64,000 nt of DNA, taken from NCBI GenBank assembly GCA_000092065.1, contig CP000595.1, one strand, 5' to 3'. This document shows positions 1-64,000 of this stretch, one piece after another. This DNA comes from Ostreococcus lucimarinus. Lineage: Eukaryota. Below the pieces are notes generated by a model, which was not told where the DNA came from, ran no database searches, and was given only the letters and a program-made list of their open reading frames with translations. The position numbers and the translations under genes were made by a program. How positions within the stretch are numbered: the first letter of the stretch is position 1; each line of letters begins with the position of its first letter.

Positions 1-1
1 A

Positions 2-817
2 GCGGCGTTTTTCGGCATGTTGTTCGGGAGCGAGCAAATGGAAGGGTTCGTGGGGAGGTTACAGCTCGCGTCGCTCGCCATGGCGGGGACGGATTTGACC
101 GGCGACGAACAGGATTTGCTGCAGAAACGCCGCGAGGCGAGGTTAGCGATCAAGCTCGCGGCGATGTGTGACGTGTACGTGGACATTGACTCGAAGATGG
201 GCACCGAAAAAGAGCGCGCGGCGCAATTTGTGGAGACGATGCGCCCCGTCGCGCAAACTTTGGCCAACGCGTCCTTCGGGCAAATCATGGTGCAAAAGAT
301 CGGCTGGGTGTACGCGATGGAGGCGGAGAAGTTCCTGCACGACCCACTCGCGGGAACGGGGACGTGGCTCGATCTCGGCTTGAGATCGACCGGGGTGACG
401 ATGCAACAAAAAGCATCCAAATGGAAGAATAAGTTTTCGGCGCTCAAGGCGGGGGTGAACATCTTTTCTACCGTCCAAAGCTCGGAGGCAGAGGTGCAAA
501 AGGCCACGAACGAGCAGCAGGCGAACGAGCTCAGGGCGAAACAGCAAAGAGACGTCTTACCGCACGTCCTCGACGCGCTCTGGTCGACTTCGAGCGTGGA
601 CATCGAGTCGACGCTTCGACACGTGTGCTCCAAGGTGCTTCACGACGCCAGCGTCGCGCAGTCTCGTCGCGCGGGTCGAGCGAAAGCTTTACTGTACTTG
701 GGTAAAATGTTTCAAGAGACGAAATCAACAGATCCCAAAGCGAAAGACGCAGCGGCGGTGCTTGAGGACGCCCTACGCGCCGCGTTTGAACCCGAGCGCG
801 GCGCCGACGACGCCTGA
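2..817 (+). CDS. C-terminal part of a DnaJ-X domain (Caj1/Djp1-like J-protein) gene; partial, 5' end lies upstream of the window
   Basis: The reading frame is open from the window edge with no stop in 2..16; the first ATG is at 17 and the TGA stop at 815-817. Residues such as SFGQIMVQKIGWVYAMEAEKFL and the preceding helical segments resemble the DnaJ-X C-terminal domain. A TGTAA motif sits at 831-835, just after the stop. Confidence 0.45.
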   Translation, partial: AAFFGMLFGSEQMEGFVGRLQLASLAMAGTDLTGDEQDLLQKRREARLAIKLAAMCDVYVDIDSKMGTEKERAAQFVETMRPVAQTLANASFGQIMVQKIGWVYAMEAEKFLHDPLAGTGTWLDLGLRSTGVTMQQKASKWKNKFSALKAGVNIFSTVQSSEAEVQKATNEQQANELRAKQQRDVLPHVLDALWSTSSVDIESTLRHVCSKVLHDASVAQSRRAGRAKALLYLGKMFQETKSTDPKAKDAAAVLEDALRAAFEPERGADDA

Positions 818-830
818 GCGCGTCTTTTCT

Positions 831-835
831 TGTAA
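831..835 (+). promoter_or_regulatory. Putative polyadenylation signal TGTAA (green-algal type) for the DnaJ-X gene
   Basis: The TGTAA is 14 nt downstream of the TGA stop at 815-817, in an AT-rich 87-bp convergent spacer shared with PDS. Confidence 0.35.
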
Positions 836-904
836 CACAACATTCCGACAAATGCATGCATAAATGAATAAATAAATCAACAAGCAAGTGCTAGCTATGA
901 TACA

Positions 905-2563
905 CTACGCCACGGATTCGTGCACGGGCTTGACGCGCGTCGTCGGCTCGACGCCCGCGAAGGTCTCGGCGACGACTTCGGCGGCGAGTTTTCCGGAGAG
1001 CACCGCGCCTTCCATGGACCCGAGAAACTTTTGCGACGTGTAATCACCCGCCAGGGTAAAGTTTTTGATCGGCGTGTGTTGACTCGGACGGAACTTGTTT
1101 CGTCCCGGAATCGCGGCGTACACGGAGCGTGGCGTCTTCACCACTGCAAACTTTCGAAGCTTGGCCCCCGACGCGCCGTCTTTACCCGCGCCGAGCTCAT
1201 CTGGGAACAGCGTTTCGAGCTCTTTCATCGTCGCCGCGACGATGTCTTCGTCGCTGGCGCCGATCCAGTTCACGTCGGAGCCTGCGCGTTTGTCGCACGG
1301 CGCGAAGACGAGCTCGAGCATGGAGCGGTCGTCGTCCTTATATTCTGCGCAGCATTCGGACATGTCCGCGTACACGCTGAGCAACGGCGAGCGACTGAAC
1401 ACAAGACCGTCGTACGGGCGCAACTTGCGGTCGAACCAGAGGTGCACGTTGATGACAGGGATGCCTTCGAGCTCGTTCAACTGCCTGAAAAACGGCATCG
1501 CTTTCCAAACGTCGGGAAGTTTTAATTTCAACGCGTCCACGGGCATGGCGGACACGTAATGGTCCGCCGTCATGATTTGACCGTCGCGCATCTTCACCCC
1601 CTCCACATTTCCGTCGGCGTCGACGAGAATTTCTTGCATGGGCGCGTCGGTGATGACTTTGCCGCCGCCCACGCGTTCGATGTGCTCCGCCATGGGAGCG
1701 CACAGCCTATCCGGTTGGTTTCCGTCCAAAAACGCAGTCTTGCTCCCGTGCGTCTCGTTGATGAACCGATTCATCGCCGTCAAAATGACCGTCATCGAGA
1801 GCTTATCAGCGTCGATAAAATCCAACGCCTTGCCCATGGCGATGAACAGCTCGTCGCGCACTCGCTTTGGCATGAAATTCTTCTTCATCCACTCCTCGCA
1901 CGACAACTCATCCTGGGCGTCGATGTAATCCTGTCCCCCGACCAACATGGGCACCAACGGCGCGCCCGTTCTCAATTTCTCGCTCCACGTCAACATCTTA
2001 TCGTTCGACAAAATCGCGTAACCCATATTGAGCGGCGCGGGCAAAGCCGGCGGAAAGTAAAACTTCGTAAACTCCCCGGGATAATCCTTCATCGCGAACG
2101 TCATCGCGTGCTCCTTCCACTGCAATCGATCCTCTATGTCGAGCTCTCGAAACAAATTCATCACATTCGGATACGCGCCGAAAAAAATGTGCAATCCAGT
2201 TTCGATCCAGTCGCCGTCGTCGTCTCGCCACGCGCTCACCTTGCCGCCCAGCGCCTTTCCTCGTTCGATCACCGTGGGCGCGCACCCCGCGTCGGCGAGA
2301 TACTTACCGCAGCTCAGGCCCGCGAGACCGCCGCCGATGACGAGCACCGTGGGCTTTTCCGGGGCGTCGTCGCGTCGCACGCGCGCGCGAAACGTCGCGA
2401 GCCTGGCGCTCTTCGCCTTGGCTTCTTGAAAGTTGGCGTTGGATTTGACGTCGAGGTCGGGCTTGGGGTAGTCGGCGCATCGCGTGCGAGGCGTCGCGGT
2501 GCGCGCGCGCGCGCCGGACGCGCGGGAGAGGGGGATGGGACGCGGCGCGAGGGCGGCGCGCAT
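905..2563 (-). CDS. PDS: 15-cis-phytoene desaturase (PDS), plastid-targeted
   Basis: The ORF 905..2614 begins with TTG; the first ATG is at 2563, which I verified as cat at 2561-2563. It has an N-terminal basic, Ala/Arg-rich transit peptide followed by the FAD dinucleotide fold VLVIGGGLAGLSCGKYLADAG. There is strong collinear similarity to plant and cyanobacterial PDS (GKVSAWRDDDGDWIETGLHIFFGAYPNVMNLFRELDIEDRLQWKEH...). Confidence 0.9.
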   Translation of the reverse strand: MRAALAPRPIPLSRASGARARTATPRTRCADYPKPDLDVKSNANFQEAKAKSARLATFRARVRRDDAPEKPTVLVIGGGLAGLSCGKYLADAGCAPTVIERGKALGGKVSAWRDDDGDWIETGLHIFFGAYPNVMNLFRELDIEDRLQWKEHAMTFAMKDYPGEFTKFYFPPALPAPLNMGYAILSNDKMLTWSEKLRTGAPLVPMLVGGQDYIDAQDELSCEEWMKKNFMPKRVRDELFIAMGKALDFIDADKLSMTVILTAMNRFINETHGSKTAFLDGNQPDRLCAPMAEHIERVGGGKVITDAPMQEILVDADGNVEGVKMRDGQIMTADHYVSAMPVDALKLKLPDVWKAMPFFRQLNELEGIPVINVHLWFDRKLRPYDGLVFSRSPLLSVYADMSECCAEYKDDDRSMLELVFAPCDKRAGSDVNWIGASDEDIVAATMKELETLFPDELGAGKDGASGAKLRKFAVVKTPRSVYAAIPGRNKFRPSQHTPIKNFTLAGDYTSQKFLGSMEGAVLSGKLAAEVVAETFAGVEPTTRVKPVHESVA

Positions 2564-2627
2564 GGCGACGTGTGCGGCCGGGACGCGGCGGGACGGGAGC
2601 GACGTATAATACAATCGAGTCGCTGGG

Positions 2628-5600
2628 CTACGACACCGCGCTCGGGGGGGTGAGCTTGTTCTTGACTCTGAGAACGTACTTTTTTAACGTGTCGTCGCCG
2701 CGGCGCGCGAGGTCGTCGAGGATGGGTTTCAACTTTCTCGACGCGACGCGCTCGCGGCACGCGCGATGGCGGCAGACGTTGCCGAGGGCGTACACGGCGA
2801 TCTTCACCACCTCGGCGTCGGCCGAGGGGTCGCCAACGACCTCGGATGGGGTGGACATCAAGTTGATAATGGCGTCGAGCGCGCCGGAGTTCACCATAAG
2901 ATCGCACAGAATGCCTGAATTGCGAACCAAGTTTCCGAGCGCGGCGCACGCGTTCGAGCGCGTCTTCGCCTCCTCGGTGGCGTCGAGCAAGTGCATGAGC
3001 GGATCCACAGCGGCGGTTAGTGGGCCGTACAAAGCGTCGGAATGAAACGCTGCGTTTCCAATCGCGAACGTTGCAAACTTGCGCGTCGTTCGGTCTCGAT
3101 CACCACATCGCTCGATGAGCTTTTCCAGCGTCTTGACGTCGCGGAATTCTTCGTAAAAGAAGTCGTCGTGGCGGCACACGTTTCCGATGGCGTTACACGC
3201 CCTCGCGCGCACGTTCGGGTCGTGATGATCCAGCAGATTCGTGATGCGCTCGATAACGTCTGCTTCGTCGATCAAGGGGTAGTTTTCCTTCTTCATGCGC
3301 GCCAACTGCATGATGACGATGAGCCAGTCGACGACGATTTGCGCGTTGCCGCGTTCGCCATCGAGAATCTTTGAGCACAGCGTCGGCTCTAAACCACCGT
3401 TTGCCAGGAACTCGCTCGCGAACACGCTCGGACCCATGACTAAGCGACTCAAGAGCGCGATCGGTGCCGGCCAAATCTCTCGCGGAGACGACTTCAAGCG
3501 AGCGATGAGCGCTTTCACGACGCCGCGTTCGCTCAAGATGCCTTGGTATCTTCGCATCGCCCGCTCCGTCGCTTCAGGGTCCATTTCGGGCGTAAGCATG
3601 TACTTGAACGGCAGGTGGAGAAGCTCCGACGCCGGGACAAGGGTGACGTCGTGAATGACGTCGCCGCTCATCTTCTTCCCAACCTTGGTGAACGCCGTGA
3701 GGGCCAAGCACAGCGCCTCGCACACGCCGACGTCGAGCATGGTCACGACGGGGTGCCGCGTGCGCGAGCTCAACAGGGGCTCCATGGCGCACAACACCGC
3801 CGCCGCTAATTTCGCGTTATCAGAGGTAATCGTCCGCTTTGAGGTTTCGTCGACGACTATGGCGGCTAATATGCGCACGCCGTCCGCGTCGATCGCCTGC
3901 GCTCGAACGTCGTCGCTCGCGTCGGCGACGAGTCTCAGCAATTTCGCCGAGTGCGTCTTCGTCGTCGCGCTCCTAATGAGCTTTTGCGTGCCATCTTTCT
4001 TCAGTGATAGCGTCGCGGCGACGTAAGCGGTCAATGGCCCAATTTCCGTCGCCGCAAACAACGCCCGACACGTCTCTGTGGCTGTCGCTTGCGTAGACGA
4101 CTTCGCCAATGCCTGACACAACGCGTCGGTGACACCGCCGCCGCCCTTGGAACTGTGCGGCCCTAGAGCGCTGCGCGTCGCTGCGAGTTCGGCACTCAAC
4201 CCTCGCGCTTTTGCGCTTTCTATGGCGTCTGCAATCGCTCGTGACGCCGTCGTCGCTACCGTCTCGCCGACGTCTCGATTTGTGTACCCGAGCAATTTGC
4301 CGAGAAATATCAAGTAACCGTTCAAGCCGAGTCCGCACCACGGTGACGGGCCGTCGGGAGACGCCATGGCGGATACGACACTGATGGCCAGCGCCAATAA
4401 TTCGGGTTGCGGTGGATCCACCGCGTTCGCCGCTGTCGTGCACGCTGCGATGACTGCCGCGGGCATTTCTTTCGTCATCGCCGTTGATCCACCGCCGACG
4501 CTCATCAGCGTCGCGCGCGGCACGCGCATCATCGCCAACGTCGTCCTCAAAGCCGACGCAATATCCGCCATTTTCGTCGGCCTAGCTTCTACTTTCTTTG
4601 AGGCAAGCGTGCGGTTCGAGATGTAGCTCGGCAAAAACTTGCTGCGATACGACGTCTGCGGCTGAAGCGTGTCCAAGAGCTTGGTCAACGCCGCTCTGTC
4701 GCGTCTCAAACCCGCCGCGGATTCCGCAGACTGCCTCGCAGTGTTCTCCAACTCGCGCAAAACCTCGCTCACGTCTTCCATACTCGTCGCCGTTATTGTA
4801 CCATTCGCGTCTGCGACTCTCCCGTCGCGTCGCCCCGCACCCATGGTGCTCTGTCTTTGGCGTTCACTTGTCGGCCTTGACGGCGTCCTCGGCGACACGT
4901 CATCCTCAATGGCGTCGGGCGCCGCTTCATCACCGCTCTCGTCGCCGTCCTTGCGCACGAACGGGTGATCAAGTACGGACGGCCAATTCAATCGCTGCTG
5001 CGGCTTCTTGTTGAGTAATCCTTGCAGAAACGATTTAAACGACGGGCTCATCGTGTCCGGCCACTTGACGTCCTCCTTGACGATTTTCTGAATCAACGTA
5101 TAAATAGACGTCGTGTAAAACGGCGGTTGCCCGACGAACAACTCGTATAAAATCACCCCAACGCTCCATAAATCTACCGCATGATCGTACGGTTGCTCCT
5201 GCACGAGCTCGGGCGCCATGTACAACGGCGTTCCCTTGATAGAAGTCATCACCAACGACGACTTGCTCATCGATCGCGCCAATCCAAAATCGCACACCTT
5301 GACGCACCGATCGGTACCGATCAATATGTTCTGCGGCTTCAAATCTCTATGAATCACCCGATTACTGTGCAAATAATACAACGCATCGACGAGCTGCCGC
5401 GCGATCATCCGCACCTCCTTCTCCGGCAACCGCGCGTCGTGTTCCAACACGTCGTAGAGCACCCCTTGCGCAAACTCCATCACCACGACGAACTCCATGT
5501 TCGTCTCGAACGCGTCCAGCATCTTGATCACGTTCGGATGATCGAGCGTTTTCATGATATCGATCTCACTTCGCAAGCTCACCAAATCTCGCTCGGATTT

Positions 5601-5816
5601 CCCGTGTTTCGGGATAAACTTCATCGCGCACGCCCGTCCGCTGTATCGCTGCCGCGCCTGAAACACCTTCCCGAACGATCCCTCACCGACCGGTCGCAAT
5701 ATGACGTAATCATCCAGCGTCGTTTTGCTTCGAAGCGGCGCGCGACCGGGGGCGTTCGCGTCGCCGTTGCGCTCGCGGAGCGTCGTCGGCGACGCCGCGG
5801 TCGTCGGGTTTTCCAT
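2628..5816 (-). CDS. Serine/threonine protein kinase of the Fused/STK36/TIO family with C-terminal ARM/HEAT repeats
   Basis: ATG at 5816 was verified. The N-terminal kinase domain has GEGSFGKVFQARQ, HRDLKPQNILI, DFGLAR and APE motifs and closely resembles Fused/STK36. A long helical repeat region of about 800 aa follows, consistent with the ARM repeats of Fused/TIO. The stop is at 2628. Confidence 0.8.
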   Translation of the reverse strand: MENPTTAASPTTLRERNGDANAPGRAPLRSKTTLDDYVILRPVGEGSFGKVFQARQRYSGRACAMKFIPKHGKSERDLVSLRSEIDIMKTLDHPNVIKMLDAFETNMEFVVVMEFAQGVLYDVLEHDARLPEKEVRMIARQLVDALYYLHSNRVIHRDLKPQNILIGTDRCVKVCDFGLARSMSKSSLVMTSIKGTPLYMAPELVQEQPYDHAVDLWSVGVILYELFVGQPPFYTTSIYTLIQKIVKEDVKWPDTMSPSFKSFLQGLLNKKPQQRLNWPSVLDHPFVRKDGDESGDEAAPDAIEDDVSPRTPSRPTSERQRQSTMGAGRRDGRVADANGTITATSMEDVSEVLRELENTARQSAESAAGLRRDRAALTKLLDTLQPQTSYRSKFLPSYISNRTLASKKVEARPTKMADIASALRTTLAMMRVPRATLMSVGGGSTAMTKEMPAAVIAACTTAANAVDPPQPELLALAISVVSAMASPDGPSPWCGLGLNGYLIFLGKLLGYTNRDVGETVATTASRAIADAIESAKARGLSAELAATRSALGPHSSKGGGGVTDALCQALAKSSTQATATETCRALFAATEIGPLTAYVAATLSLKKDGTQKLIRSATTKTHSAKLLRLVADASDDVRAQAIDADGVRILAAIVVDETSKRTITSDNAKLAAAVLCAMEPLLSSRTRHPVVTMLDVGVCEALCLALTAFTKVGKKMSGDVIHDVTLVPASELLHLPFKYMLTPEMDPEATERAMRRYQGILSERGVVKALIARLKSSPREIWPAPIALLSRLVMGPSVFASEFLANGGLEPTLCSKILDGERGNAQIVVDWLIVIMQLARMKKENYPLIDEADVIERITNLLDHHDPNVRARACNAIGNVCRHDDFFYEEFRDVKTLEKLIERCGDRDRTTRKFATFAIGNAAFHSDALYGPLTAAVDPLMHLLDATEEAKTRSNACAALGNLVRNSGILCDLMVNSGALDAIINLMSTPSEVVGDPSADAEVVKIAVYALGNVCRHRACRERVASRKLKPILDDLARRGDDTLKKYVLRVKNKLTPPSAVS

Positions 5817-6152
5817 CGGTCGCGCGCGGGGGGACGTCGAGATTCGACGCGATCGACTACGATTTCAGCGTCGACGAGCGCGCGCGGGGCGATTCGCGCG
5901 CGCGCGAGCGCGTCGCGAGTCGTCGTTGACGCGTCGGCGACGTCTCGCGGTGTCGCGCGTCGGTCCCGGCGCGCGGAACGCGCGCGAGTGCAGATTGTCG
6001 CGGTGACAGCTCGAGTATTCTTTGAAATCGACGCCGCGGGACAAATCGCCGCGCGACACCATCGATGTGAACGCGCGAGACGCGAGCGCGACGGTGGGAA
6101 CGGCCTGAAGAAAGAAGCGTTGTTACACGGTGCGCGAGGGCGGGACGGGTGA

Positions 6153-9100
6153 TCATCGCTTGCCGCGACCGCGACCGCCGCGGCCGCCTTTGCCGCCGCG
6201 GCCGCCCTTGCCGGCGCGCTTGGCGGAAGCGCGTTCGCCGCGTGCGTCGGCGAGCTGACGCTTGTCGACGCTCGGGCCGCCGGCGTTGCCGCGATGATAC
6301 TTGCGAGCGACGACGACTTTCCGAGGCTTTTTGATCGCGCCGCTTGTCGCTCGGCGCGCCTTGGCGAAGACGCGCTCGATTTCCTTGGCTTTGCTGACGT
6401 CGGGAACGTCGTCTTGCTCGATGATGGCGGAGGCGCGTACTCGGGCTTGAGAAATCTTCGCCTCCGCGCGTTTCTTCTTACGCCATTTCGCTTCGGCGAC
6501 TTTCTTGATCGGGCGCGTGTTCACCGCGGCGAGCTGCGCCTTGGCCTCGGCGAGCTCAGCGGCGGTGTACTGCGGAATCGGCTTCATAAAGCGACGCTCG
6601 TCTTCAGCGAACCAGTCGGGCACGTCGTCGTCATCGAAGGCGTAGCGGTTGTACGCGTCTTCGATGAGTTCTTCGCGGTCCTTCTTGCGAATCATCTTCT
6701 TCCCTAAAGCTAAGATTCGCGCCCGAGTGTCGTCGGAGAGCTCGTCGACTTCGGAATCGTACCCGTAGCCCTCCGCGTCGGAGTCGCTATCTGTAGGCGG
6801 TTCCGCCTCGGCAGTGACGACTTCGAAATCGCCACCATCGACGGCTTTGCGTCTCTTTTGCCGCGTGGTGTCTTCATCGGATTCGTCGTCGTACGTGTCG
6901 TCGCGCGCGGCGCCCTTTCCGCCGCGACCCGATCCCTTCGTCTTCGCCTCCGACTTGGCTTTCTTTTCCTTTGCCTTGGCTCTGAGATCATCGAAATTTT
7001 CCTCTTCGTCTTCGGTCGCTTGTTTTTTCTTCTTTTTCTCCTTCTTGCTCGATTTGACTGGAACTTCCTCCTCGTCTTCATCGCTGTCTAAAGCTTCCGC
7101 GGGCGCGGCCTTGGCCTTCTTTCCGCTCGCAAACAAGTCGTTCGAGAACCACATGTCCGCAGCCTTGACGGCGTTTTTCTTTTGCTTAGTGCCGAGATCG
7201 ACGACGAGCGGGTTTGCATCTTTCTTCGACTTGGACTTTTTACCTTTAGGCGCGTCCTCGTCCTCGTCTGCGTCGTCCCACTCGAGCTCGTCGCTGTCCG
7301 ACTTGAATTCGTCGTCCGCGGGGTCGCTCGCGTCGTCGTCGTCTCCGTCTTCGTCGCTTGAGTCTTCGTCGTCCAACTCCCCCGCGCCGAGTTCAGTGCG
7401 CCTATCTCTACCCTTGCTAGCCTCGGTGAACTTTTCACCCTTTTTCTGTCGACGCGCCTTGTACATGTCCCACATGTCATCGACTTCTTTATCTAATCTT
7501 CGCTCGTCCTCTTCGGTGTCGGAATCGGCGTCCGAGTCGTCCTCTGGCTCCTCGTCGCTATCGCGCGCGGCGTCGATGCCCGGCGTCGGCGCCTTGGAGA
7601 CGACGTCGAGCGCACCTTTGGTTTTGATGCGCGCGAGCGAGAACAAATCCATCTCTTGCTCCACGATCGCCTCGCCGCTGCTCGCCAACCCTCTCGCGAC
7701 GCGAAGACGCTCCTTGGCTTTGATTTTAGCCCTCTTCTTCTTGTCTCGTCTGGCTTGGGCATCCATCGAGTTTTTCAACTCGCTCATCTCGTCCAAGAGT
7801 TGATCCTTTTCATCGCCGGCGTTTTCGTCATCGCTATCGCCAGCTTCTTCTTCTTCGCCGGATGACTCGTCGGAGGAATCCTCGTCGTCGTCTTCGCCGC
7901 GTTTGCCGCCTTTGCGAGCGTGCTTCTTCTTTTCGAGTCCCGCTTGCTTACGAATCGTCATGCGCCAACGAAGCAAGAGCTTGAAGTCAGCCTTTCCTAA
8001 AACACCAAGATCGCTCATCAACGAACGAATTTCATCCGTCGTCGTCGGGTGATTGTCGAGATCCATCCATCCTTCCTCGGGCGGTTCCAAACCTTTTCGA
8101 TTCTGCGTCGAGAAAAAGTCAAATCGGTCAGTCGTCGTCGTCGTCGTCGTCGGATCCCAGAGAGAAAAAGTCACAAAAGTACGAGCGATCGAAAGCCTCA
8201 GATGGGTAAACGGCATTGTACTATAGGTTTGTTTCAGCAGGGGCTCTGACCTCCCTTCAAACAAACTGTGAAGCTGTATCTTCATAAGCTTTCGATCGCC
8301 GCGAGAAAAACGTCGCGCTCTTGACGACGCACCTTGCCGTCCAAAATAAACGTGTGATGACTCCCAAGCATTTCTCCCGGCTTTTCGTTCACGATGAATT
8401 CTTCCGCCGTGCATTCTTTGTACAGCGTGGACACGCCGTCTTCGTAACCGCTACGATTCCGCTTTCGCTTGCCGTTGTCCTTCGTGACGTCGAGCGGCTG
8501 AATCTCCGCCTCGGTGTCCGCAAACAAATGCCTCGCATCCAATAATCTTGGATCAATCTTCGTCGGCGCCAGGTACCCACTACACACCACGTAAATTTCA
8601 GCCGAGGTTCCGCGCGACGCCACGGGCTTGGTGCTCTCAACCTTTTTAAACAACTGTTGAAACGCGTACAACAACGCGTGATACTCGACGCTCCGGAAAA
8701 CCTTCGTCACGAACCACCCTCCCGGCCCCAAAAACTCCGTCGCCAGCCGCAACGAATCCAACGTCAGCGCCGCCTGCGTGTACGACTCCTTCGCGAAGTT
8801 CCCACCGACGTTCGGCGCCCCATCGTGTATCACCACGTCGTACTTTAATCCCTGCGGCGTCACGCGTTTCAGCGCCGCGCGACAGCTCTGCGTCGTGATA
8901 TCCTCCACCAGCGTCGTCACCCCTCGAATCGGTCGAATCGGCGCTAAATCCACCCCCACGATCGTCGAGCTCATGGGCATGTATTTCTGCGCCACTTGCA
9001 GCCATCCACCGGGCGCGGCGCACAGATCCATGCACGCGCGCGCCTTTGACAAAAAGTCATACTTCCGGTTCAACTGCACGAGCTTAAACGCCGCGCGCGA

Positions 9101-9342
9101 GCGGAACCCTTGCTCCTTGGCGAGGTAGTAGTACTTATCTGCGATCGATCGCGCGCATCTCGCGCGCTCGCGGGTCAGTCTGGCGCTCGCGCGCGTCGAC
9201 GCGGCGTCGATTCGGTTTGCGGCGGCGGCGGCGGCGGCGCAACTCGCGCGCGGCTCGCGCGCGGCTCGCGCGTCGCGCGCGGCTCGCGCGCGGCGAACGA
9301 CGTCGTACCTAATCGATGCTTCCCCTTGGCGCGTTTGCCCAT
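6153..9342 (-). CDS. SPB1: AdoMet-dependent rRNA 2'-O-methyltransferase Spb1/FtsJ3; 3 exons (9342..9309, 9138..8333, 8102..6153)
   Basis: Two ORFs in different frames (8282..9412 and 6153..8414) both match Spb1: the FtsJ methyltransferase domain and the DUF3381/Spb1_C part. Exon 1 encodes [11 protein letters not shown] followed by a G; a GTACGA donor at 9308 and a CAG acceptor ending at 9139 rebuild the conserved start MGK...[11 protein letters not shown], as in yeast MGKTQKKNSKGRLDRYYYLAKE. A second intron (GTGCGT donor at 8332, CTGAC branch, CAG acceptor at 8103-8105) joins ...FILDGK to [12 protein letters not shown]...[27 protein letters not shown], in frame. The C-terminus is acidic and lysine-rich, as in Spb1. 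Confidence 0.8.
8103..8332 (-). other. Intron 2 of SPB1 (230 nt, lower GC, contains a (CGA)n microsatellite)
   Basis: GTGCGTCG donor, ACTGACC branch-like motif and a pyrimidine tract followed by CGCAG acceptor. Without splicing the reading frame hits a TGA at 8282-8284. The joined exons align with the yeast Spb1 region between the methyltransferase domain and the TTDEFRS motif. Confidence 0.6.
9139..9308 (-). other. Intron 1 of SPB1 (170 nt, GC-rich, internal CGCGCGGCTCG and GGC repeats)
   Basis: On the minus strand it runs GTACGACG...ACTGACCCGCGAGCGCGCGAGATGCGCGCGATCGATCGCAG. Removing it restores the conserved Spb1 N-terminus. An ACTGAC branch-site-like motif lies about 40 nt before the AG. 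Confidence 0.7.
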
Positions 9343-9490
9343 GCCTGCGACGACGCGAGGCGCGAGGCGCGGAGTGCGACGCGACGCCCGGGATACTTTG
9401 ACAAAAAGTCATGCTTCCGACAGCGTCGGACGCTCGAATGGATGGGAAAGGGCGATGCGCGAGCGATCAAAGGACATCGCGCGATTAATA

Positions 9491-10738
9491 TTAAGCGTCG
9501 ACGTTATCGGGCGTGCCCGGGGCGGGCGGGGCGTCGGGAGCGACGACGCCGAATTCTTCGGCGCGTTGCGCGACGAATCGAAGGAGGTCGTTGGCGCGCG
9601 CCTCGACGGCGACGGCGGCGTCGGCGTCGGCGAATGATTCCGGTGGGAACATCGTGGACAGTCGATTGAGCATGCGCAGGAGGTGCGTCGCGCCGTACGC
9701 CTCGCTCGGACGCGCGTAGACGGGGTTGTGCCATTCGTCCTTGTACAGCAAGGACGCGTCGAGCGCGGCGTTGAAGGACTCTTCAAAGCCTCGAACGATG
9801 GCGCGCGTGCGCGCGGCGGTGACTCGCTGCGTGGAGGTCTTCGTCCTCGCCGGATCGGCGCGATCGGCGACGAATCGGTCCAGAATGTTCGCGACGTTGA
9901 CTCGAGGGGCGACGTACGCGCGCGGATCGACGCCGCGCGAGTCTTCGTAGTCGCGAAGGAGCGCCTTGCGCAGCGCCGTCGGCACGTTGACGCGAATCGT
10001 CCTCGCGACGCGCTCTTCCTCCGTGAGCTCCGGATCCGCCGCCGAGGGCTGCGCCTTCGCCGCACCGCGCGCCTCCGCGCTCTTCCCGACCGCGCGCTTC
10101 GCGACCGCGCGCGCGGCGTCGCCGCGTCTCGCGCTCGCGCCTCTCGGCGCCGCGTTCGAGCTCGCGCGCGCCGCCGTCGCCGCCGTCGTCTTCGCCCCTC
10201 CCACTCGCCCTTCCTTCCGGTGCTTCGGCGCGATGCTCGCCTTCGCCGTCTCGGCCAAACGCCTTTCCCGCATCCTTCGCTTCGAGACGTGACTCTGTTC
10301 ATTCTTCCACAACCGCCGCCGTTCCCTCGCCTCCGCCTCCGTCTCGTTCGGCGTCGCCGCCGGCGCCTTCCTCCGCTTCCCCCCTCGCGCCTGCTCGACC
10401 GCCCCGTTCGCTCGCGCGCGTTTCCGTTTCTCCCGCGCTTCCGTCGCGTCGAGCGGTCGCAGCGCCGCCGCGTCGACCCACTCGTCGTCCCGTCTCGGGT
10501 GGTGGTACCCGCCGTACCTGACCAAGTACTCGCCTCGGCCGTCGTCTCGCGCCCGCGCGCCGACGATCGTCGCGTTCACCGCGTCGTCGCCCTCCAAACG
10601 AATCGCCTTCGCGCCGAGTTCAAATCCAGAAATCGCTTTCGACGTCGCGCGCGGCGTTCGCGCCGGTCGCGCGCGCGCGGCGACGTCCGGGACCGCGCGC
10701 GTCGCCGCGAGCGCCGCGGCCTCGGCCGCGGCGAGCAT
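9491..10738 (-). CDS. MRG/Eaf3/MORF4-family chromatin protein (chromo-barrel plus MRG domain)
   Basis: ATG at 10738 was verified. The N-terminal segment GEYLVRYGGYHHPRRDDEWV looks like a chromo-barrel or tudor-knot. The C-terminal MRG domain matches in VNVPTALRKALLRDYE, ILDRFV, IVRGFEESFNAALDASLLYKDEW and LLRMLNRLSTMF. Confidence 0.7.
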   Translation of the reverse strand: MLAAAEAAALAATRAVPDVAARARPARTPRATSKAISGFELGAKAIRLEGDDAVNATIVGARARDDGRGEYLVRYGGYHHPRRDDEWVDAAALRPLDATEAREKRKRARANGAVEQARGGKRRKAPAATPNETEAEARERRRLWKNEQSHVSKRRMRERRLAETAKASIAPKHRKEGRVGGAKTTAATAARASSNAAPRGASARRGDAARAVAKRAVGKSAEARGAAKAQPSAADPELTEEERVARTIRVNVPTALRKALLRDYEDSRGVDPRAYVAPRVNVANILDRFVADRADPARTKTSTQRVTAARTRAIVRGFEESFNAALDASLLYKDEWHNPVYARPSEAYGATHLLRMLNRLSTMFPPESFADADAAVAVEARANDLLRFVAQRAEEFGVVAPDAPPAPGTPDNVDA

Positions 10739-10974
10739 CGCGCGTCGAAAACGACGCGACGCGACGCGATGTGGAGATTTGAAATCTTTGAAATCTCGAC
10801 ACTCGAGCGCGCGCCGCGGGACGCGCGAGGCGTCGCGCGCGACGACGGACGCGCGCGCGGGCGCGCGGACGGACGACGCGCGACGCGCGACGCGCGAACG
10901 CGCGGCGCGAGCGACGCACGACGCGAATCATCGGAATCATTCATGACGGTTGGATAACGAACGACCGCGTTCGA

Positions 10975-12474
10975 ATGGCGACGACGACGACGACGCGATG
11001 CGACGACGACGACGGCGCTCGACGCGCGCGGGACGCGCGGGGGAAATTACTGGACGCGCGGGCGCGACGAGACGCCGCGCGCGAGGCGGTGCGAGAGGCG
11101 CTGACGCGACCGAGCGCGACGACGCGGTCGAACGCGGCGACGACGACGGCGCTCGAGGAGGGACGACGACGGCGCGTCGGGGACGCGCGACGCGAGATCG
11201 ACGCGCTGCGGGAGGTTTTGAAGATCGAGCGAGCGGCGCTGGAGGCGGCGCGGACGAGGATCGAGGCGATGGAGGCGACGGAGGCGGAGGCGTACGCGAC
11301 GCTTCGGGACGCCGAGCGCGCGGCGCTCGAGGTGGAGGTGCCGTGCGCCATGGCCGAGGTCGAGCACGAGTTTCGCGCGGTGAGCGCGGCGAGGGCGTTG
11401 GAGACGCGACGGGCGATGGTGAGGCTGCGAGCGCTGCTGCCGGTGAGGATCGATGAGGAACGAGGGAGCCGCGAGGCGCCGCGAGGCGTGCGCGCGTGCG
11501 AGTGGCGAGTGCCGGACGCGATCGACGATCGAGGGTTCGACGCGCACGAACTCGCGGCCGGGTTGGGGGCTTTGATGCATTTCAGCGCGCTCGCGTCGCG
11601 GTATCTCGACGCGCCGCGATTGCACAGAGGATCGCACGCGGCGTCGCAGTCGTACGTGTGGGCGCCGACGAGCGCGTGGGACGACGTCGACTCGTCGGTG
11701 TGGGAGAATAAAGGCACGGTTCACGTTCGTGATTTCGCGGGCGTGAATTCAGAGCGTTTGGAGCTATTTCTACCGCGCGCGGTCGTCGAAGGATCGTGCG
11801 ATCCCGCGTCGGTTCGCGAGAGCAGACTGCGGCTCAAGCGAGCGATTCGACTGTTGACGAGATCCGTCTCGGTCATGTGCGCGCACCAATCGCGAGAGTG
11901 CGGCGTGATCGCGCCGCCTAATTGGGGACCATTTTCTCAACTGTGTGCGCTCACTTCGGCGGTGGCGAAAGGAGAAGAGACGACGACGACGGCGCCGCAA
12001 CGCGCGCCCGCGCGGCGACAAACGCCGCCACAAATTTTGCGCACCTCCACGAACGATCGCCGCCGCGAGTCCGTGGAGAGTTTTGAATCACGAGACATGG
12101 TTCAACCCGTAACAGACGGCGCGCACCGCGGCGATGTGGTTAAACGCGCGGTGTCGTCGACAATAGCGGAAATTTCGCGAAACCATTGGTTTTCCGCTCA
12201 CGCGTCGACGCCGCGAGAATCCAACGCGATCGTCGACGACGACGAGTTGCTTTTTGAGACTTTAAACGCCGGTGATTTCTTCATCGATCACGATTCAGTG
12301 GACGATATCGGTGGCTGGGAGGCGATTCACGGCAATCGTTTGCGCCCAGCGGCGGTCGAAGACGCCGTCGCCCCAGTCTCGAACCGCGGCCTCGTCTTAC
12401 CGCCACCACCCAGCGCGGTGGACGACATAGAGCATTGGGAGCGCGCCATGCTGGTGGATAATGCTGGTGGATAA
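10975..12474 (+). CDS. Coiled-coil protein, possibly a UVRAG/Vps38/Atg14-family PI3K-complex subunit
   Basis: ATG at 10975 was verified. The N-terminal 140 aa are predicted coiled coil. The central segment ELAAGLGALMHFSALASRYLDAPRLHRGSHAASQSYVW resembles the conserved Atg14/UVRAG core. A TGTAA motif lies at 12505-12509, after the stop at 12472-12474. Confidence 0.4.
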   Translation: MATTTTTRCDDDDGARRARDARGKLLDARARRDAAREAVREALTRPSATTRSNAATTTALEEGRRRRVGDARREIDALREVLKIERAALEAARTRIEAMEATEAEAYATLRDAERAALEVEVPCAMAEVEHEFRAVSAARALETRRAMVRLRALLPVRIDEERGSREAPRGVRACEWRVPDAIDDRGFDAHELAAGLGALMHFSALASRYLDAPRLHRGSHAASQSYVWAPTSAWDDVDSSVWENKGTVHVRDFAGVNSERLELFLPRAVVEGSCDPASVRESRLRLKRAIRLLTRSVSVMCAHQSRECGVIAPPNWGPFSQLCALTSAVAKGEETTTTAPQRAPARRQTPPQILRTSTNDRRRESVESFESRDMVQPVTDGAHRGDVVKRAVSSTIAEISRNHWFSAHASTPRESNAIVDDDELLFETLNAGDFFIDHDSVDDIGGWEAIHGNRLRPAAVEDAVAPVSNRGLVLPPPPSAVDDIEHWERAMLVDNAGG

Positions 12475-12555
12475 CCAGTCAAGTTGTTGAACGGCGCGTG
12501 CGATTGTAATTCTACGATGTACACTACATTTCACTCGCGCCGAACGAAGCGTCTT

Positions 12556-13276
12556 TTACGACTTCACCAGACTCAAAATCTCCTCCACCCGCGCCCGCGT
12601 CTGCGCCAACGAGCACGACGTATCGATCACGTAATCCGCCTTCGCCCTCTTCTCCGCGTCCGGGATCTGACGCGCCGCGATCCCATTAAACTTCTCCTCC
12701 GTCATCCCGTCGCGTTTCAACACGCGCGCCCGCTGCGTCGCCTCGTCTCCCGTGCTCACCACGCACACCGCATCCACGCTCGCCTCGTACTCTTTCTCGT
12801 ACAACAACGGAATATCAAACACCACCACGTCATCGTTCGCGTGCGCCTCGACGAACGCCTCTCTCGCGCGTTCCACCAGCGGGTGCACCGCCGACTCGAG
12901 CGCGCGCATCTTCGCGTCGTCCCCGATGACGATCGCCCCGAGCTTCGCGCGGTCAATCGCCCCCGTCGCGGCGTCTAAGACGCCATCACCGAACATCTCG
13001 GCCACGACGGCGACGGCGGCGCCGTCGGGGGCGTATAAATCGTACACGACCTGCGCGCGGGACGACGAGCGGGACGGTTGGGTCAGCGCGCGGCTTCTCT
13101 CGAGTCTTCGACGCGTCGCGAAAGGGCGACGTCGACGCGAGCGCACGCGCGAAGGCTCGACGCACCGCGTCGGCGTCCATGACGGCCACACCGAGGTCGC
13201 GAAACATGGCGGCGACGGTGGACTTGCCCATGCCTATGGAGCCGGTGAGCCCGAGTCGCGTCGTCGAGCGCGACAT
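12556..13276 (-). CDS. coaE: Dephospho-CoA kinase (CoaE/DPCK); 2 exons (13276..13166, 13050..12556)
   Basis: Exon 1 encodes MSRSTTRLGLTGSIGMGKSTVAAMFRDLGVAVMDADA, which contains the P-loop. Exon 2 is in another frame and encodes VVYDLYAPDGAAVAVVAEMFGDGVL...HPLV.... The spliced junction DADAVVYDLYAPDGAAV lines up residue for residue with human COASY DSDHLGHRAYAPGGPAY. The 115-nt intron 13051..13165 has a GTGCGT donor, GCTGAC branch and CGCGCAG acceptor. Confidence 0.85.
13051..13165 (-). other. Intron of the dephospho-CoA kinase gene (115 nt)
   Basis: Its length is 3n+1, which accounts for the frame change between the two ORF-track pieces (12986..13393 and 12556..13191). It carries the consensus GT...CTGAC...CAG signals. 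Confidence 0.8.
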
Positions 13277-13478
13277 GACGACGCGCGCGCGACTATGAGC
13301 GCGCGAGAGACGCGCGATGCGCGCGAGGGTTCGAGTTATGCGCGTCGTCGACGTCGTGGGCGCTCGCGATCGATCGGTCGAACCGACGCGCATGCGCCGA
13401 GCGAGGCGCGTTGTGGCGCGCGGCGGCGCGCGCTTCTCAAATCGACGAAATCATCACAAACTCAAAGCTCGCGCTAGT

Positions 13479-13922
13479 TTACTTCTTGGCGAAGCCGAGA
13501 CCGTTATCCTCGGCGTAACGCGCCATGAATCGCATGAATCTGTCCCAATCTCTCTCCGTCTTCATCACGTATCGCGCCTCGATGCCGCTCGGTTTACCGT
13601 TGATGAACTTCGCGTTGACGTCCACCGTGCTCATCTCTCCCTCCTCGTCGTTCAGGAACATCCCCGTGATGTCACCTTGACCGTTTTCAAACACATCCGG
13701 TTCGGCGAAGATGAAGAACGCCGTGCCGTTGGAGCCGTCCTTGCTTCGCGTGAGTTTCACTTCGGGGACCGAGGTTTCGTTTTGACCCTTGACGAACTGA
13801 ATCGACGTCGTCCCCGCGCGCGTCACCGCGCGCGACGCGCGAGTCGCGCGCGCGACGCCGCGGTTCATCGTGGACGGTCTGTGGGCGATCATCGCCCGAG
13901 AGGCGAGCGTTTGCGCGTGCAT
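13479..13922 (-). CDS. psb28: Photosystem II assembly factor Psb28, plastid-targeted
   Basis: The ORF starts with TTG at 13952; the first ATG is at 13922 and was verified. The mature part, [32 protein letters not shown]...[60 protein letters not shown], is near-identical to Psb28 over its whole length. It is preceded by a transit peptide of about 40 aa. Confidence 0.9.
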
Positions 13923-14227
13923 CGCGCGGTTCGTTCGCGGCGAATGGGACAAAGTTGCGTGACGTCGACGGTCGTTTCGACGGTCGTGCGGCGCGCGCGA
14001 GCGGTCGTGCGGCGGTTTCGCGGGCCGTGTGCGCGCGCGGAAGGTCGGTCGCGAAGACTGCGCTTCGCGGGCGAGATCGGCGGTCGTGCGAGCGCGCGCG
14101 TCGATGTGCGGCGAGTGGGCGCGTTATCCAGAGGCGTCTCGGCGCGTGGCGTCGCGGCGAAGTGATATTGAAATGAATGTGCGCGTGCGCGCGAAATTGC
14201 GTGAGTCGATCGTCGTCGATGCGCTCG

Positions 14228-15601
14228 CTAGTCGTTGCGCCCGTCGACGACGCCGGCGTCGTCTCTGAAATTATCTTGAAGCTTGTCCAGACGCTTGGCC
14301 ACCTTTTCGAGCTGTCGCTGTTCCTTTTTGGTGAGCGTCGAGTTTTTATCATCCTTTGTGACGAAACCGGCGGGACGGCCCGGACCGGAGTTGACGAGAC
14401 CGCTCTCGAGCCGTCGAAGCTTCTCTTCCAGAGTCACGGCCTCGGTGGTGAAGAAGGATTCGATCCGTTTGACGTCTTTTTCGATGTCTTTTTCGATCAC
14501 CTCGGCGTCGTCGACGAGGGTGTCGAGATCCGTCGGCTTGGTGAGCTTGAGCTCGGGGGCGGGCTTGCACGAATTATCGGTGATGACGAAGTCGCTCCAC
14601 TTCACGCCCACCTTTTTGGACGCGGCTTCGAGATCGGGGATCCACTCTGGCTTGAGATCGGGCGTCGTCGCGTACACCGTGGCGCCGCCGTATCCGTCCC
14701 ACGCGTCGTTGGTACCGCGATAGTAAATGTACACCCACTCCCCTTCCTTGTACGCGGGGATGTACCAATCGTCTTGATAGTGCAACATCACGTTCCCGTT
14801 GTTGTGCAAGATGGCTTTACCGTCGGGTTCTTGGTAAAATCTCTGCACGTCGTTGCGTTCGTAGAATTGCCCATTCGGCCGGTTCACGCGCCAGTTAATC
14901 TTAATGTACATCTTCCCATCGTCTCCTTTGTCGAAAAAGTGTTCTTGGCAATCGAAGGTGTCAAAGTCCTTATTCAATCCGGCGACGATGTACCAGCGCT
15001 TTTCCTTCACCATGGTGTCGATCGTGAATCCATCCGCGAGCGCGTCGAACGGCGGCACAGGATACGTTCCGTCGTCCTTTCGCTGCGCCACGCACGACTT
15101 CTCCGTCACCGCGCACGTGTTGAACGTCCCGACCGCTTGCGAGGCGTACAAATCACCGCATCGAATCTGACAGTCCCCCTCGTCCGGCTGTCCGAAGCAT
15201 CCCTGCAGGCACACCAAATCTTCCAAACACTTTTCATCCGTCACGCACTTCGCGAGCTCCTTCCCGCAGTTTTGCAACAAACACGCCCCCGTGTCCTTCA
15301 TCTCCGCCTGCTTCGCCGCGCTCACCGCCAGCGCGCTTCCCGGCGCCACCGTCATCGCCGACGCCGCGATCGCGACGGCGGCGAGCGCGCTCGCCGCGCC
15401 TCGCGCGACGTCGCCCAGCGCCGTCGTCCCGTCGTCCCGCGCGCCGTCGTCCCGCATCGCCGCGCGCGCCCGCGAGATCGGCGTCCGCGTCACCGCGCGC
15501 GCCTTCGACCCCTTCCGCGCGCTCGCCGATCGCGCGCTCGCCGCGCGCGACCGCGAAAACATCGCGCCGTCGATCGCCCGCATCGCCGCGACCGTCGCCA
15601 T
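14228..15601 (-). CDS. VDE: Violaxanthin de-epoxidase (plant-type VDE), thylakoid-lumen targeted
   Basis: It has the Cys-rich N-terminal domain (CLLQNCGKELAKCVTDEKCLEDLVCLQGC...CQIRCGDLY...FNTCAV), the lipocalin core (FDTFDCQEHFF...WRVN...YQDDWYI...YYRGTNDAWDGYGGA) and the Glu-rich C-terminal tail. The ORF reaches up to 16123 but that would overlap ZEP. I chose the ATG at 15601, which gives a bipartite transit/lumen signal starting MATVAAMRAI... and ending at an ALA-VSAAK cleavage motif. Confidence 0.85.
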   Translation of the reverse strand: MATVAAMRAIDGAMFSRSRAASARSASARKGSKARAVTRTPISRARAAMRDDGARDDGTTALGDVARGAASALAAVAIAASAMTVAPGSALAVSAAKQAEMKDTGACLLQNCGKELAKCVTDEKCLEDLVCLQGCFGQPDEGDCQIRCGDLYASQAVGTFNTCAVTEKSCVAQRKDDGTYPVPPFDALADGFTIDTMVKEKRWYIVAGLNKDFDTFDCQEHFFDKGDDGKMYIKINWRVNRPNGQFYERNDVQRFYQEPDGKAILHNNGNVMLHYQDDWYIPAYKEGEWVYIYYRGTNDAWDGYGGATVYATTPDLKPEWIPDLEAASKKVGVKWSDFVITDNSCKPAPELKLTKPTDLDTLVDDAEVIEKDIEKDVKRIESFFTTEAVTLEEKLRRLESGLVNSGPGRPAGFVTKDDKNSTLTKKEQRQLEKVAKRLDKLQDNFRDDAGVVDGRND

Positions 15602-15839
15602 TCGCCTCGTCCCTCGCGTCCTCGCGCCGCGTTCGACCCTTTCGGCGCGCCGACGCGCCTCGCGCGCGCGCTCGCGCGTTCCCGCGCGCGCTCGCGGCGT
15701 CTCGCGCGCTCGCGGCGCGTTTTGCGGCGCCGCGCGCGTCGCCGCGAACGGATAAGACGACCCGCGATCGCCGCACACGCGCGCGCGCCGTCGTCGCTCG
15801 CGCCGAGCGCGCGCGTCGCGACGGCTCGTCGCACGCGCC
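15602..15839. promoter_or_regulatory. Shared bidirectional promoter region of VDE (-) and ZEP (+)
   Basis: This 238 bp lies between the chosen VDE ATG (15601, minus) and the ZEP ATG (15840, plus). The ZEP ATG is embedded in a CATG palindrome (15839-15842). Confidence 0.5.
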
Positions 15840-17486
15840 ATGCGCTCGACCGTCGCGCCGTCGCGCGCGACCGCCGCGCGCGCGACGCCGGCGCCGTCCC
15901 CGCGCGCGGTGCGCTCGACCGCGGCGTCGCGTCCCGCGCGCGCGCCGCGCGCGATCGTCGCGCGCGCGCGACCGCGCGACCGCGCGCGAGCGCCGCGCGG
16001 ACTCGCGCGCGCGCGCGCGGTCTCGGACGACGTCGCGATCGACGCGACGAAGCCCAAGGTGCTGGTCGCCGGCGGCGGGATCGCGGGGCTCGTCGCGGCG
16101 GCGGCGTGCCGACGCAAGGGCATGGAGGTCAGGGTGTTCGAGAAGGTGAAAAAGTACGAACCGTTCGGTGGACCGATTCAGCTGCAGTGCAACGCGCAGG
16201 GAGCGCTGGATTCGATCGATCCCGCGATGGCGGAGGCGGTGACGGCGAAGGGGACGATCACGGGCGATCGCGTCAACGGGTTGCTGGACGGCGTGAGCGG
16301 GGAGTGGTTCTATCGGTTCGACACGAGAAAACCGTGCCATGATAATGGATTGCCGCTGACGCTGGTGCTGTCGAGGTTCGAACTGCTGGACATACTGTCG
16401 AACGGGGTCGGGGCGGAGAACATCGAGATGGGGACGGTGGTGGAGAGGTACGAACACAGGGGCGAAAAGGTGGTGGCGACGCTCACGGACGGACGAGAGT
16501 TCGAGGGAGACGTGCTGATCGGGGCGGATGGGATTCGGTCCAAGCTTCGGGCGCAGATGCGCGGCGCGGATCCGGAGAAGCCGCCGCTCGCGTACGCGGG
16601 CTACGCGGTGTACACGGCGGTGTGCAAGTACTCGCAGCCGCATCGAGAGCCCCAGCACACGGACCCGAACAAGGTCGGCTACCAAGTCTTCCTCGGTCCG
16701 AAGCAATACTTCGTCTCGTCGGACGTCGGGAACGGCGAACAGCAGTACTATGCCTTCTTGGAAGTGCCTCCGGGCGGGGACGACGAGTTCGCCAAGTGCG
16801 AAAAGTGGGAAAACTATCGCGAGATGCTCATGGACCGCTTCAGCGGCTGGGCGCCGGCGGTCATGGAGCGTCTCGAGTGCACGCGACCGGAAGACGTCGA
16901 GCGCCGCGACGTGAACGATATTCTCCCCGATCCTCGCTGGGTCGACGGTCGCATGGCGTTGCTCGGCGATTCCGCGCACGCGGTGCAACCGAACCTCGGC
17001 CAAGGCGGCGGCCAAGCCATCGAGAGCGCGTACGTCTTGGCGGATGAGCTTTCCAAGTGCGAGGGCGGCAAGGGCGTGCAGAACGCGTTGATGGCGTACG
17101 CGTCTCGTCGATTCTTGCGCACGGCCTCCATTCACGGCTTGTCGCGATTCTCGTCGTTGATGAATACGTTTTACCGACGACACCTCGGCGACGAACCGTA
17201 CGACTGGTACCCCGAGCCGGTCAAAAACATGTGGAACACCGTCGCCAAGGCGAAGATTCCGCACCCTGGCTCAGTGATCGGTCAAATCGCGCTCATCGGC
17301 ACCATGCCCATCATTTTAGAGTACGTCGGCGCCGGTTACGGCTTGCCCGGCGTCTTGGGCGGCGCGTCGACGGGCAACGGCAAGGATCGCGTTCCGCGCT
17401 CCCAAGTCCCGGGCATCTCCGCCCCTCTTCGAGACTTGACCGCCGAAGATTTCAAGATGCGTGGCATTCCCGGTTTCGCCAAGTGA
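15840..17486 (+). CDS. ZEP: Zeaxanthin epoxidase (ZEP/ABA1-type FAD monooxygenase), plastid-targeted, no C-terminal FHA domain
   Basis: ATG at 15840 was verified. After a transit peptide it has the FAD fold VLVAGGGIAGLVAAAACRRKG. It matches plant ZEP strongly and collinearly in GPIQLQCNAQGALDSID, GDRVNGLLDGVSGEWFYRFDT, GADGIRSKLR, YQVFLGPKQYFVSSDVGNGEQQYYAF, LLGDSAHAVQPNLGQGGGQAIE and KIPHPG. It ends GIPGFAK with no FHA-like segment. Confidence 0.9.
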   Translation: MRSTVAPSRATAARATPAPSPRAVRSTAASRPARAPRAIVARARPRDRARAPRGLARARAVSDDVAIDATKPKVLVAGGGIAGLVAAAACRRKGMEVRVFEKVKKYEPFGGPIQLQCNAQGALDSIDPAMAEAVTAKGTITGDRVNGLLDGVSGEWFYRFDTRKPCHDNGLPLTLVLSRFELLDILSNGVGAENIEMGTVVERYEHRGEKVVATLTDGREFEGDVLIGADGIRSKLRAQMRGADPEKPPLAYAGYAVYTAVCKYSQPHREPQHTDPNKVGYQVFLGPKQYFVSSDVGNGEQQYYAFLEVPPGGDDEFAKCEKWENYREMLMDRFSGWAPAVMERLECTRPEDVERRDVNDILPDPRWVDGRMALLGDSAHAVQPNLGQGGGQAIESAYVLADELSKCEGGKGVQNALMAYASRRFLRTASIHGLSRFSSLMNTFYRRHLGDEPYDWYPEPVKNMWNTVAKAKIPHPGSVIGQIALIGTMPIILEYVGAGYGLPGVLGGASTGNGKDRVPRSQVPGISAPLRDLTAEDFKMRGIPGFAK

Positions 17487-17745
17487 TCGCCACGCACCGG
17501 CGCGATCGATCCATCGATTCGCCGCCGACGAAGAGCGACGCCTCGCGTCGACTCAACCCACACCACCGCCGCTGTACCATCAAACGTCACCATCTCACGT
17601 TGAAGAACGTCTGAATTCACGAACAAAGACATTTACCGTACTGAACTATTATTAATAACCACGACGACACATCGTATCGCTCGGCGCGCCGCTCGCTCGA
17701 CGCGCCGCTCGCTCGACGCGTCCGCAGAGCGCGACGCCGATCCGC

Positions 17746-18831
17746 ATGCCTCCTCTCCCGCGCCGCCGCGCCGCGCGCGCGCGCGTCCGCGCGCGCGCCC
17801 GCGCGTCCGCGCGCGCGTTCGTCCTCGCTCTGCTGTCGCGCGCGCGCCCGAGCGCGTCGTCGGCGCGAACGTCCAAGATCGGTGCCCTGCGCGAGTGCGT
17901 CGACGCGTCTCGCTCGCAGCGGCGCCTGTGCGGCGCGTCCGCCGCCGTGGTGCTCGGTCAGAACGTCTACGTCGCGTCGTCGCGCGCGGACGCGGTGACG
18001 GTGATCGACGCGAGCGATCCCGAGGCGATGCGGGTCGCCGGGAGCGCGGCGAGCTTCGGCGGCATGCGACGACCGACGGATTTGCACCTGCACGCGTCGC
18101 AGAGCTACGTCGCGGTGCTCGCGACCGGTGACGTGCAGACGAAAAAGTCGAGCGTCGTCGTCGTGGACGTGAGCGCGTCGAGGTGGTCGGCGGACGGGAC
18201 GACGATTACGCCGACGATGGCGGCGAGCGGACACAACTGCACGGCGACGGAGAAGGGAGGACGGACGTTTTACGACGGATACCTGTGCGGCGCGACGGCT
18301 TTCGCGATCGTGGGTAATTTGGCGTACGTCGCGTGCGGAGACACGAATCGGTTGACGGTGATGTCGCTGCCGAGCGACGTCAGCAAGACGGCGCTCGAAC
18401 CGGTGGCGGTGGTGGGGACGATTCAGAGCGAGGAGTTGACGAACGCGGAAGCCATCATGGTGGCGAATAATAAGGCGTACGTGCGATCGGATGGTGTTTG
18501 TGGGTCGTGCGTGGCCGTGGTGGACGTCACGAGCGCGTCTTCGATGTCGATGTTGGCCACGAAGGACATTTCTGAGATTTCATCCGACGTCCCGACGTGG
18601 CGATGGTCGACGGGATATTTAGCGCGCGGCGCGCACAGAGACAACGCGTCGTACCCGTACGATTGGGTAGTAGATCCCGTGAGTTCGAGCGTGACGAGCG
18701 TGGCGAGGGAATGCGTGAATGTGGCGCTCGCAATAGGCGATACGCCCGCGGCGTGCGTCGGACGGAACGAATTCGCTTACGACGCCGACGCCGAGACGAG
18801 CGCGTTCAATTTCGACTTGTTGACGTCTTAG
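17746..18831 (+). CDS. Hypothetical secreted protein, possibly a beta-propeller repeat protein
   Basis: ATG at 17746 was verified. The N-terminal basic stretch is followed by a hydrophobic segment (AFVLALLS), which looks like a signal peptide. The body is rich in Ser/Thr/Val/Ala repeats suggestive of YVTN-type beta-propeller blades. I recognise no confident homolog. Confidence 0.35.
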   Translation: MPPLPRRRAARARVRARARASARAFVLALLSRARPSASSARTSKIGALRECVDASRSQRRLCGASAAVVLGQNVYVASSRADAVTVIDASDPEAMRVAGSAASFGGMRRPTDLHLHASQSYVAVLATGDVQTKKSSVVVVDVSASRWSADGTTITPTMAASGHNCTATEKGGRTFYDGYLCGATAFAIVGNLAYVACGDTNRLTVMSLPSDVSKTALEPVAVVGTIQSEELTNAEAIMVANNKAYVRSDGVCGSCVAVVDVTSASSMSMLATKDISEISSDVPTWRWSTGYLARGAHRDNASYPYDWVVDPVSSSVTSVARECVNVALAIGDTPAACVGRNEFAYDADAETSAFNFDLLTS

Positions 18832-18835
18832 GTAC

Positions 18836-18873
18836 CGATAGCTATAGCTATAGATTTTGTAGATTTTGTTACA
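18836..18873. repeat. AT-rich convergent 3'-UTR spacer with short tandem repeats (GATAGCTATAGCTATAG and TAGATTTTGTAGATTTTGT) and a minus-strand TGTAA motif
   Basis: It lies between the stop of the 17746..18831 (+) gene and the stop of MCRS1 (-) at 18899. The plus-strand ttaca at 18869-18873 is a minus-strand TGTAA about 26 nt past the MCRS1 stop. Confidence 0.5.
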
Positions 18874-18898
18874 GAACGATTGTAGTATTAGGTGTGTT

Positions 18899-19816
18899 CT
18901 ACGCGATTTTCTCCAAGAGCTCGGGCGAGGCGGCGCGAATCAACGTCGGGTTCGGCAGGAACAAAAGCCGCATCCCGCCGACTTCGATGAGCGTATGCGG
19001 CGCCAAAATGCACCGCTGCCCCGTGGTGAGCGGAGAGTTATTGCACCAAATCGGTCGTCTTCCGACGTTACGAAGCGCGAACTCGCCGTTCCAACGAAGC
19101 TTCAAGAAGGCTTGCTGTCGAGAAATCTTGCTCGCGTTTCCCTCCGACCCCAAGTCCACGTCCACCTTCAAATCCTCCGTCGACCGTCCGATGACGCAGT
19201 CCCGCTTCGCGATCTCAAACGTCACGTTCGCCCCCACGAGTTCCGCCAGCGCTCCCTTGGCCGTGGCCAACCGCGCCGTCGCCGCCTGCGCGCTCCGCTC
19301 CAACGCTTTGATTTTCTTCAGCGTCGTCGCGTTCGCCCCTCGCCCGACCTCCCTCTTCGCCTTCGCCTTCGTCTCCGCCGCCCGTCCCGCCTCGGTGCGC
19401 TCCACGAGATCGCTTCTCAATATCGCCTGCTCGGCGCGCGAAAACCTCGGCGGGGCGCCGTCGTCGCTCTCCGGCTCCGTCTCCGCGCCGCCGTCCCGGC
19501 GCCGCGACGTCCCCAGCCCCGCGCGTTCGAGCACCTCCCGCAGCGTCGCCCCTCGCGGCGCCACTCGCTGCGCGATCGCGCGCTCTATCTCATCGTCCCG
19601 CACCTCGGCGAGCCTTCGGACGCACGCGCGCGCGAAGGCGTCGTCGCGGAGCATCGAATTCCAGCGCGCGCGCACGTCGTCGAGCGTCCTCACCGACGCG
19701 AATTTCACGCACGAATCCGCGCCGACGAGCGATTCGAGGGCGACGCCGCTCTCGCACGCGAGTTTTAACAGGTAGTCATCGATCGCGGGCCAACGCGAGA
19801 GGTCGGGGTCGGGCAT
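18899..19816 (-). CDS. MCRS1: Microspherule protein 1 (MCRS1/MSP58) homolog with C-terminal FHA domain
   Basis: The ORF begins with TTG at 19846; the first ATG is at 19816 and was verified. The N-terminal part (WPAIDDYLLKLA...VKFASVRTLDDVRARWNSMLRD) matches the MCRS_N domain. The C-terminal FHA domain (VIGRSTEDLKVDVDLGSEGNASKISRQQAFLKLRWNGEFALRNVGRRPIWCNNSP...LFL) aligns with MCRS1. Confidence 0.75.
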   Translation of the reverse strand: MPDPDLSRWPAIDDYLLKLACESGVALESLVGADSCVKFASVRTLDDVRARWNSMLRDDAFARACVRRLAEVRDDEIERAIAQRVAPRGATLREVLERAGLGTSRRRDGGAETEPESDDGAPPRFSRAEQAILRSDLVERTEAGRAAETKAKAKREVGRGANATTLKKIKALERSAQAATARLATAKGALAELVGANVTFEIAKRDCVIGRSTEDLKVDVDLGSEGNASKISRQQAFLKLRWNGEFALRNVGRRPIWCNNSPLTTGQRCILAPHTLIEVGGMRLLFLPNPTLIRAASPELLEKIA

Positions 19817-19883
19817 CGCGCGCGAGTGAGGGATTCGATGTGACAAGGACGCGCCGCGGGACGGCGACGCCGCGCGGCGACGG

Positions 19884-22148
19884 CTAGACGAAGAGAAACA
19901 TCGGACGCTCGTCGTCGTCGATCATCTTGCGCGCTCTGGCGCAGCCGACGATGCGCTCGAGCTTTAAGGCGTCGAGCTTGCTGAATAAGGCGACGACGCC
20001 GGCGACGTGACCGACGACGGGGGCGCCGGCGACGGCGTCGGTCGCGCGCGCGCTCGCGGCGGCGGACGATCCGGCCAAGTAAGAGACGAGCTCTGGGTAA
20101 AAGTCCCGATGCTCGGGGAGGGAGTAGAAGCAAATCTCGCGGGCGCCTTTGATTCGACGCCTGAAATAAAAGTGCGCGCGCTCGGAGAGGAGCAACACGC
20201 GCTTGCGACCGTCGGCGAATAAGGTGCGAGCGCGAGCGGCTTCGCGAGGCTCGGTGTACTCGCTGTTCACGGCGAAGGAGACGTCTTCGGCGACGAGCAA
20301 GTTGCGAACTCGGACAAAGTCAAAGTACGAACTGACGAAGATCACGACCCCTGGCTCGGGGTTTTCACGTATGCGCGGTAAGACCTTCTTGGTGAAGTAC
20401 TTGAACCGAATGTCGTCGGCGTCGACGACGTCGGAGGCTTTCATGGCGACGCGCTCGAATTGTTGACGCGTCTTCACCGCGAGCTTGCCGAGGACGCCTC
20501 GTTGAGGGGCGCGGAATCGGACTTTGCCCTCGAAGTTGACGCATCGGCGGTTGAACAACGCGTTGATTTCAGGGGTTTGGAACGCCGATAACAGAATCGT
20601 CTGCCTGAGATGACGCGCGTGACCGTTCAAGTGCGACTCGTGCACGCGTTGAATGTCGCAGTCGCGCGTGTCTTTGGGAAGCGCGTTCGTGGCGTCGACG
20701 AGCGTGGCGACGTGCGCCCAATTCTGCATCTGAATCACGTGCGCGTGATCGATGACCAAAATTTCGATCGCGCTCAAGAAATCCGCGGCGGATTTTTCAT
20801 CCTGTAACGCGGTGACGATCCCGAGAGGCGAAGCGAAGATGATATCCGCGCCGAAGAAATCGACGTACAAGCGCACGCTCGCCTTCGTGAGCTTCAAACC
20901 GAGTCGGAAGTGGTCGTCGGTGTTACCCTTGAACAGCGCCTTGTGATCGTCTGGAACAAACGGCTTGTACTTTTTCTTCTTGTTTCCGTGTTCGTCCTCC
21001 ACCTCGTCTTCGCTATCGCTCCCATCGTACGCTAAAAAGTCTTCCTCGATGCGTTCGAGCTTGTTCACCGCGTCGTTTCTGCCGTGCGCCGCCGGACACA
21101 GCTCGAGCAAGCGCATGATGGCTCGACCGGCGATGTTACGCATCGGGGTTAAAAATAACACTGTCGGTCGCACGAAGCCTTGATCGCGAGGGAGGTCGTC
21201 TTCGATCACTTTGACGCCCGCCTTTGCCTTTTTCGCCAGGGATTCGTTATTCTTCATCACGCGATTTCGCGTCCTCGTCACGTGATCGATGACGTGCAAG
21301 CACACCGCATCGAGCGTCTCATCGTTCAATTGTTGTCCCGCCGGTCCTTGGTCGGGAATCAACATTCTATTTCCGTGCTGTACGTCCACGTACGCGGCGA
21401 GCATGGAGTACAATCGCGCCTGATCCTCGCTCGCGAAGCCTTCGCTCCCCGTCACCGTCCTCCATCGCTCGCGTAATTTCGCGTTCACGAACCTCGGCAC
21501 ATCCAGCGTCTTCGGCGGCTCCAACCCGTTCGCGCCCTCCCACGCTCCCTTTTTACCCACGCTCTCCGCCGACGTCTTCGGGAACGACACTCTCTGCGTC
21601 TTCAAGGCCTCCGCCTCGGCGTCCGCGAGCGTCTCTCCGACTCTCAAATGTCGCGCGAGCGCGCCCTCGTCCTCGTCCATCCCACCACCCTCCTCCAGCT
21701 TCTCTCCCGCGCTCGCGCTCGCGTCGTCGTCGGCATCATCGTCGTCGTCGTCGTCGTCGCTTTCTTCGCCGCGGGCGTCGCTTTCGTCGTCGCTCTCGCT
21801 CGAATCGCTCGCCGCGCCGCTCGCGCGCGCCGAACCGCCCGCTCGAGCGTCCGCCGGCGGCGAATCCTCATCTTCCCCGTCCGACGCGCTCGACGTCGTC
21901 GTCTCGCTCCCCGAGCGCTCCGACGCGTCGGACGACGACGCGTCCTCGTCCTCGTCGCTCTCGCGCGCGACGTTCGCGCCGAGCGACGCCAACAGCGCGC
22001 CGTACGCGTCGCCGCCGGCGAGTTCGAGCTCATCCTCCGAGTCCTCTCGCGCCGCGTTCGCGCCGTCGCTCGCGTCGACGCGCGCCGTCTTCGGTCGCGC
22101 GCGATCGCTCGCGCGTCTCGAGCGCTTGCGCGCGTCGCTCGCGGGCAT
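19884..22148 (-). CDS. UTP25: U3 snoRNP protein Utp25/DIEXF (digestive organ expansion factor homolog)
   Basis: The conserved Utp25 body includes LYSMLAAYVDV, QGFVRPTVLFLTPMRNIAGRA and the C-terminal ERAHFYFRRRIKGAREICFYSLPEHRDFYPELVSY. The ORF extends up to 22520, but that part is antisense to the aminotransferase coding sequence. I chose the ATG at 22148 (MPASDARKRSRR..., a basic-then-acidic N-terminus typical of Utp25), which avoids the overlap. Confidence 0.75.
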   Translation of the reverse strand: MPASDARKRSRRASDRARPKTARVDASDGANAAREDSEDELELAGGDAYGALLASLGANVARESDEDEDASSSDASERSGSETTTSSASDGEDEDSPPADARAGGSARASGAASDSSESDDESDARGEESDDDDDDDDADDDASASAGEKLEEGGGMDEDEGALARHLRVGETLADAEAEALKTQRVSFPKTSAESVGKKGAWEGANGLEPPKTLDVPRFVNAKLRERWRTVTGSEGFASEDQARLYSMLAAYVDVQHGNRMLIPDQGPAGQQLNDETLDAVCLHVIDHVTRTRNRVMKNNESLAKKAKAGVKVIEDDLPRDQGFVRPTVLFLTPMRNIAGRAIMRLLELCPAAHGRNDAVNKLERIEEDFLAYDGSDSEDEVEDEHGNKKKKYKPFVPDDHKALFKGNTDDHFRLGLKLTKASVRLYVDFFGADIIFASPLGIVTALQDEKSAADFLSAIEILVIDHAHVIQMQNWAHVATLVDATNALPKDTRDCDIQRVHESHLNGHARHLRQTILLSAFQTPEINALFNRRCVNFEGKVRFRAPQRGVLGKLAVKTRQQFERVAMKASDVVDADDIRFKYFTKKVLPRIRENPEPGVVIFVSSYFDFVRVRNLLVAEDVSFAVNSEYTEPREAARARTLFADGRKRVLLLSERAHFYFRRRIKGAREICFYSLPEHRDFYPELVSYLAGSSAAASARATDAVAGAPVVGHVAGVVALFSKLDALKLERIVGCARARKMIDDDERPMFLFV

Positions 22149-22230
22149 CGCGCGTCGCGTCGCGCGAGAGAGTGACGCGAAAAGCGATGCTCGACGCGCG
22201 CGTCGACACTTCGACGCGCCGACGCGCGCG

Positions 22231-23589
22231 ATGTCGCGCGCGCTCGCGTTCGGCGTCGCCGTCGGCGGACGACCCGCGTCGCGCGCGATCCGGACGCGAC
22301 GCGCGACGCGCGGACGCGCGCCGAGAGCGCGAGAAACGCGCGCGAAGGTTGACCAAACGCTCAATGAACGCGTCGCCAACTTGCAGCCGTCGAAGACGGT
22401 CGCGCTGACCGATCTCGCGCGCGCGATGCGCGACGCGGGCGAGGACGTCATCGGTCTCGCCGCGGGCGAGCCGGATTTCGCGACGCCGCGCGCGGTCGGC
22501 GACGCGGGGAAGGCGGCCATCGACGCGGGGAAGACGAAGTACTCGCCGAACGACGGCGACGCGAAACTGCGAAACGCGATCGCGCGAAAGCTCGAGGAAG
22601 AGAACGGATTGACGTACGATGGGAAAACGGAGATCGTGCTGTCGAACGGGGCGAAACAGAGCGTGGCGCAGTGCGTGATGGCGACGTGCGGACCGGGGGA
22701 CGAGGTTCTGGTGCCGGCGCCGTATTGGGTGAGTTATCCGGAGATGGTGCGGTTGTCGGGGGCGGAGAGCGTGATCGTGCGGACGACGGCGGATGAGGGA
22801 TTTTTGGTGACGCCGGAACAGCTTCGAAAGGCGATCACGCCGCGGTCGAGGTTGTTGATTTTGTGCTCTCCGAGTAACCCGAGCGGGGCGGTGTATCCGA
22901 AGGAGACGCTGGAGGAGTTGGCGAAAATCGTCGTCGAACATCCGAGATTGATGGTGCTGAGCGATGAGATTTATGAACACATCGTGTACGCGCCCGCGGA
23001 GCATCACTCGATCGCGGCGATGGATGGGATGTGGGAGCGCACGATGGTGGTGAACGGGTTTTCCAAATCCTTCGCCATGACGGGATGGCGTTTAGGATAC
23101 GTCGCCGCGCCCAAACACTTCGCGCGGGCGATGAGTATGATTCAATCTCAAATCACGAGCGGGCCTAACTCAATCTCTCAAGAGGCTGCGCTCGCGGCGT
23201 TGGAATTAGGCTACAAGGGCGGCGAAGACGTCGCGGCGATGGTGCGAGCGTTCGAGCAACGTCGCGACTTCGTCTCCGCACGCTTAAACGCCATTCAAGG
23301 CGTCAAGCTCCCGAAAGTCGACGGAGCATTCTACGTATTCCCAGACGTCAGCGCCTTCTTCGGTGGGAACGCGTCGGCGGAAGGCTTCGGCCCCGTCGCG
23401 GACGTCGACGAGCTCTGCCGGTACATTTTAGAAAAGGGCCAAGTCGCCCTCGTCCCCGGCAGCGCCTTCGGCGTCCCAGAGTGCCTGCGCATCTCCTACG
23501 CCGCATCAAACGCGACGCTCGAGGAAGCGCTCTCGCGCATAGAGCGATGCCTATCGCTCGACGTCTTCACGCGAAACTCCCGGCGTTGA
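22231..23589 (+). CDS. PAT: Class-I aminotransferase: plastidial aspartate/prephenate aminotransferase (PAT)
   Basis: The first in-frame ATG is at 22231; the ORF-track start at 22126 is TTG. There is a transit peptide, then near-collinear identity to plant PAT in KTVALTD, IGLAAGEPDFATP, LVPAPYWVSYPEM, LILCSPSNPSGAVYP, SDEIYEHIVYAPAEH and NGFSKSFAMTGWRLGY, the last containing the PLP-binding lysine. Confidence 0.9.
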   Translation: MSRALAFGVAVGGRPASRAIRTRRATRGRAPRARETRAKVDQTLNERVANLQPSKTVALTDLARAMRDAGEDVIGLAAGEPDFATPRAVGDAGKAAIDAGKTKYSPNDGDAKLRNAIARKLEEENGLTYDGKTEIVLSNGAKQSVAQCVMATCGPGDEVLVPAPYWVSYPEMVRLSGAESVIVRTTADEGFLVTPEQLRKAITPRSRLLILCSPSNPSGAVYPKETLEELAKIVVEHPRLMVLSDEIYEHIVYAPAEHHSIAAMDGMWERTMVVNGFSKSFAMTGWRLGYVAAPKHFARAMSMIQSQITSGPNSISQEAALAALELGYKGGEDVAAMVRAFEQRRDFVSARLNAIQGVKLPKVDGAFYVFPDVSAFFGGNASAEGFGPVADVDELCRYILEKGQVALVPGSAFGVPECLRISYAASNATLEEALSRIERCLSLDVFTRNSRR

Positions 23590-23775
23590 GCCGAGCGAGC
23601 GACGCGACGCCGCGCCAACCGATGGTTCGCGTCCTGGGCGTCCGAAATACGGCAATACGACGCAATCATCATTAGCGAGCGCGCGCGCCTCGAAATCCTC
23701 CCCCAGCTCCCGCGCCGCGCGCGTCGTCATCCGTCCCGCTCGCGTCGTCGCCGCACTCGTCGCCTCGCTCGCCGA

Positions 23776-24600
23776 ATGTCTCGCGCCCGACCTCGCGCCA
23801 CCCTCGACGACGCCCTCCGCGCGCGCGCGCTCACCGTCCTCGGCGCCCCCGCGTCCGCGCTCGAGTGTTCGACGTCCGCGAGCGCGCTCGCCGCGCTCGC
23901 GGAGTTTCTCGAGGACACAGTCATAAGAGCCCTGCCCGCGGACCAACGCGACGGTTTGCGACGCGCGCGAACCGCGGACGCGCGCGGCGTGCGCGACGCG
24001 CTCACGGCGTACGGCGAACACCTCGAACCCGCGATCGAGGCGCTGGGCGAGGGCGCGCTGGACGCCGTCGCGGACGAGCTGCTGGAGCGAGCGACGGCGC
24101 TCAAACACGCCGACGCGTCGCCGTCGGCGGCGCGGGACGACGTCGAGGCGATCGAACGGTCGAGCAAGAGGCTGAAATTGTTTTCGCGAGACGCCGATGA
24201 AGTGAGCGGGGCGCTGGCGAGCGACGCGGGATGGGAGGCGTTGACGCGGTTGGCGACGGCGCTCGGCGCGGAGACGAACGGGACGGGCGGCGGGAGGGAT
24301 CCGCTCGACGCGTGCGTCTTGCTCGAACGCTGCGTGGTGGCTCAGGAGAGGTTTGTGACGGCGTTCGCGTCGGCGAGCGGGCGAGAGACGGCGAGAAATC
24401 CGCCGAAGCTGGAGGACATGCCGAGCGGGGTCGGACTGAACGGCGACGCCGAAGTGGAGCGCGCCGTCGCCGTCGCTCGGTTATTGCACGTGAACGATCT
24501 GCGGAGGTTACAGAGCGAAGTGGATGCGTTTTTAGTCGCCATGCAAGAGTACACCGCCGATCCCAAGACGGATTCTCGCATCGGAAAAGTCGGACGATAG
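23776..24600 (+). CDS. RTRAF: RTRAF/CGI-99/hCLE family protein (tRNA-splicing ligase complex subunit)
   Basis: ATG at 23776 was verified. The C-terminus, RLLHVNDLRRLQSEVDAFLVAMQEYTADPKTDSRIGKVGR, matches the conserved RTRAF C-terminus LRLLHIEELRELQTKINEAIVAVQAIIADPKTDHRLGKVGR. Confidence 0.8.
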   Translation: MSRARPRATLDDALRARALTVLGAPASALECSTSASALAALAEFLEDTVIRALPADQRDGLRRARTADARGVRDALTAYGEHLEPAIEALGEGALDAVADELLERATALKHADASPSAARDDVEAIERSSKRLKLFSRDADEVSGALASDAGWEALTRLATALGAETNGTGGGRDPLDACVLLERCVVAQERFVTAFASASGRETARNPPKLEDMPSGVGLNGDAEVERAVAVARLLHVNDLRRLQSEVDAFLVAMQEYTADPKTDSRIGKVGR

Positions 24601-24679
24601 TCGGCGCGTCGCGTTCACGTTTTAATTCACACGCCGTCGCTAGATAGCTAAGCTCGCTACGTCCTAACCGATCGCTACT

Positions 24680-25282
24680 TCACAGCATGAAATTGCACGA
24701 ACCGTCTGTCCGGATCGACTTGCGCATCAGCACCCTGGGAGACTGTTTCTTCCCGCCGAACAATCCGCCGAGCGAAAACGCGCGTTCCCGCGCCACCTCG
24801 TCGTAACCTTCCCCCGAATACAACGCGTACGCCGCCGCATCGTCCGCGCGCACGTGCAACCACACATCACATCCACCCATATCCAAAACCAACGCCTCGA
24901 CCGCCTTCAACAGCCCCCGCCCGACGCCTCGCCTTCGTCTCGATTTCGCCACGCACGCGTTGGCGAGATACGCCGCGTCGCTCGGCGGCGACACGCTCGC
25001 GTCCCTCTCGATCGGTCGCGTCTTCGCGCTGATGCTCGTCGTCACCAACCCCACGACCTCTCCCCGAGCGTCGCTTCCGTCCTCGACGACGTCCCGCGCG
25101 ACGAGCGCCGTCTCCTCCGCGTCCTCGCCGTTCGCCAGCCCAATCAAATACTTCAACACGTACGCCCTCGGCTTCGCGTCTTCCGTGTCCCCGAACGCGT
25201 CGACGACCAAATCGACGCACTCCCGCACGTCTCTCTCGCGCAATCGCTCCACGCGCGCGCGTCGCGCGTCGCCGAGCGTCAT
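24680..25282 (-). CDS. GNAT-family N-acetyltransferase
   Basis: This is the lower-coordinate 200 codons of ORF 24680..26473; the upper part of that ORF is an antisense shadow of Rpn5. ATG at 25282 was verified. GNAT motif A (CVAKSRRRRGVGRGLLKAVE) and motif B (LYSGEGYDEV) are present. Confidence 0.65.
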   Translation of the reverse strand: MTLGDARRARVERLRERDVRECVDLVVDAFGDTEDAKPRAYVLKYLIGLANGEDAEETALVARDVVEDGSDARGEVVGLVTTSISAKTRPIERDASVSPPSDAAYLANACVAKSRRRRGVGRGLLKAVEALVLDMGGCDVWLHVRADDAAAYALYSGEGYDEVARERAFSLGGLFGGKKQSPRVLMRKSIRTDGSCNFML

Positions 25283-25528
25283 CTCGCGCCGGAACGATTT
25301 CTGAAGCTCGAGCAAGTCGTCCCGTCTCGCGCTCGCCGCGCGCGTCCCGCGCCTCGCGCGTCCGCGACGCGCGATTCGCGCGCTCGCGCGCGTCCGCGGC
25401 GCGCGCGCGCTCGCCATCGCGCGCGCTCGCGTCGCGCCGTGGCGCGCGGCGCCACTCCGACGCGCAGTCGTTGACCGATCGCGTCGACGAATCGCGACGC
25501 CGCGACGCGACGCGAGGGACGGCGCGCG

Positions 25529-25645
25529 ATGTCGACCAAGGACGAGGTCGCGAGGCTCGAGCGCGAGCTCGCGAACATGGCGCTGGACGCCAAGCAGGTG
25601 CGCGGCGGCGACGCGAGCGCGATGATTGATGATTTCGATCTCGAC

Positions 25646-25679
<34 letters not shown>

Positions 25680-27118
25680 GATGACTGACGGGACGCGACG
25701 ACGCGCAGCCGGGAAAACTGAACGAGACGCTCGATAAGATGCTGGCGCTGGAGAAGACGTACCGCCTGGCGGCGGACTTCGTCGCGACGCCGCGGCTGTG
25801 CGTCGCGATCGTCGACGTGCTGCGCGCGTGCGAAGACTGGGACGGATTGCGAGAACACGTCGCCGCGCTCACGAAACGACGGGCGCAGTTGAAACAAGCG
25901 ATCGCGGCGATGGTGCGACGGTGCATGGAGTTCATCGATGAAGCGCCGGGGGCGGAACAGCGATTGAAGCTGATCGAGACGCTGTGCGACGCGACGAGCG
26001 GGAAAATTTTTGTCGAAGTCGAAAAGAGTCGGTTGACGCGAGCGCTGGCGAAGATGCACGAAGACGAAGGGCGCGTGGCGGAGGCGTGTGGGGTGATGCA
26101 AGAGGTGGCGATCGAGACGTATGGGGCGCTGACGAGGCACGAGAAGTTGTTCTTCATCGAGGAACAGGTGCGGTTGTGCTTGGCGAAGAAGGATTACCTG
26201 CGAGCGTTGATTTTGAGTCGTAAAATCAACCCCAAGGTGTTCGACGAGCTGATTGAGAAGGAGAAGAAGGACGCAGAAAAGGCGGCGCTGGCGGCGAAGA
26301 GCGCGACGGAGCTGAGTGAGACGGAAAAAGCGGAGCTCAAGGCGGAAAAATTGAAAAAGGAGGGGCAAGTCGAGCACGCCGAGGGATACTTTGAACCCAC
26401 GGACAAAGGCATTCCTTCGCTCGAGGCGCTGAAATTGCGCTATTACGAGCTCATGGTGGAGTACTATAGTCATAGCGATGAATACCTAGAGCAGTGCCGG
26501 TGCTACCAGAACATTCTGGAGTGCGCCGAGGTGAAGCACGACGTCGCGCGGTGGGGGCCGACGCTGAAGAAAGTCGTGTGGTTGGTGTGCCTGAGCAAGC
26601 ACGAGCCGATGCAACAGAGCATCTTACACGGCGTGAAGGGCAACTTAAAGCTGAGCGATTTACCCGCGCACGAGGCGCTCATCAAACAGTTTTGCACCAA
26701 GGAAATTATTCACTGGACGACGCTGCAAGAACGATACGCCGGGGAAATCGCCGCGGAGACGGAACTCTTCGGCGGCGAGAAGGGCGCGAAGCGCGTGGAA
26801 GACTTGAAGCTTCGCGTGATCGAGCACAACATGCTCGTCATCGCCGCCTACTACTCGCGCATGTCCCTCAGCAGACTCTCCGAGCTCTTGTGCCTGTCGC
26901 CCGAGGAGACGGAGAAGCACCTCTCCTCGTGCGTCGTCGACAAATCCGTCGCCGCGAAAATCGACCGCCCGGCCGGTCTCGTCAATTTCTCCGCCGCGAA
27001 ATCCAGCGACTTTTTGCTCAACAAGTGGGTGTCCAACATCGATTCCCTGCTCACGTGCCTCGACAAGGCGTCGCACTTGATTCAAAAGGAATCCCAACAG
27101 TTCAAAGTCGCGCTTTAG
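25529..27118 (+). CDS. RPN5: 26S proteasome regulatory subunit Rpn5/PSMD12; 2 exons (25529..25597, 25709..27118)
   Basis: Exon 2 (the ORF from 25739) matches Rpn5 through to the PCI domain. The conserved N-terminus is recovered by splicing MSTKDEVARLERELANMALDAKQ to PGKLNETLDKMLALEK, which aligns with human [25 protein letters not shown]. The intron 25598..25708 is 111 nt, has GTGCGC, CTGAC and CGCGCAG signals, and contains a TGA and an (ACG)9 microsatellite. Confidence 0.85.
25598..25708 (+). other. Intron of RPN5 (111 nt)
   Basis: GTGCGC donor immediately after codon CAG at 25595-25597. TGACTGAC branch motif about 25 nt upstream of the CAG acceptor at 25706-25708. It contains an in-frame stop and a trinucleotide repeat. 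Confidence 0.8.
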
Positions 27119-27176
27119 TCTCAGAAACCATCGCGAAATACATACAACGCTCTTCTTTTTTACAATCCCGACTTCG

Positions 27177-27245
27177 CCGCTCGCCTTCGCCGCTCGCCGT
27201 CGCTACTCGCCGTCGCCGCTCGCCGTCGCTACTCGCCGTCGCGTC
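27177..27245. repeat. Tandem repeat of a roughly 26-bp unit (cgccgctcgccgtcgctactcgccgt), about 2.5 copies
   Basis: It is directly visible downstream of the RPN5 stop at 27118, within the 3' UTR region of RPN5 and the 3' end of a doubtful antisense ORF. Confidence 0.7.
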
Positions 27246-27937
27246 CGGCTCCCTCGCCTCGCGCCTTTTCGTCCCGCTCCAGCTCCGCCAGCCTCTCCAC
27301 CGCCTCCCGCTCTCGCGCCTCCCGCGTCGCGATCGCCTGTTCGAATCGTCGCATCTCCTCGCTCCCTCGCGTCAGCGTCACCTCAAACTTCCCGTTCGCG
27401 TCCGCGCGTCTCTCGCACGCCTCGGCGCACGCCAGCGCGCACGTCTCCCCCGCGTCCTCGCTCGCCTCCGCCCCCGCCGCCGCGCGCTCGCACCCGCCCG
27501 CGCACGCTCTCTCGCACGCCTCCGCGCGCGTCACCCGCGGCTCGTTCGCGCCGTCACCGCGCGTCGTCGACGCCGTCGCCTGTTTTTCATCGCCCTCGAC
27601 GCGGCAAAACACGCGCACGATGAAATCGTCGAATTCGTGCGCGTCGTCGTCGTCCTCGAGCGCTTCGGAGGCGTCTCGACGCGCGCGCGCGACGCCGCGG
27701 ACGCGAATGACGCTCGCGCGCCGTCGCGCGACGCTCGACGCGTCGTCCGCGCGCGGCATTCTGCGGCGACGCGCGCGCGCGTCGAATTCGAGCGTTCGAC
27801 CGACGACCGCGACAGAGCGCGGCGCGCGCGACGACCGGGCGCGCGCGAAGGGCGCGCGGGACGACGCGCGAGCGCGACGGCGCGTCGCGAGGGCGAGCGC
27901 GGGCGCGAGGGCGAGGGAAACGGCGCGCGAAACGCGA

Positions 27938-28107
27938 ATGGGTGGGAATCGTGACGGGACGACGATGCGGGCGCGGGGACTCACGAGCGCGCTCTGGGCG
28001 TCGATCGACGCGCGCGCGCGCGACGGGGGCGCAGAGGGGGACGCGTTCGACGCGCGGGACGCGCGGGGGGGCGCGGCGACGACGAAGCGTGGATCGGGCG
28101 AGGTCGG

Positions 28108-28139
<32 letters not shown>

Positions 28140-29566
28140 GCGAGCGAGAAGAGACGACGGATGATTTAGAGCTGTACGCCGCGCGGTGCGCGCTGGAAGC
28201 GACGCGGGCGATGGAAACGCGCGCTGTGCTGTGGGCGGCGATGAATCAGTGGAAACTGGCGATGGGAAGGAGGGTGAGGAACGAGGCGTTGGCGACGACG
28301 GCGCGGAGACGGAGGCGCAAGCGGGAGCTGAGGCGATGCTTCGCGCGGTGGTGCGTGCAGATGCCGATGCGGGCGGCGAACGATGGGTGGAATCGGTTCG
28401 GCGCGCGGTCGACGTACATCGCGGGGTTGATCGAGACCGAGGATGGGGACTTCGACGACGAGGAATTCCCGACGGATTATCGCGCCGAGTTGGAGATTCG
28501 GCTGAGTCAAATCGCGCGCTTGGAGGACGCGTTGAAGGACGCGAACGCGCGCGCGGCGGTGGCGAGACGCGAAGAAAACGTCGAGGCGCAGATGAGTAAG
28601 TTTCGTACGCACTTGCAAAACGTGCAGCGCGAGTTAGAGAACGTCAAGCGCGAGAGGGACGCGTACAAGATGAAATGGCACGCCTCGTCGGGTCCAGCCG
28701 AGGCGAAGACGCGCGAGGCGCGTCGGGCGAATCAGCGCACGATGGCGACGCAGACGACGTTTGACGACGACGAGAAGAAGAAAGACGCAGAGGTGGCGCC
28801 TTCAAAGAAGGAAATTCGCGCCGCGGAGGAAAAGTGGATGGAACAGGCGCGTCTCTTTGAACAAAAGTTTGAACGCCAAATGGAAATCTCCAACGAGTAC
28901 GACCGCAAGTTGCGAGACGAGCGCACGAGGTTGATGCGCAGTGAGGCGAGATATGAGGCAAGAATCGAGGAGTTAACGACAAAGCAAGCCGAATTGATCG
29001 CCGAGTTGTCCGTGCGAGGCGTCGGGACGGCACCGACGAGCGAACAAACGGTGGATTTCAGCCGCAATCAATTCGCCGAGTACGCGAAAATCGGCGCCGA
29101 GGCGGCGACGACGCGCGCGTTCCCCGACGCTTCCCCGATCGCGACGCTCCATCCGCCGTCGCCACCGATGGAGATGTTTGAGTCGCCGTCAGCGAATTTC
29201 GACGACGCGGAAACCAAGTCCGATGTCGAAGTTGAGAAGATTTCCCCCGCGAAATTCGAGAGCGCGAAGAAGCTCAACTTCGCCGCGGCGTTGGATGATT
29301 TCTCCTCGAGCGACGACGAGGATGTCAACCGCAGACCGATGCCACCGCCGCAGATACCAACCACAAATAATATGCAGGCACCAACACCGCCGCTCGCGCG
29401 GACATCGAGCGCGAGGAAGCCTCTTCGTCTCACCGTCGCCGTGGCGAAAATCGTCATGCTCGGTTACTCGCAGCGAGACGCCATCGAGGCTTTGAAACAC
29501 GTCGACGGCAACGACGTCCACGACGCCTTGGCCTGGCTCGAGCGTCGCGCCCGCACAGCCGCGTAG
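27938..29566 (+). CDS. Coiled-coil protein with C-terminal UBA domain (hypothetical)
   Basis: A long coiled-coil region (AELEIRLSQIARLEDALKDANARAAVARREENVEAQ...) is followed by the C-terminal UBA-like fold LRLTVAVAKIVMLGYSQRDAIEALKHVDGNDVHDALAWL. The start is ambiguous. ATG 27938 was verified; an alternative upstream ATG at 27620 would add a low-complexity N-terminus that overlaps an antisense ORF. A TGTAA motif lies at 29575-29579. Confidence 0.5.
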
Positions 29567-29574
29567 CTCACGCG

Positions 29575-29579
29575 TGTAA
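29575..29579 (+). promoter_or_regulatory. Putative polyadenylation signal TGTAA for the UBA coiled-coil gene
   Basis: The TGTAA is 9 nt after the TAG stop at 29564-29566. Confidence 0.35.
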
Positions 29580-29919
29580 CCATATTTCGCACACTTCGCC
29601 GCGCCTTCTTCGTCCTTCGCCGCGCCTCGTTCGCGGTCGCCTCGTTGACCGCGCGTCGTCACACGCCAGCGCGGTCACAGCGCGGACGGACGCCCCCGCT
29701 CGCCCGACGCGACACCGACGCACGGAACCGCACTCGCGCGACGCGTAGGCACCGCGAGACGTAGAAATCAGCCACCATGGTGCGCGAGCGACGCGCGTAA
29801 AGTTTGATTTCCGCCCGATTCACAACAAACTTTCACCGCGAAAATCGCACGCGTGACGCCCGCGGAGCGCGCTCGAGACCGTGACTGACGCTCGAACGCT
29901 TGCGCGATGTCTGTCGCAG

Positions 29920-30153
29920 ATGATCAAAGTGAAGACGCTGACTGGGAAGGAGATCGAGATCGACATCGAGCCCACGGACAGCGTGGAGCGCATCAAGGAG
30001 CGCGTGGAGGAAAAGGAGGGCATTCCGCCGGTGCAGCAGCGGTTGATTTTCGGTGGGAAACAGATGAACGACGAGAAGATCGCGAAGGATTACAACATCG
30101 AGGGTGGGAGCGTGCTGCACTTGGTGCTGGCGCTGCGAGGAGGGCGGAAGTAG
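29920..30153 (+). CDS. NEDD8: NEDD8/RUB1 ubiquitin-like protein precursor
   Basis: The ORF-track start at 29881 is GTG; the first ATG at 29920 gives [75 protein letters not shown] plus RK. That is almost identical to NEDD8 and includes the processed tail after the GG. A TGTAA motif lies at 30198-30202. Confidence 0.95.
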
Positions 30154-30197
30154 AGCGCGACGAGTCGACGAGACGACTGAAATGTTAGCCTAAACGC

Positions 30198-30202
30198 TGT
30201 AA
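30198..30202 (+). promoter_or_regulatory. Putative polyadenylation signal TGTAA for NEDD8
   Basis: The TGTAA is about 45 nt after the NEDD8 stop (30151-30153), in an 89-bp convergent AT-rich spacer shared with the bS6 gene. Confidence 0.35.
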
Positions 30203-30242
30203 TGGTAACCTAAAGAATCGCTGATTTATCACACAAATTGAA

Positions 30243-30653
30243 TTACGCAGTCTTCATGAACATCGTGCGAAGGACAACCTCTTCGCTCCCGACAGCCGGT
30301 CTCGCGAGTTCCTCGGAGGCGGCTTTGAACACCGCCGGCGCGCACGTAAAGTTGACGACGACTTGGTACGCATCCGGGTAACCCTTAATCTCGTACGAGT
30401 TCGGCTTCAATCCGTGCTCGGTTTGCTCCCACGCCACCAAACCTTCACCAAACATCGCCTTGAAATCATCCATCGTGGTCGCACGCGTGGCGTCATCGCA
30501 ATCCGGGCGCAACAACATGACGCCCTCGTACGAGTTCGGCTCGTTCTTCTTCGCCACGGCGCGCGTCTTTTGGCATTCACCACGACGCGTCGTCGACGTC
30601 ACGCGCGTCGGCGCGCGCACACCAGAGGTCACTGTGCATTCACAAACGCGCAT
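30243..30653 (-). CDS. rps6: Organellar (plastid or mitochondrial) ribosomal protein bS6
   Basis: ATG at 30653 was verified. After an N-terminal presequence, YEGVMLLRPDCDD...GLVAWEQTEHGLKPNSYEIKG...YQVVVNFTCAPAVFKAASEELARPAVGSEEVVLRTMFMK aligns over its full length with bacterial S6 (YEIVFMVHPDQSE...LEDWGRRQLAYPINK...YVLMNVEAP...VIRSMVMR). Confidence 0.7.
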   Translation of the reverse strand: MRVCECTVTSGVRAPTRVTSTTRRGECQKTRAVAKKNEPNSYEGVMLLRPDCDDATRATTMDDFKAMFGEGLVAWEQTEHGLKPNSYEIKGYPDAYQVVVNFTCAPAVFKAASEELARPAVGSEEVVLRTMFMKTA

Positions 30654-31215
30654 CTTTCGTCAGTCATCGTTCGCGTCGTCTCGATCGAGCGTCTCGCCGC
30701 GCCGCGCCGCCGCGATAGGTTCTAGGGCAGCTTCTAGGGTCTCGCCGCATTCGACTCGTCGTCCGTCCCACGCGACGCCCTCGCGCGCGCGCGAACGCGC
30801 GCGAACGATCGCCCGAAATCCCTCGCATCGGTTTCGTCGCTCCGAGCGCCCGCGCGACGCGTTTCGCCCGCACGCGCGAGGGAAATCGCGCCGTCGGCGG
30901 GACGTCACCGCGAGCGTCGGCGTCGCCTATCCATCGTCACCACCGCGCGCGCGCGCGCGCTTTCGCGTCGCGCGTCGCGCGAGGTGGTGAAGAATATTCG
31001 CGGTCGTCGTCTACGGGCGTACCTCGAGCGATGGAGTGCATGTTCGCGCGTCAATGTGTCGCGCGCGCGCGGCGTGGGGTGCTTTCGGCGCGTGGGACCA
31101 GGGACACTGACTGTTTATAGTGTACATGACTGTTTGCCCATAGACGGATTGACATCGGTCGGTCGACGCCGGCGACGGCGACTGACGAGCGCGTCCTGCG
31201 CGAATACTAAGCGAG

Positions 31216-32757
31216 CTAAATCTCTAAATTCTTACCACCACCCATCGCGATCGGGTGGTCGTGCCAAGTGCGCGCGCCGCACTTGTCCACGACGTCGCGC
31301 GGCTCCGTCGCGACGCTCAAGCCTCGGGAGTCGGCGCCCTGCGGGAACGACCACGGGACGTCGGCGTGCCGCGCGGGATCGTACCGCACGACGTCGCGCA
31401 CGCCCGCGTTCCAATCGAGAACTTCGTAACATCGCGCTTCGGCGTCCAGAAGACACTCGGGAACGCCCTCGGCGCGTTCGCGAAGCGCGGGATTGAAGAC
31501 TATGGGAAGCCACGCGCGCTCCAACGTGTGGGCCCACTCCAAAGCGGCGAAGTACTCGAAATCGACCGCGCTCGTGAGTTTGCCGTCGCAAGCGACGAGT
31601 AAACTGAGCGCTTCGTAAAACTTTTGCGAGCGATGCTTCGCCATGTCGCGCGTCACGGCAAAAATCGCCGAAATGGGCCAATCGAGCCTCTCCCCGAGGT
31701 ACCGCGACGACACGCGCCAGCCCGGTCTTTCGGATGCGTTCCTATCGGGCGCATCCGCGAGTTCGCTCGCCGGATCCTCGACGTCTTTGACGACATCGAA
31801 GAACGTTCGCAGAAGCAGCGCGAAGGCGTTGGTGTACATGTAAGTACCCACTAAAGGCTCTCGCGCCACGCTGTACGCGATGAACGTGTCGCCGTCGAAG
31901 TCTGTCGGCGCTTTTCCGTCGCGAGCGACCGAAAACTCTTTCTCCATCTTCCGCGCGCGCGCGTCGACCACGCGCGTAACCGTCCCGTCTCGCTCTCCCG
32001 TTCGCAACTCCTCGACGAACGCGCGCAGACTAGGCCAAAACGGCCTGTCGTCGTGCGCGAAGATGAAAATCTTCGGCGCGTCGCCGACGTACGTTTCGCG
32101 CAAAAACCACGCCATCGCGTCCACTTCGCGCGCTTGTGAATTCGGCATCTCCGCGCACATCCACGTCATCGCCCTCAAATCGTCGGTGAGCGCGTCGCAC
32201 GCGCTCTCCGGCGTCTTCGCCGCGAAGACCAATCCGAGCGTCGTCGCCGCCAAACCGTCGAATCGTTTCGTCAAGTGCGCCACCGAGTTCCCGCAGCACC
32301 ACGTCACGACGTACGCCACCTCGGGCACGACATCGCTTCGCCACGCGCCACTCACCGCGCCCCGCGCGAGATCCGCGGACGCCTCCGCGCGCGTCGCCGT
32401 CGTCGCGTTCGCCGCCGCCGACCCCAAATCCAAATCCGCCTCCACCGTCTCCACCGTCTCCACCGCCGACCCCTCCACCGCCGCGCGCGACGCCTCGCCC
32501 ACCTCTCCCGTCCCTCCCGACCTCACCGCGCGCGTCGCGATGCCTCGCGTCGCTCGCGCGTCGTCGAGCGCGCGTCGCGTCGACGCCCGCGCCGCGCCCC
32601 GCCCCCTTCCCGCGCCGTCGCGCGCCGTCGTCCACGTCGTCGCCATCGTCGCGATCGCCGCGATCGCCAGCATCGTCCGCGCCGTCTCGCGCCGTCGCGT
32701 CGTCCGCCGCGGCGTCGCGGTCGTTCGCGCGTCCCGTCGACGCCGCGGCGAATCGCC

Positions 32758-32791
<34 letters not shown>

Positions 32792-32844
32792 TCGCGGCGC
32801 GTCGCGGCGTCGTCCCGCGCGACGCGCGTCGCGGCGCGCGCCAT
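31216..32844 (-). CDS. Hypothetical type-II membrane protein (unknown function)
   Basis: It is the only long ORF with non-degenerate composition in this interval. It has an N-terminal low-complexity region with a (DA)n tract, a predicted membrane anchor (MLAIAAIATMATTW) and a globular C-terminal region with no confident homolog. ATG at 32844 was verified, but the true start may be an internal Met near the anchor. Confidence 0.4.
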
Positions 32845-33086
32845 CGGCGCGCGCGTCGCGGCGACGCGCGTCGCGATGCGTCGCGCGCCGCGCGCGTCAA
32901 AGATTAAAAGATTGAAAATCTGCGACCGCCGCGCGCGCGCGCGACCCGGCGTCGCGCGTACGGGCGTCTTTAAAAAAAAAGACGCACCGCGAACGCGCGA
33001 CCGGGCGAACGTACGAACGCGGGTCGTTCGAATCGACCCCGCGCGCGACGCGGCCGTCGCGCGCGCGCGCGCGCGTGCCGGCGTCG

Positions 33087-33270
33087 CGCGACCGACCGTT
33101 TTTTCGGCGCGCGACCGACCGTTTTTTTTTTATCCACGCGCGCATTCGTAAGAACGCTCGAATGAACGCCATGTGCGCGCGCGGCCACCGCGCGCGACCG
33201 ACCGTTTTTTTTTTTGAATCCACGCGCGTATTCGTAAGAACGCTCGAATGCACGCCATGTGCGCGCGCGG
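33087..33270. repeat. Intergenic tandem duplication (about 80-bp unit x2 plus a partial third copy of its 5' motif CGCGCGACCGACCG-T(6-13))
   Basis: Copy 1 at 33108..33184 and copy 2 at 33191..33270 are near-identical: gcgcgaccgaccg, a T-run, [ga]atccacgcgcg[ct]attcgtaagaacgctcgaatg[ac]acgccatgtgcgcgcgcgg. They lie in the divergent promoter between the 31216..32844 (-) gene and the FtsHi (+) gene. Confidence 0.85.
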
Positions 33271-33271
33271 C

Positions 33272-33326
33272 AAAACCCGTAATCGATCGCGCGCGCGCGC
33301 CCACCGCGCGATCGATTACGGGTTTT
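33272..33326. repeat. Perfect 21-bp-arm inverted repeat (palindromic hairpin) with 13-nt spacer
   Basis: Left arm 33272-33292 is aaaacccgtaatcgatcgcgc. The right arm 33306-33326 is its exact reverse complement. It directly abuts the tandem duplication and lies about 135 bp upstream of the FtsHi ATG. Confidence 0.85.
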
Positions 33327-33461
33327 TATCGCGCGCCGCCCTAGGTCGCGACGATCGCGCGTGCGCCGCGCGCGACGCCGCGACGCGCGTCACGTCGCGT
33401 CGATCGGACGCGCGCGCGCGTGGCGTCGCGTCTGATCGTCCGATCGACCCGCGGCGACGCG

Positions 33462-36092
33462 ATGGCGCTCGGCGCGCGCGCGACGACGCGGGATTTCGCG
33501 ACGGGCGCGACGCGCGTCGCGCGACGACGACGACGACGCGCGACGACGACGACGACGACGCGGGATGTCGCGACGCGGGCGCGCGGTGACGACGGTGACG
33601 CGCGACGCGTCGCGCGCGCGGCGGTCGGCGACGACGCGGCGCCGATGGCGAGCGAGGACGGGGCGACGGCGACGGGGTCGGCGAGACGCGCGCTGGGGCG
33701 AGCGCTGAGCGTCGACGACGACGACGCGCCGGGACGACCGTCGGCGCTGATGAAGACGCCGCGACCGACGGTGAAGCCGACGAAGGTGCCGCGGTGGTTG
33801 GCGCCGCTGGTGGATCAGTATTTCGTCGATCACAAGGCGCAGGCGAGGGCGCTGCGAGAGGGTCGGAGGTGGGACGGCGAGGCGGAGGATAGGGAGTACG
33901 CGGCGGCGTTTAAACTGTTCAAGACGGACGAAAGCGAGCGACCGGTGGAGATGACGTATCTGTTGGAGGATTACCCGAAGTTGTTGAAGCGGATGGGGAA
34001 GATGCGCAAGGCGCGACGGGCGAGTCGGGCGCAGCGGGAGGACACGTACCCGGATCCCGACACGAAGACTGTGAAATTCGGGTACCAGCGAATCGCGGAG
34101 AAGATGGGCGTGTACCCGCGCATCGATGGCGAGGCGACGTACGCGCAGTTTTTGGAGTACCTCGAACGACGCGAGGTGACGCGGGTGTTGCTCTACGAAG
34201 AGGGGAACATGGCCATCGCGGAGATGGGCGGTCCGGCGACGCACTTGGATCCGAACGTCGACGTCATTCGGTGGAAGGTGCAAATCCCGGGCGACGCGCA
34301 CGATGAGGTGACGCGGGCGTGTCTGAAAGCGTTTTACACGAAACCACACAACCCGGAAGATTTGTTCACTCCGGCGCAAACGCCGTGCCACCTGTTCATG
34401 AACATCAAGCCTTGGAACGTGGGCGTGCACGGCGCGCGCAACTGGCTCATGGCGTCGACGTTTTTCTACCTCGCGGGTACCGTGTGCAAGGGGGTGATTC
34501 AGGCGGACAAGGATCCCGAGGTCAAAAAGCGACGCGCGTTGAGGCAAAAGATGAAGAACGAGCGCGCGGCGCTCGCGGGGCAGATGGGAAAATCCAAGGC
34601 GAAGCTGGTGAAGAAGAACCAATCCAAGGTGCGCTTCAAAGACGTCGCCGGTCAAGACATGGTGGTGAACGAATTCCAGACCATCATCGACGTCATGAAG
34701 GGCAATCCGAAATACAAGGGGCGTTACGTCGAGCCGCCGAAAGGGATCTTGTTGGAAGGACCGCCCGGCACGGGGAAGACGCTCTTGGCGAAAGCCGTCG
34801 CCGGCGAAGCCGGGTTGCCATTTTTTTACGCCAACGGTTCCGAGTTTGTGGAGATGTTCGTCGGCGTCGCCGCGAGTCGCATGCGCAACCTGTTCAAGCG
34901 CGCGCGTGAAAACGCGCCGTCGATCATTTTCATCGACGAGCTCGACACCATCGGTCGCGCTCGCAACGCTGGCGAACAGCGCGACTCGTCGACGTCTGAG
35001 CGCGAGCAAGGGTTGATGCAAATGTTAGTCGAGATGGATGGTTTCGACAACAAGGAGTCCGGTTGTGAGATCTTGGTCATCGGTGCGACAAACTTGGCGA
35101 CGCAACTCGATCCAGCGCTGCTGCGTTCGGGGAGATTCGATCGCACCTATCACATCGGCGTGCCGCCGACGTCCGAGGCTCGCATGCCGATTTTGCAAGT
35201 GCACGCTCGCAACTTAAACATCGACCGCGGAGGTGACGACAAGTACGAGAGCGATGCCTTCTTACATCGCGTTGCCGATCTCACCACCGGCTTCTCCGGC
35301 GCCGAGCTCGCGAACGTGCTCAACGAAGCCGCCATCTTGAGCGTTCGCGAAGGCAAGGACTCCATCGATATCAACGACATAGAAGCCGTTTTGGAAAAGC
35401 AAGCCGTCGGTCTCATCAGCGCTCCGCTGGACGATGGTTGGGGGAAAGAGCACTTGGCCATCATCGAAGCGGCCAAGGCTGTGATTTATTCCGCTCGCCC
35501 CGAGCTCGGCCCGGAGCTGCTGCAAGTCTCCATTCGCCCTCGAGGAACGCAAATGTCTGGCCTCATCTTGACGGAGCGCTCGAGCGAAGCCGAAGCCGAG
35601 ATTCGCACCAGGATAGGTCCGGACACGCTGGGTTTGTACATCGACGCTCTCGCCGTGACGTTGACTGGTCGATGCGCAGAGTTGCACTTTTTCGGTCCCG
35701 ACGGTGTGTCCATTCGAACGAATGAAGAAGTTTCCGCGGCGGCGGAGATGGCGTTCGACATCGTCACCACGTCGGGTCTGTACCCGGATAGCAAGTTTGC
35801 GCCGCACTTCGATATGGCCATGGTTCACCAGCTCAGAATTCCTCGAGAAAATATGGAAAAAGGCACGCTCGATGTCATCCTTCGCGCGCACACCAAGGGC
35901 ATGGAACTCATTAAGGAGTATGCGCCGCTCATCGAACGCGTCGCGAACGAGCTCATGGAGAACGAACGCTTGTACGGCTCCACGGTTCGCGCAATGGTGA
36001 AGAAATACCAGCAAGAAGAACTAGGCGGCAACTTTACGCGCACGCCGTCGTTCTACGAAAGGGCGGCGATGAATAGCGCATCCAGCAATTAG
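33462..36092 (+). CDS. FtsH-like AAA+ protein with degenerate M41 metalloprotease motif (FtsHi-type, presumably plastid)
   Basis: The ORF-track start at 33420 is GTG; the first ATG at 33462 was verified. The AAA module is intact: Walker A GPPGTGKTLLAKA, Walker B IIFIDELD, and the SRH with LDPALLRSGRFDR. The M41 domain is recognisable, but the zinc-binding site reads AIIEAAKAV where FtsH has YHEAGHA, so both His ligands are lost. Confidence 0.8.
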   Translation: MALGARATTRDFATGATRVARRRRRRATTTTTTRDVATRARGDDGDARRVARAAVGDDAAPMASEDGATATGSARRALGRALSVDDDDAPGRPSALMKTPRPTVKPTKVPRWLAPLVDQYFVDHKAQARALREGRRWDGEAEDREYAAAFKLFKTDESERPVEMTYLLEDYPKLLKRMGKMRKARRASRAQREDTYPDPDTKTVKFGYQRIAEKMGVYPRIDGEATYAQFLEYLERREVTRVLLYEEGNMAIAEMGGPATHLDPNVDVIRWKVQIPGDAHDEVTRACLKAFYTKPHNPEDLFTPAQTPCHLFMNIKPWNVGVHGARNWLMASTFFYLAGTVCKGVIQADKDPEVKKRRALRQKMKNERAALAGQMGKSKAKLVKKNQSKVRFKDVAGQDMVVNEFQTIIDVMKGNPKYKGRYVEPPKGILLEGPPGTGKTLLAKAVAGEAGLPFFYANGSEFVEMFVGVAASRMRNLFKRARENAPSIIFIDELDTIGRARNAGEQRDSSTSEREQGLMQMLVEMDGFDNKESGCEILVIGATNLATQLDPALLRSGRFDRTYHIGVPPTSEARMPILQVHARNLNIDRGGDDKYESDAFLHRVADLTTGFSGAELANVLNEAAILSVREGKDSIDINDIEAVLEKQAVGLISAPLDDGWGKEHLAIIEAAKAVIYSARPELGPELLQVSIRPRGTQMSGLILTERSSEAEAEIRTRIGPDTLGLYIDALAVTLTGRCAELHFFGPDGVSIRTNEEVSAAAEMAFDIVTTSGLYPDSKFAPHFDMAMVHQLRIPRENMEKGTLDVILRAHTKGMELIKEYAPLIERVANELMENERLYGSTVRAMVKKYQQEELGGNFTRTPSFYERAAMNSASSN

Positions 36093-36162
36093 ACACTAGC
36101 CTACGAATTAATACCAGTTCTACAACAATGATTTGCTATTTTCTAAAAGCAAAGCTTTTCTT

Positions 36163-39100
36163 CTACGCGGCGCCCCTCGTGTTGCGACGCACTTCGACGT
36201 AGTGCTCGACGGCGTAAGACACACAGTTTGGACACGCGACCGCGCACTTTTGCAATTTATAGTCGCTTTCGAGTAACATGGACGACAGGGGTAAATCCAG
36301 AATCTTCAATCTCGCCTTTGCGTCGTTGACTTCGCGCTGCAACTCTTCAGAGCCGTAGCGGTGTCCGCACGTGAATGCCCAGCACTGCGCACCGTCGACT
36401 GAAGTCAGAGAGTCCAGTTCCATCGCGTCGAAAGCTCGCGTTTGAACAAACTCGGGGGAATCCAGGCGAGATGCTAGATCTTGCTTGATTTTCAACCAAA
36501 CGCTTTCGATTGTAGCGCCATCCTTCGAAGAATACTTTGACTCGTCCTCGGCTACTCGTTTCGTCGCGACGGCGAGAATGAATTGACCGCTGAATTGAAA
36601 TCCGAGATCACTTTGCAGTACAACTTGCATAGCCTCTGCGTGACCTTGAGAGACGAGTACGTCAAGAAACAAACGTTCGAGTTCGTCGATAGGCAATCCA
36701 TTCCTTTGCCAGCATCGTGCTACGTCTTCGATTGATTTCACTTGCGCGCGCGTGTCGACCACCCGCGCGACGTACGTCTCGACGCCCAGCTCGAGCTCAG
36801 CCTGTAAGGTTGACGGCGACGTCTCGCCCACAGCGGCGAGCTTTTGAACAGCGGCCACGTGGCACATAGCGGCGGTGGCAAAGTCTTCCATCTGTGACGC
36901 TGCCAACTCGGTGATGCGAAACTTTCGCTTGTCCAGACACTTGGACGCGATCCAACCAAACAACTTTGGATCGTCTTCCAACATGACTTCGATGCGCTCG
37001 GCAAGAGCGTTTTCGTCGTCCAAGTACAAAAGTATCGTTAGCTCGATTTCAGCTGCACCGGTGACGCCAAGATTTTTCGCCTCGCGCGCCATATCCGCGA
37101 GCGAGCGCAGCTCATCTCTCGTCAACATGTCGTACACAAGTTCCAAGGGCGACGCCTCGCACGTGTCCGTCGTGTCGCTGTCCAAACCGAGCACATGAAC
37201 GATGTCGTACAGATTTTCCATCGTCTGCGTAGCGATGACGTAGTACGTGACATTCGGATCCCAAAACACGAGTGGTTTGGACTCCCAAGTACGCACGGTG
37301 CCGCCGCTGTGCTCGGCTGCTTGCGTCATCAAATTCGCTGTGACGCCACCGAGCATGTGCAAGCTCTCAACGGTGGATGATGAGGACAACAGCATGGTGA
37401 ATAACGTTTTGATTCGATCTGAGTACTCGTTCGCCGCACACGACGAGATCACGGATGTGCTCACCGCGTTCGCAGCCTCGAACGCGACGACGGCGGCGCT
37501 CGCCGAGCACGCCACGTCGCGCTGCACGCCCGCGTCTTTGGTGGCTTCGATACCTTCACCGATGACGCGCAAAAGATCCTTCACCGCTTGTTCAGGGGAG
37601 CGTTCTTCTTTCAGGTTCAACTTTTGGAGCTTCGCTTGAATCGATTCTCCCAAATCGTGCGCGGCGGCGTTGTACGCGACTGCGTTCGACGCTTCGCACC
37701 ACGCGTGCAAATGCGCGTGCGCGGCGGCGGCCGTCTTCAACCACGAAAGGTTCGCCTGTCCTCCGTACGCCTCGACTGATTTTCCGTGGAAGTTCGTCAG
37801 TGCTTGCGACGCCTCCCACGCCTCTAAGCTCAGCGAGATGAAATCTTTGAGTGGCTTTCCAGTCTTCCCGAATAAATCGCGCGCTCGAGAGAAATTTTGT
37901 CGCTTGAGCTCCTGGCGCGCAGCCTCGACGAACACGGGCATGTGATCCTCGTCCAAGACGTGCGCGACGAGTTTTAAGCGTTCGTCTTGGTCGAGATCTA
38001 CGCTTAAAGCGTTGTCACCGAACTCGTCGCGTTCGATCGGCGCCCACGCGTCGCGGCGGGTCGAGGCAACGACCGCGTTCGGCGACATGAACGATCGCAG
38101 CGTAGACGCGATGTCGACTTTTGACTTAATTTCGTACACCCCGTACGATGTCCACAACATGCATCCGCACAGCGTCTCTCGTCTTCGCACGTACGTTTCC
38201 GGGAGCTCAGCCGCGAGGAACTTTTTTGGCACGCCCGCGGAGCGCGGCACGTGAAACGTCTGCAGCGTAAACGACTTGGAACCGTCGGTCCCGAATCTTC
38301 GCGCCAACACGTGCACGGACGCGGTGAATGAGGTTAAGTCTGCGAGATCTTCCTCACCGAAAACCGGTTCGCGCACCAAGGCGAATATTAAATCTTCAGT
38401 CACGTGCACGGCGACGGTGTGATTCGGCAACGCGTGCGTGGATTTTGGCTCGGTGGCGCGATCCACGTCGTACAACTCCAACGTACGGCGATCGATCAAC
38501 GCAGCGATGAGCGAATATCCATCGCTCTCGCCGGTCTCTTGCACGCTCAGCGTCACCTGCCGCCCCTCGCGAACGCCGTACTCATCCTTGAGCAGGTGCG
38601 CGGCGAATCCGTGCGAACCCGCGGCGTCCGGTAACGATTCAGCCTTGGTCGTCGTCTCCACCTTGCCTTTTTCGCTCGTCGACGTCTTCACCACGCGCGA
38701 CATTTTCTCCAGCATCAACGTCCAAACTTCGCCCTGAACACCGTTGATGACGAGAAATTGCTTCGTCGCGCCGCGCGCGAGCTCCGCGCTCGCGCACTTG
38801 GCGCCGACGACGCACGCGCCCAGAGGCGACCCCTCCTTCACGTCCCACGCCCGCACCTCCCCGTCCACGCCGACGCATATCCCCACCACCGGATCCTCGC
38901 GCTCGGGTTCGAGCGCGCGATACCACCACAGCGCGCTCGCCGGCTTCGGCCCTCTCGACGCCAACACCCGCATCGCCGGCGACGCCTCCGCGTCACGCGT
39001 CAACTCCAAAATCGGCACCACGTACACCCCTCCCGCGCTCGTGCAGCACAACAAGCTTTCCCCATCGCGCGAGTGCGCCATCGCGTGGATCCTCGCGCGC

Positions 39101-39588
39101 GATCCCTCGTACCACGGCGCCAACCGTTTCGTCGCGCGTCGTCTCGCCGCGATAAAATTTTCCACCTTGGCCGCTCGCGCGCTCCCGCTCGCGCCGAATC
39201 CGCTCACCGAGCACGCCAACGCGCGTCCTCGCGCGTCCGCGTCGCCCTCCTCGCCGCGCGCGCGTCCTCGCGCGCTCGACGCCGCGATGAATTCCATCGC
39301 CCCGTCGTCGAATTCTTCCCTCGCCGCCGCCTCCGCGCCCGCGCTCGCGCCGCCGTCCGTCTGCGCGTACCCGAACATGGCGCTGATGCTGAACGACCGC
39401 TCGACCGCGCCGTCGGGCGGTCGCGCGCGCGCCCGGCGCCGTCGGTCGACGCCGAGCGCGTCATCGACGACGAAGATTTCGCACTCCAATCGCGCGTCCG
39501 CCTCCGTCGACGCCCCGGACGCGTCGCGCGCGTCGCGAGCGCGCGCGTCGCGACGCTCGGCGCGCGTCTCGCGCGCGTCGGCGTCCAT
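36163..39588 (-). CDS. Large hypothetical protein: N-terminal beta-propeller-like region, long helical solenoid, C-terminal Cys-rich zinc-finger-like motif
   Basis: It is a single 1141-codon ORF with ATG at 39588 verified. The C-terminus, CWAFTCGHRYGSEE...CAVACPNCV, resembles the RING-like endings of vesicle-tethering and GATOR/HOPS-type beta-propeller/solenoid proteins, but the family is not securely assigned. The first 100 codons or so are low-complexity and overlap the antisense of the neighbouring gene, so the true start may be an internal Met. Confidence 0.55.
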   Translation of the reverse strand: MDADARETRAERRDARARDARDASGASTEADARLECEIFVVDDALGVDRRRRARARPPDGAVERSFSISAMFGYAQTDGGASAGAEAAAREEFDDGAMEFIAASSARGRARGEEGDADARGRALACSVSGFGASGSARAAKVENFIAARRRATKRLAPWYEGSRARIHAMAHSRDGESLLCCTSAGGVYVVPILELTRDAEASPAMRVLASRGPKPASALWWYRALEPEREDPVVGICVGVDGEVRAWDVKEGSPLGACVVGAKCASAELARGATKQFLVINGVQGEVWTLMLEKMSRVVKTSTSEKGKVETTTKAESLPDAAGSHGFAAHLLKDEYGVREGRQVTLSVQETGESDGYSLIAALIDRRTLELYDVDRATEPKSTHALPNHTVAVHVTEDLIFALVREPVFGEEDLADLTSFTASVHVLARRFGTDGSKSFTLQTFHVPRSAGVPKKFLAAELPETYVRRRETLCGCMLWTSYGVYEIKSKVDIASTLRSFMSPNAVVASTRRDAWAPIERDEFGDNALSVDLDQDERLKLVAHVLDEDHMPVFVEAARQELKRQNFSRARDLFGKTGKPLKDFISLSLEAWEASQALTNFHGKSVEAYGGQANLSWLKTAAAAHAHLHAWCEASNAVAYNAAAHDLGESIQAKLQKLNLKEERSPEQAVKDLLRVIGEGIEATKDAGVQRDVACSASAAVVAFEAANAVSTSVISSCAANEYSDRIKTLFTMLLSSSSTVESLHMLGGVTANLMTQAAEHSGGTVRTWESKPLVFWDPNVTYYVIATQTMENLYDIVHVLGLDSDTTDTCEASPLELVYDMLTRDELRSLADMAREAKNLGVTGAAEIELTILLYLDDENALAERIEVMLEDDPKLFGWIASKCLDKRKFRITELAASQMEDFATAAMCHVAAVQKLAAVGETSPSTLQAELELGVETYVARVVDTRAQVKSIEDVARCWQRNGLPIDELERLFLDVLVSQGHAEAMQVVLQSDLGFQFSGQFILAVATKRVAEDESKYSSKDGATIESVWLKIKQDLASRLDSPEFVQTRAFDAMELDSLTSVDGAQCWAFTCGHRYGSEELQREVNDAKARLKILDLPLSSMLLESDYKLQKCAVACPNCVSYAVEHYVEVRRNTRGAA

Positions 39589-39666
39589 GACGCGCGACGC
39601 CGCGCCGTCGCGGCGTCGAGTGCGGATTCACCGTTGGCGCGCGAATCCGCTTCACCGCACTTCGCG

Positions 39667-40710
39667 ATGCGCGACGCGCTCGATCGCCTCGCGTCGGACG
39701 CGCTGGTGGTTCTGAACGACCTCGGCGACGCGGTCGACGCGCCGAGCGCGTACGGGGACGCGCACGGGACGCGCTTGAGCGCCGCGGATGCGAATTTGTT
39801 GAAAAAGTTGTTTCGCGCGTTCGCCGCGCGCGACGGCGGGGCGCCGTGGCGACGCGCGAGCGACGCGGACGGCGCGCGCGTGTATCGCCGCGCGTCGGCG
39901 AGCGCGGCGTCGAGGGCGCACCAAGTGCTGGGGGTGACGGAGACGAGGGCGAGCGCGGATGAGGTGTTCGCGTTCTTTAGCGAGGCGAGCGCGTTCGACG
40001 AACACTTTAAGATTCTGGACGACATGTTCAAGGGAGGGGACGTGCTGAGCTATAGGTTGTACGACGACATGGTGAAGACGACGGGGGGCGAGGGCGGTGC
40101 GGTCGAGCGCGCGGGGGCGGGTGGAGGAGAGGGGGCGAAAACGCGACGGCGCGCGCGGGGACTTTGGAATCGAGGCGCGAATTTCGGCGAGTTGTTCGAG
40201 CGGTTGGAGAGATCGGCCAAGGCGAAGGCGCGAGACGCGAAGGCGCGAGGGACGGGGCGCGCGAGCGAGGGGAATCGGTCGGCGATGGAGACGATCGAGT
40301 CGGTGCCGCCGGAGCGGCCCGACGCGAGTAATCCGCTCGGATGTCGTCCGGGACACGCGATTTTGCGAGGGACGTTTAGGCTTCCGTCCATCATACGCGA
40401 CCGCGATTTCGTGTGGGAGCAATTGACGATGAAGATGCCGAACGGGGCCGTCGTCGTCGCCGCGCAATCGATCGAAAATGGCGTCGTCAACGCCGTGGCG
40501 CCGCCGCTCGAGGGACACGTGCGCGGTGCAATTCTCGTTTCGGGATACTACGCCGTGCCGAATCGGGAGACCGGTGGATCGACGTTGTTTTACGTCGTTC
40601 AGGCCGACCCGAAAGGCGTGCTCCCGATGTGGGTGGTGAACTTGGTGGCGCCGGATCAAGCGCAAAACGTCGCTCGACTTCGTAACCACCTCGACGGGCC
40701 GAAGAAGTGA
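39667..40710 (+). CDS. START (StAR-related lipid-transfer) domain protein
   Basis: This is the C-terminal 347 codons of ORF 38758..40710, from the verified ATG at 39667. It has START-domain hallmarks: APWRRASDADGARVYRR..., FRLPSIIRDRDFVWEQ..., and GSTLFYVVQADPKGVLPMWVVNLV. Confidence 0.6.
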   Translation: MRDALDRLASDALVVLNDLGDAVDAPSAYGDAHGTRLSAADANLLKKLFRAFAARDGGAPWRRASDADGARVYRRASASAASRAHQVLGVTETRASADEVFAFFSEASAFDEHFKILDDMFKGGDVLSYRLYDDMVKTTGGEGGAVERAGAGGGEGAKTRRRARGLWNRGANFGELFERLERSAKAKARDAKARGTGRASEGNRSAMETIESVPPERPDASNPLGCRPGHAILRGTFRLPSIIRDRDFVWEQLTMKMPNGAVVVAAQSIENGVVNAVAPPLEGHVRGAILVSGYYAVPNRETGGSTLFYVVQADPKGVLPMWVVNLVAPDQAQNVARLRNHLDGPKK

Positions 40711-40799
40711 ATAGATTATTTCGCGGCGGCTCGCGCGCGCGGGCTAGGAACGCGTAACAACAACGCCGCTAACGTTCTAATGTGTATCTCTAAGGTAAT

Positions 40800-42329
40800 C
40801 TAAAACGCGTCGTCGACCTCGCACCCGAATAACGCGCGCGCCATTCGCCCGACGATCATCTCCAACAGCGCCGGTTCGCGCGCCGCGGCGTCGATGAAGC
40901 CTTCGACGTGGCGCAAACGTTCGTGGCCGTCGACGTCGACGTCGTCGTCGTCCGCGACGTTTCGCGGCGCTAATTTCACGCGCATCATAGCGCGCGTGGG
41001 GTTGACGTGCGCGTGCACGCACAGCAGTAGCGTTCGCACGGATTCGCGAAACGCCGCGGGAAAGTTTTTGTGCGACGCGCGACTCCAGCGCGTGGGATTG
41101 CCGACGCGCCAGCAGTGCGCGACGCCGCCGTCACACGTCGCGCCATACATCTCATCTCGAGCGGGCGTGATCGCGAGCAAGCTTGGAAGCGTTCGTCTGT
41201 GCCCGCTCGTGTCGTGAAAGTGCTGCGCCGGGTGAAGCGAGGTGATCAACGCGCCGTTGCCCGGATTGATGACCCAAATCGCGCCGTCGCGATGCGCCAA
41301 GAATAAGCTCCCGCCCACGCTGCACAGCGAACCGCAGTCGATGAAGACGTTGGACGCGCCGAGCCCTTCGATGCTAAACCGATTCACCTCCGCGCCGTCC
41401 TCGGCGTCTAAAATCACGAGCTTTACGGACGAATCCGGAGCCGCGTACGTCGTCCCGTGCACCATCTCCTCGCACGAGCACGTCGCCGCGCGAGACGACA
41501 ACGTCCCTCCCCTGTCGATCACGGCCGCGCCGGCGAGAAACACCCCTCGTCCCGGCTCGCGCCTCGAGCGCCAAATCAACCGCGCGCGCCCGAGATCGTT
41601 CACCTCCACCGCCGCGACGCTCTTTTGATCCATCGACGTCGCGACGAATCCGTCGCCGCCCAACGCCGCGTACGCCGACGTCGTCCCCAACCACGTGCTC
41701 TTCGCCATCGACGCGAATCCCTTCGCCTCTCCCGAAGCCGTCGACGGCGACAGCGTCTCGACGTCCCACACCGCCAGGCTCGCCCCCCCGGAGCCGTGCC
41801 GCGCGACCAACGTCCCCGCGCGCCGCGCTCGACCGACGACGACCAGCCGCGCGCACCGCGTCGCCGACGCGTCCCGCGCCCGACCCCATCCCGCGTCCCA
41901 TCCCGGCGGCGTCAGCGTCGCCACTTTACTCGCCTCCATCCCGCGCTCGCGCGCGCATCGATACACCCACACCGACCCGTCCGTCATCCCGACGGCGAAC
42001 TCGTCCGCGTCGTCGCGCGTCGCCGCCGCGCTCGCGCACCCTCGCGCGCCTCGCGCGCGCCGCCACACCCCCCGACCGCGCCCGCGCGGCGCGAAGTACA
42101 CGACGCCGTCCCCCGGCGCGCTCGGCGCGCATCCCGCGCACGCGACGACGCCGCGCGACGTCGCGAGCGCGTGACACTCGAACCGCGTCGCGCCTTCGTC
42201 GTCGCTCGACGCGTCGCCGTCGGCGTTCGAGACGCCGATCGAGACGCGACGCGCCGGGCGATCGACGTAGTCGTCCGCGGCGCGCTCGAGCACGACGGCG
42301 CTCCGCGAGCGCGCGCCGCGCGGACGCAT
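40800..42329 (-). CDS. WD40-repeat protein (hypothetical)
   Basis: ATG at 42329 was verified. There are repeated WD-like blades (GSVWVYR, LAVWDVETL, WVINPGNG, HCWRVGN) and a conserved-looking C-terminal tail. No specific ortholog was recognised. Confidence 0.5.
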   Translation of the reverse strand: MRPRGARSRSAVVLERAADDYVDRPARRVSIGVSNADGDASSDDEGATRFECHALATSRGVVACAGCAPSAPGDGVVYFAPRGRGRGVWRRARGARGCASAAATRDDADEFAVGMTDGSVWVYRCARERGMEASKVATLTPPGWDAGWGRARDASATRCARLVVVGRARRAGTLVARHGSGGASLAVWDVETLSPSTASGEAKGFASMAKSTWLGTTSAYAALGGDGFVATSMDQKSVAAVEVNDLGRARLIWRSRREPGRGVFLAGAAVIDRGGTLSSRAATCSCEEMVHGTTYAAPDSSVKLVILDAEDGAEVNRFSIEGLGASNVFIDCGSLCSVGGSLFLAHRDGAIWVINPGNGALITSLHPAQHFHDTSGHRRTLPSLLAITPARDEMYGATCDGGVAHCWRVGNPTRWSRASHKNFPAAFRESVRTLLLCVHAHVNPTRAMMRVKLAPRNVADDDDVDVDGHERLRHVEGFIDAAAREPALLEMIVGRMARALFGCEVDDAF

Positions 42330-42406
42330 CCCGCGGTGTGACGATTACACGCCGCACTCGCCGACGCGCGACGACGCGCGACGACGCGCGTGCCGGCGTT
42401 CTCGAG

Positions 42407-43456
42407 ATGCCGGAAGACGCCGCGACAACCGACGCCGTCGCGCGCGCCACCGCGACGCTCGGCGACGCGCGCGCGCCGACGCCCGCGCGCTTCTCCGCGC
42501 TCTTCCAGCTCCGCGCGCTCGCGACGCCCGACGCCGTCGACGCGCTCGTCGAGCGGCTGCGCGCGTCGCGCTCGGATTCGGCGCTCGTGCGGCACGAGTG
42601 CGCGTTCGCGCTGGGGCAGATGCGCGCGCGACGCGCGATCGACGCGCTGATGGAGACGCTGCGGGACGGCGACGACGACGGGATGGTTCGACACGAGTGC
42701 GCCGAGGCGCTGGGCGCGATCGCGAGCGACGATGGACGATGCGCGACGGCGCTGAGGGAAGCGGCGGGGGATGCGCGCCGGGAGGTGGCGGAGACGGCGG
42801 CGCTGGCGCTGAGGAAACTGGAGATGTGCGGCGCGGGGGGCGCGAGGGACACGGGGAGCGCGACGGGGAGCGCGAAGGAACGCGCGAGTCGACGACGCGA
42901 CGACGGAGGGACGACGGGGGGGGCAGAGGAGGGTAAAACGGAGACGACGTGTTTGAGCGTCGATCCGATCCCGGCGATGCCGACGGAGACGCCGTTCGAG
43001 CGATTGAAGGCGGTGGTTTTGGACGACGCGCACGAAATGTGGGAGCGGTACGCGGCGATGTTCGCGTTGCGGAATAAATCGTGCGCCGATCGAGAATCCA
43101 GCGACGCGTGCGCGGACGTCCTGGGCGAGGTTTTGAGCGCGAGCGGGAGCGCGCTGCTGAAGCACGAGGTGTGCTACGTGTTGGGGCAATTACAGAGCGC
43201 GAGCCCGGGGGCGCGAGACGCGTTGATTCGATGCCTCGAAGACTCGCGCGAGCACCCCATGGTGCGTCACGAAGCCGCCGAAGCGCTCGGATCGATCGCG
43301 CATCCGAGCACGCGAGGGTACCTCGAGTCGTTCGCGTCCGATCCCGAGCCCATCATCGCCGAATCGTGCGAAGTGGCGCTCGAAATCATGCGCCGAGAGC
43401 GCGAGGGCGAAATCGTCACCGCCGACGGCGCCGTCGTCGCCGTCAAACGCGACTGA
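42407..43456 (+). CDS. DOHH: Deoxyhypusine hydroxylase (DOHH; eIF5A hypusine biosynthesis)
   Basis: The ORF-track start at 42338 is GTG; the first ATG at 42407 was verified. It has the symmetric HEAT-repeat dyads with four HE motifs (VRHECAFALGQM, VRHECAEALGAI, LKHEVCYVLGQL, VRHEAAEALGSI) and is collinear with human DOHH. Confidence 0.9.
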   Translation: MPEDAATTDAVARATATLGDARAPTPARFSALFQLRALATPDAVDALVERLRASRSDSALVRHECAFALGQMRARRAIDALMETLRDGDDDGMVRHECAEALGAIASDDGRCATALREAAGDARREVAETAALALRKLEMCGAGGARDTGSATGSAKERASRRRDDGGTTGGAEEGKTETTCLSVDPIPAMPTETPFERLKAVVLDDAHEMWERYAAMFALRNKSCADRESSDACADVLGEVLSASGSALLKHEVCYVLGQLQSASPGARDALIRCLEDSREHPMVRHEAAEALGSIAHPSTRGYLESFASDPEPIIAESCEVALEIMRREREGEIVTADGAVVAVKRD

Positions 43457-43623
43457 GCGCCACCGCGCGATACCGCGCGATACCGCGCGCGTCTACGTTT
43501 TATAAAATGCGCACGCGCACGCATTCATCGCCGCGTATTCATCGCGCGCGCTCGAAGAGATTTCCTCGCGTCCCGACGCGCGTCCCGGTCGCCGCGGCGC
43601 AACCCTCCCCACAATCCCACGCC

Positions 43624-43992
43624 ATGACCGCCAACCTCGCCTCCCGTCCCCTCGCCCGCCTCCCGCCCGAGGTCAACCGCACGCTGTACGTCCGTAACCT
43701 CCCCTTCAACGTCAGCAGCGAGGACATGCACGAGATATTCGGTAAATACGGCGCCCTGCGACAGATTCGCCTCGGGACGACCAAGGCGACCAAGGGCACC
43801 GCCTACGTCGTCTACGAGGACATCCACGACGCCAAGCAGGCGTGCGAGCACCTCAGCGGATTCAACGTCGCGAACCGCTACCTGATCGTGCTGTATCACC
43901 AGAGCGGAAAGGCGACGCAGAGCGTCGAGCGACGCGCGGCGGAGACGGCGCGTCTGCAGCGCGAGCACGGCGTCTCGGGAACGCAAACCTGA
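43624..43992 (+). CDS. SF3B6: Splicing factor 3B subunit 6 (SF3B6/p14/SF3b14a)
   Basis: ATG at 43624 is in frame within ORF 43081..43992; the upstream part of that ORF is low-complexity. LPPEVNRTLYVRNLPFNVSSEDMHEIFGKYGALRQIRLGTTKATKGTAYVVYEDIHDAKQACEHLSGFNVANRYLIVLY is near-identical to p14. Confidence 0.9.
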   Translation: MTANLASRPLARLPPEVNRTLYVRNLPFNVSSEDMHEIFGKYGALRQIRLGTTKATKGTAYVVYEDIHDAKQACEHLSGFNVANRYLIVLYHQSGKATQSVERRAAETARLQREHGVSGTQT

Positions 43993-44407
43993 CGCTCGAC
44001 GCCCGCGAGCGCGATATTTTAGCGCGTGTAACGATAGTGATTAGCGTACTAGTGCCGAACGCGGCGCCGCGGACGCGGTCGGATTCATCGCGTCGCGTCG
44101 CGTCGCCGTCGTCGCCACTCGTCGCCTCGCGCGACGCGAATGCGCTCGAGCGCGCGACCGTACGTCGCGGGTGCGCTCATTTTGTGGGCCGTCGCGCTGC
44201 AGGCGCACGTGTGGAGCATCCCGGACGCGGAGTTGAGGCGATTGCGCGGAGATTCGCGCGTGTCTTTCGTCCCCAGCGCGCGCGGGGTGCATGCGCGCGG
44301 GGCGAGGCGCGACGGCGACGACGACGACGACGCGAGCGCGCGGCGACGCGATTAAAGCGAAACGCTCGAAGGTCGCGCGAACGACGCGCGCAAACGCGCG
44401 GCGAGTC

Positions 44408-46894
44408 ATGGCGGGAGAGGCGGCGGCGATCGACGTGACGACGCTGCTGTCGACGTGCGTCGACGCGGCGGGACGCGGGTGCGCGGAGATACGGCGAGTG
44501 CAAAAAGCGCGCGATGAAGCGGCGAGCGACGATGAGAGCGCGTTCGTGGTGACGAGAAAAGTGGCGAGCGATCCGCGGTCGGCGCTGACGGAGGCGGACG
44601 TGGCGGCGCAGAGCGCGATCGTGAGCGCGTTGAGGGCGCGGTGGCCGACGGTGAAAATCGTGGGCGAGGAGGACGAAAACGACGACGCGGCGCCGATGAG
44701 CCCGAAGCGAGGGGCGCCGCTACGCGAGGATTTGTGTGCGGCGATTGAAACGTGCGATGACGCGCGATTGCGGACGATGCGGGTGAAAAGCGAGGACGTG
44801 ACGGTGTTCATCGATCCCGTGGACGGGACGCGAGAATTCGTCGAGTCGCGTCTGCGCGCGGTGCAGTGCTTGATCGGAATCGCCGTGCGCGGACGCGCGG
44901 TGGCGGGTGCGATCGGGTTGCCGTTTCCTGATGGTGACGTCGCGTCGTCGGAGGCGTGCGTGGTGTACGGCGCGGTGGCGCCGGGGGCGAAGCGCGGCGC
45001 CGTGGGCGCGCACGGCGAGCGCGGCGCCGCTCTCGAGATACGATTCGACGCAGAGAACGCGCAGGTGCGCTCGGTGACGGGAGATTCCAAAAATGCGGCG
45101 TTAATCGCGGCGAAAGAGATTTTGCGAGAGACGGCGACGAAAAGCGGGGCGACGTACGCGCACGGCTCGATCGGCGGCGCCGGGAATAAATTGCTCGCCG
45201 TCGCGGAAGGTCGCGCCGAGTACGCTTTGATGCACTTCGGGACGTCGCTGTGGGACACGTGCGCACCCGAAGCGATCGTTCGCGCGTGCGGGGGGAAAGT
45301 GACGGATTTATACGGCGCGCCGCTGATGCATTACGAAGACTCGCCGGGGGGGTTGGTGAACCAACTCGGCGTCGTCGGTTCGTCCGCCGCGTGCGAAGGC
45401 GCGATTTCGCACGACGCCGTGTGCTCGGAGATGCGTGGAAACGAAGACTTGAAGAAGATGCTGAATCGCTTCACGGGTGGTGATAGCTCGCTCGCATTCG
45501 GCGGCGATGAAATTCAGGCGAGCGACGTCGCGCGGTGTTTGGGCGGCGGACCGTTGTCGGCGCGAGACGTCGGCGACCGCGTCGCGCGCGCCGTCGGCGC
45601 CGAAGGCGACGTCTCGCTTTCCGGATACTCCGCCCCCGAGCGCGACGCCGTGCGCGGTTTGATGAGCGATGCGTGTCGTATCTATTTCAAATGGTCCACA
45701 GACGACGACGGTCGTCTGCCCCGGTCGGCGTTCTACAAAAAAGTCGACATGGGCAATCTCGAATACATGCGCACCAAGCAAGTCACGCAACCGCTCAAAA
45801 TTGCGCGCGACAGTAAATCGTACGCCGTCGAGGCGTCGTTTCTCGCCTCGGACGCGTGTAAGGCGCTCGAAGAAGCGGGCATCGGCGTACCGATATGCTA
45901 CGCCGCCGACTTGCGACCGGTGCACGACGACCCGATCGAGAGCAAGTTTTCCCTCTTGCTCGAAGACTTTCACCCGAGCGACGGTTGGGAACAGGCGAAG
46001 ATGCTTCGACCGGATCAAGCCAAATGCGCGCTCAGAGCGCTCGCGCGCATGCACGCGTTCTTCCTTCCGGGAAGTCGCTTCCGAAAGTCATCGAAAGCCG
46101 CGAATGAGGATCTTCTCGCCACGGTTTGGAGCTCGGGCGGATATTGGCAACCGAACATGCAACCGGACGATCAGATGGACGTCGTGGCGAGCGCGTGGGA
46201 GCAGCATATGTCCAGCTTCGGCGCCGCGATTGAGGCCGAGCCGACGATCGACATCGCCGTGGCGCGAACCGTCGGTGCGAGATTACAGTCGCACGCGCGT
46301 CGAATAGGCGCGGAGACGCACCCGTTTTCGGGATGTCCGGGCGCCGACGACGCGTTGCGACACGGCGGCGAGAGACTGGCGGCGCTGCAAACCGTCATCC
46401 ACGGTGATCCGAAATCGGGTAACATTTTTGAGCGACGCGCGGGGGAGTCCGACGAATGGGAAATCGGTCTGATCGATTTCCAATGGACCGGGATCGGGCT
46501 CGGCGGTACGGATGTCGGGCATTTTATGTGCGCGTCCGTGGCGCCGGAGGGGCTGAGCGCCGACGGCGCCGCGGAAAACGCACTCGTCGACGTGTACTAC
46601 GACGCGTTTTGTGAAGCCGCGGCGGAATTCGGCGCGGTGTCGAGTAAAGAAAACGCTGGCGAAGAGTTGCTCACGCGAGAAGAGTTACAAGTGCAGTATG
46701 AAAACGGAGTATTGGATACGATGCGATGCGTGTTTGGCTACCAGTGGCTTCGCGTCAAGGCGTCGCCCGAGTCGCTCGCGAAGAACGCACAGTCCATAGG
46801 GCGCAACAGTTACAACAAGTCGCTCCCGAACGCGTTGTGGATGATTCGCACTGCGGATTTGTATCTCAAGGCGCGCGAAGCGAGAGCGCATTAA
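44408..46894 (+). CDS. Two-domain fusion protein: N-terminal inositol-monophosphatase/PAP-phosphatase (FIG) fold plus C-terminal APH/choline-kinase/EcKL-type kinase-like domain
   Basis: N-terminal IMPase-superfamily motifs: VFIDPVDGTREFV and WDTCAPEAIVRACGGKVTDLYGAPL. C-terminal kinase-like motifs: VIHGDPKSGNIF (HGD...N catalytic loop) and IGLIDFQWTG (DFG-equivalent). ATG 44408 gives MAGEAAAIDVTTLL..., typical of an IMPase N-terminus. An alternative ATG at 44291 would add a Thr/Arg-rich leader. Confidence 0.6.
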   Translation: MAGEAAAIDVTTLLSTCVDAAGRGCAEIRRVQKARDEAASDDESAFVVTRKVASDPRSALTEADVAAQSAIVSALRARWPTVKIVGEEDENDDAAPMSPKRGAPLREDLCAAIETCDDARLRTMRVKSEDVTVFIDPVDGTREFVESRLRAVQCLIGIAVRGRAVAGAIGLPFPDGDVASSEACVVYGAVAPGAKRGAVGAHGERGAALEIRFDAENAQVRSVTGDSKNAALIAAKEILRETATKSGATYAHGSIGGAGNKLLAVAEGRAEYALMHFGTSLWDTCAPEAIVRACGGKVTDLYGAPLMHYEDSPGGLVNQLGVVGSSAACEGAISHDAVCSEMRGNEDLKKMLNRFTGGDSSLAFGGDEIQASDVARCLGGGPLSARDVGDRVARAVGAEGDVSLSGYSAPERDAVRGLMSDACRIYFKWSTDDDGRLPRSAFYKKVDMGNLEYMRTKQVTQPLKIARDSKSYAVEASFLASDACKALEEAGIGVPICYAADLRPVHDDPIESKFSLLLEDFHPSDGWEQAKMLRPDQAKCALRALARMHAFFLPGSRFRKSSKAANEDLLATVWSSGGYWQPNMQPDDQMDVVASAWEQHMSSFGAAIEAEPTIDIAVARTVGARLQSHARRIGAETHPFSGCPGADDALRHGGERLAALQTVIHGDPKSGNIFERRAGESDEWEIGLIDFQWTGIGLGGTDVGHFMCASVAPEGLSADGAAENALVDVYYDAFCEAAAEFGAVSSKENAGEELLTREELQVQYENGVLDTMRCVFGYQWLRVKASPESLAKNAQSIGRNSYNKSLPNALWMIRTADLYLKAREARAH

Positions 46895-46927
46895 ATGATT
46901 TGTTGAGTAAGATATGAGTTGAAATTT

Positions 46928-48388
46928 TCACGCGCACACGCTCTTCTTCGATCGAAGCTCGACGGTGTATTTGTCTGGAATCGCGTCGCGCTCCATTTCT
47001 TTGACTTTACGCTCGCGAATTTGTTCAAGTAAAACGTGCGTTTGTCTTTCGCGCCGGCGCGCCTCTTCAGCCTCTTCAGCCGCGCGCGCCTCCGCCCGTC
47101 GTTTCGCCTCTTCGTTGGATTGCATTTGATGGATTAAATCGCGCTTGTGCGCCGCCGCTGCCTCGCGCCGCGCCTCCTCTCTCTGCCGCTCCGCCAGCAG
47201 CTGCGCCTCGTACTCTCGTTTCAAACGTTCGGCGTTTTCTTTTTCGTTCTCCTTCTCGATGCGCTGCAATCGCACCTTTTCTTCGTGCTGCGCCACGCGA
47301 GCGGCGGCTAAATCTTCAAGCATTTGGCGTCGCTTGGCGCGTTCGGCGCGTTCCTTCTCGCGCGTCTGTCTGTCGTACTCATCTTGCAGCTTTTGAGCGC
47401 GAATAAAGTCTTGCTCGGCGCGACCATCGATGTACTTTTCTTGCATCGAACGAAGACGCGCGGTCTCGAGTTCGCGCGCTCGGCGCTGCGCTTCCTCCTC
47501 GGCGGCTTTGGCGGCGTCGCGCTCGGCTTTCAATCGCAAGTACTCCATCACGCGTTCATCTTCCGCGCGTTCGGCGCGCTCGGCCTCGGCTTTGCGCTTG
47601 ATTTGTTCTTCGTTTTCAGCGTTTATCTCGTCCAGAAGTTTCAGCGCGGCCACGCGCTTGCGCTGCTTGTCCGCGGCGTCCTCTTCGAAGGCGCGCTCGA
47701 TGTCTTCGACGCGCTTGCGAGATTCCCGCTCGCGGCGTTCCTGCTCCATCGCGCGCGCGCGCTCGCGCTCCGCGATTTGCTCGCGCAGCGTATCTGCGCC
47801 GAGTTTCATCTCGAACCTACGCTCGCGTTCGCGACGTTCCATGCGCGCGATCGCGGCGACGCGATCGCGCTCCATCTCCTCGTCCAACCGTCGCCGCTCC
47901 GCCTCGGCGGCGATTCGCAGCGCGCGCTTCTCCTCCACCTGCGCGTCTCGCGACGTCATAACCTTGCCGTACAAAACCATAGAATTCATCTCGCGCACGT
48001 CCGCGAGATCATTCTCGAGCTCAGCCGCCGCGCGCGCTCGAGTCTCCCCATCCGTCTCCTCTCGCACGGTGCGCCTCGGCGCCGCCGCGTCGCCCTCCCG
48101 CGCGTCCTCCGCGCCCCGATTCGTCTCCGCCTTCCCTCGCGCGCGCGCAGCGTCCGCCGCGCGCATGCGCTCGCGCCGCGCGCGCTCGCGCGCCGCCGCC
48201 TCCGTCCCACCGTCGCCCGCGCCCGCGTCCGCGTCCGCGTCCGCGTCCGCGCGCGTCGCTTCGTCTCGCTCCTCCCCGCCGTCGTCCCACCGCCCGCGCG
48301 CGCGTCGCGCCATCGCGCGCGCCTCCTCGCGCGTCACGCGCGAAAACCCACCGCGCGCGCCCGCCGCCGCGCGGTGGGTCGTCGCCAT
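46928..48388 (-). CDS. Charged coiled-coil TPH-domain protein (CFAP45/MNS1-like, probable flagellar protein)
   Basis: ATG at 48388 was verified. About 400 residues of continuous E/R/K-rich heptad repeats follow the trichohyalin-plectin-homology pattern. No enzymatic motifs are present. The N-terminus is low-complexity with DADADA coding repeats. Confidence 0.45.
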   Translation of the reverse strand: MATTHRAAAGARGGFSRVTREEARAMARRARGRWDDGGEERDEATRADADADADAGAGDGGTEAAARERARRERMRAADAARARGKAETNRGAEDAREGDAAAPRRTVREETDGETRARAAAELENDLADVREMNSMVLYGKVMTSRDAQVEEKRALRIAAEAERRRLDEEMERDRVAAIARMERRERERRFEMKLGADTLREQIAERERARAMEQERRERESRKRVEDIERAFEEDAADKQRKRVAALKLLDEINAENEEQIKRKAEAERAERAEDERVMEYLRLKAERDAAKAAEEEAQRRARELETARLRSMQEKYIDGRAEQDFIRAQKLQDEYDRQTREKERAERAKRRQMLEDLAAARVAQHEEKVRLQRIEKENEKENAERLKREYEAQLLAERQREEARREAAAAHKRDLIHQMQSNEEAKRRAEARAAEEAEEARRRERQTHVLLEQIRERKVKEMERDAIPDKYTVELRSKKSVCA

Positions 48389-48561
48389 CGTCGCGCGCCG
48401 GTCTCTCGCGTCGACGCGTCGACGCGTCGATTCGTCGATTCGCGTCGCTATTTTTAGCCGCGACGCGTCCGGTCGCCCCGCGCCCTCGCCGACGACGATC
48501 GCGCCCGAACGCGTCGCGCGATCGCGCGCGGCGGTATTATTTAACGCGCGCGTTTCGTTCG

Positions 48562-48678
48562 CGCGTCGTTCACGCGTCGTTTTCGCGTCGTTTCGGCGTC
48601 GTTTTCGCGTCGTTTTAAATCTTCAAGTCTCGAGACGCTCGAGCGAAACGATCGATTTTCGCGTCTGTGCGCGACGTT

Positions 48679-48707
<29 letters not shown>
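48562..48707. repeat. Simple repeats in a divergent promoter: (CGCGTCGTTT)n about 5 copies at 48562-48616 and (CGTCG)5 at 48681-48707
   Basis: They are directly visible between the CFAP45-like gene (start 48388, minus) and DGAT2 (start 48718, plus). Confidence 0.7.
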
Positions 48708-48709
<2 letters not shown>

Positions 48710-48717
48710 TCGTCGCG

Positions 48718-49767
48718 ATGGCGCGCGCGATACCGTCCGCGATGACGCGCGTCGACGCCGCGCCGTCGGCGAGCGCGTCGGCGCGCGCGTCGTCGGCGAC
48801 GCGCCGACACGCGCTCATGTTCGCGTGGCTCGGATTGATTCACGTCGACGTCGCGGTGACGGCGCTGGCGGTGTGGACGCTGCCGAGCGCGATGGCGGTG
48901 ACGGCGCTCGCGACGCTGGTCGCGGCGGCGGCGATCCCGCGGACGGTGGCGACGCCGAGGTGGGGCGCGCGGTTGGCGCGCGCGGTGACGAGGACGGCGA
49001 CGGCGTACTTTCCGACGCGATTGGAATTCGAAGACGAGGAGGCGTATCTGCGAGCGGTGAGGAACGAAGAGGCGTGCGTGATAGGACTGGAACCGCACGG
49101 GGTGCTGCCGCTGAGCGTGATATCGTTCGCGGAGTATTTTATGCACGATGAGGAGGGGGCGCGGCGACGAGGATTGACGCCGGCGGCGAGACGAGGCGCG
49201 CGGGCGCTGGCGAGCGCGGCGATATTTAAAGTCCCGCTCGTGAAACATCTGTGGACGTGGTTGGGGTTGGATCCGATCTCGAAGGCGTGCATGCTGAGGA
49301 TGCTGCGAGCGGGGAAGACGGCGGTGATCATTCCCGGCGGCGTCGCCGAGTGCATGGCGATGGAACGCGGCGTGGAGACGTTGTATTTGCGCAAGCGATA
49401 CGGATTCGTGAAGATCGCCATCGTGACCGGAGCGAAACTGATTCCCGCGTACACGTTCGGACAAAGTCGGACGTACGGGTACTGGCGGCTCGGGCCGCCG
49501 ATCGTGCCGAAATTCGTGGCGGATTGGATCGGGAAGACGTTTTCGTTCGCGCCGATTATTTTCTGGGGGAAATTTTGCACGCCCATCCCGTACGCGACGG
49601 CGCTCAACACGGTCGTGGGCAAACCGATCGAGGTTGAAAAAAACCCAGATCCGAGCAAGGAAGAGGTTCAGGCGAAATTGGACGAGTTTATCGACGCCAT
49701 GCGTTCGCTGTACGACAGTCACAAGGCGAGATTCGGTTACGAAGACGTTCGACTCGTGATTTGTTAG
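48718..49767 (+). CDS. DGAT2: Diacylglycerol/monoacylglycerol O-acyltransferase, DGAT2 family
   Basis: The ORF-track start at 48667 is GTG; the first ATG at 48718 was verified. There is an N-terminal membrane segment, then the DGAT2 signature EPHGVLPLSV...IPGGVAECMAMERG...LYLRKRYGFVKIAIVTGAKLIPAYTFGQSRTY. Confidence 0.8.
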   Translation: MARAIPSAMTRVDAAPSASASARASSATRRHALMFAWLGLIHVDVAVTALAVWTLPSAMAVTALATLVAAAAIPRTVATPRWGARLARAVTRTATAYFPTRLEFEDEEAYLRAVRNEEACVIGLEPHGVLPLSVISFAEYFMHDEEGARRRGLTPAARRGARALASAAIFKVPLVKHLWTWLGLDPISKACMLRMLRAGKTAVIIPGGVAECMAMERGVETLYLRKRYGFVKIAIVTGAKLIPAYTFGQSRTYGYWRLGPPIVPKFVADWIGKTFSFAPIIFWGKFCTPIPYATALNTVVGKPIEVEKNPDPSKEEVQAKLDEFIDAMRSLYDSHKARFGYEDVRLVIC

Positions 49768-49878
49768 GATTTGTTAGACACATCGAGCGGCCGCGCGATG
49801 TTAAATATAACGTTACAACGACGACAACGACGACAAACGCGGTCCGACGCGGCGCGCTATCGCCGCCTCAAACGCGCG

Positions 49879-50523
49879 CTATCGCACCGAACCAACCCGT
49901 TGCGTGAACAAAAAGTCCGGATACACCTTAGTCAGTCGCTCCAAGCTCGGCATCGTCATGTTCGCGATGATCTTCTCATTCTTCTCCACCAACGTCTTAA
50001 ACTCCTTCATGGAAATCACCCCATCCTTCGTCAAATCGCAATCCTCGAACGTTTTGTTCAGCACCGCCTCCATCATCTCCTTCGTCAGCGTCATCGCCTT
50101 CGACTGTCGCAGCACCGCCTCCAACATCTCTCGCACGTCCTCCCTTTCGATCGCGCCCGTCCCGCGCAAGTCATACACCCTAAATGCAAACTCCGTCTTC
50201 TCGTTTCGCGTCGCTTGCGGATGAAACACGCTCAAGCCTTTCACAAATTCCTCAAACGTCAACTGTCCGTCCCGCGCGCTGTCAAAGCACGCGAAGATTC
50301 GTTCGCTAAACAAATCTCTCGTCTTCCCTCCGTTCACTTCGCGGCCGAAGAGCGCGAGTTGGAACTCATCCGCGTCGATCGCGCCGTCGGCGTCGTGCGA
50401 GCGGCTCACCTTGGAGAAGACATCGCGCAAGACTCGAATTTGTCCCGGTCGAAAGTGTGTCTGGTCGGCGAGGCGTTGGCGCTCGCGCTCCTCGTCCACG
50501 GGACCGGAGGCGACGCAGCCCAT
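49879..50523 (-). CDS. CBL: Calcineurin B-like (CBL/SOS3-type) EF-hand calcium sensor, N-myristoylation/palmitoylation motif MGCxxS
   Basis: ATG at 50523 was verified. Over its full length it is collinear with plant CBLs (EFQLALF...RIFACFD...FEEFVKGLSVFHP...FAFRVYDLRGTGAIEREDV...KTFEDCDLTKDGVISMKEF...MTMPSLERLTKVYPDFLF). Confidence 0.85.
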   Translation of the reverse strand: MGCVASGPVDEERERQRLADQTHFRPGQIRVLRDVFSKVSRSHDADGAIDADEFQLALFGREVNGGKTRDLFSERIFACFDSARDGQLTFEEFVKGLSVFHPQATRNEKTEFAFRVYDLRGTGAIEREDVREMLEAVLRQSKAMTLTKEMMEAVLNKTFEDCDLTKDGVISMKEFKTLVEKNEKIIANMTMPSLERLTKVYPDFLFTQRVGSVR

Positions 50524-50651
50524 GCGCGCGGGTGACGCGACGTTCGTCGCGCCGATTCGATGCGCGGTCGGACGAGGCGCGCGGCGCGGCGCGGCGCGGA
50601 GTGAGGCGAGCCCCTGCGGCGGTTTGGAATTGGTTTCGCGGCCAACAAGAG

Positions 50652-52085
50652 CTAAAGGAAATCGAACAATCGCAAAATGGCGTCGAAGACGCCGACGGCG
50701 ACTTTTTCATCCATCACGGCGTCGACATCGATGGCGACTTCGTCAGCCATGAGGGCGGTTTCCGCGATTTTCTGAAACGCGTATTGCGCGGCGATTAACG
50801 CCGCGATGGCGGCGGTTTTCGCGTTGACGGCGTTGGGAGAGCTAATGTCGGAATCTTCGCGTTGACACGCGTTCATGGTGTTCACGTGCTCGCCCTCGTC
50901 GTCGCGAATGTTGCTAAAGACGTCGAACAGCGATCTGATTTGCGGACGTCTCAAGCGCACCTCTCTCGCGGTTTGGAACTCGTCGAAAAGGTACAAATCG
51001 GCGGCTTCGTAATATTCGACGGCGATTCTCGGCGCGGGCATGCTCTTCAGGAGCTCGGCGTTTTGATCGACGAATTGCCCGTACGTGTCCACGGCGTGTC
51101 CCTCGATGAGCTCTGAGAAGTTATACGCCAACGCCGGAGATATGAGCCACAGCGCGACGAGCACGAAGTAATACACGATGGCGGCGTGCTGGCCCAAAAA
51201 ACGATCCCGCCAACACGCGTCGCCGCCGAGCGACTCCATGACGAGCAGATGATGATACTCGTTCCATTCCTCCGCGAAGTGCACTTTACGAAGCTCCGAG
51301 CTTCGTCGCCACCATCCCAAGATTTCATAAAACGTCAGCATGGACGTGTAACTAAAGTACGGCATCCTCGCGACGGTTTCAAGAAACCAAAACCGTTGCA
51401 CCGGCTGCGTCTCGTCGAACAATTTATCCAACATCACGCACAGCGCCACGTACGGCACCTTCAGTATCCAAGGCGCCGAAATCTCCGGCCTCGCTCGCTC
51501 CCGCGCCCAAATCGCGTCCGCGTCCAATCGCAGCGCGTCCATCTTCGCCCGCAACTCGGCCGGCATCGCGTCTCGCGCCTTCTCCGTCTCTGGCGTATTC
51601 GCGTCGAAATACGCCATCATCTCTCTGAGCTCGCGCGCGAAGTTCTCGGTGCCGCTCTGCAAAAACCCTCGCGGCACACCGTGTCGTTCGATGTCGATGT
51701 AGCACCCTCGCAAGCTCGCGATGTAGCCGTACGAACACGAAAACTCGACGTCGTCGTCGTCGTCTCGCGACGCCTCCCTCGCGAGCGTCGCCGCCGCGTA
51801 CGCCAGCTCCGCTTTCGCCAGCGCCGCCTTCGCCGCGTCGCGAGACGCCCGCAGGGCGTCGACGTCGGTGTTTCGCGCGATCGCGGCCCTCGTTTCGCGC
51901 GTCGTCGCGCTCGCGAAGGCGTCGGCGACGTCTTCCGGGACGTCGGCACCGTCCTCGACGCCGTCGCGCGTCGCGCGCGCGCGACGCCGCGCGCGCGACG
52001 TCGCGAGACGCCGACCGCGCCTCGGTCCGTTCGCGCGCGCGACGACGCGCGCGCGCGACGGCGCGACGGCGCGCGGCGTCGTCAT
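50652..52085 (-). CDS. PTOX: Plastid terminal oxidase (PTOX/IMMUTANS; plastoquinol oxidase, di-iron carboxylate family), plastid-targeted
   Basis: All iron-ligand motifs are present: LETVARMPYF, EEWNEYHHLL, ELIEGHAVDTY and DDEGEHV. It is collinear with Arabidopsis IMMUTANS from WIIKLEQ to the C-terminus. The ORF runs up to 52943 but would overlap the divergent gene; the first non-overlapping ATG at 52085 was verified and gives a transit-peptide-like MTTPRAVAPSRARV.... Confidence 0.85.
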   Translation of the reverse strand: MTTPRAVAPSRARVVARANGPRRGRRLATSRARRRARATRDGVEDGADVPEDVADAFASATTRETRAAIARNTDVDALRASRDAAKAALAKAELAYAAATLAREASRDDDDDVEFSCSYGYIASLRGCYIDIERHGVPRGFLQSGTENFARELREMMAYFDANTPETEKARDAMPAELRAKMDALRLDADAIWARERARPEISAPWILKVPYVALCVMLDKLFDETQPVQRFWFLETVARMPYFSYTSMLTFYEILGWWRRSSELRKVHFAEEWNEYHHLLVMESLGGDACWRDRFLGQHAAIVYYFVLVALWLISPALAYNFSELIEGHAVDTYGQFVDQNAELLKSMPAPRIAVEYYEAADLYLFDEFQTAREVRLRRPQIRSLFDVFSNIRDDEGEHVNTMNACQREDSDISSPNAVNAKTAAIAALIAAQYAFQKIAETALMADEVAIDVDAVMDEKVAVGVFDAILRLFDFL

Positions 52086-52114
52086 GACGCCGACCGCCGA
52101 CGACGCGCCAAACA

Positions 52115-53305
52115 ATGACGCGATGTTCGACGGCTCGCCTCGCGACGCCGAGCCCGCGCGCGCGCGCGCGCGACGCGCGCGCTCGAGCGGTTCGCGACGA
52201 CGCCCCCGCGCGCTGGCGATGTCCGGCGTGCCTTCGACGGGGCGCGCGGGAGCGGTTGCGGTCGGAGCGGGACGCCAACTGTATCGACGGCGGCGATGAA
52301 AAACGCGCCGCGGCGACGTATCGCTGCGCGAACGGACACGCGCTCGACGCGAGCGCGTCTGGGTACGTGAATTTGTTCGTCGGGAAGCGCGCGCGAGGGG
52401 ACTCGAGGGCGCAGCTGCGCGCGAGACGGCGATTTTTGGTCGAGGGCGGGCACTTCGGCGCGCTGAGCGAGGCGGTGGCGGACGCGGTGTTGGGACGCGC
52501 GGCGGACGCGCGCGATGGGGACGCGGAATTAGGGTTAGCGGTAGAATTAAGGTCTGGAGGCGATGCGGCGTCGACGACGGCGACGTCGCCACGAGCGAGA
52601 CGCATGGCGCGGAAGCGGGAAGCGAGGAGCGAAGCGCGCGCGGCGAATCCGAACGCGGCGAACCCGAACGCGGCGTCGGCGAAGGTGAAGGCGAAACCGC
52701 TCCGAGTGGTCGATTTCGGGTGCGGTGAGGGCTATTATTCATCCGTCGTGCTCGAGCGCGCGAGAGCGCGGGATGACGTCGAGTTGGAACTCGCGGCGTT
52801 GGACGCTTCGAAGGACGCCGCCGATTTGTGCGCGGCGGCCATCGGCCGATTCGCGCGCGTCGCCGTCGCTGACGCGACGCGCGATTTGCCCCTGGACGAT
52901 GATAGCGTAGACGTCGCCATGAGTGTATTCGCACCGCGTTCACCGACGGAGCTCGCGAGGGTACTAAGGAAAGGCGGTCGAGCCGTCGTCGCGAGTCCGG
53001 ACGACGATCACATGGTCGAGCTTCGCGACGCGTTCCGGGACGACGACAAAATCACCGTCCTCGGCGTCGAGCCGAACAAGTCCACTCGCGTTGATGAAGC
53101 TTTTCTTGCCGCCGGGTTCGACGTCGTGTTCCGACGCGCGATTCGCGACGTGGTTCCGCTTCCCGCCGACGCCGTAGCCGATCTCGTCTTCATGGGTCCG
53201 AGTGGCTTTCACAACCCAGAATCAGCTATTCGCGACGCAGTCGGCGATGCCCCGCGTGTCGTGACGATATCGTTTAACGTTGTCGTGTACGCTTTGCTTC
53301 GGTGA
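52115..53305 (+). CDS. RlmA/RrmA-type 23S rRNA (guanine-N1)-methyltransferase, organellar
   Basis: ATG at 52115 was verified. It has the N-terminal zinc-finger CPAC...CANGHALD, GYVNLF, the class-I methyltransferase motif I VVDFGCGEGYY, and collinearity with E. coli RlmA. Confidence 0.7.
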   Translation: MTRCSTARLATPSPRARARDARARAVRDDAPARWRCPACLRRGARERLRSERDANCIDGGDEKRAAATYRCANGHALDASASGYVNLFVGKRARGDSRAQLRARRRFLVEGGHFGALSEAVADAVLGRAADARDGDAELGLAVELRSGGDAASTTATSPRARRMARKREARSEARAANPNAANPNAASAKVKAKPLRVVDFGCGEGYYSSVVLERARARDDVELELAALDASKDAADLCAAAIGRFARVAVADATRDLPLDDDSVDVAMSVFAPRSPTELARVLRKGGRAVVASPDDDHMVELRDAFRDDDKITVLGVEPNKSTRVDEAFLAAGFDVVFRRAIRDVVPLPADAVADLVFMGPSGFHNPESAIRDAVGDAPRVVTISFNVVVYALLR

Positions 53306-53411
53306 TGCTGTGCCCATAGACTCCCGTATCGTCGTGTTGTTTGTCAATCAAGCAATCAATTGTGTGCTCGCGCTACAATATCTAGTTAAAAATTCAAAGA
53401 ATGGAACTGGT

Positions 53412-55280
53412 TTACTGATTGATGGACGCCATCGTGCGCACGACGACGTGCCCGAGTCCTTCGTCAAAGGCGATACCGTTCTGAGTCAACCAGCGCATGA
53501 TGTCGCCGTGAATAACGCGTCCGCCGCGGCTGTGATTCCCTCGCCCGGTGATGAGTTTGATTGACCAGTCCGAACTCACCATTGGCGCTATCTTCAGCAG
53601 TTCGCGCTCGAGACGTCGAATCGCGTCCAACCTATCGTAACCGTGGAAATCAATGACGCGATTGAAGCCTCGATTATCGTTGTCCGCTGTCGAAGGTGCT
53701 ACAACCTCGGTATCAATCGACTCGAGCGCCTGCTTCAATTTCGCCTTTTCGCCGAGCAACGCCGCGGCGCGTGTATCGCCCCTATCTCTCTGCACTCGCA
53801 AGCGCGACATTTCTTCAGAGAGCTCTTCTAGACGCGCGGCGTTTCTATCCGACAAATTTACGCTTAACCTCTGCGTCTTCGCCTTTGGACCTTGTAGGAA
53901 CGCCAAGTGTTTTGCAGCGTTTATGATTTCCGCGCGCGCCCCGCTGACTTCCCAATTCGGCGTCGAGCTGGGCGGCGGCTTAGAGACCCAAGTCGTCCCG
54001 CTCGTGATTGTCACCTCTCGTCGGTCGGTACCTAATCCGGCGGCTTGGAGACGGCGCGTAGTTTCCTCATCACGAGCTTTCCGACGTTGCGCTTTCGCTT
54101 GTGCGCGGCGGATCTTCTTGCTCAGCCCTTTGCTGATTCCTTCCTTCTTGGAAGAATTGTCTTCGGATTCGGGTTCGGAGTCATATTCGGATTCGGATCC
54201 ATATTCGTCGTCTTCCGTATCGTACTCCGAATAGTATTCATCGTTGTCGTACATGTCCTCGATGTCCGGCGCGATGCTGGCCAACAAATCTTGCGCCGTC
54301 GCCTCCATGTCGTAGCCAAATCGAATGAACGTCGTCTTCACAAACTCTGGATGATGCTCCTCGAACATCTCGCACAAGCTCAAGTACTCGCGTCGTATGT
54401 TATTTCGTCGTTTTTCCTCCTTCAGTGCCTGCTTTTTCGCCTCGGCGACGGCGCGTTCCGCCATTTCCTCCGCCGTCAACGGCCGCGCCTCCTCGCGCGC
54501 CTTTGCCTTCGCCTTCGCCGCCGCGATTTGTTTCTTCGTCATATACTCCGGTCGCGTCGACGTCGCGCGCGGTGCCGCCTCGCTCGTTCGCCCCAACGAG
54601 TGTTTGTTCTTAGTCGGACTCGCCAATCCCGGAATCGCCGACGAAGATCCCGAGTGCCGCCCCGAATCGCTCGTCTCGCCCCCGAATCCAAAATCGACGC
54701 TGCCGTCTCTCATCTTCACTCCTAGCCGACACTCCAACCGCAGCGCCTCATCGCTCGCGCCCAACGCCCGCAAATCCAACCCCTCGTCTCGCGCCAAATC
54801 CTCCGCGACGACGTCGCCCAGAGTTCTCCACTCCATCGTCTCCGGCGCGAACACCGACACGTGCGGCGTCGCCGGCGTCTCCAGCCCCGTCAGCTCGCGA
54901 TCCATCTCGATCGACACCGCCATCACCATCGCGCGCGGTCGCACGCACGCGTGCGTCATCGTCACCGTCACCGCGCGCGATCGCCGTCGCCGCGCGAGCT
55001 CGAGCACTCGCGTCGTCGCGTCTCGATCCGGCGCGTGCGCGAGCGTCACGTGATCCGCCGACGATTTCGCGCCCGGCGGCGCGCACGACATCCCCAGCAG
55101 TCGGTGCGCGAGCGCCCACACCTTTCGGCGCGCGTCGGCGTCCAGGAACAGGCCGGCGTAGTGCGCGTCGCCGTCGCCGTCGTCATCATCGCGCGCCATG
55201 ATGTGAAGCGACGCGCGCGCGCGGCGTCGTCCGTCGGCACACGGCGACGCGCGCGCGCGCGGCGTCGCGAGCGAACGCAT
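53412..55280 (-). CDS. Smr-domain protein of N4BP2/Cue2 type: N-terminal 2H-phosphoesterase-like motifs, CUE-like segment, DUF1771 and C-terminal Smr nuclease domain
   Basis: The C-terminal Smr domain reads VIDFHGYDRLDAIRRLERELL...ITGRGNHSRGGRVIHGDIMRWL. Upstream are a basic coiled region (DUF1771-like) and a CUE-like helix LCEMFEEHHPEFVKTTFIRFGYDMEATAQDLL. The N-terminal region carries two H-x-T/S-x motifs (DHVTLAH and PHVSVFA) about 60 residues apart, as in 2H phosphoesterases. Start is ATG 55280, with an alternative at 55199; both verified. Confidence 0.6.
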   Translation of the reverse strand: MRSLATPRARASPCADGRRRARASLHIMARDDDDGDGDAHYAGLFLDADARRKVWALAHRLLGMSCAPPGAKSSADHVTLAHAPDRDATTRVLELARRRRSRAVTVTMTHACVRPRAMVMAVSIEMDRELTGLETPATPHVSVFAPETMEWRTLGDVVAEDLARDEGLDLRALGASDEALRLECRLGVKMRDGSVDFGFGGETSDSGRHSGSSSAIPGLASPTKNKHSLGRTSEAAPRATSTRPEYMTKKQIAAAKAKAKAREEARPLTAEEMAERAVAEAKKQALKEEKRRNNIRREYLSLCEMFEEHHPEFVKTTFIRFGYDMEATAQDLLASIAPDIEDMYDNDEYYSEYDTEDDEYGSESEYDSEPESEDNSSKKEGISKGLSKKIRRAQAKAQRRKARDEETTRRLQAAGLGTDRREVTITSGTTWVSKPPPSSTPNWEVSGARAEIINAAKHLAFLQGPKAKTQRLSVNLSDRNAARLEELSEEMSRLRVQRDRGDTRAAALLGEKAKLKQALESIDTEVVAPSTADNDNRGFNRVIDFHGYDRLDAIRRLERELLKIAPMVSSDWSIKLITGRGNHSRGGRVIHGDIMRWLTQNGIAFDEGLGHVVVRTMASINQ

Positions 55281-55424
55281 CGCGCAAACCGCGCGTCGAG
55301 CGCTCGACGTCGCGCGCGAACCGCGACGCGAAATCGTCGAACGGCGCGCGAATCGTCGCGAATCGCGAGAGGCAACGGTGACGGACGAGACGACGACGCG
55401 CGGCGTCGCGCGACGACGGCGACG

Positions 55425-55604
55425 ATGCTGCTGCGGCGTGGAGAGTTTGTGTTTCTAGCGGCGGTGCTCGTGGGGGCGTACGGCGTCGATCGAGGGATCA
55501 CGGCGCTGGTGGCGGCGACGTGCGCGTACTACGCGGCGAGGTGGGCGACGAGGCGACGAGGCGAGACGGACGCGCGAGGGAACGAAGACGACGAACGACG
55601 ACGA

Positions 55605-55636
<32 letters not shown>

Positions 55637-58600
55637 ACTGACGGGAGGCGGTGGTGCTGCGCGACGTAGGTTTTTCTTGCTGAAGCGAGCGATACGGGCG
55701 ATACGAAGATTGAAAGAGCTGCGCGAGGCGGCGATGAAGCGGTCGAACGAGCTTCGAGGGGTGTTGCTCGAGGAGTATAAGATTCGAGCGTTTCAGAGCG
55801 TGTCGCTGAAGTTGTTCGACATGCCGCATCAGCCGCGGCGAATGCGACAGGCGGTGCGAATTTGGCGGGCGTGGCGGGTGCAGACGAAGCTCAAGGCGAA
55901 ATTAAAGGATATTCGCGGCGACGGGTTGAGCGTGCTGCACAAGACGGAGGAGGATTTGCGAGAGGCGATGTCGGCGCACGGATTGGCGACGATGCCGCCG
56001 AGCGGGGGAGCGATGCATTTAGATCCGACGTTGGAGGCTTTGAAGGCGTGCTCGGCGTGTCGTGGGATGTCGGAGAGCGCTTTGGCGACGCTTCGCTCGC
56101 GGGCGAAAACCGTCGTCGTGCGCCCGAAAGAGCGCGTGGGCGAATCGGTGGCGCGCGACGAGTTGACCGTGTTGGTCGACGGCGAGGTTGATTTGCGAGG
56201 ACAGATAGAGATTGATGTGAGTGTGCGAGGAGACGTCGAGCAGAAAGCGATGACGACTTTGTGTTCGCGGCCGGGAACGTGCTTGAATTCTTTCATGGAT
56301 ATATTAGAACACATTCCGGCGCCGGCTGAGGCGAACGAAGGAGAAGACGCGGCGCGTGCGCTTTCGTCACCATCGGTTGACGGTTTGGGCGAAGAATCGA
56401 CGCCAGCGATGTCACTGAAATCTCATGACGAGAGTGGAGAGCGCGTGCGCGTGCGTCTGACGTTTGGTTCGGATCACGAGCTTCACCGGCGCGATCGCGT
56501 GCGCGTCTCTGCGCGCGCCGCCAATCGAGGTTGCGTCTTAGCGGTGTTTCGCATGTCGGATTATCACGAGTGCGCTGGCACTGTGATTGGCACCCAAGGG
56601 GTGGCGCTGAGACTCGCGAGTGGGTTCGCGGCGGTGTGCAAGTATGTGGGCATGATGGGGGACATGAGATCGCTCTGGGTGCACGATAGAGGCGCCGACG
56701 AGCCGCAACCGAGCGACAGCGACGAAGAGGCACTTGTATGCACACACGCGTTATCTCGGATGCTGGACGCCAAAGTAGTGAGCTTGATTGATACGAGTGG
56801 CGTTATTGCTACGTTGGAGCGACATGGGTACAGAAAACGTAGCTCCGGAGCGGCGTCGAAGAGCGGCGGATTCTTCGCTAGGCGCAAGGAAAAGAAGAAC
56901 GCTGAGCCAGAACCAGAGCCGACGTCGGAAGTCTCGGTCGAGACGAAAGTGTTTCCTCCTGGTGCGATCGTGTTACAACAAGGTGCTTCAGCCGCTGCAC
57001 TCATCGTCGAACGAGGCTCGCTAGAAGCGCTCGTCGAAGCAGTACCATCCTCGAGACGAGAAAAGCCACCGCTACCGAATTCCTCGCCGCGAATTCGTCA
57101 GGCATCAGAGACGCCAATTTTCACCGCCAACGTCGGCGACATCGTTGGTTCACATTTGCTGTTGACTGGTCAGCGCAGCGGTCTGACGATTCGTGCTGGT
57201 TCGAGCGGTGCCGTTGTGGTTTTGCTTCCGTTGAGTACCCTGGCTCGCTTGGGCCGCACGCGCGCTGCCATAACACATAAGATGGTCGTGTCACTCGCAC
57301 GAAGAGTGCGCGACGCACCGAGCTCACTGATTTGGGATCGATGTGGCGCTGAAATGGAAACGCTCGAGGCGGGTGAAGCTTTAAATGCGCGTGCAGGCGG
57401 CGTGCACATCGTCGTCACGGGTTGCCTGCGGGAACAGATGGAAGAACCCCACGGGCTATCGCGCGCGAATTCTTCGCAAAATTTGTTCAAGCGACGAAAG
57501 TCGCAAAGTGGTAAGTCTACCGCTGCGTACGTTCCAAGTGGTCCTGGCTACGTCGTGAGCCCTGGCGAGGCGACTGGAGAAGATTCGGTTCTCATGGAAA
57601 CCACCGCATCGCGACCCATGGCGGCGACGCCGAGATCGAGACGGCAGAGCTTGATGGCACCCGCGGCTAGGTTCACAGCGCGTGCTGTGCGAGACTCGCA
57701 AGTGTTATGGATATCATCCGCCGGATTGGACACGCTCGCGTTCGCCGCGCCCACGGCATTCGTACGCCTGGCGCGCGGTTTGGGTTTGCGTCAGGCCAAT
57801 CGTACGGCGGCGTTGTCCGGAACCGCGCACACGGCGCCTCTGATTCCTGGTTTAGTGCTTTCCCAGAAGGCGTCCAACGCGCCGAAGACAGTCTCAGTCA
57901 TTCCCGTCACCGAAGGTGCCGCCGTTCATTTGGACGAATTTTGCTACTCCTTAGCCTTCGCGCTGAGTAAGATTTGTCGCGCGAGAACAGTGGACTCCGC
58001 GTGCCGGCTTGGGGAACTCGGACAAGCCGCTATCGGACCGCTCGCACAAGAAGCGACGGCGAATTGGCTTTCTCAACTTGAATCAGCGTATGACGTCGTG
58101 ATCTTGAAAGGGGATCCTTTCCCGTCGCCTTGGTGCGCACAATGCGCTCGACACAGCGATACCATTTTGCTCGTCGCCAACGCAAACGATCAAGCGCCGA
58201 CGCACGAGGAAGGGCAAACTCTACAAGATCGCCTTCTTCACGGTCTCGGTGAGACAAAATTTCAACGCGTCTTGCTTGCTCAACGAGAACTTGTGCTTTT
58301 GCACCAAGACGCCGATGTGACGCCCAAGGATACGAAATCTTGGCTCACGGCGTTCAGCGTCCAACGTCATCATCACGTCGCCATGCAGGCGTCTTCTGGT
58401 CTCGTGCCGTCGCATGCCGCGCGTCTCGCCCGCTCACTTCGCGAGTTATCCGTTGGTTTAGTCATGGGTGGTGGAGGTGCACGTGGGTTGGCTCACGTGG
58501 GTGTTCTCGCGGCGATGGAAGAAGAGGGCGTTCCGATCGACGCCGTCGGCGGTACGTCCATCGGCGCCATGGTCGGCGGCATGTACGCTCGCGACCCTAG

Positions 58601-59648
58601 CGCCCTTCTCGTTCGCATCATGGTGACGAAGTTTGCCAAGGAAATGTCTAGCGCGTGGGGACGCGTGATCGATCTCACCCTTCCCGTCGTCAGTTACTTC
58701 ACCGGCTGGGGCATGAACCGTGCGCTCGGCATAAATCTCGGCGAAACGAAAATCGAAGACTGCTGGCTGCCGTTCTTTTGCTGCACGCTCGATTTAATCT
58801 CGTGCATGCCAATCGTGCACCGAAACGGTACGCTTTGGCGCTACGTGCGCGCGAGCATGGCACTTGTCGGTTTTTTACCTCCCGTGTGTGACACCGAGCA
58901 AGGACAACAGAAGAACATGCACGTGCTCGTGGACGGCGGATACGTCAATAATCTACCCACGGATGTCATGCGCGCGTTGGGCGCGCACTACGTCATCGCC
59001 GTCGACGTCGCGGGCGAAGGCTTGGATGGGCAATCGCTTACGCCTTGGGGCGATGGTATCAGCGGCACGTGGTTGCTTTTGCGACGACTCCTTCCGCGAT
59101 GGCTCGGTGGTGGACATTCCATCCCGACCATGGCGGACATGCAAGGGCAGCTTCCGTTTGTCACCGACACCGTCAAGCACCAAACGCGCTTGGAAGACAT
59201 CGACGTGTACATTCGTCCGAATGTCTCGAGCATCGGGATTTTGGAATTCAACAAGTACAGCGCCATCATTCGTCACGGTTACGACATCGGTATCAAGATG
59301 GCGCGCGAGTGGAAGTCTGAAAATCCCGACGTCGCGTTACTACTCGAGCAAGGGAGAAACATTCGTCGCGGCTTGACGACGATGCGGTCGGCTCGCTCGG
59401 GCAATCCGAGCGCGACAAACTCACGAGAATCCATCGCTAGCGACTCGGGCAGTGACGCAACCTCGGCGTACGGCAGCGCGGAGGATTTGCACAACCACCG
59501 TCACACCCTCAAGCCACTCAGCGAAGGTTTGCTGAGCGAATTCTCCGACGACGACGACGTCCATGTCCGCTCCCTGCTGCGAACCAATAGTTCATTCGCG
59601 AGCTGGACACCCGCACCGAAACAAAAACGGCCACCAGACATGTTTTAA
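55425..59648 (+). CDS. Neuropathy-target-esterase-like lysophospholipase (NTE/SWS/PNPLA6 family): N-terminal TM, cyclic-nucleotide-binding-like domains, C-terminal patatin domain
   Basis: ATG at 55425 is in frame within ORF 54861..59648. The N-terminal hydrophobic segment is FVFLAAVLVGAYGV. The patatin domain has GLVMGGGGARGLAHVGVL, GGTSIGAMVGGMYA and the DGGYVNNLP catalytic dyad Asp. The central region resembles the cNMP-binding repeats of NTE. A Thr10 tract is encoded by (ACG)n at about 55607-55640. Confidence 0.8.
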
Positions 59649-59708
59649 TTCGTGTACCACAACGCTGCTACGCTAGATAGATGTAAATTTACAATCATTT
59701 GTTTGTTT

Positions 59709-60437
59709 CTAAGAGTACGGTTTGTTCGAACGTGGCAGCTCCCCGCTGACGCGTTGGCGATGCCATTTCCCTTGAACATGTTCCGCCCGCTGCGCCTCGC
59801 TCGTGAACACTTTGCGACACAATTCACAGTGTGGTCCAGGAGGTGGTTTCACGTACCTCCGCCCACCAACACCGCTCGCGCCACCCCCCCCGGCAGCGCT
59901 TCGCACGTTGCTCAAATGCTTCTTCCCGCGCGCGTGCTCGGCGTACTGCGCGTCGCTCGTAAAGTCCATCTGGCACACCTCGCACCGCGGTCGATCCGCG
60001 CGTTTCGCCAAGCGCCGCTCGAGTTCATTTTTAAACGTCCCCGGCGCGTCCTTGCCCTCCCCGTCCGCGCGCGAACCAGCCGGAATCGGCGCGCCACGCG
60101 CGCCGACGCTCGACTTGCCCAAAAACGACCCTCGCGCCCCTTTCCCCTTGTAATCGTTCCCTTCCGGCAGCAACGCCGCGGGAAGCGGTTCTATGCGCGG
60201 TAAATCGTCTCCTCCCACGATGACCTCCACATCATCATCGCTCGACGCTTCCCGGCGCTTCCGTCGTCGTTTCTTTGCTTCCTTTTTTTCTTTTTTTTGC
60301 TTCTTCTTTCGCTTCTTTTCCTTTGACGACGACGACGACGACGCGCTTTCGCTCTCGCTCTCGCTCGGGAGCTCGGCGAGACGTTTTTCTAACGCCTCGA
60401 GCTCGGCATCGATCGCGTTCAGCGCCTCGCGCGGCAT
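59709..60437 (-). CDS. Protein with two U1/matrin-type C2H2 zinc fingers (dsRNA-binding-type ZnF) and a lysine-rich N-terminus
   Basis: ATG at 60437 was verified. The two fingers are CEVCQMDFTSDAQYAEHARGKKH and CELCRKVFTSEAQRAEHVQGKWH. The N-terminal coiled, K/E-rich region looks like an NLS. Confidence 0.55.
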   Translation of the reverse strand: MPREALNAIDAELEALEKRLAELPSESESESASSSSSSKEKKRKKKQKKEKKEAKKRRRKRREASSDDDVEVIVGGDDLPRIEPLPAALLPEGNDYKGKGARGSFLGKSSVGARGAPIPAGSRADGEGKDAPGTFKNELERRLAKRADRPRCEVCQMDFTSDAQYAEHARGKKHLSNVRSAAGGGGASGVGGRRYVKPPPGPHCELCRKVFTSEAQRAEHVQGKWHRQRVSGELPRSNKPYS

Positions 60438-60491
60438 CGCGGGCGTGTCCCAGTGTAACGACTTTCACTGGGACACCGCATTGGGACACGC

Positions 60492-61829
60492 ATGCGATCG
60501 CGCGACGACGACGATTCGGACGCCCTCGACCGGTCGTTCACGTGCGGAGGTTTACGTTACGTCGAGCCGTATCGCCGACGCGTGCGCGTGCGCGTGTCGA
60601 AGCGTCACGAAGGTGCTTTTCGTGACGTGCTCGTCAATCAAGTCTCAAAGTCAGAGTTTGCGGCGCGGAATTCGGACGATGTAGACGCGTACTGGGCGAC
60701 AGCGCTCGCGGCGCGACGCGTGCGGTGCGTGATAGATGCGCTGCGAAAGATGCCGCGCGGCGGGGAGGCGACGGAGGAGATGTGGACGGAGATGGGTGTG
60801 GAACATTTGGACGAGTTCGTCCCGGCGGGGACGCTGCTCGAAATCGAGCGGTGCGTGCACGAGCGGTGCGTCGCGGATGCGATGCCAGAGATCGTGTTTG
60901 AGTGTGAAAAGACTGGGTTAGTCGTGGTGGAGAAACCTGCGGGCGTGCCGGTGCTCGCGGGGGCGGCGCCAGGGTGGCAAGGGTACGGGAATTTGGCGGC
61001 GTTGACGTCGGCGCTGCGGCGTCGCCGCGCGGCGAAGGACGACGCGGCGGACGAAACGCGGCGGACGAAACGCGCGCGCGCGACCGGCGATGCGGGTAAG
61101 GTCTGGGCTGTGAATAGGATCGACGCTCCGGTGAGTGGGATTTGGCTCGCGGCGACGTCGCCGAAATTGGCGGCCAAGGCGAACGTGTGGATGTCGAAAA
61201 CGTCGCTCGGGAAGACGTATTTGGCGCTCGTTCGAGGCGCTCAAATCGAGTGTGGCGTGCGCATCGACTCGCCCCTCGCGAAAGACAAAGAATCATCGTT
61301 AGCCGTGGTTTCGGAAAAGGACGGAAAGCCGTGCGCGACGCGCGTCGTTGTCTTGCAAAGGCGCGAGAGCGAAGACGTCGCCCTCGTAGCGTGTCGTCTG
61401 GAATCGCACGGGCGCTACCACCAGATTCGCGCGCATCTCTCATCCATCGGGCATCCGATCGTCTTCGATAGTGCATACGGCGATGAAGACCCAGAGTCGT
61501 CTTACGCCGGTCGCGCGTACGCCGACGACGCCGAGACCCGGGTCGTCGCTCGAAAGCTCGCCGAGCGTCGAGACGCCGCGTGCGCCGAATGCGACGCCCT
61601 CATCGCCCTCACCGCCTCCGACGACGCCACCACCAAACCCCTCGCCGCCAAGCGCATCCATCTCCACGCCCTTCGATACCAATTCTCCATCCGAGACGTG
61701 AATTACGATTTACGTTCGCTTCGGCTTCCCGAATTCGCGCTCGACGCCCTCGGCGCCGCCGTCTCCGTCGACGACGTCGTCGCCCGCGTCGACGCCCGCG
61801 TCGACGAAATCGAATCCTCTCGCGAGTAG
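60492..61829 (+). CDS. RluA-family pseudouridine synthase (RPUSD/Pus-like)
   Basis: ATG at 60492 was verified. The catalytic motif is VNRIDAPVSGIWLAA (HRLD-equivalent with Asp) and the downstream motif is HQIRAHLSSIGHPIVFDSAYG. Confidence 0.7.
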   Translation: MRSRDDDDSDALDRSFTCGGLRYVEPYRRRVRVRVSKRHEGAFRDVLVNQVSKSEFAARNSDDVDAYWATALAARRVRCVIDALRKMPRGGEATEEMWTEMGVEHLDEFVPAGTLLEIERCVHERCVADAMPEIVFECEKTGLVVVEKPAGVPVLAGAAPGWQGYGNLAALTSALRRRRAAKDDAADETRRTKRARATGDAGKVWAVNRIDAPVSGIWLAATSPKLAAKANVWMSKTSLGKTYLALVRGAQIECGVRIDSPLAKDKESSLAVVSEKDGKPCATRVVVLQRRESEDVALVACRLESHGRYHQIRAHLSSIGHPIVFDSAYGDEDPESSYAGRAYADDAETRVVARKLAERRDAACAECDALIALTASDDATTKPLAAKRIHLHALRYQFSIRDVNYDLRSLRLPEFALDALGAAVSVDDVVARVDARVDEIESSRE

Positions 61830-61986
61830 CGCGTCGTCCTGTGATTTATCTAGCGCTCGAGCGCCGGACGCCGGCGCTCGACGCCGATCCGCGCCGTCCG
61901 CGCGCGCGCCGTCCCGATGTTCCATAGTTAAGGCTCTAATCATCGCAGCCGCCAGGCGTCGCGCGCACTTCGCGCCGCGCGTCGCG

Positions 61987-63582
61987 ATGTTCGGCGCGCC
62001 GCCCGCGAGCGATGGCGCGCGCGACGCGCGGAGCGTGCTGTGCTGCCTGTGCGCGATCCCGATGCACCCGAACCCGAGCGGCATGTGCGTCGAGTGCGTG
62101 CGCACGCAGGTTGACATCACCGAGGGCATCAGCAAAAACTGCGTCGTCACGTATTGCTCGCAGTGCGAGCGCTACCTGCAGCCGCCCAAGCACTGGATCC
62201 GCGCCGATCTCGAGAGCAAAGAGCTGCTGACGTTTTGCATCAAGCGCATCAAGGGATTGCAAAAGGTGAAGCTCGTGGACGCGGGCTTCGTGTGGACGGA
62301 GCCGCACAGTAAACGACTGAAGACGAAGCTGACCATACAGAAGGAAGTGCTGAACGGAGCGATACTGCAGCAGACGTTCGTGACGGAATTTGTGGTGGAG
62401 TGGAGGATGTGCGATGCGTGCGCGCGGAGCGCGGCGAATAGTGATCAGTGGAACGCGTGCGTGCAGGTGCGGCAAAAAGTGGAACATAAGCGGACGTTTT
62501 TGTTCCTCGAGCAGATGATTTTGAAGCACGGCATGGAGCGAGACGCGATCGGGATCAAGAGTCAGCCGGATGGGTTAGATTTTTATTACGGTCATCGATC
62601 GCATGGGTTGAGGTTTGTAGATTTTTTGGGCAGCGTGGTGGCGACGCGGTCGAGGGGCGACAAGCAGTTGGTGTCGCACGACGCGAATAGTAATACGTAC
62701 AATTACAGGTTTACTTTCTTCGTGGAGATCGTGCCGGTGTGCAAGGAAGATTTGGTGGTGATTCCTTTCAAGCTTTCGAAGGAGTTTGGGAGCGTTGGGC
62801 CGGTGATGCTGTGCACGCGGGTGTCGAATTCTTTGCAGTTTACGGATCCGGTGACGATGCGACAGATTTGGATCGATCAGGAAAAGTATTGGCGCCAACC
62901 GTTTCGCGCGGCGGCGACGGCGAAGCAGATGATAGAGTACGTCATCCTTGACGTTGAAGTCGATCAATCCACGAGACAAGGGAAGTTGTGCATGGCGGAT
63001 GTCGAAGTCGCGCGCTCAAGCGATTTCGGCGTCAACGACACGACGTTTTTCGTCAAGACGCACTTGGGGAATATCTTACAAGCGGGCGACACCGCGCTTG
63101 GATACGATTTGACAAATTTGCAAATCGTCGATCCAGAGATGGAGAAGTACTCGGGTAAACATCAAGGCGTTGTGCCGGATGTTTTCCTCGTGAAGAAGTC
63201 GTATGCCGAGAGTCGTCGACGAAGGCGCGAGCGAGGCGTGGCTAGAAATTGGCGTTTACAGCGCATGCAAGTGGAAGAAGACGAAGAAACGCAACAAAGG
63301 TCTCGCGGGAGCGCTGATCGCATGGCTCAGGACGAAGAGTTGTTCTATCAAGAGTTGGAAGAAGACGAGGAAACGCGAGCGCAAGTACAAATTTTCAAGG
63401 ATGAAAACGCCATAAACGCCAACGTCACCGCGGCGGCTGGCGACGACGACGACGACGACGACGACGCACCAGAGGTGCCGATCGAGGAGCTTCTGGATGA
63501 GTTGACTCTATTGCAGCGCCAAGCTGACGACGAGGACGACGAGAACGATCTCGACGATCTCGACGATTCCATGCAAGAGTGA
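61987..63582 (+). CDS. NMD3: 60S ribosomal subunit export adaptor NMD3
   Basis: ATG at 61987 was verified. The N-terminal Cys4 clusters (ILCCLCAIPMHPNPSGMCVECV, TYCSQCERY) and the NMD3 body are collinear with yeast and human NMD3. The acidic C-terminus carries NES-like Leu repeats. Confidence 0.85.
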   Translation: MFGAPPASDGARDARSVLCCLCAIPMHPNPSGMCVECVRTQVDITEGISKNCVVTYCSQCERYLQPPKHWIRADLESKELLTFCIKRIKGLQKVKLVDAGFVWTEPHSKRLKTKLTIQKEVLNGAILQQTFVTEFVVEWRMCDACARSAANSDQWNACVQVRQKVEHKRTFLFLEQMILKHGMERDAIGIKSQPDGLDFYYGHRSHGLRFVDFLGSVVATRSRGDKQLVSHDANSNTYNYRFTFFVEIVPVCKEDLVVIPFKLSKEFGSVGPVMLCTRVSNSLQFTDPVTMRQIWIDQEKYWRQPFRAAATAKQMIEYVILDVEVDQSTRQGKLCMADVEVARSSDFGVNDTTFFVKTHLGNILQAGDTALGYDLTNLQIVDPEMEKYSGKHQGVVPDVFLVKKSYAESRRRRRERGVARNWRLQRMQVEEDEETQQRSRGSADRMAQDEELFYQELEEDEETRAQVQIFKDENAINANVTAAAGDDDDDDDDAPEVPIEELLDELTLLQRQADDEDDENDLDDLDDSMQE

Positions 63583-63660
63583 GAGAGTACATTGTAAAAT
63601 TACATAAAGTCGGTTTATGAACAGAGTTTGTTAAAAGAAAGCGCCGGCCCGGGTCAATGA

Positions 63661-64000
63661 TCACTCCGTGGATGTATAGTCTATCCAATCTCCTTCGTCG
63701 GCTTCCCAATCATCCTCGTCGTCGTCGTCATCGAAATCGTCGTCGTCGTCATCGAGATCGTCGAAAACGTCGCCGTAGGGGCGCGGGCTGTTCATGTTCA
63801 TGAAAGATTTAAGGGGCATGCGCAAGCTTCGGATGTGGTCCTCCAAAACCTCTTGAACCGTGCTAAGGTCCGTCTCATCGGATTTGTGTTCGTCTGGCGA
63901 CATTCTGTGGGTGTTGCTCCGTACGTCAGGGCGCCAACCTTCGAGATGTGACACGTGCGTGCAAATTATATTTGTAACATTTCGCACGGTATCCAAGTCG
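63661..64000 (-). CDS. Hypothetical protein with highly acidic C-terminus; 5' part may lie beyond the window end
   Basis: The ORF is open to the window edge; the ORF-track M at 63996 is TTG. The first internal ATG is at 63903 (MSPDEHKSDETDL...DDDDDDFDDDDDEDDWEADEGDWIDY). No family was assigned. Confidence 0.3.
   Translation of the reverse strand, partial: DLDTVRNVTNIICTHVSHLEGWRPDVRSNTHRMSPDEHKSDETDLSTVQEVLEDHIRSLRMPLKSFMNMNSPRPYGDVFDDLDDDDDDFDDDDDEDDWEADEGDWIDYTSTE

What the first reader, a model, noticed from the sequence alone, without database searches (positions are those of the whole stretch)
905..52085. Enrichment of carotenoid and photoprotection genes in one 64-kb window (PDS, VDE, ZEP, PTOX, Psb28)
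Phytoene desaturase (905..2563) and its obligate electron-acceptor partner PTOX/IMMUTANS (50652..52085) lie in the same window as the xanthophyll-cycle pair and Psb28. With roughly 39 genes in the window and perhaps tens of carotenoid-pathway genes in a genome of about 10,000 genes, five in one window is more than expected by chance. It may reflect a co-regulated chromatin neighbourhood, or be a remnant of ancestral linkage.
Basis: inference. Interest (0 to 1): 0.6.

Follow-up and report, generated by a model that had tools for sequence, protein, structure and literature searches.

The report
Known VDE–ZEP pair plus chance neighbours
The five pigment and photoprotection genes are all there, but only the back-to-back xanthophyll-cycle pair (with Psb28 beside it) is an old, conserved arrangement, which is already described; phytoene desaturase and PTOX sit nearby only in Ostreococcus, so the "cluster" is mostly coincidence.

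Summary
The window is Ostreococcus lucimarinus nuclear DNA, collinear with O. tauri chromosome 16. All five genes are confirmed: PDS 905..2563(-), Psb28 13479..13922(-), VDE 14228..15601(-), an FHA-less ZEP 15840..17486(+) and PTOX 50652..52085(-).

The five are not independent events. ZEP and VDE are head-to-head across 238 bp, and Psb28 lies 305 bp downstream of VDE. In 80 environmental loci of Ostreococcus, Micromonas and Bathycoccus types, this trio keeps the same order (46/46 for ZEP, 69/70 for Psb28). It sits inside a block of housekeeping genes that is largely collinear too. A VDE/ZEP tandem is already published for diatoms.

PDS and PTOX are different. Their orthologues in Micromonas and Bathycoccus have unrelated neighbours. 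In Micromonas-like assemblies PTOX is on a different megabase-scale contig from VDE. Compared with Micromonas, PDS looks like a single relocated gene.

With VDE/ZEP counted once, three carotenoid units in some 38-gene window is expected in 6-19% of random genomes. Published O. tauri diel data put the five genes in different long-day peak classes, from ZT20 to ZT12.

Verdict: a known conserved pair plus lineage-specific coincidence; low interest.

The parts
905..2563 (-). Phytoene desaturase (PDS), 552 aa, single exon
   Evidence: Adjacent to the kinase-ARM gene only in Ostreococcus-type genomes.
6153..22520 (.). Old collinear block: Spb1, MRG, ATG14, CoaE, Psb28, VDE, ZEP, unknown gene, MCRS/FHA, UTP25. 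Shared with Micromonas and Bathycoccus, with small insertions and losses.
   Evidence: tblastn of window proteins on L007, L008, L010 and L036-L115
13479..13922 (-). Psb28 (photosystem II assembly factor), 147 aa, 305 bp downstream of VDE on the same strand
   Evidence: Downstream of VDE on the same strand in 69 of 70 loci.
14228..15601 (-). Violaxanthin de-epoxidase (VDE), 457 aa: Cys-rich N-terminal domain, lipocalin domain, charged C-terminal tail
15602..15839 (.). 238-bp intergenic region shared by the divergent VDE and ZEP genes (inferred bidirectional promoter). Contains GGATAAG at 15750..15756.
   Evidence: Sequence read; the motif is kept in four Ostreococcus lineages only.
15840..17486 (+). 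ZEP-type FAD monooxygenase without FHA domain, 548 aa, head-to-head with VDE
   Evidence: Divergent and upstream of VDE in 46 of 46 loci. The O. tauri orthologue ostta16g00670 is treated as ZEP in PMC12216367.
50652..52085 (-). Plastid terminal oxidase (PTOX, AOX family), 477 aa
   Evidence: Local neighbours (methyltransferase, EF-hand, DGAT2, NTE) are shared only with other Ostreococcus.

Best explanation
The window is ordinary Ostreococcus nuclear DNA. One small, ancient gene arrangement happens to lie within 50 kb of two functionally related genes.

The maintained unit is the head-to-head ZEP/VDE pair, the two opposing enzymes of the xanthophyll cycle. They are separated by 238 bp, with Psb28 305 bp downstream of VDE. 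The pair most likely shares a bidirectional promoter region (inferred). This fits their transcripts peaking within about 1 h of each other in short days and one sampling interval (4 h) apart in long days in O. tauri.

The trio has been inherited unbroken since the common ancestor of Ostreococcus, Bathycoccus and Micromonas. It sits inside a wider collinear block of housekeeping genes.

PDS (11 kb away) and PTOX (35 kb away) are on this chromosome segment only in Ostreococcus. In the other genera their orthologues are elsewhere. Comparison with Micromonas and O. tauri chromosome 17 indicates that PDS moved as a single gene.

So the apparent five-gene enrichment is one known conserved pair, one tightly linked neighbour and two lineage-specific coincidences. 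It is not a carotenoid super-cluster or a co-regulated domain.
For: - Gene identities.
- Organism and collinearity with O. tauri chr16 (PDS 16g00590, Psb28 00650, VDE 00660, ZEP 00670, PTOX 00930).
- Trio conserved: M. pusilla CCMP1545; Mb-scale Micromonas-like contigs; a Bathycoccus-like contig with GC 0.49; 80 metagenome loci with ZEP divergent in 46/46 and Psb28 downstream in 69/70.
- PDS elsewhere: M. commoda CP001576.1 and three Micromonas-like contig sets share TFIID31-(rotamase)-PDS-unk-M76-GUN4-2OG-UROD. The Bathycoccus-like PDS has no window gene within 6-10 kb.
- Orthology of these PDS and PTOX genes: NJ trees.
- PTOX elsewhere: in assemblies kelso_4 and chicken_3, VDE is on contig_14488/contig_13436 and PTOX on contig_3277/contig_16226. 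Each gene is at least 140-157 kb from its contig end, so the two are at least 300 kb apart even if the contigs abut.
- O. tauri chr17 has TAFII31-rotamase-unnamed-GUN4-2OG-UROD without PDS.
- Chance estimate.
- Expression: PMC12216367.
- The VDE/ZEP tandem in diatoms is published.
Against: - The naive count (4 strict carotenoid genes of about 30 in one 38-gene window) is rare, at about 0.9% genome-wide.
- PDS and PTOX transcripts are nearly co-phased in short days in O. tauri (22.4 h and 23.1 h).
- PDS has three different contexts in three genera, so parsimony cannot say which is ancestral. The Ostreococcus arrangement could be the old one.
- That the VDE and PTOX contigs in the metagenome assemblies come from one organism is inferred from co-occurrence, similar GC (0.66-0.68) and similar divergence. 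It is not proven.
- No genome-wide permutation on the real O. lucimarinus gene map could be run.
- The long-day peak classes of VDE, Psb28 and PTOX were inferred from their position in the supplementary file. Only PDS and ZEP were read directly.
Confidence: 0.78

Rival explanations
1. The whole 50-kb segment is a co-regulated chromatin neighbourhood. PDS, Psb28, VDE, ZEP and PTOX are kept together because a shared domain gives them coordinated light or diel expression.
For: All five O. tauri orthologues are rhythmic. PDS and ZEP are both in the LD ZT8 set. PDS and PTOX have short-day transcript phases of 22.4 h and 23.1 h, and VDE and ZEP 4.9 h and 4.1 h.
Against: - Long-day peak classes differ across the five: ZT20, ZT4, ZT8, ZT8, ZT12.
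- About 80% of the O. tauri transcriptome is diel-rhythmic, so rhythmicity is not specific (PMC12216367 abstract).
- Housekeeping neighbours (DnaJ-X, MRG, EF-hand, DGAT) appear in the same peak lists.
- The LD ZT8 set also holds photosynthesis genes from chromosomes 14-20, and carotenoid/MEP genes named in the paper lie on chromosomes 2, 5, 8 and 14.
- The linkage is absent in Micromonas and Bathycoccus.
Confidence: 0.06
2. All five genes were linked in the mamiellalean ancestor. Ostreococcus retains the ancestral state, while Micromonas and Bathycoccus independently lost PDS and PTOX from the segment.
For: The central block is clearly ancestral. The three different PDS contexts need two relocations under any scenario, so the Ostreococcus state is as parsimonious as the others. 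Several divergent Ostreococcus species share the arrangement.
Against: No genome outside Ostreococcus shows PDS or PTOX near VDE: none in 51 non-Ostreococcus VDE loci with up to 10 kb of flank, and PTOX is on another Mb-scale contig. Nothing indicates selection for the linkage. The kinase-ARM gene that separates Spb1 from PDS was detected after Spb1 only in Ostreococcus-type loci.
Confidence: 0.1
3. ZEP-VDE-Psb28 is a selectively maintained three-gene photoprotection/PSII-repair module. Psb28 is kept next to VDE for function, not merely by inertia of local gene order.
For: - Of about 11 adjacent gene pairs between UTP25 and PDS, ZEP-VDE and VDE-Psb28 are the ones never interrupted in any of the three genera.
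- Insertions or losses occur on both sides: inositol phosphatase between the unknown gene and ZEP, and vasohibin in place of CoaE, in Micromonas.
- Psb28 is downstream in 69/70 loci.
Against: The sample is small. The flanking housekeeping genes are nearly as stable. One Micromonas-type locus has Psb28 inverted (L071). The apparent VDE-Psb28 fusion protein is a gene-calling artefact. In O. tauri long days Psb28 peaks at ZT4 and VDE at ZT12. No literature link was found.
Confidence: 0.15

Closest known systems
VDE/ZEP3 and VDL2/ZEP1 gene clusters of diatoms (Phaeodactylum tricornutum; Coesel 2008 PMC2483416; Bai 2022 PMC9499517; Frommolt 2008 as cited in PMC12449192)
   Same: A violaxanthin de-epoxidase gene sits directly next to a zeaxanthin-epoxidase-type gene that lacks the FHA domain. 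The adjacency is conserved across species and is interpreted as an inherited VDE/ZEP tandem. In P. tricornutum the paired genes show similar light-induced transcript kinetics.
   Different: Here there is a single pair rather than duplicated pairs. It is in a green alga (Mamiellales) and has Psb28 immediately downstream. From my own recollection, not checked here, the Frommolt 2008 abstract already notes a syntenic xanthophyll-cycle gene pair shared by prasinophytes and chromists. The paper was not held in the library.
Plant and fungal biosynthetic gene clusters (metabolic operon-like clusters)
   Same: Several non-homologous genes of one pathway lie within tens of kb.
   Different: Those clusters are contiguous or nearly so, co-regulated, and usually for specialised metabolism. 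Here the four or five genes are interspersed with about 33 unrelated housekeeping genes, are not co-phased, and the outer members are not linked in sister genera.
General microsynteny among Mamiellales (Ostreococcus, Bathycoccus, Micromonas)
   Same: The UTP25 to Spb1 segment, including the trio, is collinear in all three genera.
   Different: Within this segment only the ZEP-VDE-Psb28 junctions are never interrupted. Other junctions carry lineage-specific insertions or losses.

Membership tests
Conserved VDE/ZEP tandem (xanthophyll-cycle gene pair) | A bona fide VDE gene (Cys-rich N-terminal domain plus VDE lipocalin domain) | tested here: met
   PF07137 2.8e-96; 3CQN 2.6e-46; 13 invariant Cys in the 17-sequence alignment
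Conserved VDE/ZEP tandem (xanthophyll-cycle gene pair) | The immediately adjacent gene is a ZEP-family flavin monooxygenase | tested here: inconclusive
   FAD_binding_3 class A monooxygenase. It is named ZEP by JGI and by the O. tauri study. It lacks the FHA domain, as diatom ZEPs do. Ostreococcus has a second ZEP paralogue, which another study labels as ZEP. No phylogeny against characterised ZEPs and no enzyme assay was done here.
Conserved VDE/ZEP tandem (xanthophyll-cycle gene pair) | The adjacency is conserved across species | tested here: met
   46/46 loci across three genera; M. pusilla genome; O. tauri gene IDs 16g00660/00670
Conserved VDE/ZEP tandem (xanthophyll-cycle gene pair) | Similar expression of the two genes | tested here: inconclusive
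   O. tauri short-day transcript phases are 4.9 h and 4.1 h. In long days the genes fall in the ZT12 and ZT8 peak sets. The paper's text describes VDE rising early in the day and ZEP later.
Biosynthetic (carotenoid) gene cluster spanning PDS to PTOX | Statistically significant co-location of pathway genes | tested here: not met
   With VDE/ZEP as one unit, P(any window with 3 or more units) = 0.06-0.19 for K=20-30. This is a simulation on an idealised gene map, not the real annotation.
Biosynthetic (carotenoid) gene cluster spanning PDS to PTOX | Linkage conserved in related genomes | tested here: not met
   PDS and PTOX orthologues lie in unrelated neighbourhoods or on different contigs in Micromonas and Bathycoccus types.
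Biosynthetic (carotenoid) gene cluster spanning PDS to PTOX | Co-expression of the members | tested here: not met
   Four different long-day peak classes among the five O. tauri orthologues
PTOX (plastid terminal oxidase) rather than mitochondrial AOX | AOX-family di-iron carboxylate protein that groups with plastid-type oxidases | tested here: inconclusive
   PF01786 1.7e-27; iron ligands present, with ExxH at 276 and 397. In the NJ tree it sits in a clade of mamiellalean sequences alongside oxidases of other green algae. No mitochondrial AOX outgroup was included, and plastid targeting was not tested.

The most novel reading that the evidence does not exclude
ZEP-VDE-Psb28 is a selectively maintained three-gene photoprotection/PSII-repair micro-cluster in Mamiellales, driven from short shared regulatory regions. 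A GGATAAG element in the 238-bp divergent promoter is a candidate. On this reading, Ostreococcus secondarily recruited PDS, by single-gene relocation, and PTOX to the same chromosome arm under selection for coordinated pigment and redox control in high or fluctuating light.
Probability: 0.1. Interest if true: 0.45.

Novelty: already known. Interest (0 to 1): 0.18.

Why it matters
If the five-gene cluster were real, it would be a rare case of a primary-metabolism pathway cluster in a green alga and a handle on chromatin-level regulation of photoprotection. The evidence says otherwise. What remains is confirmation that the xanthophyll-cycle gene pair is an old, stable unit across picoprasinophytes. 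This is consistent with the published idea that chromist algae inherited a VDE/ZEP tandem. Two small additions are that Psb28 travels with the pair throughout Mamiellales, and that PDS moved as a single gene between two otherwise conserved neighbourhoods. The case also shows how a tight conserved pair can inflate apparent pathway enrichment in compact genomes.

Tried and rejected
- **VDE-Psb28 fusion.** Hit P0118 carries both Pfam domains. This is a gene-caller artefact: the ORF runs through a poly-T intergenic stretch in L008, and three other Bathycoccus-type loci have stop codons there.
- **Long ORFs.** VDE 14228..16123 and PTOX 50652..52742/52943 are high-GC read-through. Homologue lengths and exact matches support 14228..15601 and 50652..52085.
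- **L031 and L033.** I first took these for Bathycoccus. Their GC is 0.59-0.60 and their local gene order matches the window, so they are other Ostreococcus species and not an independent test.
- **Frommolt 2008.** The paper is not held in the library, and text searches for an explicit statement on prasinophyte VDE/ZEP synteny found nothing.
- **Distant relatives.** The metagenome scan with a VDE alignment returned only mamiellalean loci among its best 80, so no test outside the order was possible.
- **GGATAAG motif.** It is kept in four Ostreococcus lineages but absent from other Ostreococcus clades and from Micromonas, and occurs in only 1 of the 14 distinct Bathycoccus-type intergenic regions examined, so it is only a lead.
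- **PDB search.** It gave no match for PTOX at E up to 1e-3.
- **Micromonas cross-check.** M. commoda VDE and M. pusilla PDS could not be located by name, so PDS and VDE were never placed in one Micromonas assembly.
Full report
**What the window is.** The window has 58-68% G+C and is densely packed with mostly intron-less ORFs. The PDS ORF is identical to Ostreococcus lucimarinus CCE9901 XP_001421697, and the other genes fall in clusters that contain O. lucimarinus or 'Ostreococcus sp. lucimarinus' entries. Most are housekeeping:
- DnaJ-X, a kinase-ARM protein, Spb1, MRG, ATG14, CoaE
- MCRS/FHA, UTP25, an aminotransferase, RPN5
- an FtsH-like AAA protein, deoxyhypusine hydroxylase, DGAT2, an EF-hand protein
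- an NTE/patatin lipase, a pseudouridine synthase, NMD3

**The five genes.**
- PDS (905..2563, -) passes the NCBIfam equivalog cut-off for 15-cis-phytoene desaturase (671 against 569 bits). It matches rice PDS 5MOG at 2.8e-176.
- Psb28 (13479..13922, -) matches PF03912 and TIGR03047.
- VDE matches PF07137 at 2.8e-96 and the Arabidopsis VDE lipocalin domain 3CQN at 2.6e-46. Homologues are 430-520 aa, and the closest is 457 aa. The gene is therefore 14228..15601, not the 631-aa ORF that overlaps ZEP.
- The ZEP-type gene (15840..17486, +) is a class A flavin monooxygenase with no FHA domain, as in diatom ZEPs. JGI and the O. tauri literature call it zeaxanthin epoxidase. Ostreococcus has a second ZEP paralogue, which another study uses as 'ZEP'. 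Which paralogue runs the cycle is not settled.
- PTOX (50652..52085, -) has the AOX domain and the di-iron ligands.

**Anatomy.** ZEP and VDE are head-to-head with 238 bp between their start codons. Psb28 follows VDE on the same strand after 305 bp. PDS is 11 kb beyond Psb28, separated by CoaE, ATG14, MRG, Spb1 and the kinase-ARM gene. PTOX is 33 kb on the other side of ZEP.

**Is it more than chance?** I simulated a 7651-gene, 21-chromosome genome with 38-gene windows.
- Five members of a 30-gene category in one window never occurred in 4000 runs. Four occurred in 0.9% of runs.
- VDE/ZEP is one evolutionary unit, as shown below. Counting three units (PDS, VDE/ZEP, PTOX), some window reaches that count in 6% (K=20) to 19% (K=30) of random genomes.
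- Admitting Psb28 requires a broader 'photoprotection/PSII assembly' category. With K=60-120, four units occur in 14-83% of genomes.
- The category was also defined after reading the genes.
- The real gene map was not available, so this is an approximation.

**Synteny of the trio.** In M. pusilla CCMP1545 the order is UTP25, MCRS/FHA, an unknown gene, [inositol phosphatase], ZEP(-), VDE(+), Psb28(+), [vasohibin], ATG14, Spb1 (GG663743.1).
- The same order occurs on Mb-scale Micromonas-like contigs.
- A Bathycoccus-like contig (GC 0.49) has ZEP, VDE, Psb28, CoaE, MRG, Spb1.
- A metagenome scan with a VDE alignment returned 80 loci, which I classed by GC and identity as 29 Ostreococcus-, 21 Micromonas- and 30 Bathycoccus-like.
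- ZEP is divergent and upstream of VDE in 46/46 loci where it is seen. Psb28 is downstream on the same strand in 69/70. No locus with enough flank lacks either gene.
- The flanking housekeeping genes are largely collinear too, so this is an old synteny block. Only the two junctions of the trio are never interrupted.

**What is already published.** A VDE/ZEP3 cluster and a VDL2/ZEP1 cluster are described for Phaeodactylum and other diatoms and are interpreted as duplicates of a VDE/ZEP tandem (PMC2483416, PMC9499517, PMC12449192). From memory, Frommolt et al. 2008 already reported the syntenic pair in prasinophytes. I could not retrieve that paper.

**Synteny of PDS and PTOX.** Other Ostreococcus species share the window's arrangement. 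L031 has ATG14, MRG, Spb1, kinase, PDS. L033 has ZnF, NTE, an unknown gene, methyltransferase, PTOX, EF-hand, DGAT, TPH. O. tauri gene IDs run 16g00590, 00650, 00660, 00670 and 00930 for the five genes.

Outside Ostreococcus the picture changes.
- The M. commoda PDS (CP001576.1) and three sets of Micromonas-like contigs all show FtsH, AlaRac-N, TFIID31, (rotamase), PDS, an unknown gene, M76, GUN4, 2OG-Fe, UROD.
- A Bathycoccus-like PDS (GC 0.50) has none of the window's genes within 6-10 kb.
- An NJ tree groups these PDS sequences as one mamiellalean clade apart from Cymbomonas and chromist-type PDS, supporting orthology.
- O. tauri chromosome 17 starts TAFII31 (00060), rotamase (00070), unnamed (00080), GUN4 (00100), 2OG (00120), UROD (00130), with no PDS. 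PDS therefore moved alone between two otherwise conserved neighbourhoods. With three contexts in three genera, the direction cannot be inferred.
- For PTOX, the Micromonas-like orthologue (56% identity, within the mamiellalean clade) is flanked by a short-chain dehydrogenase, an ascorbate-type peroxidase, a pseudouridine synthase, a prenyltransferase and an NDH2.
- In two assemblies that PTOX lies on a different Mb-scale contig from VDE. Both genes are at least 140 kb from their contig ends, so they are at least 300 kb apart.
- That both contigs belong to one organism is inferred from co-occurrence, GC and divergence.

**Expression.** The O. tauri multi-omics study lists VDE as ostta16g00660 and ZEP as ostta16g00670. 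It describes VDE rising early in the day and ZEP later.
- Its Table S2 puts PDS and ZEP in the long-day ZT8 set, which I read directly.
- By position in the file, Psb28 falls in ZT4, VDE in ZT12 and PTOX in ZT20.
- Table S5 gives short-day transcript phases of PDS 22.4 h, PTOX 23.1 h, ZEP 4.1 h and VDE 4.9 h.
- The five are therefore not one co-expression unit. VDE/ZEP are close in phase, and so are PDS/PTOX in short days.
- MEP and early carotenoid genes on chromosomes 2, 5 and 8 peak at ZT0 in long days and ZT20 in short days, close to the short-day phases of PDS and PTOX.
- About 80% of transcripts cycle. The housekeeping neighbours appear in the same peak lists.

**Conclusion.** Its statistical weight comes from counting a known, tightly linked unit several times. 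The maintained feature is the divergent ZEP/VDE pair with Psb28 in tow, probably served by a short shared promoter region (inferred). The proximity of PDS and PTOX is specific to Ostreococcus and is best read as coincidence arising from gene relocation in a compact genome rich in plastid-function genes. As a comparison, the Micromonas PDS lies next to GUN4, UROD and an FtsH gene, which is an equally suggestive but different 'cluster'. The finding is ordinary and largely already explained, so I score its interest as low.

Noticed in passing
window 15750..15756 (and GGATAA near 14118..14123): A GGATAAG (I-box/GATA-like) heptamer lies in the 238-bp ZEP/VDE intergenic region. It is retained in four Ostreococcus lineages whose flanking sequence has diverged. 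It is absent from other Ostreococcus clades and from Micromonas, and is seen in only one Bathycoccus-type locus. A GGATAA also lies upstream of Psb28.
   Followed up: partly
L009, L019, L034 (Micromonas PDS loci); O. tauri chr17 IDs 00060-00130: In Micromonas PDS lies between a rotamase and an unknown gene, next to GUN4, a 2OG-Fe dioxygenase and UROD. O. tauri chromosome 17 has the same block without PDS. This indicates a clean single-gene relocation of PDS.
   Followed up: partly
L013-L018 (Micromonas-like PTOX loci): PTOX is flanked by an ascorbate-peroxidase-type gene and, about 8 kb away, by an NDH2-type NAD(P)H dehydrogenase with an EF-hand. NDH2 is a possible chlororespiration partner. 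This is another suggestive but unverified functional neighbourhood.
   Followed up: no
window 6153..9412 (-): The Spb1 rRNA methyltransferase is split into two overlapping ORFs: FtsJ plus the N-terminal part of DUF3381 at 8282..9412, and the C-terminal part of DUF3381 plus Spb1_C at 6153..8414. This implies a short intron or a frameshift. The same split appears in gene calls on related contigs.
   Followed up: no
window 12556..13191 (-): The CoaE ORF from its first ATG starts at profile position 52 of the dephospho-CoA kinase domain. The gene probably has an upstream exon or a different start; related contigs-196 aa.
   Followed up: no
L008 2687..4240; L091, L095, L100: A database protein carrying both VDE and Psb28 domains is a gene-calling artefact in a Bathycoccus-like contig. 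Bathycoccus Psb28 also has an intron that Ostreococcus lacks.
   Followed up: yes
L071 (Micromonas-like, GC 0.71): This is the only locus of 70 in which Psb28 is on the opposite strand, about 2 kb downstream of VDE.
   Followed up: no
window 17746..18831 (+): An uncharacterised 361-aa gene next to ZEP has weak homologues at the same position in Micromonas (28-31% identity) but was not detected in Bathycoccus-type loci. It has no Pfam domain.
   Followed up: no
PMC12216367 Table S5 (supplementary file 6): The annotation column of the rhythmic-protein table looks shifted relative to the gene IDs. For example, ostta16g00660 (VDE) is labelled Vps52/Sac2. Only the IDs and phases were used here.
   Followed up: no

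Follow-up and report, generated by a model that had tools for sequence, protein, structure and literature searches.

A strain-variable tandem repeat and perfect palindrome in the shared 5' spacer upstream of an FtsHi-like gene in Ostreococcus lucimarinus

Template-switch mutations, also described as quasipalindrome-associated mutations, produce a cluster of changes from one event, with new sequence that matches the reverse complement of a neighboring stretch exactly (PMC8794818; PMC7202029). Template switching can create a perfect hairpin in one event (PMC8794818). At yeast promoters, it expands inverted repeats, so that a short inverted repeat becomes a long perfect one (PMC13100816). A spacer between two diverging genes of Ostreococcus lucimarinus resembles these cases, in that a change cluster next to its own reverse complement would have turned a short inverted repeat into a long perfect one in a promoter region. 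It differs from them in that it belongs to a natural marine picoalga population, is still polymorphic, and has an arm that would have grown from 6 to 22 bp. Moreover, the yeast GRE2 case was functionally tested, and the spacer palindrome is known from its sequence.

Minisatellites, or VNTRs, are composed of head-to-tail units of at least 10 bp whose copy number varies through slippage or unequal exchange. The same spacer has a unit of tens of bp that is present once or twice, with microhomology at its boundaries. Unlike a typical array, it has only two copies and a fragment, and the copies are already ~6% apart. Multi-allelic indels in intergenic promoters are known from the related alga Bathycoccus prasinos, where the TOC1 and yrdC promoter markers are detectable in environmental DNA from a similarly compact Mamiellales genome (PMC11539686). 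Those markers belong to another genus and other loci, and their indels measure 200-1500 bp, compared to 16-190 bp in the Ostreococcus spacer. In the Ostreococcus spacer, the mutational origin can also be read from the sequence. Bacterial-type intrinsic terminators possess a G+C-containing perfect stem with TTTTT directly after it, and the spacer palindrome shares this layout. Here, however, the genome is nuclear and eukaryotic, both neighboring genes start at the spacer and none ends there, and other strains are without the hairpin.

The window refers to the whole 64-kb stretch of contig CP000595.1 that was analyzed, and contigs from other strains and lineages carry L numbers. The structures in the spacer are best explained as recent products of replication error, variable among strains, in an upstream region that is prone to repeats and shared by two genes. 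This reading is assigned a probability of about 0.78.

Flanking genes and repeats of the spacer

The divergent 5' spacer (32845-33461, unstranded) is 617 bp and is common to two genes that diverge from it. The left gene (31216-32844, minus strand) is an ORF with a GC3 of 0.82 and encodes a 542-aa protein of unknown function. A Pfam search with this protein returned no match. Its relatives in marine metagenomes are 98-99% identical, its O. tauri homologue is 49% identical, and its more distant relatives carry PF11913 (DUF3431). Apparently longer forms of 561-563 aa in other contigs were rejected as TTG starts picked by a prokaryotic gene caller, not biology. The right gene (33462-36092, plus strand) was identified by homology search as an FtsH-like AAA protein (FtsHi-like). 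Among named proteins, its closest relative is an Ostreococcus tauri protein with 69% identity; metagenome proteins reach 99%, and the best plant matches bear the annotation 'probable inactive zinc metalloprotease FTSHI 4, chloroplastic'. From these relatives, the window belongs to the nuclear genome of an Ostreococcus other than O. tauri.

Near their N-termini (33462-33700 and 32560-32844), both genes have low-complexity (CGA)n/(GAC)n coding sequence for runs of R, D, T and A. Strains are less alike in the FtsHi amino-acid sequence (98.9%) than at its 4-fold sites (99.6%), and therefore the variable zone seems to reach the presumed transit-peptide regions. Next to the start of the 542-aa gene lies AAAGATTAAAAGATTGAAAATCT (32899-32924), which is kept in L012, L036, L037 and L038 and altered in L010 and L011. 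The sequence GAAAATCT presumably resembles the plant CCA1-binding or evening-element core.

The spacer is structurally exceptional within the 64-kb window. The tandem repeat at 33107-33271 has a period of 86, 2.0 copies and 93% matches, and its score of 289 is the top score returned by TRF for the entire window. Copy 1 (33107-33192, plus strand) is an 86-bp unit delimited by TRF and direct-repeat analysis. Copy 2 (33193-33271, plus strand; TRF) is truncated where the left arm of the palindrome starts. Over a 64-nt core, the two copies are 94% identical. Upstream of them, a sequence match identifies a partial copy of the unit start, CGCGACCGACCG followed by T6 (33087-33104, plus strand). An older direct-repeat module, composed of a CG-run, CCGGCGTCGCGCG and TACGGG, occupies 32930-32971 (plus strand) and has a paralogue 132 bp away at 33062-33103 that matches it at 83% over 42 nt. 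A small hairpin, GCGTCTTT-A6-AAAGACGC (32964-32985, unstranded), is built on the A9 run and folds as DNA at -11.8 kcal/mol (z = -3.35). The homopolymers of the spacer are A9 (32972-32980), T6 (33099-33104), T10 (33122-33131), T11 (33205-33215) and a T5. All three A/T runs of at least 9 nt in the 64-kb window (A9, T10 and T11) are found in the spacer. For each of three spacer motifs tested, 0 of 100 dinucleotide shuffles reached the observed count. No strongly A+T-rich domain and no centromere-like composition anomaly was found in the window.

Directly 3' of copy 2 is a perfect inverted repeat with 22-nt arms that are 100% complementary and 11 nt between them, giving a total of 55 bp. The left arm (33272-33293, plus strand) carries the derived 16 nt AAAACCCGTAATCGAT on its outside (33272-33287), the reverse complement of 33311-33326. 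The loop (33294-33304, plus strand) is CGCGCGCCCAC, and the right arm (33305-33326, plus strand) is CGCGCGATCGATTACGGGTTTT, the ancestral copy, which all strains and the sister lineage L013 possess. The loop varies: L001, L012 and L036 have ATCGCGCCCAC, from which the window loop differs by AT to CG, and L010 has the longer ATCACGCGCCCAC. An exhaustive scan of the 64 kb for perfect hairpins with arms of at least 14 nt and a loop of at most 40 nt found two. Besides the palindrome, there is a 15-nt hairpin of almost pure G+C at 32818-32875, which leaves the palindrome as the only long perfect hairpin in the window with a different composition. As DNA, the palindrome hairpin folds at -39.3 kcal/mol (z = -6.2), compared to -17.9 kcal/mol (z = -0.56) and a 9-bp stem for its ancestral version. 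As RNA, its plus-strand form has a folding energy of -54.7 kcal/mol and its minus-strand form one of -61, with z about -6.5 to -7.2.

An earlier note on this DNA had described an 80-bp tandem duplication and a palindrome with 21-nt arms and a 13-nt spacer. Both structures are real, and the palindrome does adjoin the repeat; the period is 86 by TRF, and one more C-G pair makes the arms 22 nt and the spacer 11. The partial copy that it listed lies at 33087-33104, and its two full copies correspond to 33107-33271. The homopolymers were described as A9 and T9 to T13 runs, of which A9, T10 and T11 are present, and the window contains no T13. Other intergenic regions had been called short; many gaps are 33-130 bp, although several are larger on a crude ORF map. 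The description as a divergent promoter holds as far as a structurally exceptional, shared 5' spacer is concerned, and the special roles proposed for it are unsupported. A promoter role is suggested by the position of the spacer.

Variation of the spacer among strains

Exact look-ups of the two flanking proteins as encoded in the window gave no match, and same-species contigs were found via relatives from homology searches and one DNA scan. Four of the six informative same-species contigs end inside the spacer, and five of eight end inside it or at its edge. At FtsHi 4-fold sites, the window is 99.6-99.8% identical to L010 or L001 (99.6% for L010). Megablast aligns L010, L012 and L001 to the window collinearly, with 98.6-99.5% identity across 5-12 kb of either flank. 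This collinearity is interrupted only at ~32932-33226, and the variable zone continues to the left arm. Structural turnover is restricted to ~300-400 bp, and more than 20 kb of the flanks are collinear.

Within this zone, the strains differ in kind. In L012, from Tara run ERR868431, the 86-bp unit is duplicated and the palindrome is present, with strain-level differences. L001 has the palindrome, and this contig begins inside the unit. L010 and L036, which span the spacer, have a single copy of the unit and are without the left arm. The copy number of the unit is thus variable, with two in the window and L012 and one in L010 and L036. L010 and L036 have extra copies of the direct-repeat module spaced at 132 bp, and the small hairpin on the A9 run is found in L012 and not in L010. 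The strains also vary in how many copies of the 132-bp module they carry and in the T-runs and A-runs. In addition, a ~190-bp block is present in L010, L011, L012 and L036 and missing from the window and L037.

The ~190-bp block lies at 5730-5905 in L010, ~470-650 in L012 and 870-1060 in L036, and the corresponding junction in the window is at ~32927-32939. It holds a second copy of GACCGCGCGCGTCAAAAAT, which also adjoins the start of the 542-aa gene. The short form of the window, without this block, also occurs in the Tara contig L037, which makes it a third segregating structural allele.

The spacer center is structurally hypervariable among strains of the same species. Where the center can be aligned (33037-33197 of the window with 1167-1332 of L036), identity between the haplotype groups is ~84%, compared to ~98% in the flanks; that is, a divergence of ~16% against 1-2%. 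This divergence could be due to hypermutation, paralogous misalignment or old balanced haplotypes. The replication-error reading would attribute it to local hypermutability together with paralogous misalignment. Much of the structural variability is explained by the substrate, in which homopolymers and nested direct repeats occur alongside (CG)n runs and (GACC)n. The divergence of the center also exceeds that of the sister lineage at 4-fold sites.

The sister lineage, L013, is 93% identical to the window at FtsHi 4-fold sites. In its spacer, only CGATTACGGGTTTTT and CGCGCCGCCCTAGGTCGCGA can be aligned, and it has a single palindrome arm, the right one, and the CCCTAGG box. By alignment, the sole spacer block shared with L013 is composed of the right arm, the T-run and CGCGCCGCCCTAGGTCGCGA (33305-33352, plus strand). 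This block probably contains the promoter-proximal sequence of FtsHi.

CCCTAGG occurs once in the 64-kb window, in the spacer at 33339-33345. It also occurs once upstream of FtsHi in O. tauri (L002, 5544), L004 (7421), L006 (5890) and L013 (5428), and L003 has AACCCTACCTAAACCCTAC in its place. CCCTAGG may be a conserved promoter element similar to the plant telo-box. An upstream ORF of ~62 codons through the repeat was also considered and rejected, as it is broken by indels between strains.

Origin of the structures and competing explanations

The haplotypes with and without the left arm can be compared directly. L036, without it, reads ...GGC CACCG CGCGCG ATCGCGCCCAC CGCGCG ATCGATTACGGGTTTT, and the palindrome haplotype of L012 and L001 reads ...G(G)C AAAACCCGTAATCGAT CGCGCG ATCGCGCCCAC CGCGCG ATCGATTACGGGTTTT. 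Both have the same 25 nt 5' of CGATTACGGG. The sole difference at the left arm is a replacement of five nt (CACCG) by 16 nt, and the next 25 nt are identical. The 16 nt, AAAACCCGTAATCGAT, are the exact reverse complement of ATCGATTACGGGTTTT, which is located 23 nt downstream on the 3' side of the right CGCGCG. One replacement covers the whole difference, and the new segment is an exact reverse complement of adjoining sequence, as expected of a template switch. The state without the segment is found in L010 and L036 of the same species and in L013 of the sister lineage, and the ancestral haplotype already has a short inverted repeat, CGCGCG...CGCGCG, around the loop. In the window, the junction of copy 1 and copy 2 retains the unit end GGCCACCGCGCGCGA. 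The left arm is taken to be derived because L013 has a single arm and because GGCCACCGCGCGCGA is retained at this junction.

The duplication can be followed in a similar way. In the single-copy haplotype, the unit has ...CGGCGCGCGACCGA... to its left and ...CCACCGCGCGCGATCG... to its right, two sequences with GCGCGCGA in common. A difference between copy 1 and copy 2 (GAATGAACG and GAATGCACG, respectively) is common to the window and L012, and therefore the duplication is older than the split of those strains.

From these observations, a set of events can be proposed. The ancestral arrangement, with one unit, survives in L010 and L036. The 86-bp duplication could have arisen by slipped-strand mispairing or unequal exchange between the GCGCGCGA(C/T)CG direct repeats, a step that we infer from the sequences and that would yield precisely the 86 bp observed. 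The replacement pattern at the left arm is observed, and its likely mechanism is one template switch in replication, primed on the CGCGCG...CGCGCG quasipalindrome. This switch would have replaced CACCG with AAAACCCGTAATCGAT and converted a 6-bp quasipalindrome into a perfect palindrome with 22-bp arms. The resulting palindrome appears to be common in nature, as it is found in the window, the Tara contig L012 and L001, and it is neither fixed nor conserved.

The earlier note had also raised a small mobile-element footprint. It had added that the absence of other genomic copies and of conservation in the orthologous spacer would suggest a recent neutral duplication, and both were observed in the sequences covered. 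No further copies of the arm or the unit were found elsewhere in the 64-kb window. The unit was not found in the other fetched loci except as the orthologous copy in L036, and neither the arm nor the unit core had an exact match among IMG/VR viral contigs. The right-arm 19-mer hits 23 loci in JGI metagenomes, composed of the orthologous Ostreococcus locus and 22 unrelated chance matches. The statement that the structures are not dispersed covers the 64-kb window, the fetched loci, the viral contigs and this one arm-based metagenome scan. In the orthologous spacer, L010 and L036 are without both the duplication and the left arm. It is highly improbable that the palindrome is a MITE or the excision footprint of a transposon. 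The arms are perfect, as terminal inverted repeats would be, and they are present or absent among strains, but no second copy was found in the window, loci, viral contigs or metagenome scan. The arms also have no target-site duplication, with GGC before AAAA...TTTT and TATC after it, and the whole structure is just 55 bp. One arm is resident ancestral sequence that is shared with L013, and therefore nothing was inserted as a unit. The footprint proposed in the earlier note is unsupported, with no target-site duplication and, in the sequences covered, no dispersed copies. A Helitron 3' end, in which a hairpin is followed by CTAG, was considered separately and does not fit: the next base is not T, one arm is resident sequence, and the hairpin is polymorphic in contrast to CCCTAGG.

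Misassembly is typical of repeats and palindromes, and many contigs end at this spacer. Still, the chance that a collapsed or chimeric repeat, or another assembly artefact, accounts for the structures is close to negligible. The independent Tara Oceans assembly L012 has two units and the palindrome with strain-level differences, and the palindrome is reproduced in L001. The structures are real, because independent assemblies reproduce them, and the artefact that had been offered as a possible refutation does not apply. A small RNA gene is likewise very improbable, whether the hairpin or the 86-nt unit is taken as a microRNA-like precursor or as a Pol III-type transcript ending in a T-run. The stability of the RNA hairpin given above and the T-runs that come after the unit and the hairpin are in its favor, as are weak MIR6440 matches on both strands. 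In a search of the window against Rfam, no family matched at gathering thresholds. MIR6440 is the best of the weak matches in a search at E-value 10, with 31.4 bits against a gathering threshold of 95, and it scores equally on both strands, as any perfect hairpin would. ARAGORN found no tRNA or tmRNA. The predicted folds of the units are not more stable than those of shuffled sequence (z = -0.25 and +0.15), and the hairpin is missing from strains of the same species. Ostreococcus is reported to be without core RNAi machinery.

A working cis-regulatory element is an unlikely but more serious alternative. Here, the palindrome would be a dimeric transcription factor site or a cruciform, the units would be enhancer modules, and the whole would be an adaptive variant of FtsHi or the DUF3431-like gene. 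The left arm repeats, in inverted form, part of the sole block that is conserved with L013, at ~135-157 bp 5' of the FtsHi ATG. The palindrome allele was recovered in three independent samples, and its arms are perfectly identical in each, even though the loop and flanks vary; this pattern fits recency and also fits constraint. In yeast, GRE2 expression rose when a similar inverted-repeat expansion was engineered (PMC13100816). On the other side, the same-species strains L010 and L036 manage without the palindrome, and the G-box-like CACGTG motifs of the unit come and go between strains. A conserved palindrome for a dimeric transcription factor would retain both arms, and only the right arm is conserved; the left is missing in L010, L036 and L013. 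The right-arm block matches L013 at 78% over 93 nt with a near-identical core, compared to a neutral 4-fold level of 93%. Deep conservation of this block was considered and rejected, as L013 is only ~7% diverged at 4-fold sites and the block is not clearly above neutral.

Other Ostreococcus lineages and the meaning of the spacer

Upstream of FtsHi, the gene order varies within the genus. In L004 (6940-8001) and L006 (5402-6906), the gene for ribosomal protein S6 (RPS6) is the direct upstream neighbor. In the window (30243-33461) and L013, RPS6 is followed by the DUF3431-like gene. In O. tauri (L002, 125-6001), the DUF3431-like gene and then three sugar-related genes, Glyco_transf_90, Gly_transf_sug and a nucleotide-sugar transporter, are found upstream of FtsHi. 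The neighbor of FtsHi differs among lineages, and therefore its 5' boundary is a recurrent gene-order breakpoint.

The spacer itself also differs in other lineages. The O. tauri FtsHi spacer (L002, 5300-5990; chromosome 16 contig CAID01000016.2) is 776 bp with 53% G+C. It contains AT/AC-rich simple sequence and two GGTCGCATCACGATC..GTCGTGATGC modules with 9-bp inverted repeats, and looks like it holds an inserted or repeated element of its own. Another Ostreococcus species (L007, 34-204; L006, 6300-6640; L009, 100-430) has a 68-bp repeat upstream of FtsHi, with 2.5 copies at 87%, that contains the motifs GGTCGGTC(ATTCG) and TGACTCGTCAC. The arrangement of this repeat differs among contigs that encode an identical FtsHi protein. 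Contigs from several lineages stop a few hundred bp upstream of FtsHi, at position 1 in L001, L005, L007, L008, L009, L012, L037 and L038 and at the end in L011. These contig ends are probably due to strain heterogeneity or to repeats that break the assembly graph.

It is improbable that the repeats are a symptom of a fragile or initiating site in the spacer, for example an origin of replication, a hotspot of recombination or a breakpoint in evolution. The confinement of turnover to a few hundred bp between collinear flanks points in this direction, as do the upstream neighbors that vary by clade, the many metagenome contigs that stop just upstream of FtsHi, and the separate 68-bp x 2.5 repeat of the other species at the same place. 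Against this, L007 and L006, which belong to that other species, remain largely collinear across their own spacer, at 98.4% with small gaps, which weakens the case for a genus-wide hotspot. Contig ends are also expected wherever strains differ or repeats occur, and the window is without a centromere-type composition anomaly.

By comparison with known systems, the spacer appears to be ordinary in kind: a strain-variable, fast-evolving divergent promoter spacer with a hairpin of unproven function. The palindrome within it has the features of a textbook-quality template-switch event that is still polymorphic. Carriers would have an inverted second copy of the promoter-proximal sequence of FtsHi, because the segment lies within the one block that L013 has kept, and an effect on expression is possible. 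In the boldest version, one template switch would have produced a cis-regulatory allele of FtsHi, a chloroplast-related gene, that is now segregating in wild Ostreococcus, and the boundary would be a hotspot of structural mutation, at more than 10 times the synonymous-site rate, located at a gene-order breakpoint of the genus. This proposal is speculative and probably goes too far.

Read as a product of replication error, the spacer provides a natural example of a long perfect hairpin that would have arisen in one mutational step, with the 'before' and 'after' alleles both segregating in ocean populations. It also illustrates that a striking promoter structure need not be functional. The variability of the spacer would explain why assemblies break at this spot, and the spacer could serve as a multi-allelic marker for tracking Ostreococcus strains in metagenomes. 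If the palindrome alters the expression of FtsHi, it would be a rare regulatory variant whose origin can be read directly from its sequence.

Follow-up and report, generated by a model that had tools for sequence, protein, structure and literature searches.

An FtsH-derived AAA+ ATPase of Ostreococcus lucimarinus without the protease zinc site: a probable Fhl1/FtsHi4-type subunit of the chloroplast import motor

Introduction

Which member of the FtsH family is encoded by a gene of Ostreococcus lucimarinus that retains the ATPase motifs and has lost the zinc-binding histidines of the protease, and what might such a protein do? FtsHi4 and Fhl1 are core subunits in the solved structures of the Ycf2/Orf2971-FtsHi motor (8xku; 8xqw/8xks). 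In the Orf2971-FtsHi hexamer, an ATP-hydrolysing complex, Fhl1 is among the core subunits, all of which lack the HEXXH motif, and the N-terminal domain (NTD), which includes the FtsH periplasmic-type domain (PD-FtsH), resides in the intermembrane space (bioRxiv 10.1101/2024.09.02.610899). The motor model is disputed for some subunits. Among prasinophytes, ftsH(ycf2) and ycf1 were present in all 12 plastid genomes compared (PMC4194372), and both genes are expressed in Micromonas (PMC5344333). Since these genes occur throughout the compared plastid genomes, the motor is to be expected in this lineage. A preliminary description of the locus considered it relevant to how widely the motor is distributed among green algae; it does confirm that expectation, but its weight is reduced by the fact that the motor has already been solved in a chlorophyte.

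Here we report the sequence features, conservation, predicted fold, family placement, and synteny of this gene. The window, i.e., the whole 64-kb stretch of DNA analysed, has a GC content of about 63%, and scans of it for tRNAs and Rfam families gave no matches.

A complete gene under purifying selection

33462–36092, + strand: complete intronless CDS of a putative FtsHi4/Fhl1-type pseudo-protease AAA+ ATPase, 876 codons plus stop (ORF list, translation)

The open reading frame extends from 33420 to 36092 on the + strand, and its first ATG at 33462 yields a protein of 876 amino acids with no internal stop. An independent metagenome contig (L008) is 99.5% identical, and its protein (P0001) is 99% identical to the window protein with the same start and stop. 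The zinc-site codons of the window gene, ATC GAA GCG GCC AAG, are the same in L008. Restoring either lost histidine would take two base changes per codon, which, together with the identical codons in L008, excludes a single-base sequencing error. The error at the HEXXH codons against which the preliminary description had cautioned is ruled out by the L008 codons and by the absence of both histidines from all orthologs.

The 90% cluster of the window protein comprises 247 member sequences, none of the entries in the protein collection searched being an exact match. The NTD, the AAA, and the pseudo-M41 parts are alike under purifying selection, with dN/dS values of 0.25–0.35, 0.10–0.12, and 0.17–0.19, respectively; these are rough, given a dS of about 1 to the nearest species available.

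The AAA+ module

34746–35159, + strand: AAA+ large subdomain (Pfam AAA, residues 429–566, E 6.5e-40)
34758–34781, + strand: Walker A, GPPGTGKT (residues 433–440)
34854–34865, + strand: pore loop, MFVG (residues 465–468)
34923–34940, + strand: Walker B, IIFIDE (residues 488–493)
35085–35144, + strand: SRH, ATNLATQLDPALLRSGRFDR (residues 542–561, with R555 and R558)
35259–35387, + strand: AAA+ lid, small subdomain (Pfam AAA_lid_3, residues 600–642, E 4e-11)

The Pfam AAA match and the located motifs place the module within the FtsH-family AAA ATPases, with N544 as sensor-1. Across an alignment of 58 sequences, Walker A, Walker B, the pore loop, sensor-1, and the SRH are invariant save for four positions (F466 in the pore loop; I488, I489, and I491 in Walker B), each of which is at least 90% conserved. 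Walker A, Walker B, and the SRH had previously been described as intact, and this holds for all three. The AAA+ module is 33–37% identical over the aligned region to canonical FtsH (E. coli, Aquifex, Thermotoga; plastid and cyanobacterial), with which it shares the type of pore loop (MFVG) and of SRH.

A pseudo-protease domain without the zinc site

35445–35990, + strand: M41-derived pseudo-protease domain (Pfam Peptidase_M41, sub-threshold; Mamiellales profile)
35463–35477, + strand: HEXXH position reading I-E-A-A-K (I668-E669-A-A-K672, by alignment)

An M41-type domain follows the AAA lid, as found by Pfam coverage, profile search, and Foldseek. Pfam Peptidase_M41 matched residues 662–843 with 22 bits, below the gathering score of 29.9, while covering positions 8–189 of the 191 in the model. 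A Mamiellales C-terminal profile matched the Aquifex FtsH protease domain (2di4) with 55 bits (E 6.7e-14), and Foldseek gave TM(target) values of 0.75–0.82 against the cytosolic parts of FtsH, AFG3L2, and YME1. The HEXXH column was set by alignment of the Aquifex segment “IAIHEAGHAL” with “LAIIEAAKAV” of the query, and the true FtsH proteins P0050 and P0103 have “HEVGH/HEMGH” in the same column. The zinc-binding motif of active FtsH is therefore I-E-A-A-K in the window protein; alignment to solved and true FtsH bears out the earlier reading that the two histidines are gone and the glutamate is present. E740 is also kept, within the conserved FtsH “AEE” segment. Unlike canonical FtsH, the window protein thus lacks HEXXH and with it the zinc site, whereas the folds of both the M41 and the periplasmic domain are retained.

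Both histidines are absent in every ortholog from Mamiellales, other chlorophytes, and land plants. The states at the site are I/M/L-E-A-x-K/R in Mamiellales, V-E-A-G-R in the Micromonas type, x-x-A-A/G-R/K in core chlorophytes, and R/A-E-A-A-I/V in land-plant FTSHI4. Substitution of both histidines with the AAA module kept defines FtsHi proteins and is what we found, and the FtsHi signature proposed for this gene agrees with the published pattern “XEXXX” at the zinc site (PMC8197885).

The N-terminal region consists of four parts

33462–33746, + strand: presequence-like region, residues 1–95, presumed chloroplast transit peptide (composition, predicted disorder)
33792–34040, + strand: helical extension of the NTD, residues 111–193 (AF2 helices, conserved columns in the ortholog alignment)
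34119–34406, + strand: degenerate FtsH periplasmic-type (PD-FtsH) domain, residues 220–315 (two models, alignment, Foldseek)
34425–34505, + strand: single hydrophobic helix, residues 322–348 (Kyte-Doolittle peak, helix in both models)

A long N-terminal region is indeed present, but it is not the one domain of about 330 residues originally suggested. The first 100 residues are rich in Ala, Arg, and Thr (A23, R19, T14), most of residues 1–90 have a pLDDT below 50 in the AF2 model, and residues 1–95 are poorly conserved across orthologs. This segment is presumably a chloroplast transit peptide. The extension contains AF2 helices at residues 111–120, 124–154, 162–170, and 174–193, mostly with pLDDT of 70–88 (about 52–67 in the first helix), and its motifs PRW..A, R.WD, and TYP are kept in chlorophyte orthologs.

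The PD-FtsH domain has the order β-α-β-β-β-α-β in both predicted models and aligns with the N-terminal domain of the true FtsH P0050. Structure prediction of the NTD, recommended as a check, returned this fold: with the NTD model alone, Foldseek ranked Fhl1 first and second and FtsHi4 third (E 1e-5 to 1e-4), followed by the E. coli FtsH N-domain (2muy/4v0b) with TM(target) of 0.60–0.72. The sole match of a Mamiellales NTD profile was Fhl1 residues 200–234, and it was weak (E 0.064); searching the PDB by sequence with only the first 387 residues gave no meaningful match. The NTD hence reveals its homology in the fold comparison and, weakly, in the profile search, but not in the PDB sequence search.

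The Kyte-Doolittle plot shows one peak above 1.2 in the whole protein, 1.32 at residue 328. Despite this weak hydrophobicity, we presume from the long helix in both models that residues 322–348 could anchor the protein in the membrane where FtsH has its TM2. The first FtsH transmembrane helix is missing in the window protein, with the presequence and helical extension in its place. The arrangement characteristic of the Fhl1/FtsHi4 NTD, i.e., a PD-FtsH fold with a helical extension and then a single helix, is found in the predicted models.

Placement in the Fhl1/FtsHi4 group

Sequence and fold comparisons support an assignment more specific than FtsHi in general, namely that the window protein is probably an Fhl1/FtsHi4-type subunit. 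The best single-domain matches of phmmer against the PDB were FTSHI4 (8xku_A, 271.5 bits) and Fhl1 (8xks_D/8xqw_A, 270.8 bits), ahead of bacterial FtsH, which scored 263 bits at most. Only these two among the 12 motor chains (8xku, 8xqw/8xks) outscore bacterial FtsH, and none of the other motor chains appeared among the best 60 phmmer PDB matches (at least 250.5 bits). With the full model, Foldseek again placed Fhl1 at ranks 1 and 2 and FtsHi4 at rank 3 (E 1.8e-40 to 3.5e-39). The whole-protein margin over canonical FtsH is small, both for phmmer (271 versus 263 bits) and for Foldseek (E 1e-40 versus 1e-37), and the Mamiellales C-terminal profile matched the M41 domain of true FtsH (55 bits) better than Fhl1 (33.7 bits), leaving the FtsHi4 chains in the PDB unmatched.

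Neighbor-joining (NJ) trees resolved an algal clade and a plant FTSHI4 clade. After addition of 35 diverse HEXXH-bearing FtsH sequences, the query fell within a 39-sequence clade with 100% bootstrap, which consists exclusively of HEXXH-less proteins, including land-plant FTSHI4. The phylogeny that had been proposed as a check therefore favours the assignment, as simple distance NJ trees built without labelled FtsHi1/2/3/5, FtsH12, Fhl2, Fhl3, or Ctap1. Multi-AAA proteins dominated the 50%-identity representatives until these were filtered by single-HSP coverage. The best matches of a Chlamydomonas Fhl1 fragment also lie inside the HEXXH-less clade. By phmmer, Foldseek, and NJ, the window protein is closer to Fhl1/FtsHi4 than to other paralogs, the other FtsH/FtsHi motor paralogs being compared through their PDB chains only.

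Fhl1 from Chlamydomonas reinhardtii (8xks D, 8xqw A), the top Foldseek match of both the whole model and the NTD, belongs to the same algal clade and has the same parts, i.e., a presequence, an NTD with PD-FtsH, one membrane helix, AAA+, and pseudo-M41, at 26–28% identity over the columns aligned by Foldseek. It is about 300 residues longer (1178–1182 versus 876 residues) owing to insertions in the pseudo-protease and a C-terminal extension. In a single-sequence search, Fhl1 was the best PDB match of the window C-terminal domain (“LALITAAKAV” versus “LAIIEAAKAV”), with Thr where the window protein retains the HEXXH glutamate.

All plant proteins with names in the protein search are called FTSHI 4, and their branch stands beside the algal Fhl1-like branch within the 100%-bootstrap clade. 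FtsHi4 of Arabidopsis thaliana (At5g64580; 8xku A) and of other land plants has lost the two histidines and retained the glutamate (R-E-A-A-V/I), as in the window protein, the second histidine being Ile/Val in plants and Lys/Arg in the algal type. Identity to the window protein is 28–30% in multiple alignments and 36–38% over about 56% of the query by BLASTP, and the plant C-terminal domain is too diverged to be matched by the window C-terminal query or profile. A single TM is predicted for AtFtsHi4 (PMC8197885), and embryos of the null mutant do not survive (PMC8197885, PMC9020784).

Synteny and algal orthologs

Gene order in the window follows that of O. tauri across 20 kb, with a TPH-domain gene in the same place in both, which assigns the window to an Ostreococcus-like genome. 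Its GC content and the TPH-domain gene had first suggested Micromonas, a source rejected because of this colinearity and of the low identity of the gene at the syntenic Micromonas locus. Genes for ribosomal protein S6, ubiquitin, START, HEAT, and RRM proteins flank the locus in Micromonas, O. tauri, and the window alike. The Micromonas protein of the P0019 cluster (including XP_003054958.1 from M. pusilla CCMP1545) is thereby the positional ortholog; treating the Micromonas-type proteins P0015, P0016, and P0019 as paralogs was rejected by synteny. The Micromonas ortholog has a zinc site of the same state type (V-E-A-G-R) and is 39–40% identical to the window protein. It comprises 1060–1153 residues; about 60–70 of these are inserted directly in front of Walker A, and the C-terminus carries a long acidic tail. 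Relative to it, the Ostreococcus-type protein is a streamlined version. Micromonas-type, P0011-type, and P0031-type proteins form graded intermediates from the query to core-chlorophyte Fhl1, and the alignment reveals derived AAA residues in common (GVAA instead of GVGA; A-N-G before SEF). Public databases already list the O. tauri ortholog, albeit under a generic name only.

Alternative origins and functions

The small score margin over FtsH and the C-terminal profile, nearer to canonical M41 than to Fhl1, are also what one might see in an FtsH paralog of Mamiellales whose zinc site disappeared by convergence and which acts elsewhere, e.g., in thylakoids or mitochondria, and fast-evolving sequences can attract one another in NJ trees. 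We nevertheless regard such an origin as quite improbable: the NTD alone, shared with canonical FtsH in its PD core only, ranks Fhl1/FtsHi4 first and by profile matches Fhl1 only, the HEXXH-less clade keeps 100% bootstrap with 35 diverse FtsH representatives in the tree, and graded intermediates with common derived AAA residues lead to core-chlorophyte Fhl1. Within the same family and complex, the main job might still be other than preprotein pulling, with the ATPase as a protease-free unfoldase or extractase in envelope protein quality control, membrane/lipid homeostasis, or chloroplast division/biogenesis. The lipid-related subunits FAD6a, FaxL, and ACP2 together with PcyA1 in the Chlamydomonas complex would fit such a role, which appears unlikely given the stromal ATPase ring with a central pore in the solved hexamers, the measured ATPase activity of the Chlamydomonas complex, and the co-purification with TIC/TOC and translocating preproteins in Arabidopsis and Chlamydomonas (PMC7768757, PMC9790281).

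Could the protein be a still-active metalloprotease, holding its metal by other residues such as E669 and E740? The M41 fold is well preserved, and both the HEXXH glutamate and E740 are kept, but the histidine ligands have become Ile and Lys, neither of which binds zinc. Many members of the same clade have T/V/L/Q/W/Y instead of the glutamate, which is accordingly not required, and the homologous complexes with solved structures have been described as incapable of polypeptide cleavage; retained proteolysis is very improbable. An artefact of sequencing or assembly has nothing beyond the unusual motif in its favour, nor has a decaying pseudogene, and both are hardly credible in view of the identical L008 codons, a frame open for 876 codons, dN/dS well below 1, the 247 members in the 90% cluster, and a motif state common to all orthologs.

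Proposed function

We consider it likely that the gene encodes the Ostreococcus-lineage ortholog of Fhl1/FtsHi4, a nuclear-encoded, ATPase-competent, zinc-less subunit of the import motor. Judging from its motifs, the AAA+ module of this nucleus-encoded FtsH-derived protein should still bind and hydrolyse ATP, and its pore loop may engage polypeptide, whereas the M41 domain without the two zinc-binding histidines would serve only as a structural “pseudo-protease” element of the ring. We infer localisation, topology, complex membership, and import function by homology with the solved motors. The protein would be imported into the chloroplast, where one helix may act as its inner-envelope anchor, with the FtsH-periplasmic-type N-domain facing the intermembrane space and the ATPase/pseudo-protease part facing the stroma. 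It would fill one of six places in a hetero-hexamer centred on the plastid-encoded Ycf2/FtsH-like protein, and this assembly would draw preproteins through TOC-TIC using ATP.

Implications for the green lineage

A clearly assignable Fhl1/FtsHi4 ortholog is hereby added for the Ostreococcus lineage, in which “P-loop NTPase” and “cell division protease FtsH” have so far been its only names. This confirms an expectation and overturns nothing. The zinc-site loss is common to prasinophytes, core chlorophytes, and land plants, which implies that it is ancient. A Ycf2-FtsHi motor as a general feature of the green lineage is supported, not proven, and O. tauri offers a compact version of the subunit for structural or genetic work. 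More tentatively, and with somewhat less than even confidence, Ostreococcus and Bathycoccus may carry a minimal, slowly evolving Fhl1/FtsHi4 without the insertion before Walker A and the C-terminal tail, its pseudo-protease being still nearer to canonical M41 than to the domains of the solved Fhl1 and FtsHi4. If so, the minimal form would approximate the ancestral state just after the zinc-site loss and before the chlorophyte-streptophyte split, and the Ycf2-FtsHi motor of the smallest free-living eukaryotes would be a stripped-down one, useful as a minimal model.

Conserved ATPase Motifs and Loss of the Zinc Site

The FtsHi gene (33462-36092, plus strand) encodes an uninterrupted 876-residue protein when translated from the first ATG at 33462. 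We located its domains with Pfam and its motifs by a motif scan of the protein, as listed below together with the parts of the N-terminal region.

Features of the FtsHi gene and its product
33420..36092, plus strand: open reading frame of the gene (ORF listing)
Residues 1-95: presequence-like region, Ala/Arg/Thr-rich, mostly predicted disordered, poorly conserved
Residues 111-193: conserved helices
Residues 220-315: PD-FtsH-type domain, secondary structure beta-alpha-beta-beta-beta-alpha-beta as in the periplasmic domain of FtsH
Residues 322-348: sole hydrophobic helix, weak (Kyte-Doolittle maximum 1.32)
Residues 429-566: AAA domain (Pfam, E 6.5e-40)
Residues 433-440: Walker A, GPPGTGKT
Residues 465-468: pore loop, MFVG
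Residues 488-493: Walker B, IIFIDE
N544: Sensor-1
R555, R558: SRH arginines
Residues 600-642: AAA lid (Pfam)
Residues 662-843: Peptidase_M41, full-length but sub-threshold Pfam match (22 bits vs. a 29.9-bit cut-off)

Walker A, Walker B and the SRH are intact, as the preliminary description had it, and the ATPase motifs are invariant or nearly invariant in an alignment of 58 homologs, true FtsH among them. The alignment to a solved FtsH places Aquifex 'IAIHEAGHAL' opposite 'LAIIEAAKAV' of the query, and the same column reads 'HEVGH/HEMGH' in bona fide FtsH of plastids or bacteria, which fixes the reported replacement of HEXXH by IEAAK, with the glutamate retained and both histidine ligands lost. 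The codons concerned (ATC GAA GCG GCC AAG) are the same in L008, an independent metagenome contig with 99.5% identity to the window over 5.8 kb. Because of these identical codons, and because two base changes per histidine would be needed to regain either ligand, a sequencing error is excluded. Both histidines are missing from all orthologs compared by protein search and alignment: the site reads I/M/L-E-A-x-K/R in the Ostreococcus type, V-E-A-G-R in the Micromonas type, and R/A-E-A-A-I/V in land-plant proteins annotated 'FTSHI 4'. The retained glutamate is not essential to the family, since T, V, L, Q, W or Y stands at its position in some members of the same HEXXH-less clade (see below).

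Composite N-Terminal Region

The N-terminal domain of 330 residues claimed earlier is present as a region, although it turned out to be a composite of four parts rather than a single domain. Residues 1-95 are probably a transit peptide. Residues 220-315 align with the FtsH periplasmic domain also in sequence, the query stretch 'TYAQFLEYLERREVTRVLLYEEGNMAIAE' standing opposite a 29-letter FtsH stretch. We found no counterpart of FtsH TM1 in the N-terminal region, in which the protein resembles the Chlamydomonas core subunits, with a PD-FtsH-containing NTD in the intermembrane space and a stromal CTD (bioRxiv 10.1101/2024.09.02.610899), and AtFtsHi4, for which a single TM is predicted (PMC8197885).

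Placement Within the Fhl1/FtsHi4 Type

As PDB references, we used two complete sets of core subunits, six from the Arabidopsis Ycf2-FtsHi motor (8xku/8xkv) and six from the Chlamydomonas Orf2971-FtsHi motor (8xks, 8xqw). In the phmmer search, FTSHI4 (271.5 bits) and Chlamydomonas Fhl1 (270.8 bits) were the only motor chains scoring above bacterial FtsH (at most 263 bits), and no other motor chain was among the best 60 matches (lowest listed, 250.5 bits). With the full AlphaFold2 model (mean pLDDT 72.5), Foldseek ranked Fhl1, Fhl1 and FtsHi4 first to third, with the E. coli FtsH model and the remaining motor chains lower. The structure prediction suggested earlier for the N-terminal domain gave the same answer: residues 95-375, modelled on their own (pLDDT 78.8), retrieved Fhl1, Fhl1 and FtsHi4 on top (E 1e-5 to 1e-4), followed by other motor subunits and, after these, the periplasmic N-domain of E. 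coli FtsH.

In a first neighbor-joining tree, an algal clade and the clade of plant FTSHI4 group together. In a second, enlarged by 50%-identity representatives of the family and by 35 diverse FtsH representatives that carry HEXXH, the query falls inside a 39-sequence clade with 100% bootstrap, whose members exclusively lack HEXXH; it comprises an algal Fhl1-like group of 30 (98%), the homolog P0268 and land-plant FTSHI4, in agreement with the original FtsHi-type reading. The Chlamydomonas Fhl1 sequence, a fragment taken from the PDB-search alignment, best matches core-chlorophyte representatives within this clade. Taken together, the phmmer search, both Foldseek searches and the trees point to a product of the Fhl1/FtsHi4 type.

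A profile built from Mamiellales C-terminal domains alone, however, scored higher against canonical FtsH protease domains (Aquifex 2di4, 55 bits, E 6.7e-14) than against Fhl1 (33.7 bits), and hit no other motor subunit in the PDB. An independent inactivation of FtsH in the lineage of the query would look like this, and the trees leave it some room: the phylogeny proposed earlier was realized for FTSHI4, in simple distance trees whose sequences do not include labelled FtsHi1/2/3/5, FtsH12, Fhl2, Fhl3 or Ctap1. The results for the N-terminal domain and the bootstrap of the clade nevertheless speak against it, and we read the profile pattern as that of a pseudo-protease domain evolving slowly in the Mamiellales lineage and fast in Chlamydomonas and plants.

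The dN/dS values against the homolog P0003 and O. tauri, respectively, are 0.25 and 0.35 in the NTD, 0.12 and 0.10 in the AAA module, and 0.17 and 0.19 in the pseudo-protease domain, rough values because dS is about 1. Even so, purifying selection acts on all three parts, and the gene is not decaying. The window and L008 differ at 15 nucleotides of the gene, 14 of them nonsynonymous and five as adjacent doublets, all at 33503-33991 (codons 15-177; presequence and start of the NTD), with none across the other 2100 nt. This clustering could mean that the targeting region evolves in a relaxed or diversifying way, or it could stem from a consensus of mixed strains.

Genomic Context

The window is nuclear DNA of the compact, GC-rich green-algal type, with mostly intronless housekeeping genes (kinase-ARM protein, Spb1, MRG, ATG14, UTP25, NMD3, AOX-domain protein, patatin/NTE protein). 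The organism is abundant in marine metagenomes, since an identical copy of its NMD3 protein occurs in 489 blocks of the sequence collection. Neither tRNA genes nor Rfam families at the gathering threshold were found in the 64 kb. The Spb1/FtsJ rRNA methyltransferase gene (6156-9412, minus strand) consists of two overlapping ORFs in different frames, 8285-9412 with FtsJ and DUF3381 model positions 3-47, and 6156-8414 with DUF3381 positions 51-162 and Spb1_C; near 8285-8414 there is either a short intron or a frameshift. A 763-aa ORF (50652-52943, minus strand) confines its alternative-oxidase (AOX/PTOX-type) domain to residues 508-693, the N-terminal part of about 500 residues having no domain recognised by Pfam.

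Gene order at 28.4-48.4 kb matches that of O. tauri contig CAID01000016 (protein identities 49-69%): ubiquitin, ribosomal protein S6, 542-aa ORF, FtsH-like gene, convergent gene of ~1000-1100 aa, START, ~510-aa ORF, HEAT, RRM and TPH. This colinearity marks the organism as Ostreococcus-like, within the Mamiellales. Three additional O. tauri genes (GT90, glycosyltransferase, nucleotide-sugar transporter) separate the 542-aa ORF homolog from the FtsHi gene, and the window for its part has an additional gene (44291-46894) in which an inositol-monophosphatase domain is fused to a kinase-like (EcKL/APH) domain. The convergent gene (36163-39588, minus strand), its stop codon 70 AT-rich bases from that of the FtsHi gene, encodes a conserved Mamiellales protein of 1141 aa, without a Pfam match and 61% identical to the O. 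tauri neighbour. Upstream, the divergent promoter region carries an intergenic 64-nt direct repeat (33122-33185 and 33208-33271, 94% identical), directly followed by a perfect inverted repeat whose 22-nt arms (33272-33293/33305-33326) enclose an 11-nt loop; L008 departs from the window mainly at 33247-33269, within these repeats.

An M. pusilla-like contig carries a 1060-aa FtsH-like gene (P0019; L006, 10001-13183), whose 90% cluster includes XP_003054958.1 of M. pusilla CCMP1545. Flanked by the same neighbours, it is the positional ortholog of the query. It shares only 39-40% identity, however, and differs by a long acidic C-terminal extension and by ~60-70 residues inserted immediately ahead of Walker A, an unusually strong divergence within one order for an essential-type gene.

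Implications for the Import Motor

By homology with the solved motors, the FtsHi protein most likely belongs, as one subunit of six, to a hetero-hexameric AAA+ ring at the chloroplast inner envelope. The ring would sit at the stromal face around the plastid-encoded Ycf2/FtsH-like protein, where ATP hydrolysis and the pore-loop aromatic residues would pull preproteins as they leave TOC-TIC, the M41-derived domains forming a non-catalytic ring. The plastid partners are known from prasinophytes: ftsH and ycf1 are reported from every one of 12 plastid genomes compared in that group (PMC4194372), and plastid partner genes are transcribed in Micromonas (PMC5344333). We keep a complex with a primary function other than preprotein import as a rival, because the import-motor role has been disputed for some subunits (PMC10500165).

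The gene is a correctly called protein of an already known kind. Its explicit FtsHi assignment in the Ostreococcus lineage is a small addition, since the published FtsHi surveys consulted are limited, as to green algae, to Chlamydomonas and Dunaliella, and the O. tauri ortholog bears only a generic name. Only three features are mildly new: the streamlined architecture, a pseudo-protease domain that is near-canonical, and how strongly the protein has diverged from its Micromonas ortholog.

Follow-up and report, generated by a model that had tools for sequence, protein, structure and literature searches.

The question raised by this locus is whether a phosphatase and a small-molecule kinase are truly encoded on one polypeptide in Ostreococcus lucimarinus and, if so, what the two halves could do together. 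In the window, the whole stretch of 64,000 nucleotides analyzed here, the ORF listing gave one uninterrupted ORF at positions 44291 to 46894 of the plus strand (the strand of all features below), with 867 codons, a stop codon and no intron. P0122, a complete ORF from the MMETSP transcriptome, was co-linear with the window product and identical to it at 864 of 867 residues, without gaps and across both domains; there was no sign of two transcripts. GC3 lay between 0.69 and 0.84 in each 300-nt block of the frame and was uniform over the domain junction. A single uninterrupted ORF coding for both domains, as claimed in the preliminary description made from the letters alone, was therefore borne out, and the locus is a real, expressed, intronless gene that gives a single transcript and one polypeptide. 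The start given there, 44408, turned out to be the second in-frame ATG, which would yield a product of 828 aa. The gene most likely begins at 44291 because P0122, which derives from a transcript, starts at that ATG and the nearest upstream in-frame stop is at 44234; the JGI and MMETSP models also have 867 aa. The 828-aa form was present on one Logan contig, with identical neighbors. An exact look-up of the 867-aa product returned no database record. Residue numbers below follow the 828-aa numbering (start at 44408). That two adjacent genes were read as one chance ORF in a GC-rich genome has a negligible probability: although long spurious ORFs do occur locally, such as a 405-aa antisense ORF at 44041 to 45258, a mis-joined ORF is refuted by the gap-free match to P0122 and by the homologues, most of the 120 listed being about full length and from many phyla, several transcript-derived and some flagged as complete, while the uniform GC3 over the junction and the conserved connector between the domains also argue against it.

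The first 39 aa of the longer product form an N-terminal extension, MRAGRGATATTTTTRARGDAIKAKRSKVARTTRANARRV (44291 to 44407), with 9 R, 9 A, 8 T and one acidic residue. A basic, acid-poor extension upstream of the conserved core was found in all of the Mamiellophyceae-like close homologues (P0158, P0004, P0008, P0010, P0012, P0013, and P0174). Going by composition alone, the extension of the Mamiellophyceae protein is probably an organelle presequence.

The N-terminal half (aa 7 to 331, 44426 to 45400) was delimited as a BPNT1-like Inositol_P-fold phosphatase domain with the help of PF00459, BPNT1 matches, Foldseek, and the secondary structure and pLDDT. The Inositol_P profile PF00459 (Pfam) matched at aa 28 to 308 with an E value of 2.8e-32 and 112.7 bits, against a cut-off of 27. 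When solved structures were searched with phmmer, BPNT1 came out best (2wef, E 1.1e-27; 1jp4, E 2.2e-27); the best values for other subfamilies were 9.5e-6 for SuhB, 1.4e-5 for IMPA2, 2.1e-5 for CysQ, and only 6.8e-3 for HAL2. Foldseek placed 1jp4 and 2wef at ranks 1 and 2, with a TM score on the target of 0.73 to 0.78. A CysQ or HAL2 equivalog was rejected since the NCBIfam scores were far below the curated cut-offs, at 62.8 bits against 228.8 for the CysQ equivalog TIGR01331 and 28.2 bits against 267 for the HAL2/SAL1 equivalog TIGR01330. Judged by these matches, the N-terminal half is a putative Mg2+-dependent phosphomonoesterase of the Inositol_P fold whose closest solved relative is BPNT1, and it appears specifically BPNT1-like rather than IMPase-like. 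The FIG-superfamily phosphatase announced earlier thus agreed with the profile, sequence and Foldseek matches.

The catalytic motifs of this half could be aligned to those of BPNT1. The metal-binding pair E87 and E88 in GEE (44663 to 44671), equivalent to E74/E75 of BPNT1, and the metal-binding and water-activating motif IDPVDGT (D136, D139, and T141; 44810 to 44830) were invariant in 30 of 30 diverse homologues. IDPVDGT had been reported before, together with a WDxxAG motif; of the latter, WD is present and AG is not, the motif being WDTCAP (45251 to 45268), with W282 and D283 invariant and D283 as the third metal-binding aspartate. IGGAGNK (45170 to 45190), in which G256 and K261 were invariant, aligned with GGAGNK of BPNT1 (2wef and 1jp4), which we take to be the distal-phosphate site. 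In human BPNT1, the distal (5') phosphate of PAP or AMP is presumably held by T195, H198, G220, and K224. The equivalents T224 (Thr, Ser or Ala among the members), G256/G257, and K261 were kept in the present family. The position of H198 was occupied by Ser227 in most members, next to a near-invariant D226, so that TRSH of BPNT1 reads TGDS here. Because of this change at the presumed distal-phosphate site, PAP may not be the true substrate. The INPP1 paper gave no specificity determinants of BPNT1. Overall, BPNT1 shares the fold and is the best match in both sequence and structure, with the GEE, DPxDGT and WD metal motifs, GGxGNK with its lysine, and a threonine equivalent to T195. However, identity was just about 25% over the structural alignment, and BPNT1, with about 308 aa, stands alone, whereas the protein described here carries a C-terminal kinase of about 460 aa and the N-terminal extension. 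The animal enzyme is 3'(2'),5'-bisphosphate nucleotidase 1, also acting as inositol-1,4-bisphosphate 1-phosphatase and named inositol-polyphosphate 1-phosphatase.

A helical connector (aa 332 to 365, 45401 to 45502) lies between the domains, with helices at 335 to 343 and 346 to 356 (pLDDT 80 to 91), an invariant H335 and a near-invariant R343. The mean pairwise identity of the block from aa 331 to 400, which includes the connector, was 0.33, the lowest among the regions compared. The remainder, aa 366 to 828 (45503 to 46891, including an N-terminal DVARxLxGxPL element), was assigned to the EcKL/APH-fold small-molecule kinases. At aa 659 to 737, the EcKL profile PF02958 matched with an E value of 2.5e-6 and 27.5 bits (up to 29.7), against a cut-off of 22, the match being limited to model positions 213 to 288 of 294, the C-terminal quarter. 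All 13 of the 13 kinase halves matched this profile (best E, 1.7e-20). APH (PF01636) reached 23.0 bits, just under its cut-off of 23.2. Choline kinase was rejected as an identity, with 10.7 to 12.3 bits for the choline/ethanolamine kinase profile PF01633 against a cut-off of 29, and so was an NAD-kinase-type kinase, as the fold is APH-like and no NAD-kinase family appeared among the Pfam matches at E<=1. The fold comparison gave an APH-type bilobal fold with a helical C-lobe; the nearest folds were corramycin phosphotransferase, methylthioribose kinase, and choline kinases, and identity to any solved structure was at most about 16%.

The residues expected of an active kinase were found in this half. 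K444, the ATP-binding lysine of strand 3 (FYKKV, 45737 to 45739), and E475, the helix-C glutamate (helix 462 to 480) pairing with it (45830 to 45832), were invariant, as were H665, the catalytic base D667, K669, and N672 of the catalytic loop HGDPKSGN (46400 to 46423), which aligned to the loops of ACAD11 kinase, APH, and MTR kinase. In IDFQW (46472 to 46486), F691 and Q692 were invariant, and the Mg-binding D690, equivalent to that of DFG, was present in 29 of 30 homologues and replaced by N in P0106. In the loop between N-lobe strands 1 and 2, RGLMS (R416, G417, and S420; 45653 to 45667), with R and S invariant and G in 28 of 30, is read as a putative nucleotide-positioning loop. A family-specific C-lobe motif, NSYNK (N800, Y802, N803, and K804; 46805 to 46819), was invariant in 30 of 30 and is a candidate acceptor-binding loop; variants of the form N-x-[YC]-N-K occurred in P0269, P0278, P0250, P0294, and P0295, and the motif was absent from P0312 and P0324. 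Further residues of the C-lobe, D770, R773 and W574, were invariant like those of NSYNK, and Y579 was near-invariant. A sterol or a cation would fit such a mix less well than a phosphorylated sugar or nucleotide.

Taken together, the C-terminal half is, by sequence and fold, an EcKL/APH-fold small-molecule kinase, and the earlier reading of a protein-kinase-like small-molecule kinase with HGDxxxxN and DF motifs held for both sequence and fold; folds of both halves were supported. It resembles the EcKL/CHK-like/DUF1679 (PF02958 and PF07914) and APH (PF01636) families in passing the EcKL threshold and in having HGDxxxxN, the D-F Mg motif, the beta-3 Lys, and the helix-C Glu, and it resembles APH-type small-molecule kinases in fold. 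It differs from EcKL in its family-specific HGDxK, YWQP, and NSYNK motifs and in being fused to a phosphatase in protists and algae, whereas EcKL is found in arthropods and nematodes. The 5-methylthioribose kinase MtnK (2olc, 2pul, and 2pyw) was only 14 to 16% identical, with the loop HGDLHTGS instead of HGDPKxxN, and a comparison with the kinase half gave no evidence of shared substrate residues.

We then examined how far the fusion extends. Homologues at E<=1e-3 numbered 178, and most of the 120 listed spanned nearly the whole query. Among 30 diverse homologues, all 30 kept E87, E88, D136, D139, T141, K261, W282, and D283 in the phosphatase and R416, S420, K444, E475, H665, D667, K669, and N672 in the kinase, so both predicted catalytic residue sets are kept across lineages of several eukaryotic supergroups. 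Full-length fusions were found in prasinophytes, red algae, diatoms, bolidophytes, pelagophytes, haptophytes, Amoebophrya, Diplonema, and the ichthyosporean Creolimax, and most hosts that could be named were marine. A phylogenetic profile across algae had been proposed; the fusion was indeed in many algal lineages, but a distribution confined to algae was rejected because the heterotrophic protists Diplonema, Amoebophrya, and Creolimax have it too. The fusion is abundant in public environmental assemblies, where single 90%-identity clusters contained up to 435 sequences. Shorter, divergent kinase-only sequences without NSYNK also exist, P0312 from Stephanoeca (a complete transcriptome ORF) and P0324 from Acrasis. 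A search for relatives of P0312, the stand-alone choanoflagellate kinase, returned just P0312 itself, and a contig scan for prokaryotic kinase relatives that might provide operon context gave 25 pattern matches, 0 of which were confirmed. The AlphaFold2 model of the full-length protein had a pLDDT of 90.2 and a pTM of 0.89, a score for the whole chain rather than per domain, which agrees with the two domains being fixed in position relative to each other.

What would the two halves do on one chain? Tentatively, we regard the protein as a bifunctional enzyme in which a BPNT1-like phosphatase and an EcKL/APH kinase form an opposing pair on one metabolite, with a probable organelle presequence in Mamiellophyceae. 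The phosphatase would act on a bisphosphorylated compound of ribose or another sugar, for example PAP or PAPS, and take off one of the phosphates; such a substrate is suggested because the second-phosphate site (T224 and GGxGNK with K261) is retained, although H198 is changed to Ser. From ATP, the kinase would transfer the gamma-phosphate to a hydroxyl group, and the small molecule carrying this group would be polar and probably anionic. If both halves share a metabolite, the bisphosphate formed by the kinase would be broken down again by the phosphatase, and its steady-state level would be set in this way. Candidate pairs are AMP/PAP, APS/PAPS, and a sugar 5(6)-phosphate with its 1,5(6)-bisphosphate. 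Canonical P-loop APS kinases are expected in these algae, so a second APS kinase would not be required, which counts against the APS/PAPS pair. Specificity could not be transferred from ligand-bound relatives because none is close enough, the kinase being at most about 16% identical to solved structures.

An opposing pair is the most likely relation of the two halves and our best guess by analogy. Most natural small-molecule kinase-phosphatase fusions, such as PFK-2/FBPase-2, PPIP5K/Vip1, and MJ0917, are opposing pairs. In MJ0917, an IMPase-like NADP phosphatase is fused to an opposing NAD kinase, and the two catalyze opposite reactions on one adenine nucleotide at the 2'-phosphate, a precedent for such a pair (PMC8553519). 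Like the present protein, MJ0917 and MMP1489 have an IMPase-superfamily phosphatase and a kinase on one chain, and they are the closest known logic for this fusion. However, the kinase of MJ0917 belongs to the NAD-kinase family, whereas the one found here has the EcKL/APH protein-kinase-like fold; likewise, its phosphatase is IMPase/FBPase-like and archaeal, and that of the fusion is BPNT1-like and eukaryotic. A regulatory switch, which an opposing pair on one chain needs, was not identified. The preliminary description did not recognize the architecture as a described enzyme, and this held up, since full-text literature searches returned no description of it, the nearest being archaeal MJ0917, and the candidate papers mention stand-alone SAL1 or a generic annotation only.

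The two activities may instead be independent and joined only for co-expression or co-localization. A housekeeping PAP phosphatase would then clear the by-product of PAPS-dependent sulfation, and the kinase would have an unrelated acceptor: an osmolyte or a vitamin precursor, for instance, or the hydroxyl of a sterol or xenobiotic, as with animal EcKL. This reading is possible, if somewhat doubtful. PAPS-dependent sulfation is heavy in marine organisms, and most named hosts are marine. Pfam places the kinase in EcKL, a family whose characterized members phosphorylate ecdysteroids and whose insect members have been proposed to detoxify xenobiotics; moreover, divergent kinase-only proteins exist (P0312 and P0324, above), and some members carry the JGI label "PAPS 3'-phosphatase / thiamine kinase-like." Against it, the fusion has persisted in lineages that diverged very early, its connector is conserved, and AlphaFold2 models the chain confidently as a single body, which is more than a casual co-expression fusion predicts. 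The conserved C-lobe residues appear polar or basic, unlike a hydrophobic or acidic sterol or choline pocket, and argue weakly against a steroid or xenobiotic acceptor.

Sequential salvage seems unlikely. Here nucleoside 3'-monophosphates, released when RNA is degraded in the manner of RNase T2, would be phosphorylated by the kinase at the 5'-OH to pNp, and the BPNT1-like half would then remove the 3'-phosphate to give usable 5'-NMP; the enzyme would be a mononucleotide analogue of polynucleotide kinase-phosphatase. T4 Pnkp and mammalian PNKP combine 5'-kinase and 3'-phosphatase activities in one chain and act sequentially on a 3'-phosphorylated nucleotide end, and T4 Pnkp accepts 3'-NMPs. The likeness is one of analogy, since the folds are unrelated (P-loop kinase and HAD phosphatase) and the substrate is a polymer. 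Such a route would fit the BPNT1 family, the top match in sequence and fold, which acts on nucleoside 3',5'-bisphosphates, and the high rank of MTR kinase, with its ribose-derivative acceptor, which came first or close to first in both fold searches; the fusion is also present in phagotrophic or parasitic heterotrophs besides algae. However, its net stoichiometry equals that of a 3'-nucleotidase plus nucleoside kinase route, so that its advantage is not evident, nothing in the data specifically indicates a 5'-OH acceptor, and we know of no PKL-fold nucleoside-3'-phosphate 5'-kinase.

Very unlikely is a regulatory role of the kinase half, as a protein or peptide kinase or as a pseudokinase that senses ATP and either controls the phosphatase or is itself controlled by PAP binding. 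Opposing or otherwise regulated bifunctional enzymes do require a switch, but a pseudokinase was ruled out by the kept catalytic residues (K444, E475, D667, and N672 in 30 of 30 and D690 in 29 of 30), and the sequence has no activation segment of the protein-kinase type.

The opposing-pair reading can be carried further, to a version that we consider speculative and improbable. The kinase half would then be a so far unknown enzyme of the protein-kinase-like fold whose acceptor, a nucleotide or sugar already phosphorylated at the 5' position, receives the new phosphate on the ribose 3'(2')-OH or on the C1-OH. Together, the kinase and the BPNT1-like half would be a dedicated module that makes and breaks down a bisphosphate serving as signal or cofactor, such as PAP, PAPS, or ribose-1,5-bisphosphate. 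It would be to sulfur or nucleotide metabolism what PFK-2/FBPase-2 is to its own pathway; many marine protists would have it, and animals, fungi, and land plants would have lost it.

The hosts include several leading groups of primary producers in the sea, namely Micromonas-like prasinophytes, diatoms, haptophytes, and pelagophytes, yet databases name this one-chain enzyme just "bisphosphate nucleotidase" or "hypothetical protein." PAP/PAPS and sugar-bisphosphate metabolism bears on sulfur assimilation, sulfation, stress signaling, or nucleotide salvage. If both halves share one metabolite, the fusion would represent a new control point in this metabolism and a new acceptor class among EcKL/APH kinases. 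In the Rosetta-stone sense, the fusion also hints at a possible functional link between animal BPNT1 and kinases of the EcKL type.

The phosphatase-kinase fusion was encoded by a single uninterrupted ORF of 867 codons on the plus strand (44291-46894), with the nearest upstream in-frame stop codon at 44234. The preliminary description had placed the start codon at 44408, the second ATG in frame, which yields an 828-aa form (used for residue numbers here). This start was not retained since P0122, a complete MMETSP transcriptome ORF of 867 aa ("type:complete") that clusters with the window protein at 90% identity, uses the upstream ATG at 44291. P0122 and the window sequence translated from 44291 agreed at 864 of 867 residues with 0 gaps. 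The gene is therefore intronless, a single mRNA carries both domains, and the transcript includes the upstream ATG. Other transcript-derived fusions came from independent assemblies (Eucheuma, Diplonema, Bolidomonas, and one further Trinity assembly), several of them flagged complete; one transcript was thus found here, not two separate ones. The window has a GC content of 64%, and long ORFs are frequent in it. An antisense ORF of 405 aa (44041-45258, minus strand) overlaps the stretch that codes for the phosphatase; such ORFs are typical of GC-rich sequence, and this one bears no sign of being a gene, so that ORF length alone is no proof of a gene. In the fusion frame, GC3 was 0.69 to 0.84 in each 300-nt block, domain junction included. 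We regard the homology evidence as decisive for the gene being real, and an artefact is exceedingly improbable given the transcript ORF spanning both domains, the high GC3 across the junction, and the full-length homologues.

The preliminary description had recognized an N-terminal FIG-superfamily phosphatase, and Pfam, PDB sequence, and Foldseek matches agreed with it. The Inositol_P domain covered aa 28 to 308 (E value of 2.8e-32; 112.7 bits against a cut-off of 27). The top PDB sequence matches were human and rat BPNT1 (2wef and 1jp4; E value of about 1e-27), with the Entamoeba PAP/inositol-polyphosphate phosphatase next (1.4e-15); IMPase, SuhB, CysQ, INPP1, and HAL2 matched at 1e-5 or weaker. 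With the full-length model, Foldseek also ranked 1jp4 and 2wef first. The CysQ, HisN, HAL2, and SuhB equivalogs all scored far under their NCBIfam cut-offs. By similarity, the phosphatase half is thus assigned to the Inositol_P superfamily and the BPNT1 clade. The expected IDPVDGT motif was present at 44810-44830; as for the proposed WDxxAG, the WD stood and the AG did not, the actual sequence being WDTCAP (45251-45268). In an alignment of 30 full-length homologues chosen to be diverse, the metal-binding and catalytic residues E87/E88 (GEE), D136/D139/T141 (DPxDGT), and W282/D283 were invariant. We then compared the residues T195, H198, G220, and K224 of BPNT1, which we take to hold the 5'-phosphate of AMP or PAP. 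The sequence IGGAGNK aligned to GGAGNK of BPNT1, with the invariant G256 and K261 corresponding to G219 and K224; G220 corresponded to G257 (Gly or Ala among homologues) and T195 to T224. H198 was replaced by Ser227, next to a nearly invariant D226 (TGDS versus TRSH in BPNT1). We concluded that the phosphatase half is probably an active BPNT1-clade enzyme with the second phosphate-binding site kept, for which PAP is a candidate substrate.

A protein-kinase-like small-molecule kinase had been proposed for the C terminus, on the basis of HGDxxxxN and DF motifs. Both were located, as HGDPKSGN (46400-46423) and IDFQW (46472-46486), and the assignment was borne out by Pfam EcKL, the catalytic residues, and APH-type Foldseek matches. 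EcKL matched aa 659 to 737 (27.5 bits against a cut-off of 22), and APH was borderline in the window protein. All 13 kinase halves used for a profile matched EcKL (best E value, 1.7e-20), APH, and DUF1679. Against the PDB, this profile gave only weak matches, to the ACAD11 kinase domain, a putative APH, and MTR kinase (E values of 0.016 to 0.035), all covering the catalytic loop and the Mg site. An AlphaFold2 model of the kinase half alone (pLDDT, 92.3; pTM, 0.92) retrieved MTR kinase first and then choline kinases in Foldseek. Choline kinase itself fell under the Pfam threshold, and the kinase half lies outside the NAD kinase family; it is a member of Pfam EcKL with the APH fold. Among the 30 homologues, R416 and S420 of the nucleotide loop, K444 (strand 3), E475 (helix C), H665, D667, K669, and N672 were invariant, and G417 was found in 28. 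A single homologue, P0106 from Bolidomonas, had Asn in place of D690 (INFQ versus IDFQ); this copy may have an impaired kinase, or the transcript may be incomplete or contain an error. The P0106 model stops short of the last helix. A regulatory or protein kinase role for this half is very unlikely. Invariant residues specific to the family were found in the helical insert and the C-lobe (W574, D770, R773, W780, N800, Y802, N803, and K804, with Y579 nearly invariant). In APH-type kinases, the acceptor site is formed by C-lobe helices. This mix of aromatic, amide, and basic residues would be a better match for a sugar or nucleotide phosphate than for a sterol or a cation.

Mean pairwise identity reached 0.47 in both kinase lobes and 0.44 in the phosphatase, against 0.38 in the helical insert and 0.33 in the connector region; the two halves are under similar constraint. 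The AlphaFold2 model of all 828 residues, with the 30-homologue alignment as input, had a pLDDT of 90.2 and a pTM of 0.89 for the whole chain, not per domain; it contained connector helices at 335-343 and 346-356, and H335 was invariant. With pTM covering the whole chain and not each domain, the model is consistent with two domains in a fixed arrangement via a helical connector, and it would be better explained by a functional unit than by two beads on a string.

Among 5.8 billion proteins searched, 178 were homologues; of the 120 matches listed, most spanned nearly the entire query with both Pfam domains. The fusion was found in Cymbomonas, Prymnesium, Cylindrotheca, Nitzschia, Pseudo-nitzschia, Thalassiosira, and Bolidomonas, in Aureococcus, Eucheuma, and Diplonema, and in Amoebophrya, Pyropia, and the ichthyosporean Creolimax, a host list that rests on the few database entries carrying organism names. 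Such named hits included no animal, fungus, or land plant. When 1.84 billion cluster representatives were searched with a profile, 261 proteins had an E value of ≤1e-30. Among the best 150 of these, hits of about 700 aa or longer matched the kinase profile from about residue 290 to 550 on, as fusions would, and most shorter ones seem to be fragments or truncated gene models. The short P0295 is probably truncated as well, since it opens with the last part of the phosphatase domain. A few short sequences resemble stand-alone kinases: P0312 of the choanoflagellate Stephanoeca (a complete transcript ORF), P0324 of the heterolobosean Acrasis, and the metagenomic P0250. P0312 and P0324 keep HGDxK...N and D-Y-Q-W and lack NSYNK. 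Therefore, the kinase family exists unfused too, probably with a different acceptor. A search of limited sensitivity recovered no prokaryotic relatives. The fusion is either ancient in eukaryotes or widely transferred.

The 39 codons upstream of 44408 (44291-44407, plus strand) encode an extension rich in R, A, and T with 1 acidic residue, present in the transcript-derived model. Seven close Mamiellophyceae-type homologues likewise had basic, acid-poor extensions ahead of the conserved core. From its composition, the extension is probably an organelle presequence. In P0086, from a centric diatom, the N terminus is a hydrophobic stretch ending ...GALA-FHLP, which in our view resembles a diatom bipartite plastid signal. 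Several pennate-diatom models had no extension; localization may differ between lineages, or these gene models may be incomplete.

Downstream, the product of a convergent gene (46928-48388, minus strand) is a coiled-coil protein of 486 aa containing a Trichohyalin-plectin-homology domain (E value, 9.8e-56). The two stop codons are 33 nt apart, so the 3' UTRs overlap or are very short. A small RRM protein (43678-43992, plus strand), also the neighbour on the Logan contig L001, lies just upstream, and a DGAT2-type diacylglycerol acyltransferase (PF03982; E value, 1.5e-48; 48667-49767, plus strand) lies downstream; a functional link of these two to the fusion gene is not evident. Farther upstream are a HEAT-repeat protein (HEAT_2 and HEAT_PBS in Pfam; 42338-43456, plus strand) with repeated (R/K)HE...ALG motifs, resembling deoxyhypusine hydroxylase, and a 509-aa ORF (40800-42329, minus strand) with no Pfam match at an E value of ≤1e-3. 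A tandem duplication of an 86-bp unit with a T10 run (33107-33271; 93% matches; score, 289) lies where the window is richest in GC (32001-34000; GC, 0.71) and adjoins several GC-rich short tandem repeats. A low-complexity, CG-dinucleotide-rich stretch of about 240 bp (15778-16019) was reported as a degenerate (CG)n array.

As judged from the conserved residues, one polypeptide carries an intact BPNT1-type phosphatase site and an intact ATP-dependent small-molecule-kinase site, kept across deep eukaryotic divergences. We infer that the two halves would work on a single metabolite. MJ0917/MMP1489 of methanogens offers the nearest precedent: there, NAD kinase is joined to an IMPase-like domain that acts as an NADP phosphatase, and the activities are opposed (PMC8553519). 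The likeness is in architecture only, and the fusion is not a member of the MJ0917 family. The same opposing logic applies to PFK-2/FBPase-2 and PPIP5K, PNKP being the sequential exception. Given these opposing precedents, we tentatively favour an opposing pair, in which the kinase and phosphatase halves would set the level of one bisphosphate. Candidate pairs would be AMP/PAP, APS/PAPS, or a sugar 5(6)-phosphate and its 1,5(6)-bisphosphate. The sugar pair is suggested by two properties of the families: several APH-fold kinases (MTR kinase, NahK, and maltokinase) phosphorylate an anomeric OH, and several FIG-superfamily members take the 1-phosphate off a sugar or inositol bisphosphate. Somewhat unlikely is that the halves have two unrelated substrates and are fused for co-expression, as with a phosphatase that clears PAP for sulfation and an EcKL-like conjugating kinase. 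A sequential conversion of 3'-NMP via pNp to 5'-NMP, as the PNKP precedent would allow, is rather improbable.

Neither domain family is new, nor is the idea of fusing a kinase to a phosphatase. For this combination, database names were automatic only ("3'(2'),5'-bisphosphate nucleotidase," "PAPS 3'-phosphatase," and "hypothetical protein"), and we found no publication on it in a literature search with most subscription-journal papers outside its reach, in keeping with the initial impression that the architecture does not match a described enzyme. The fusion gene is real, widespread, and placed in major phytoplankton.
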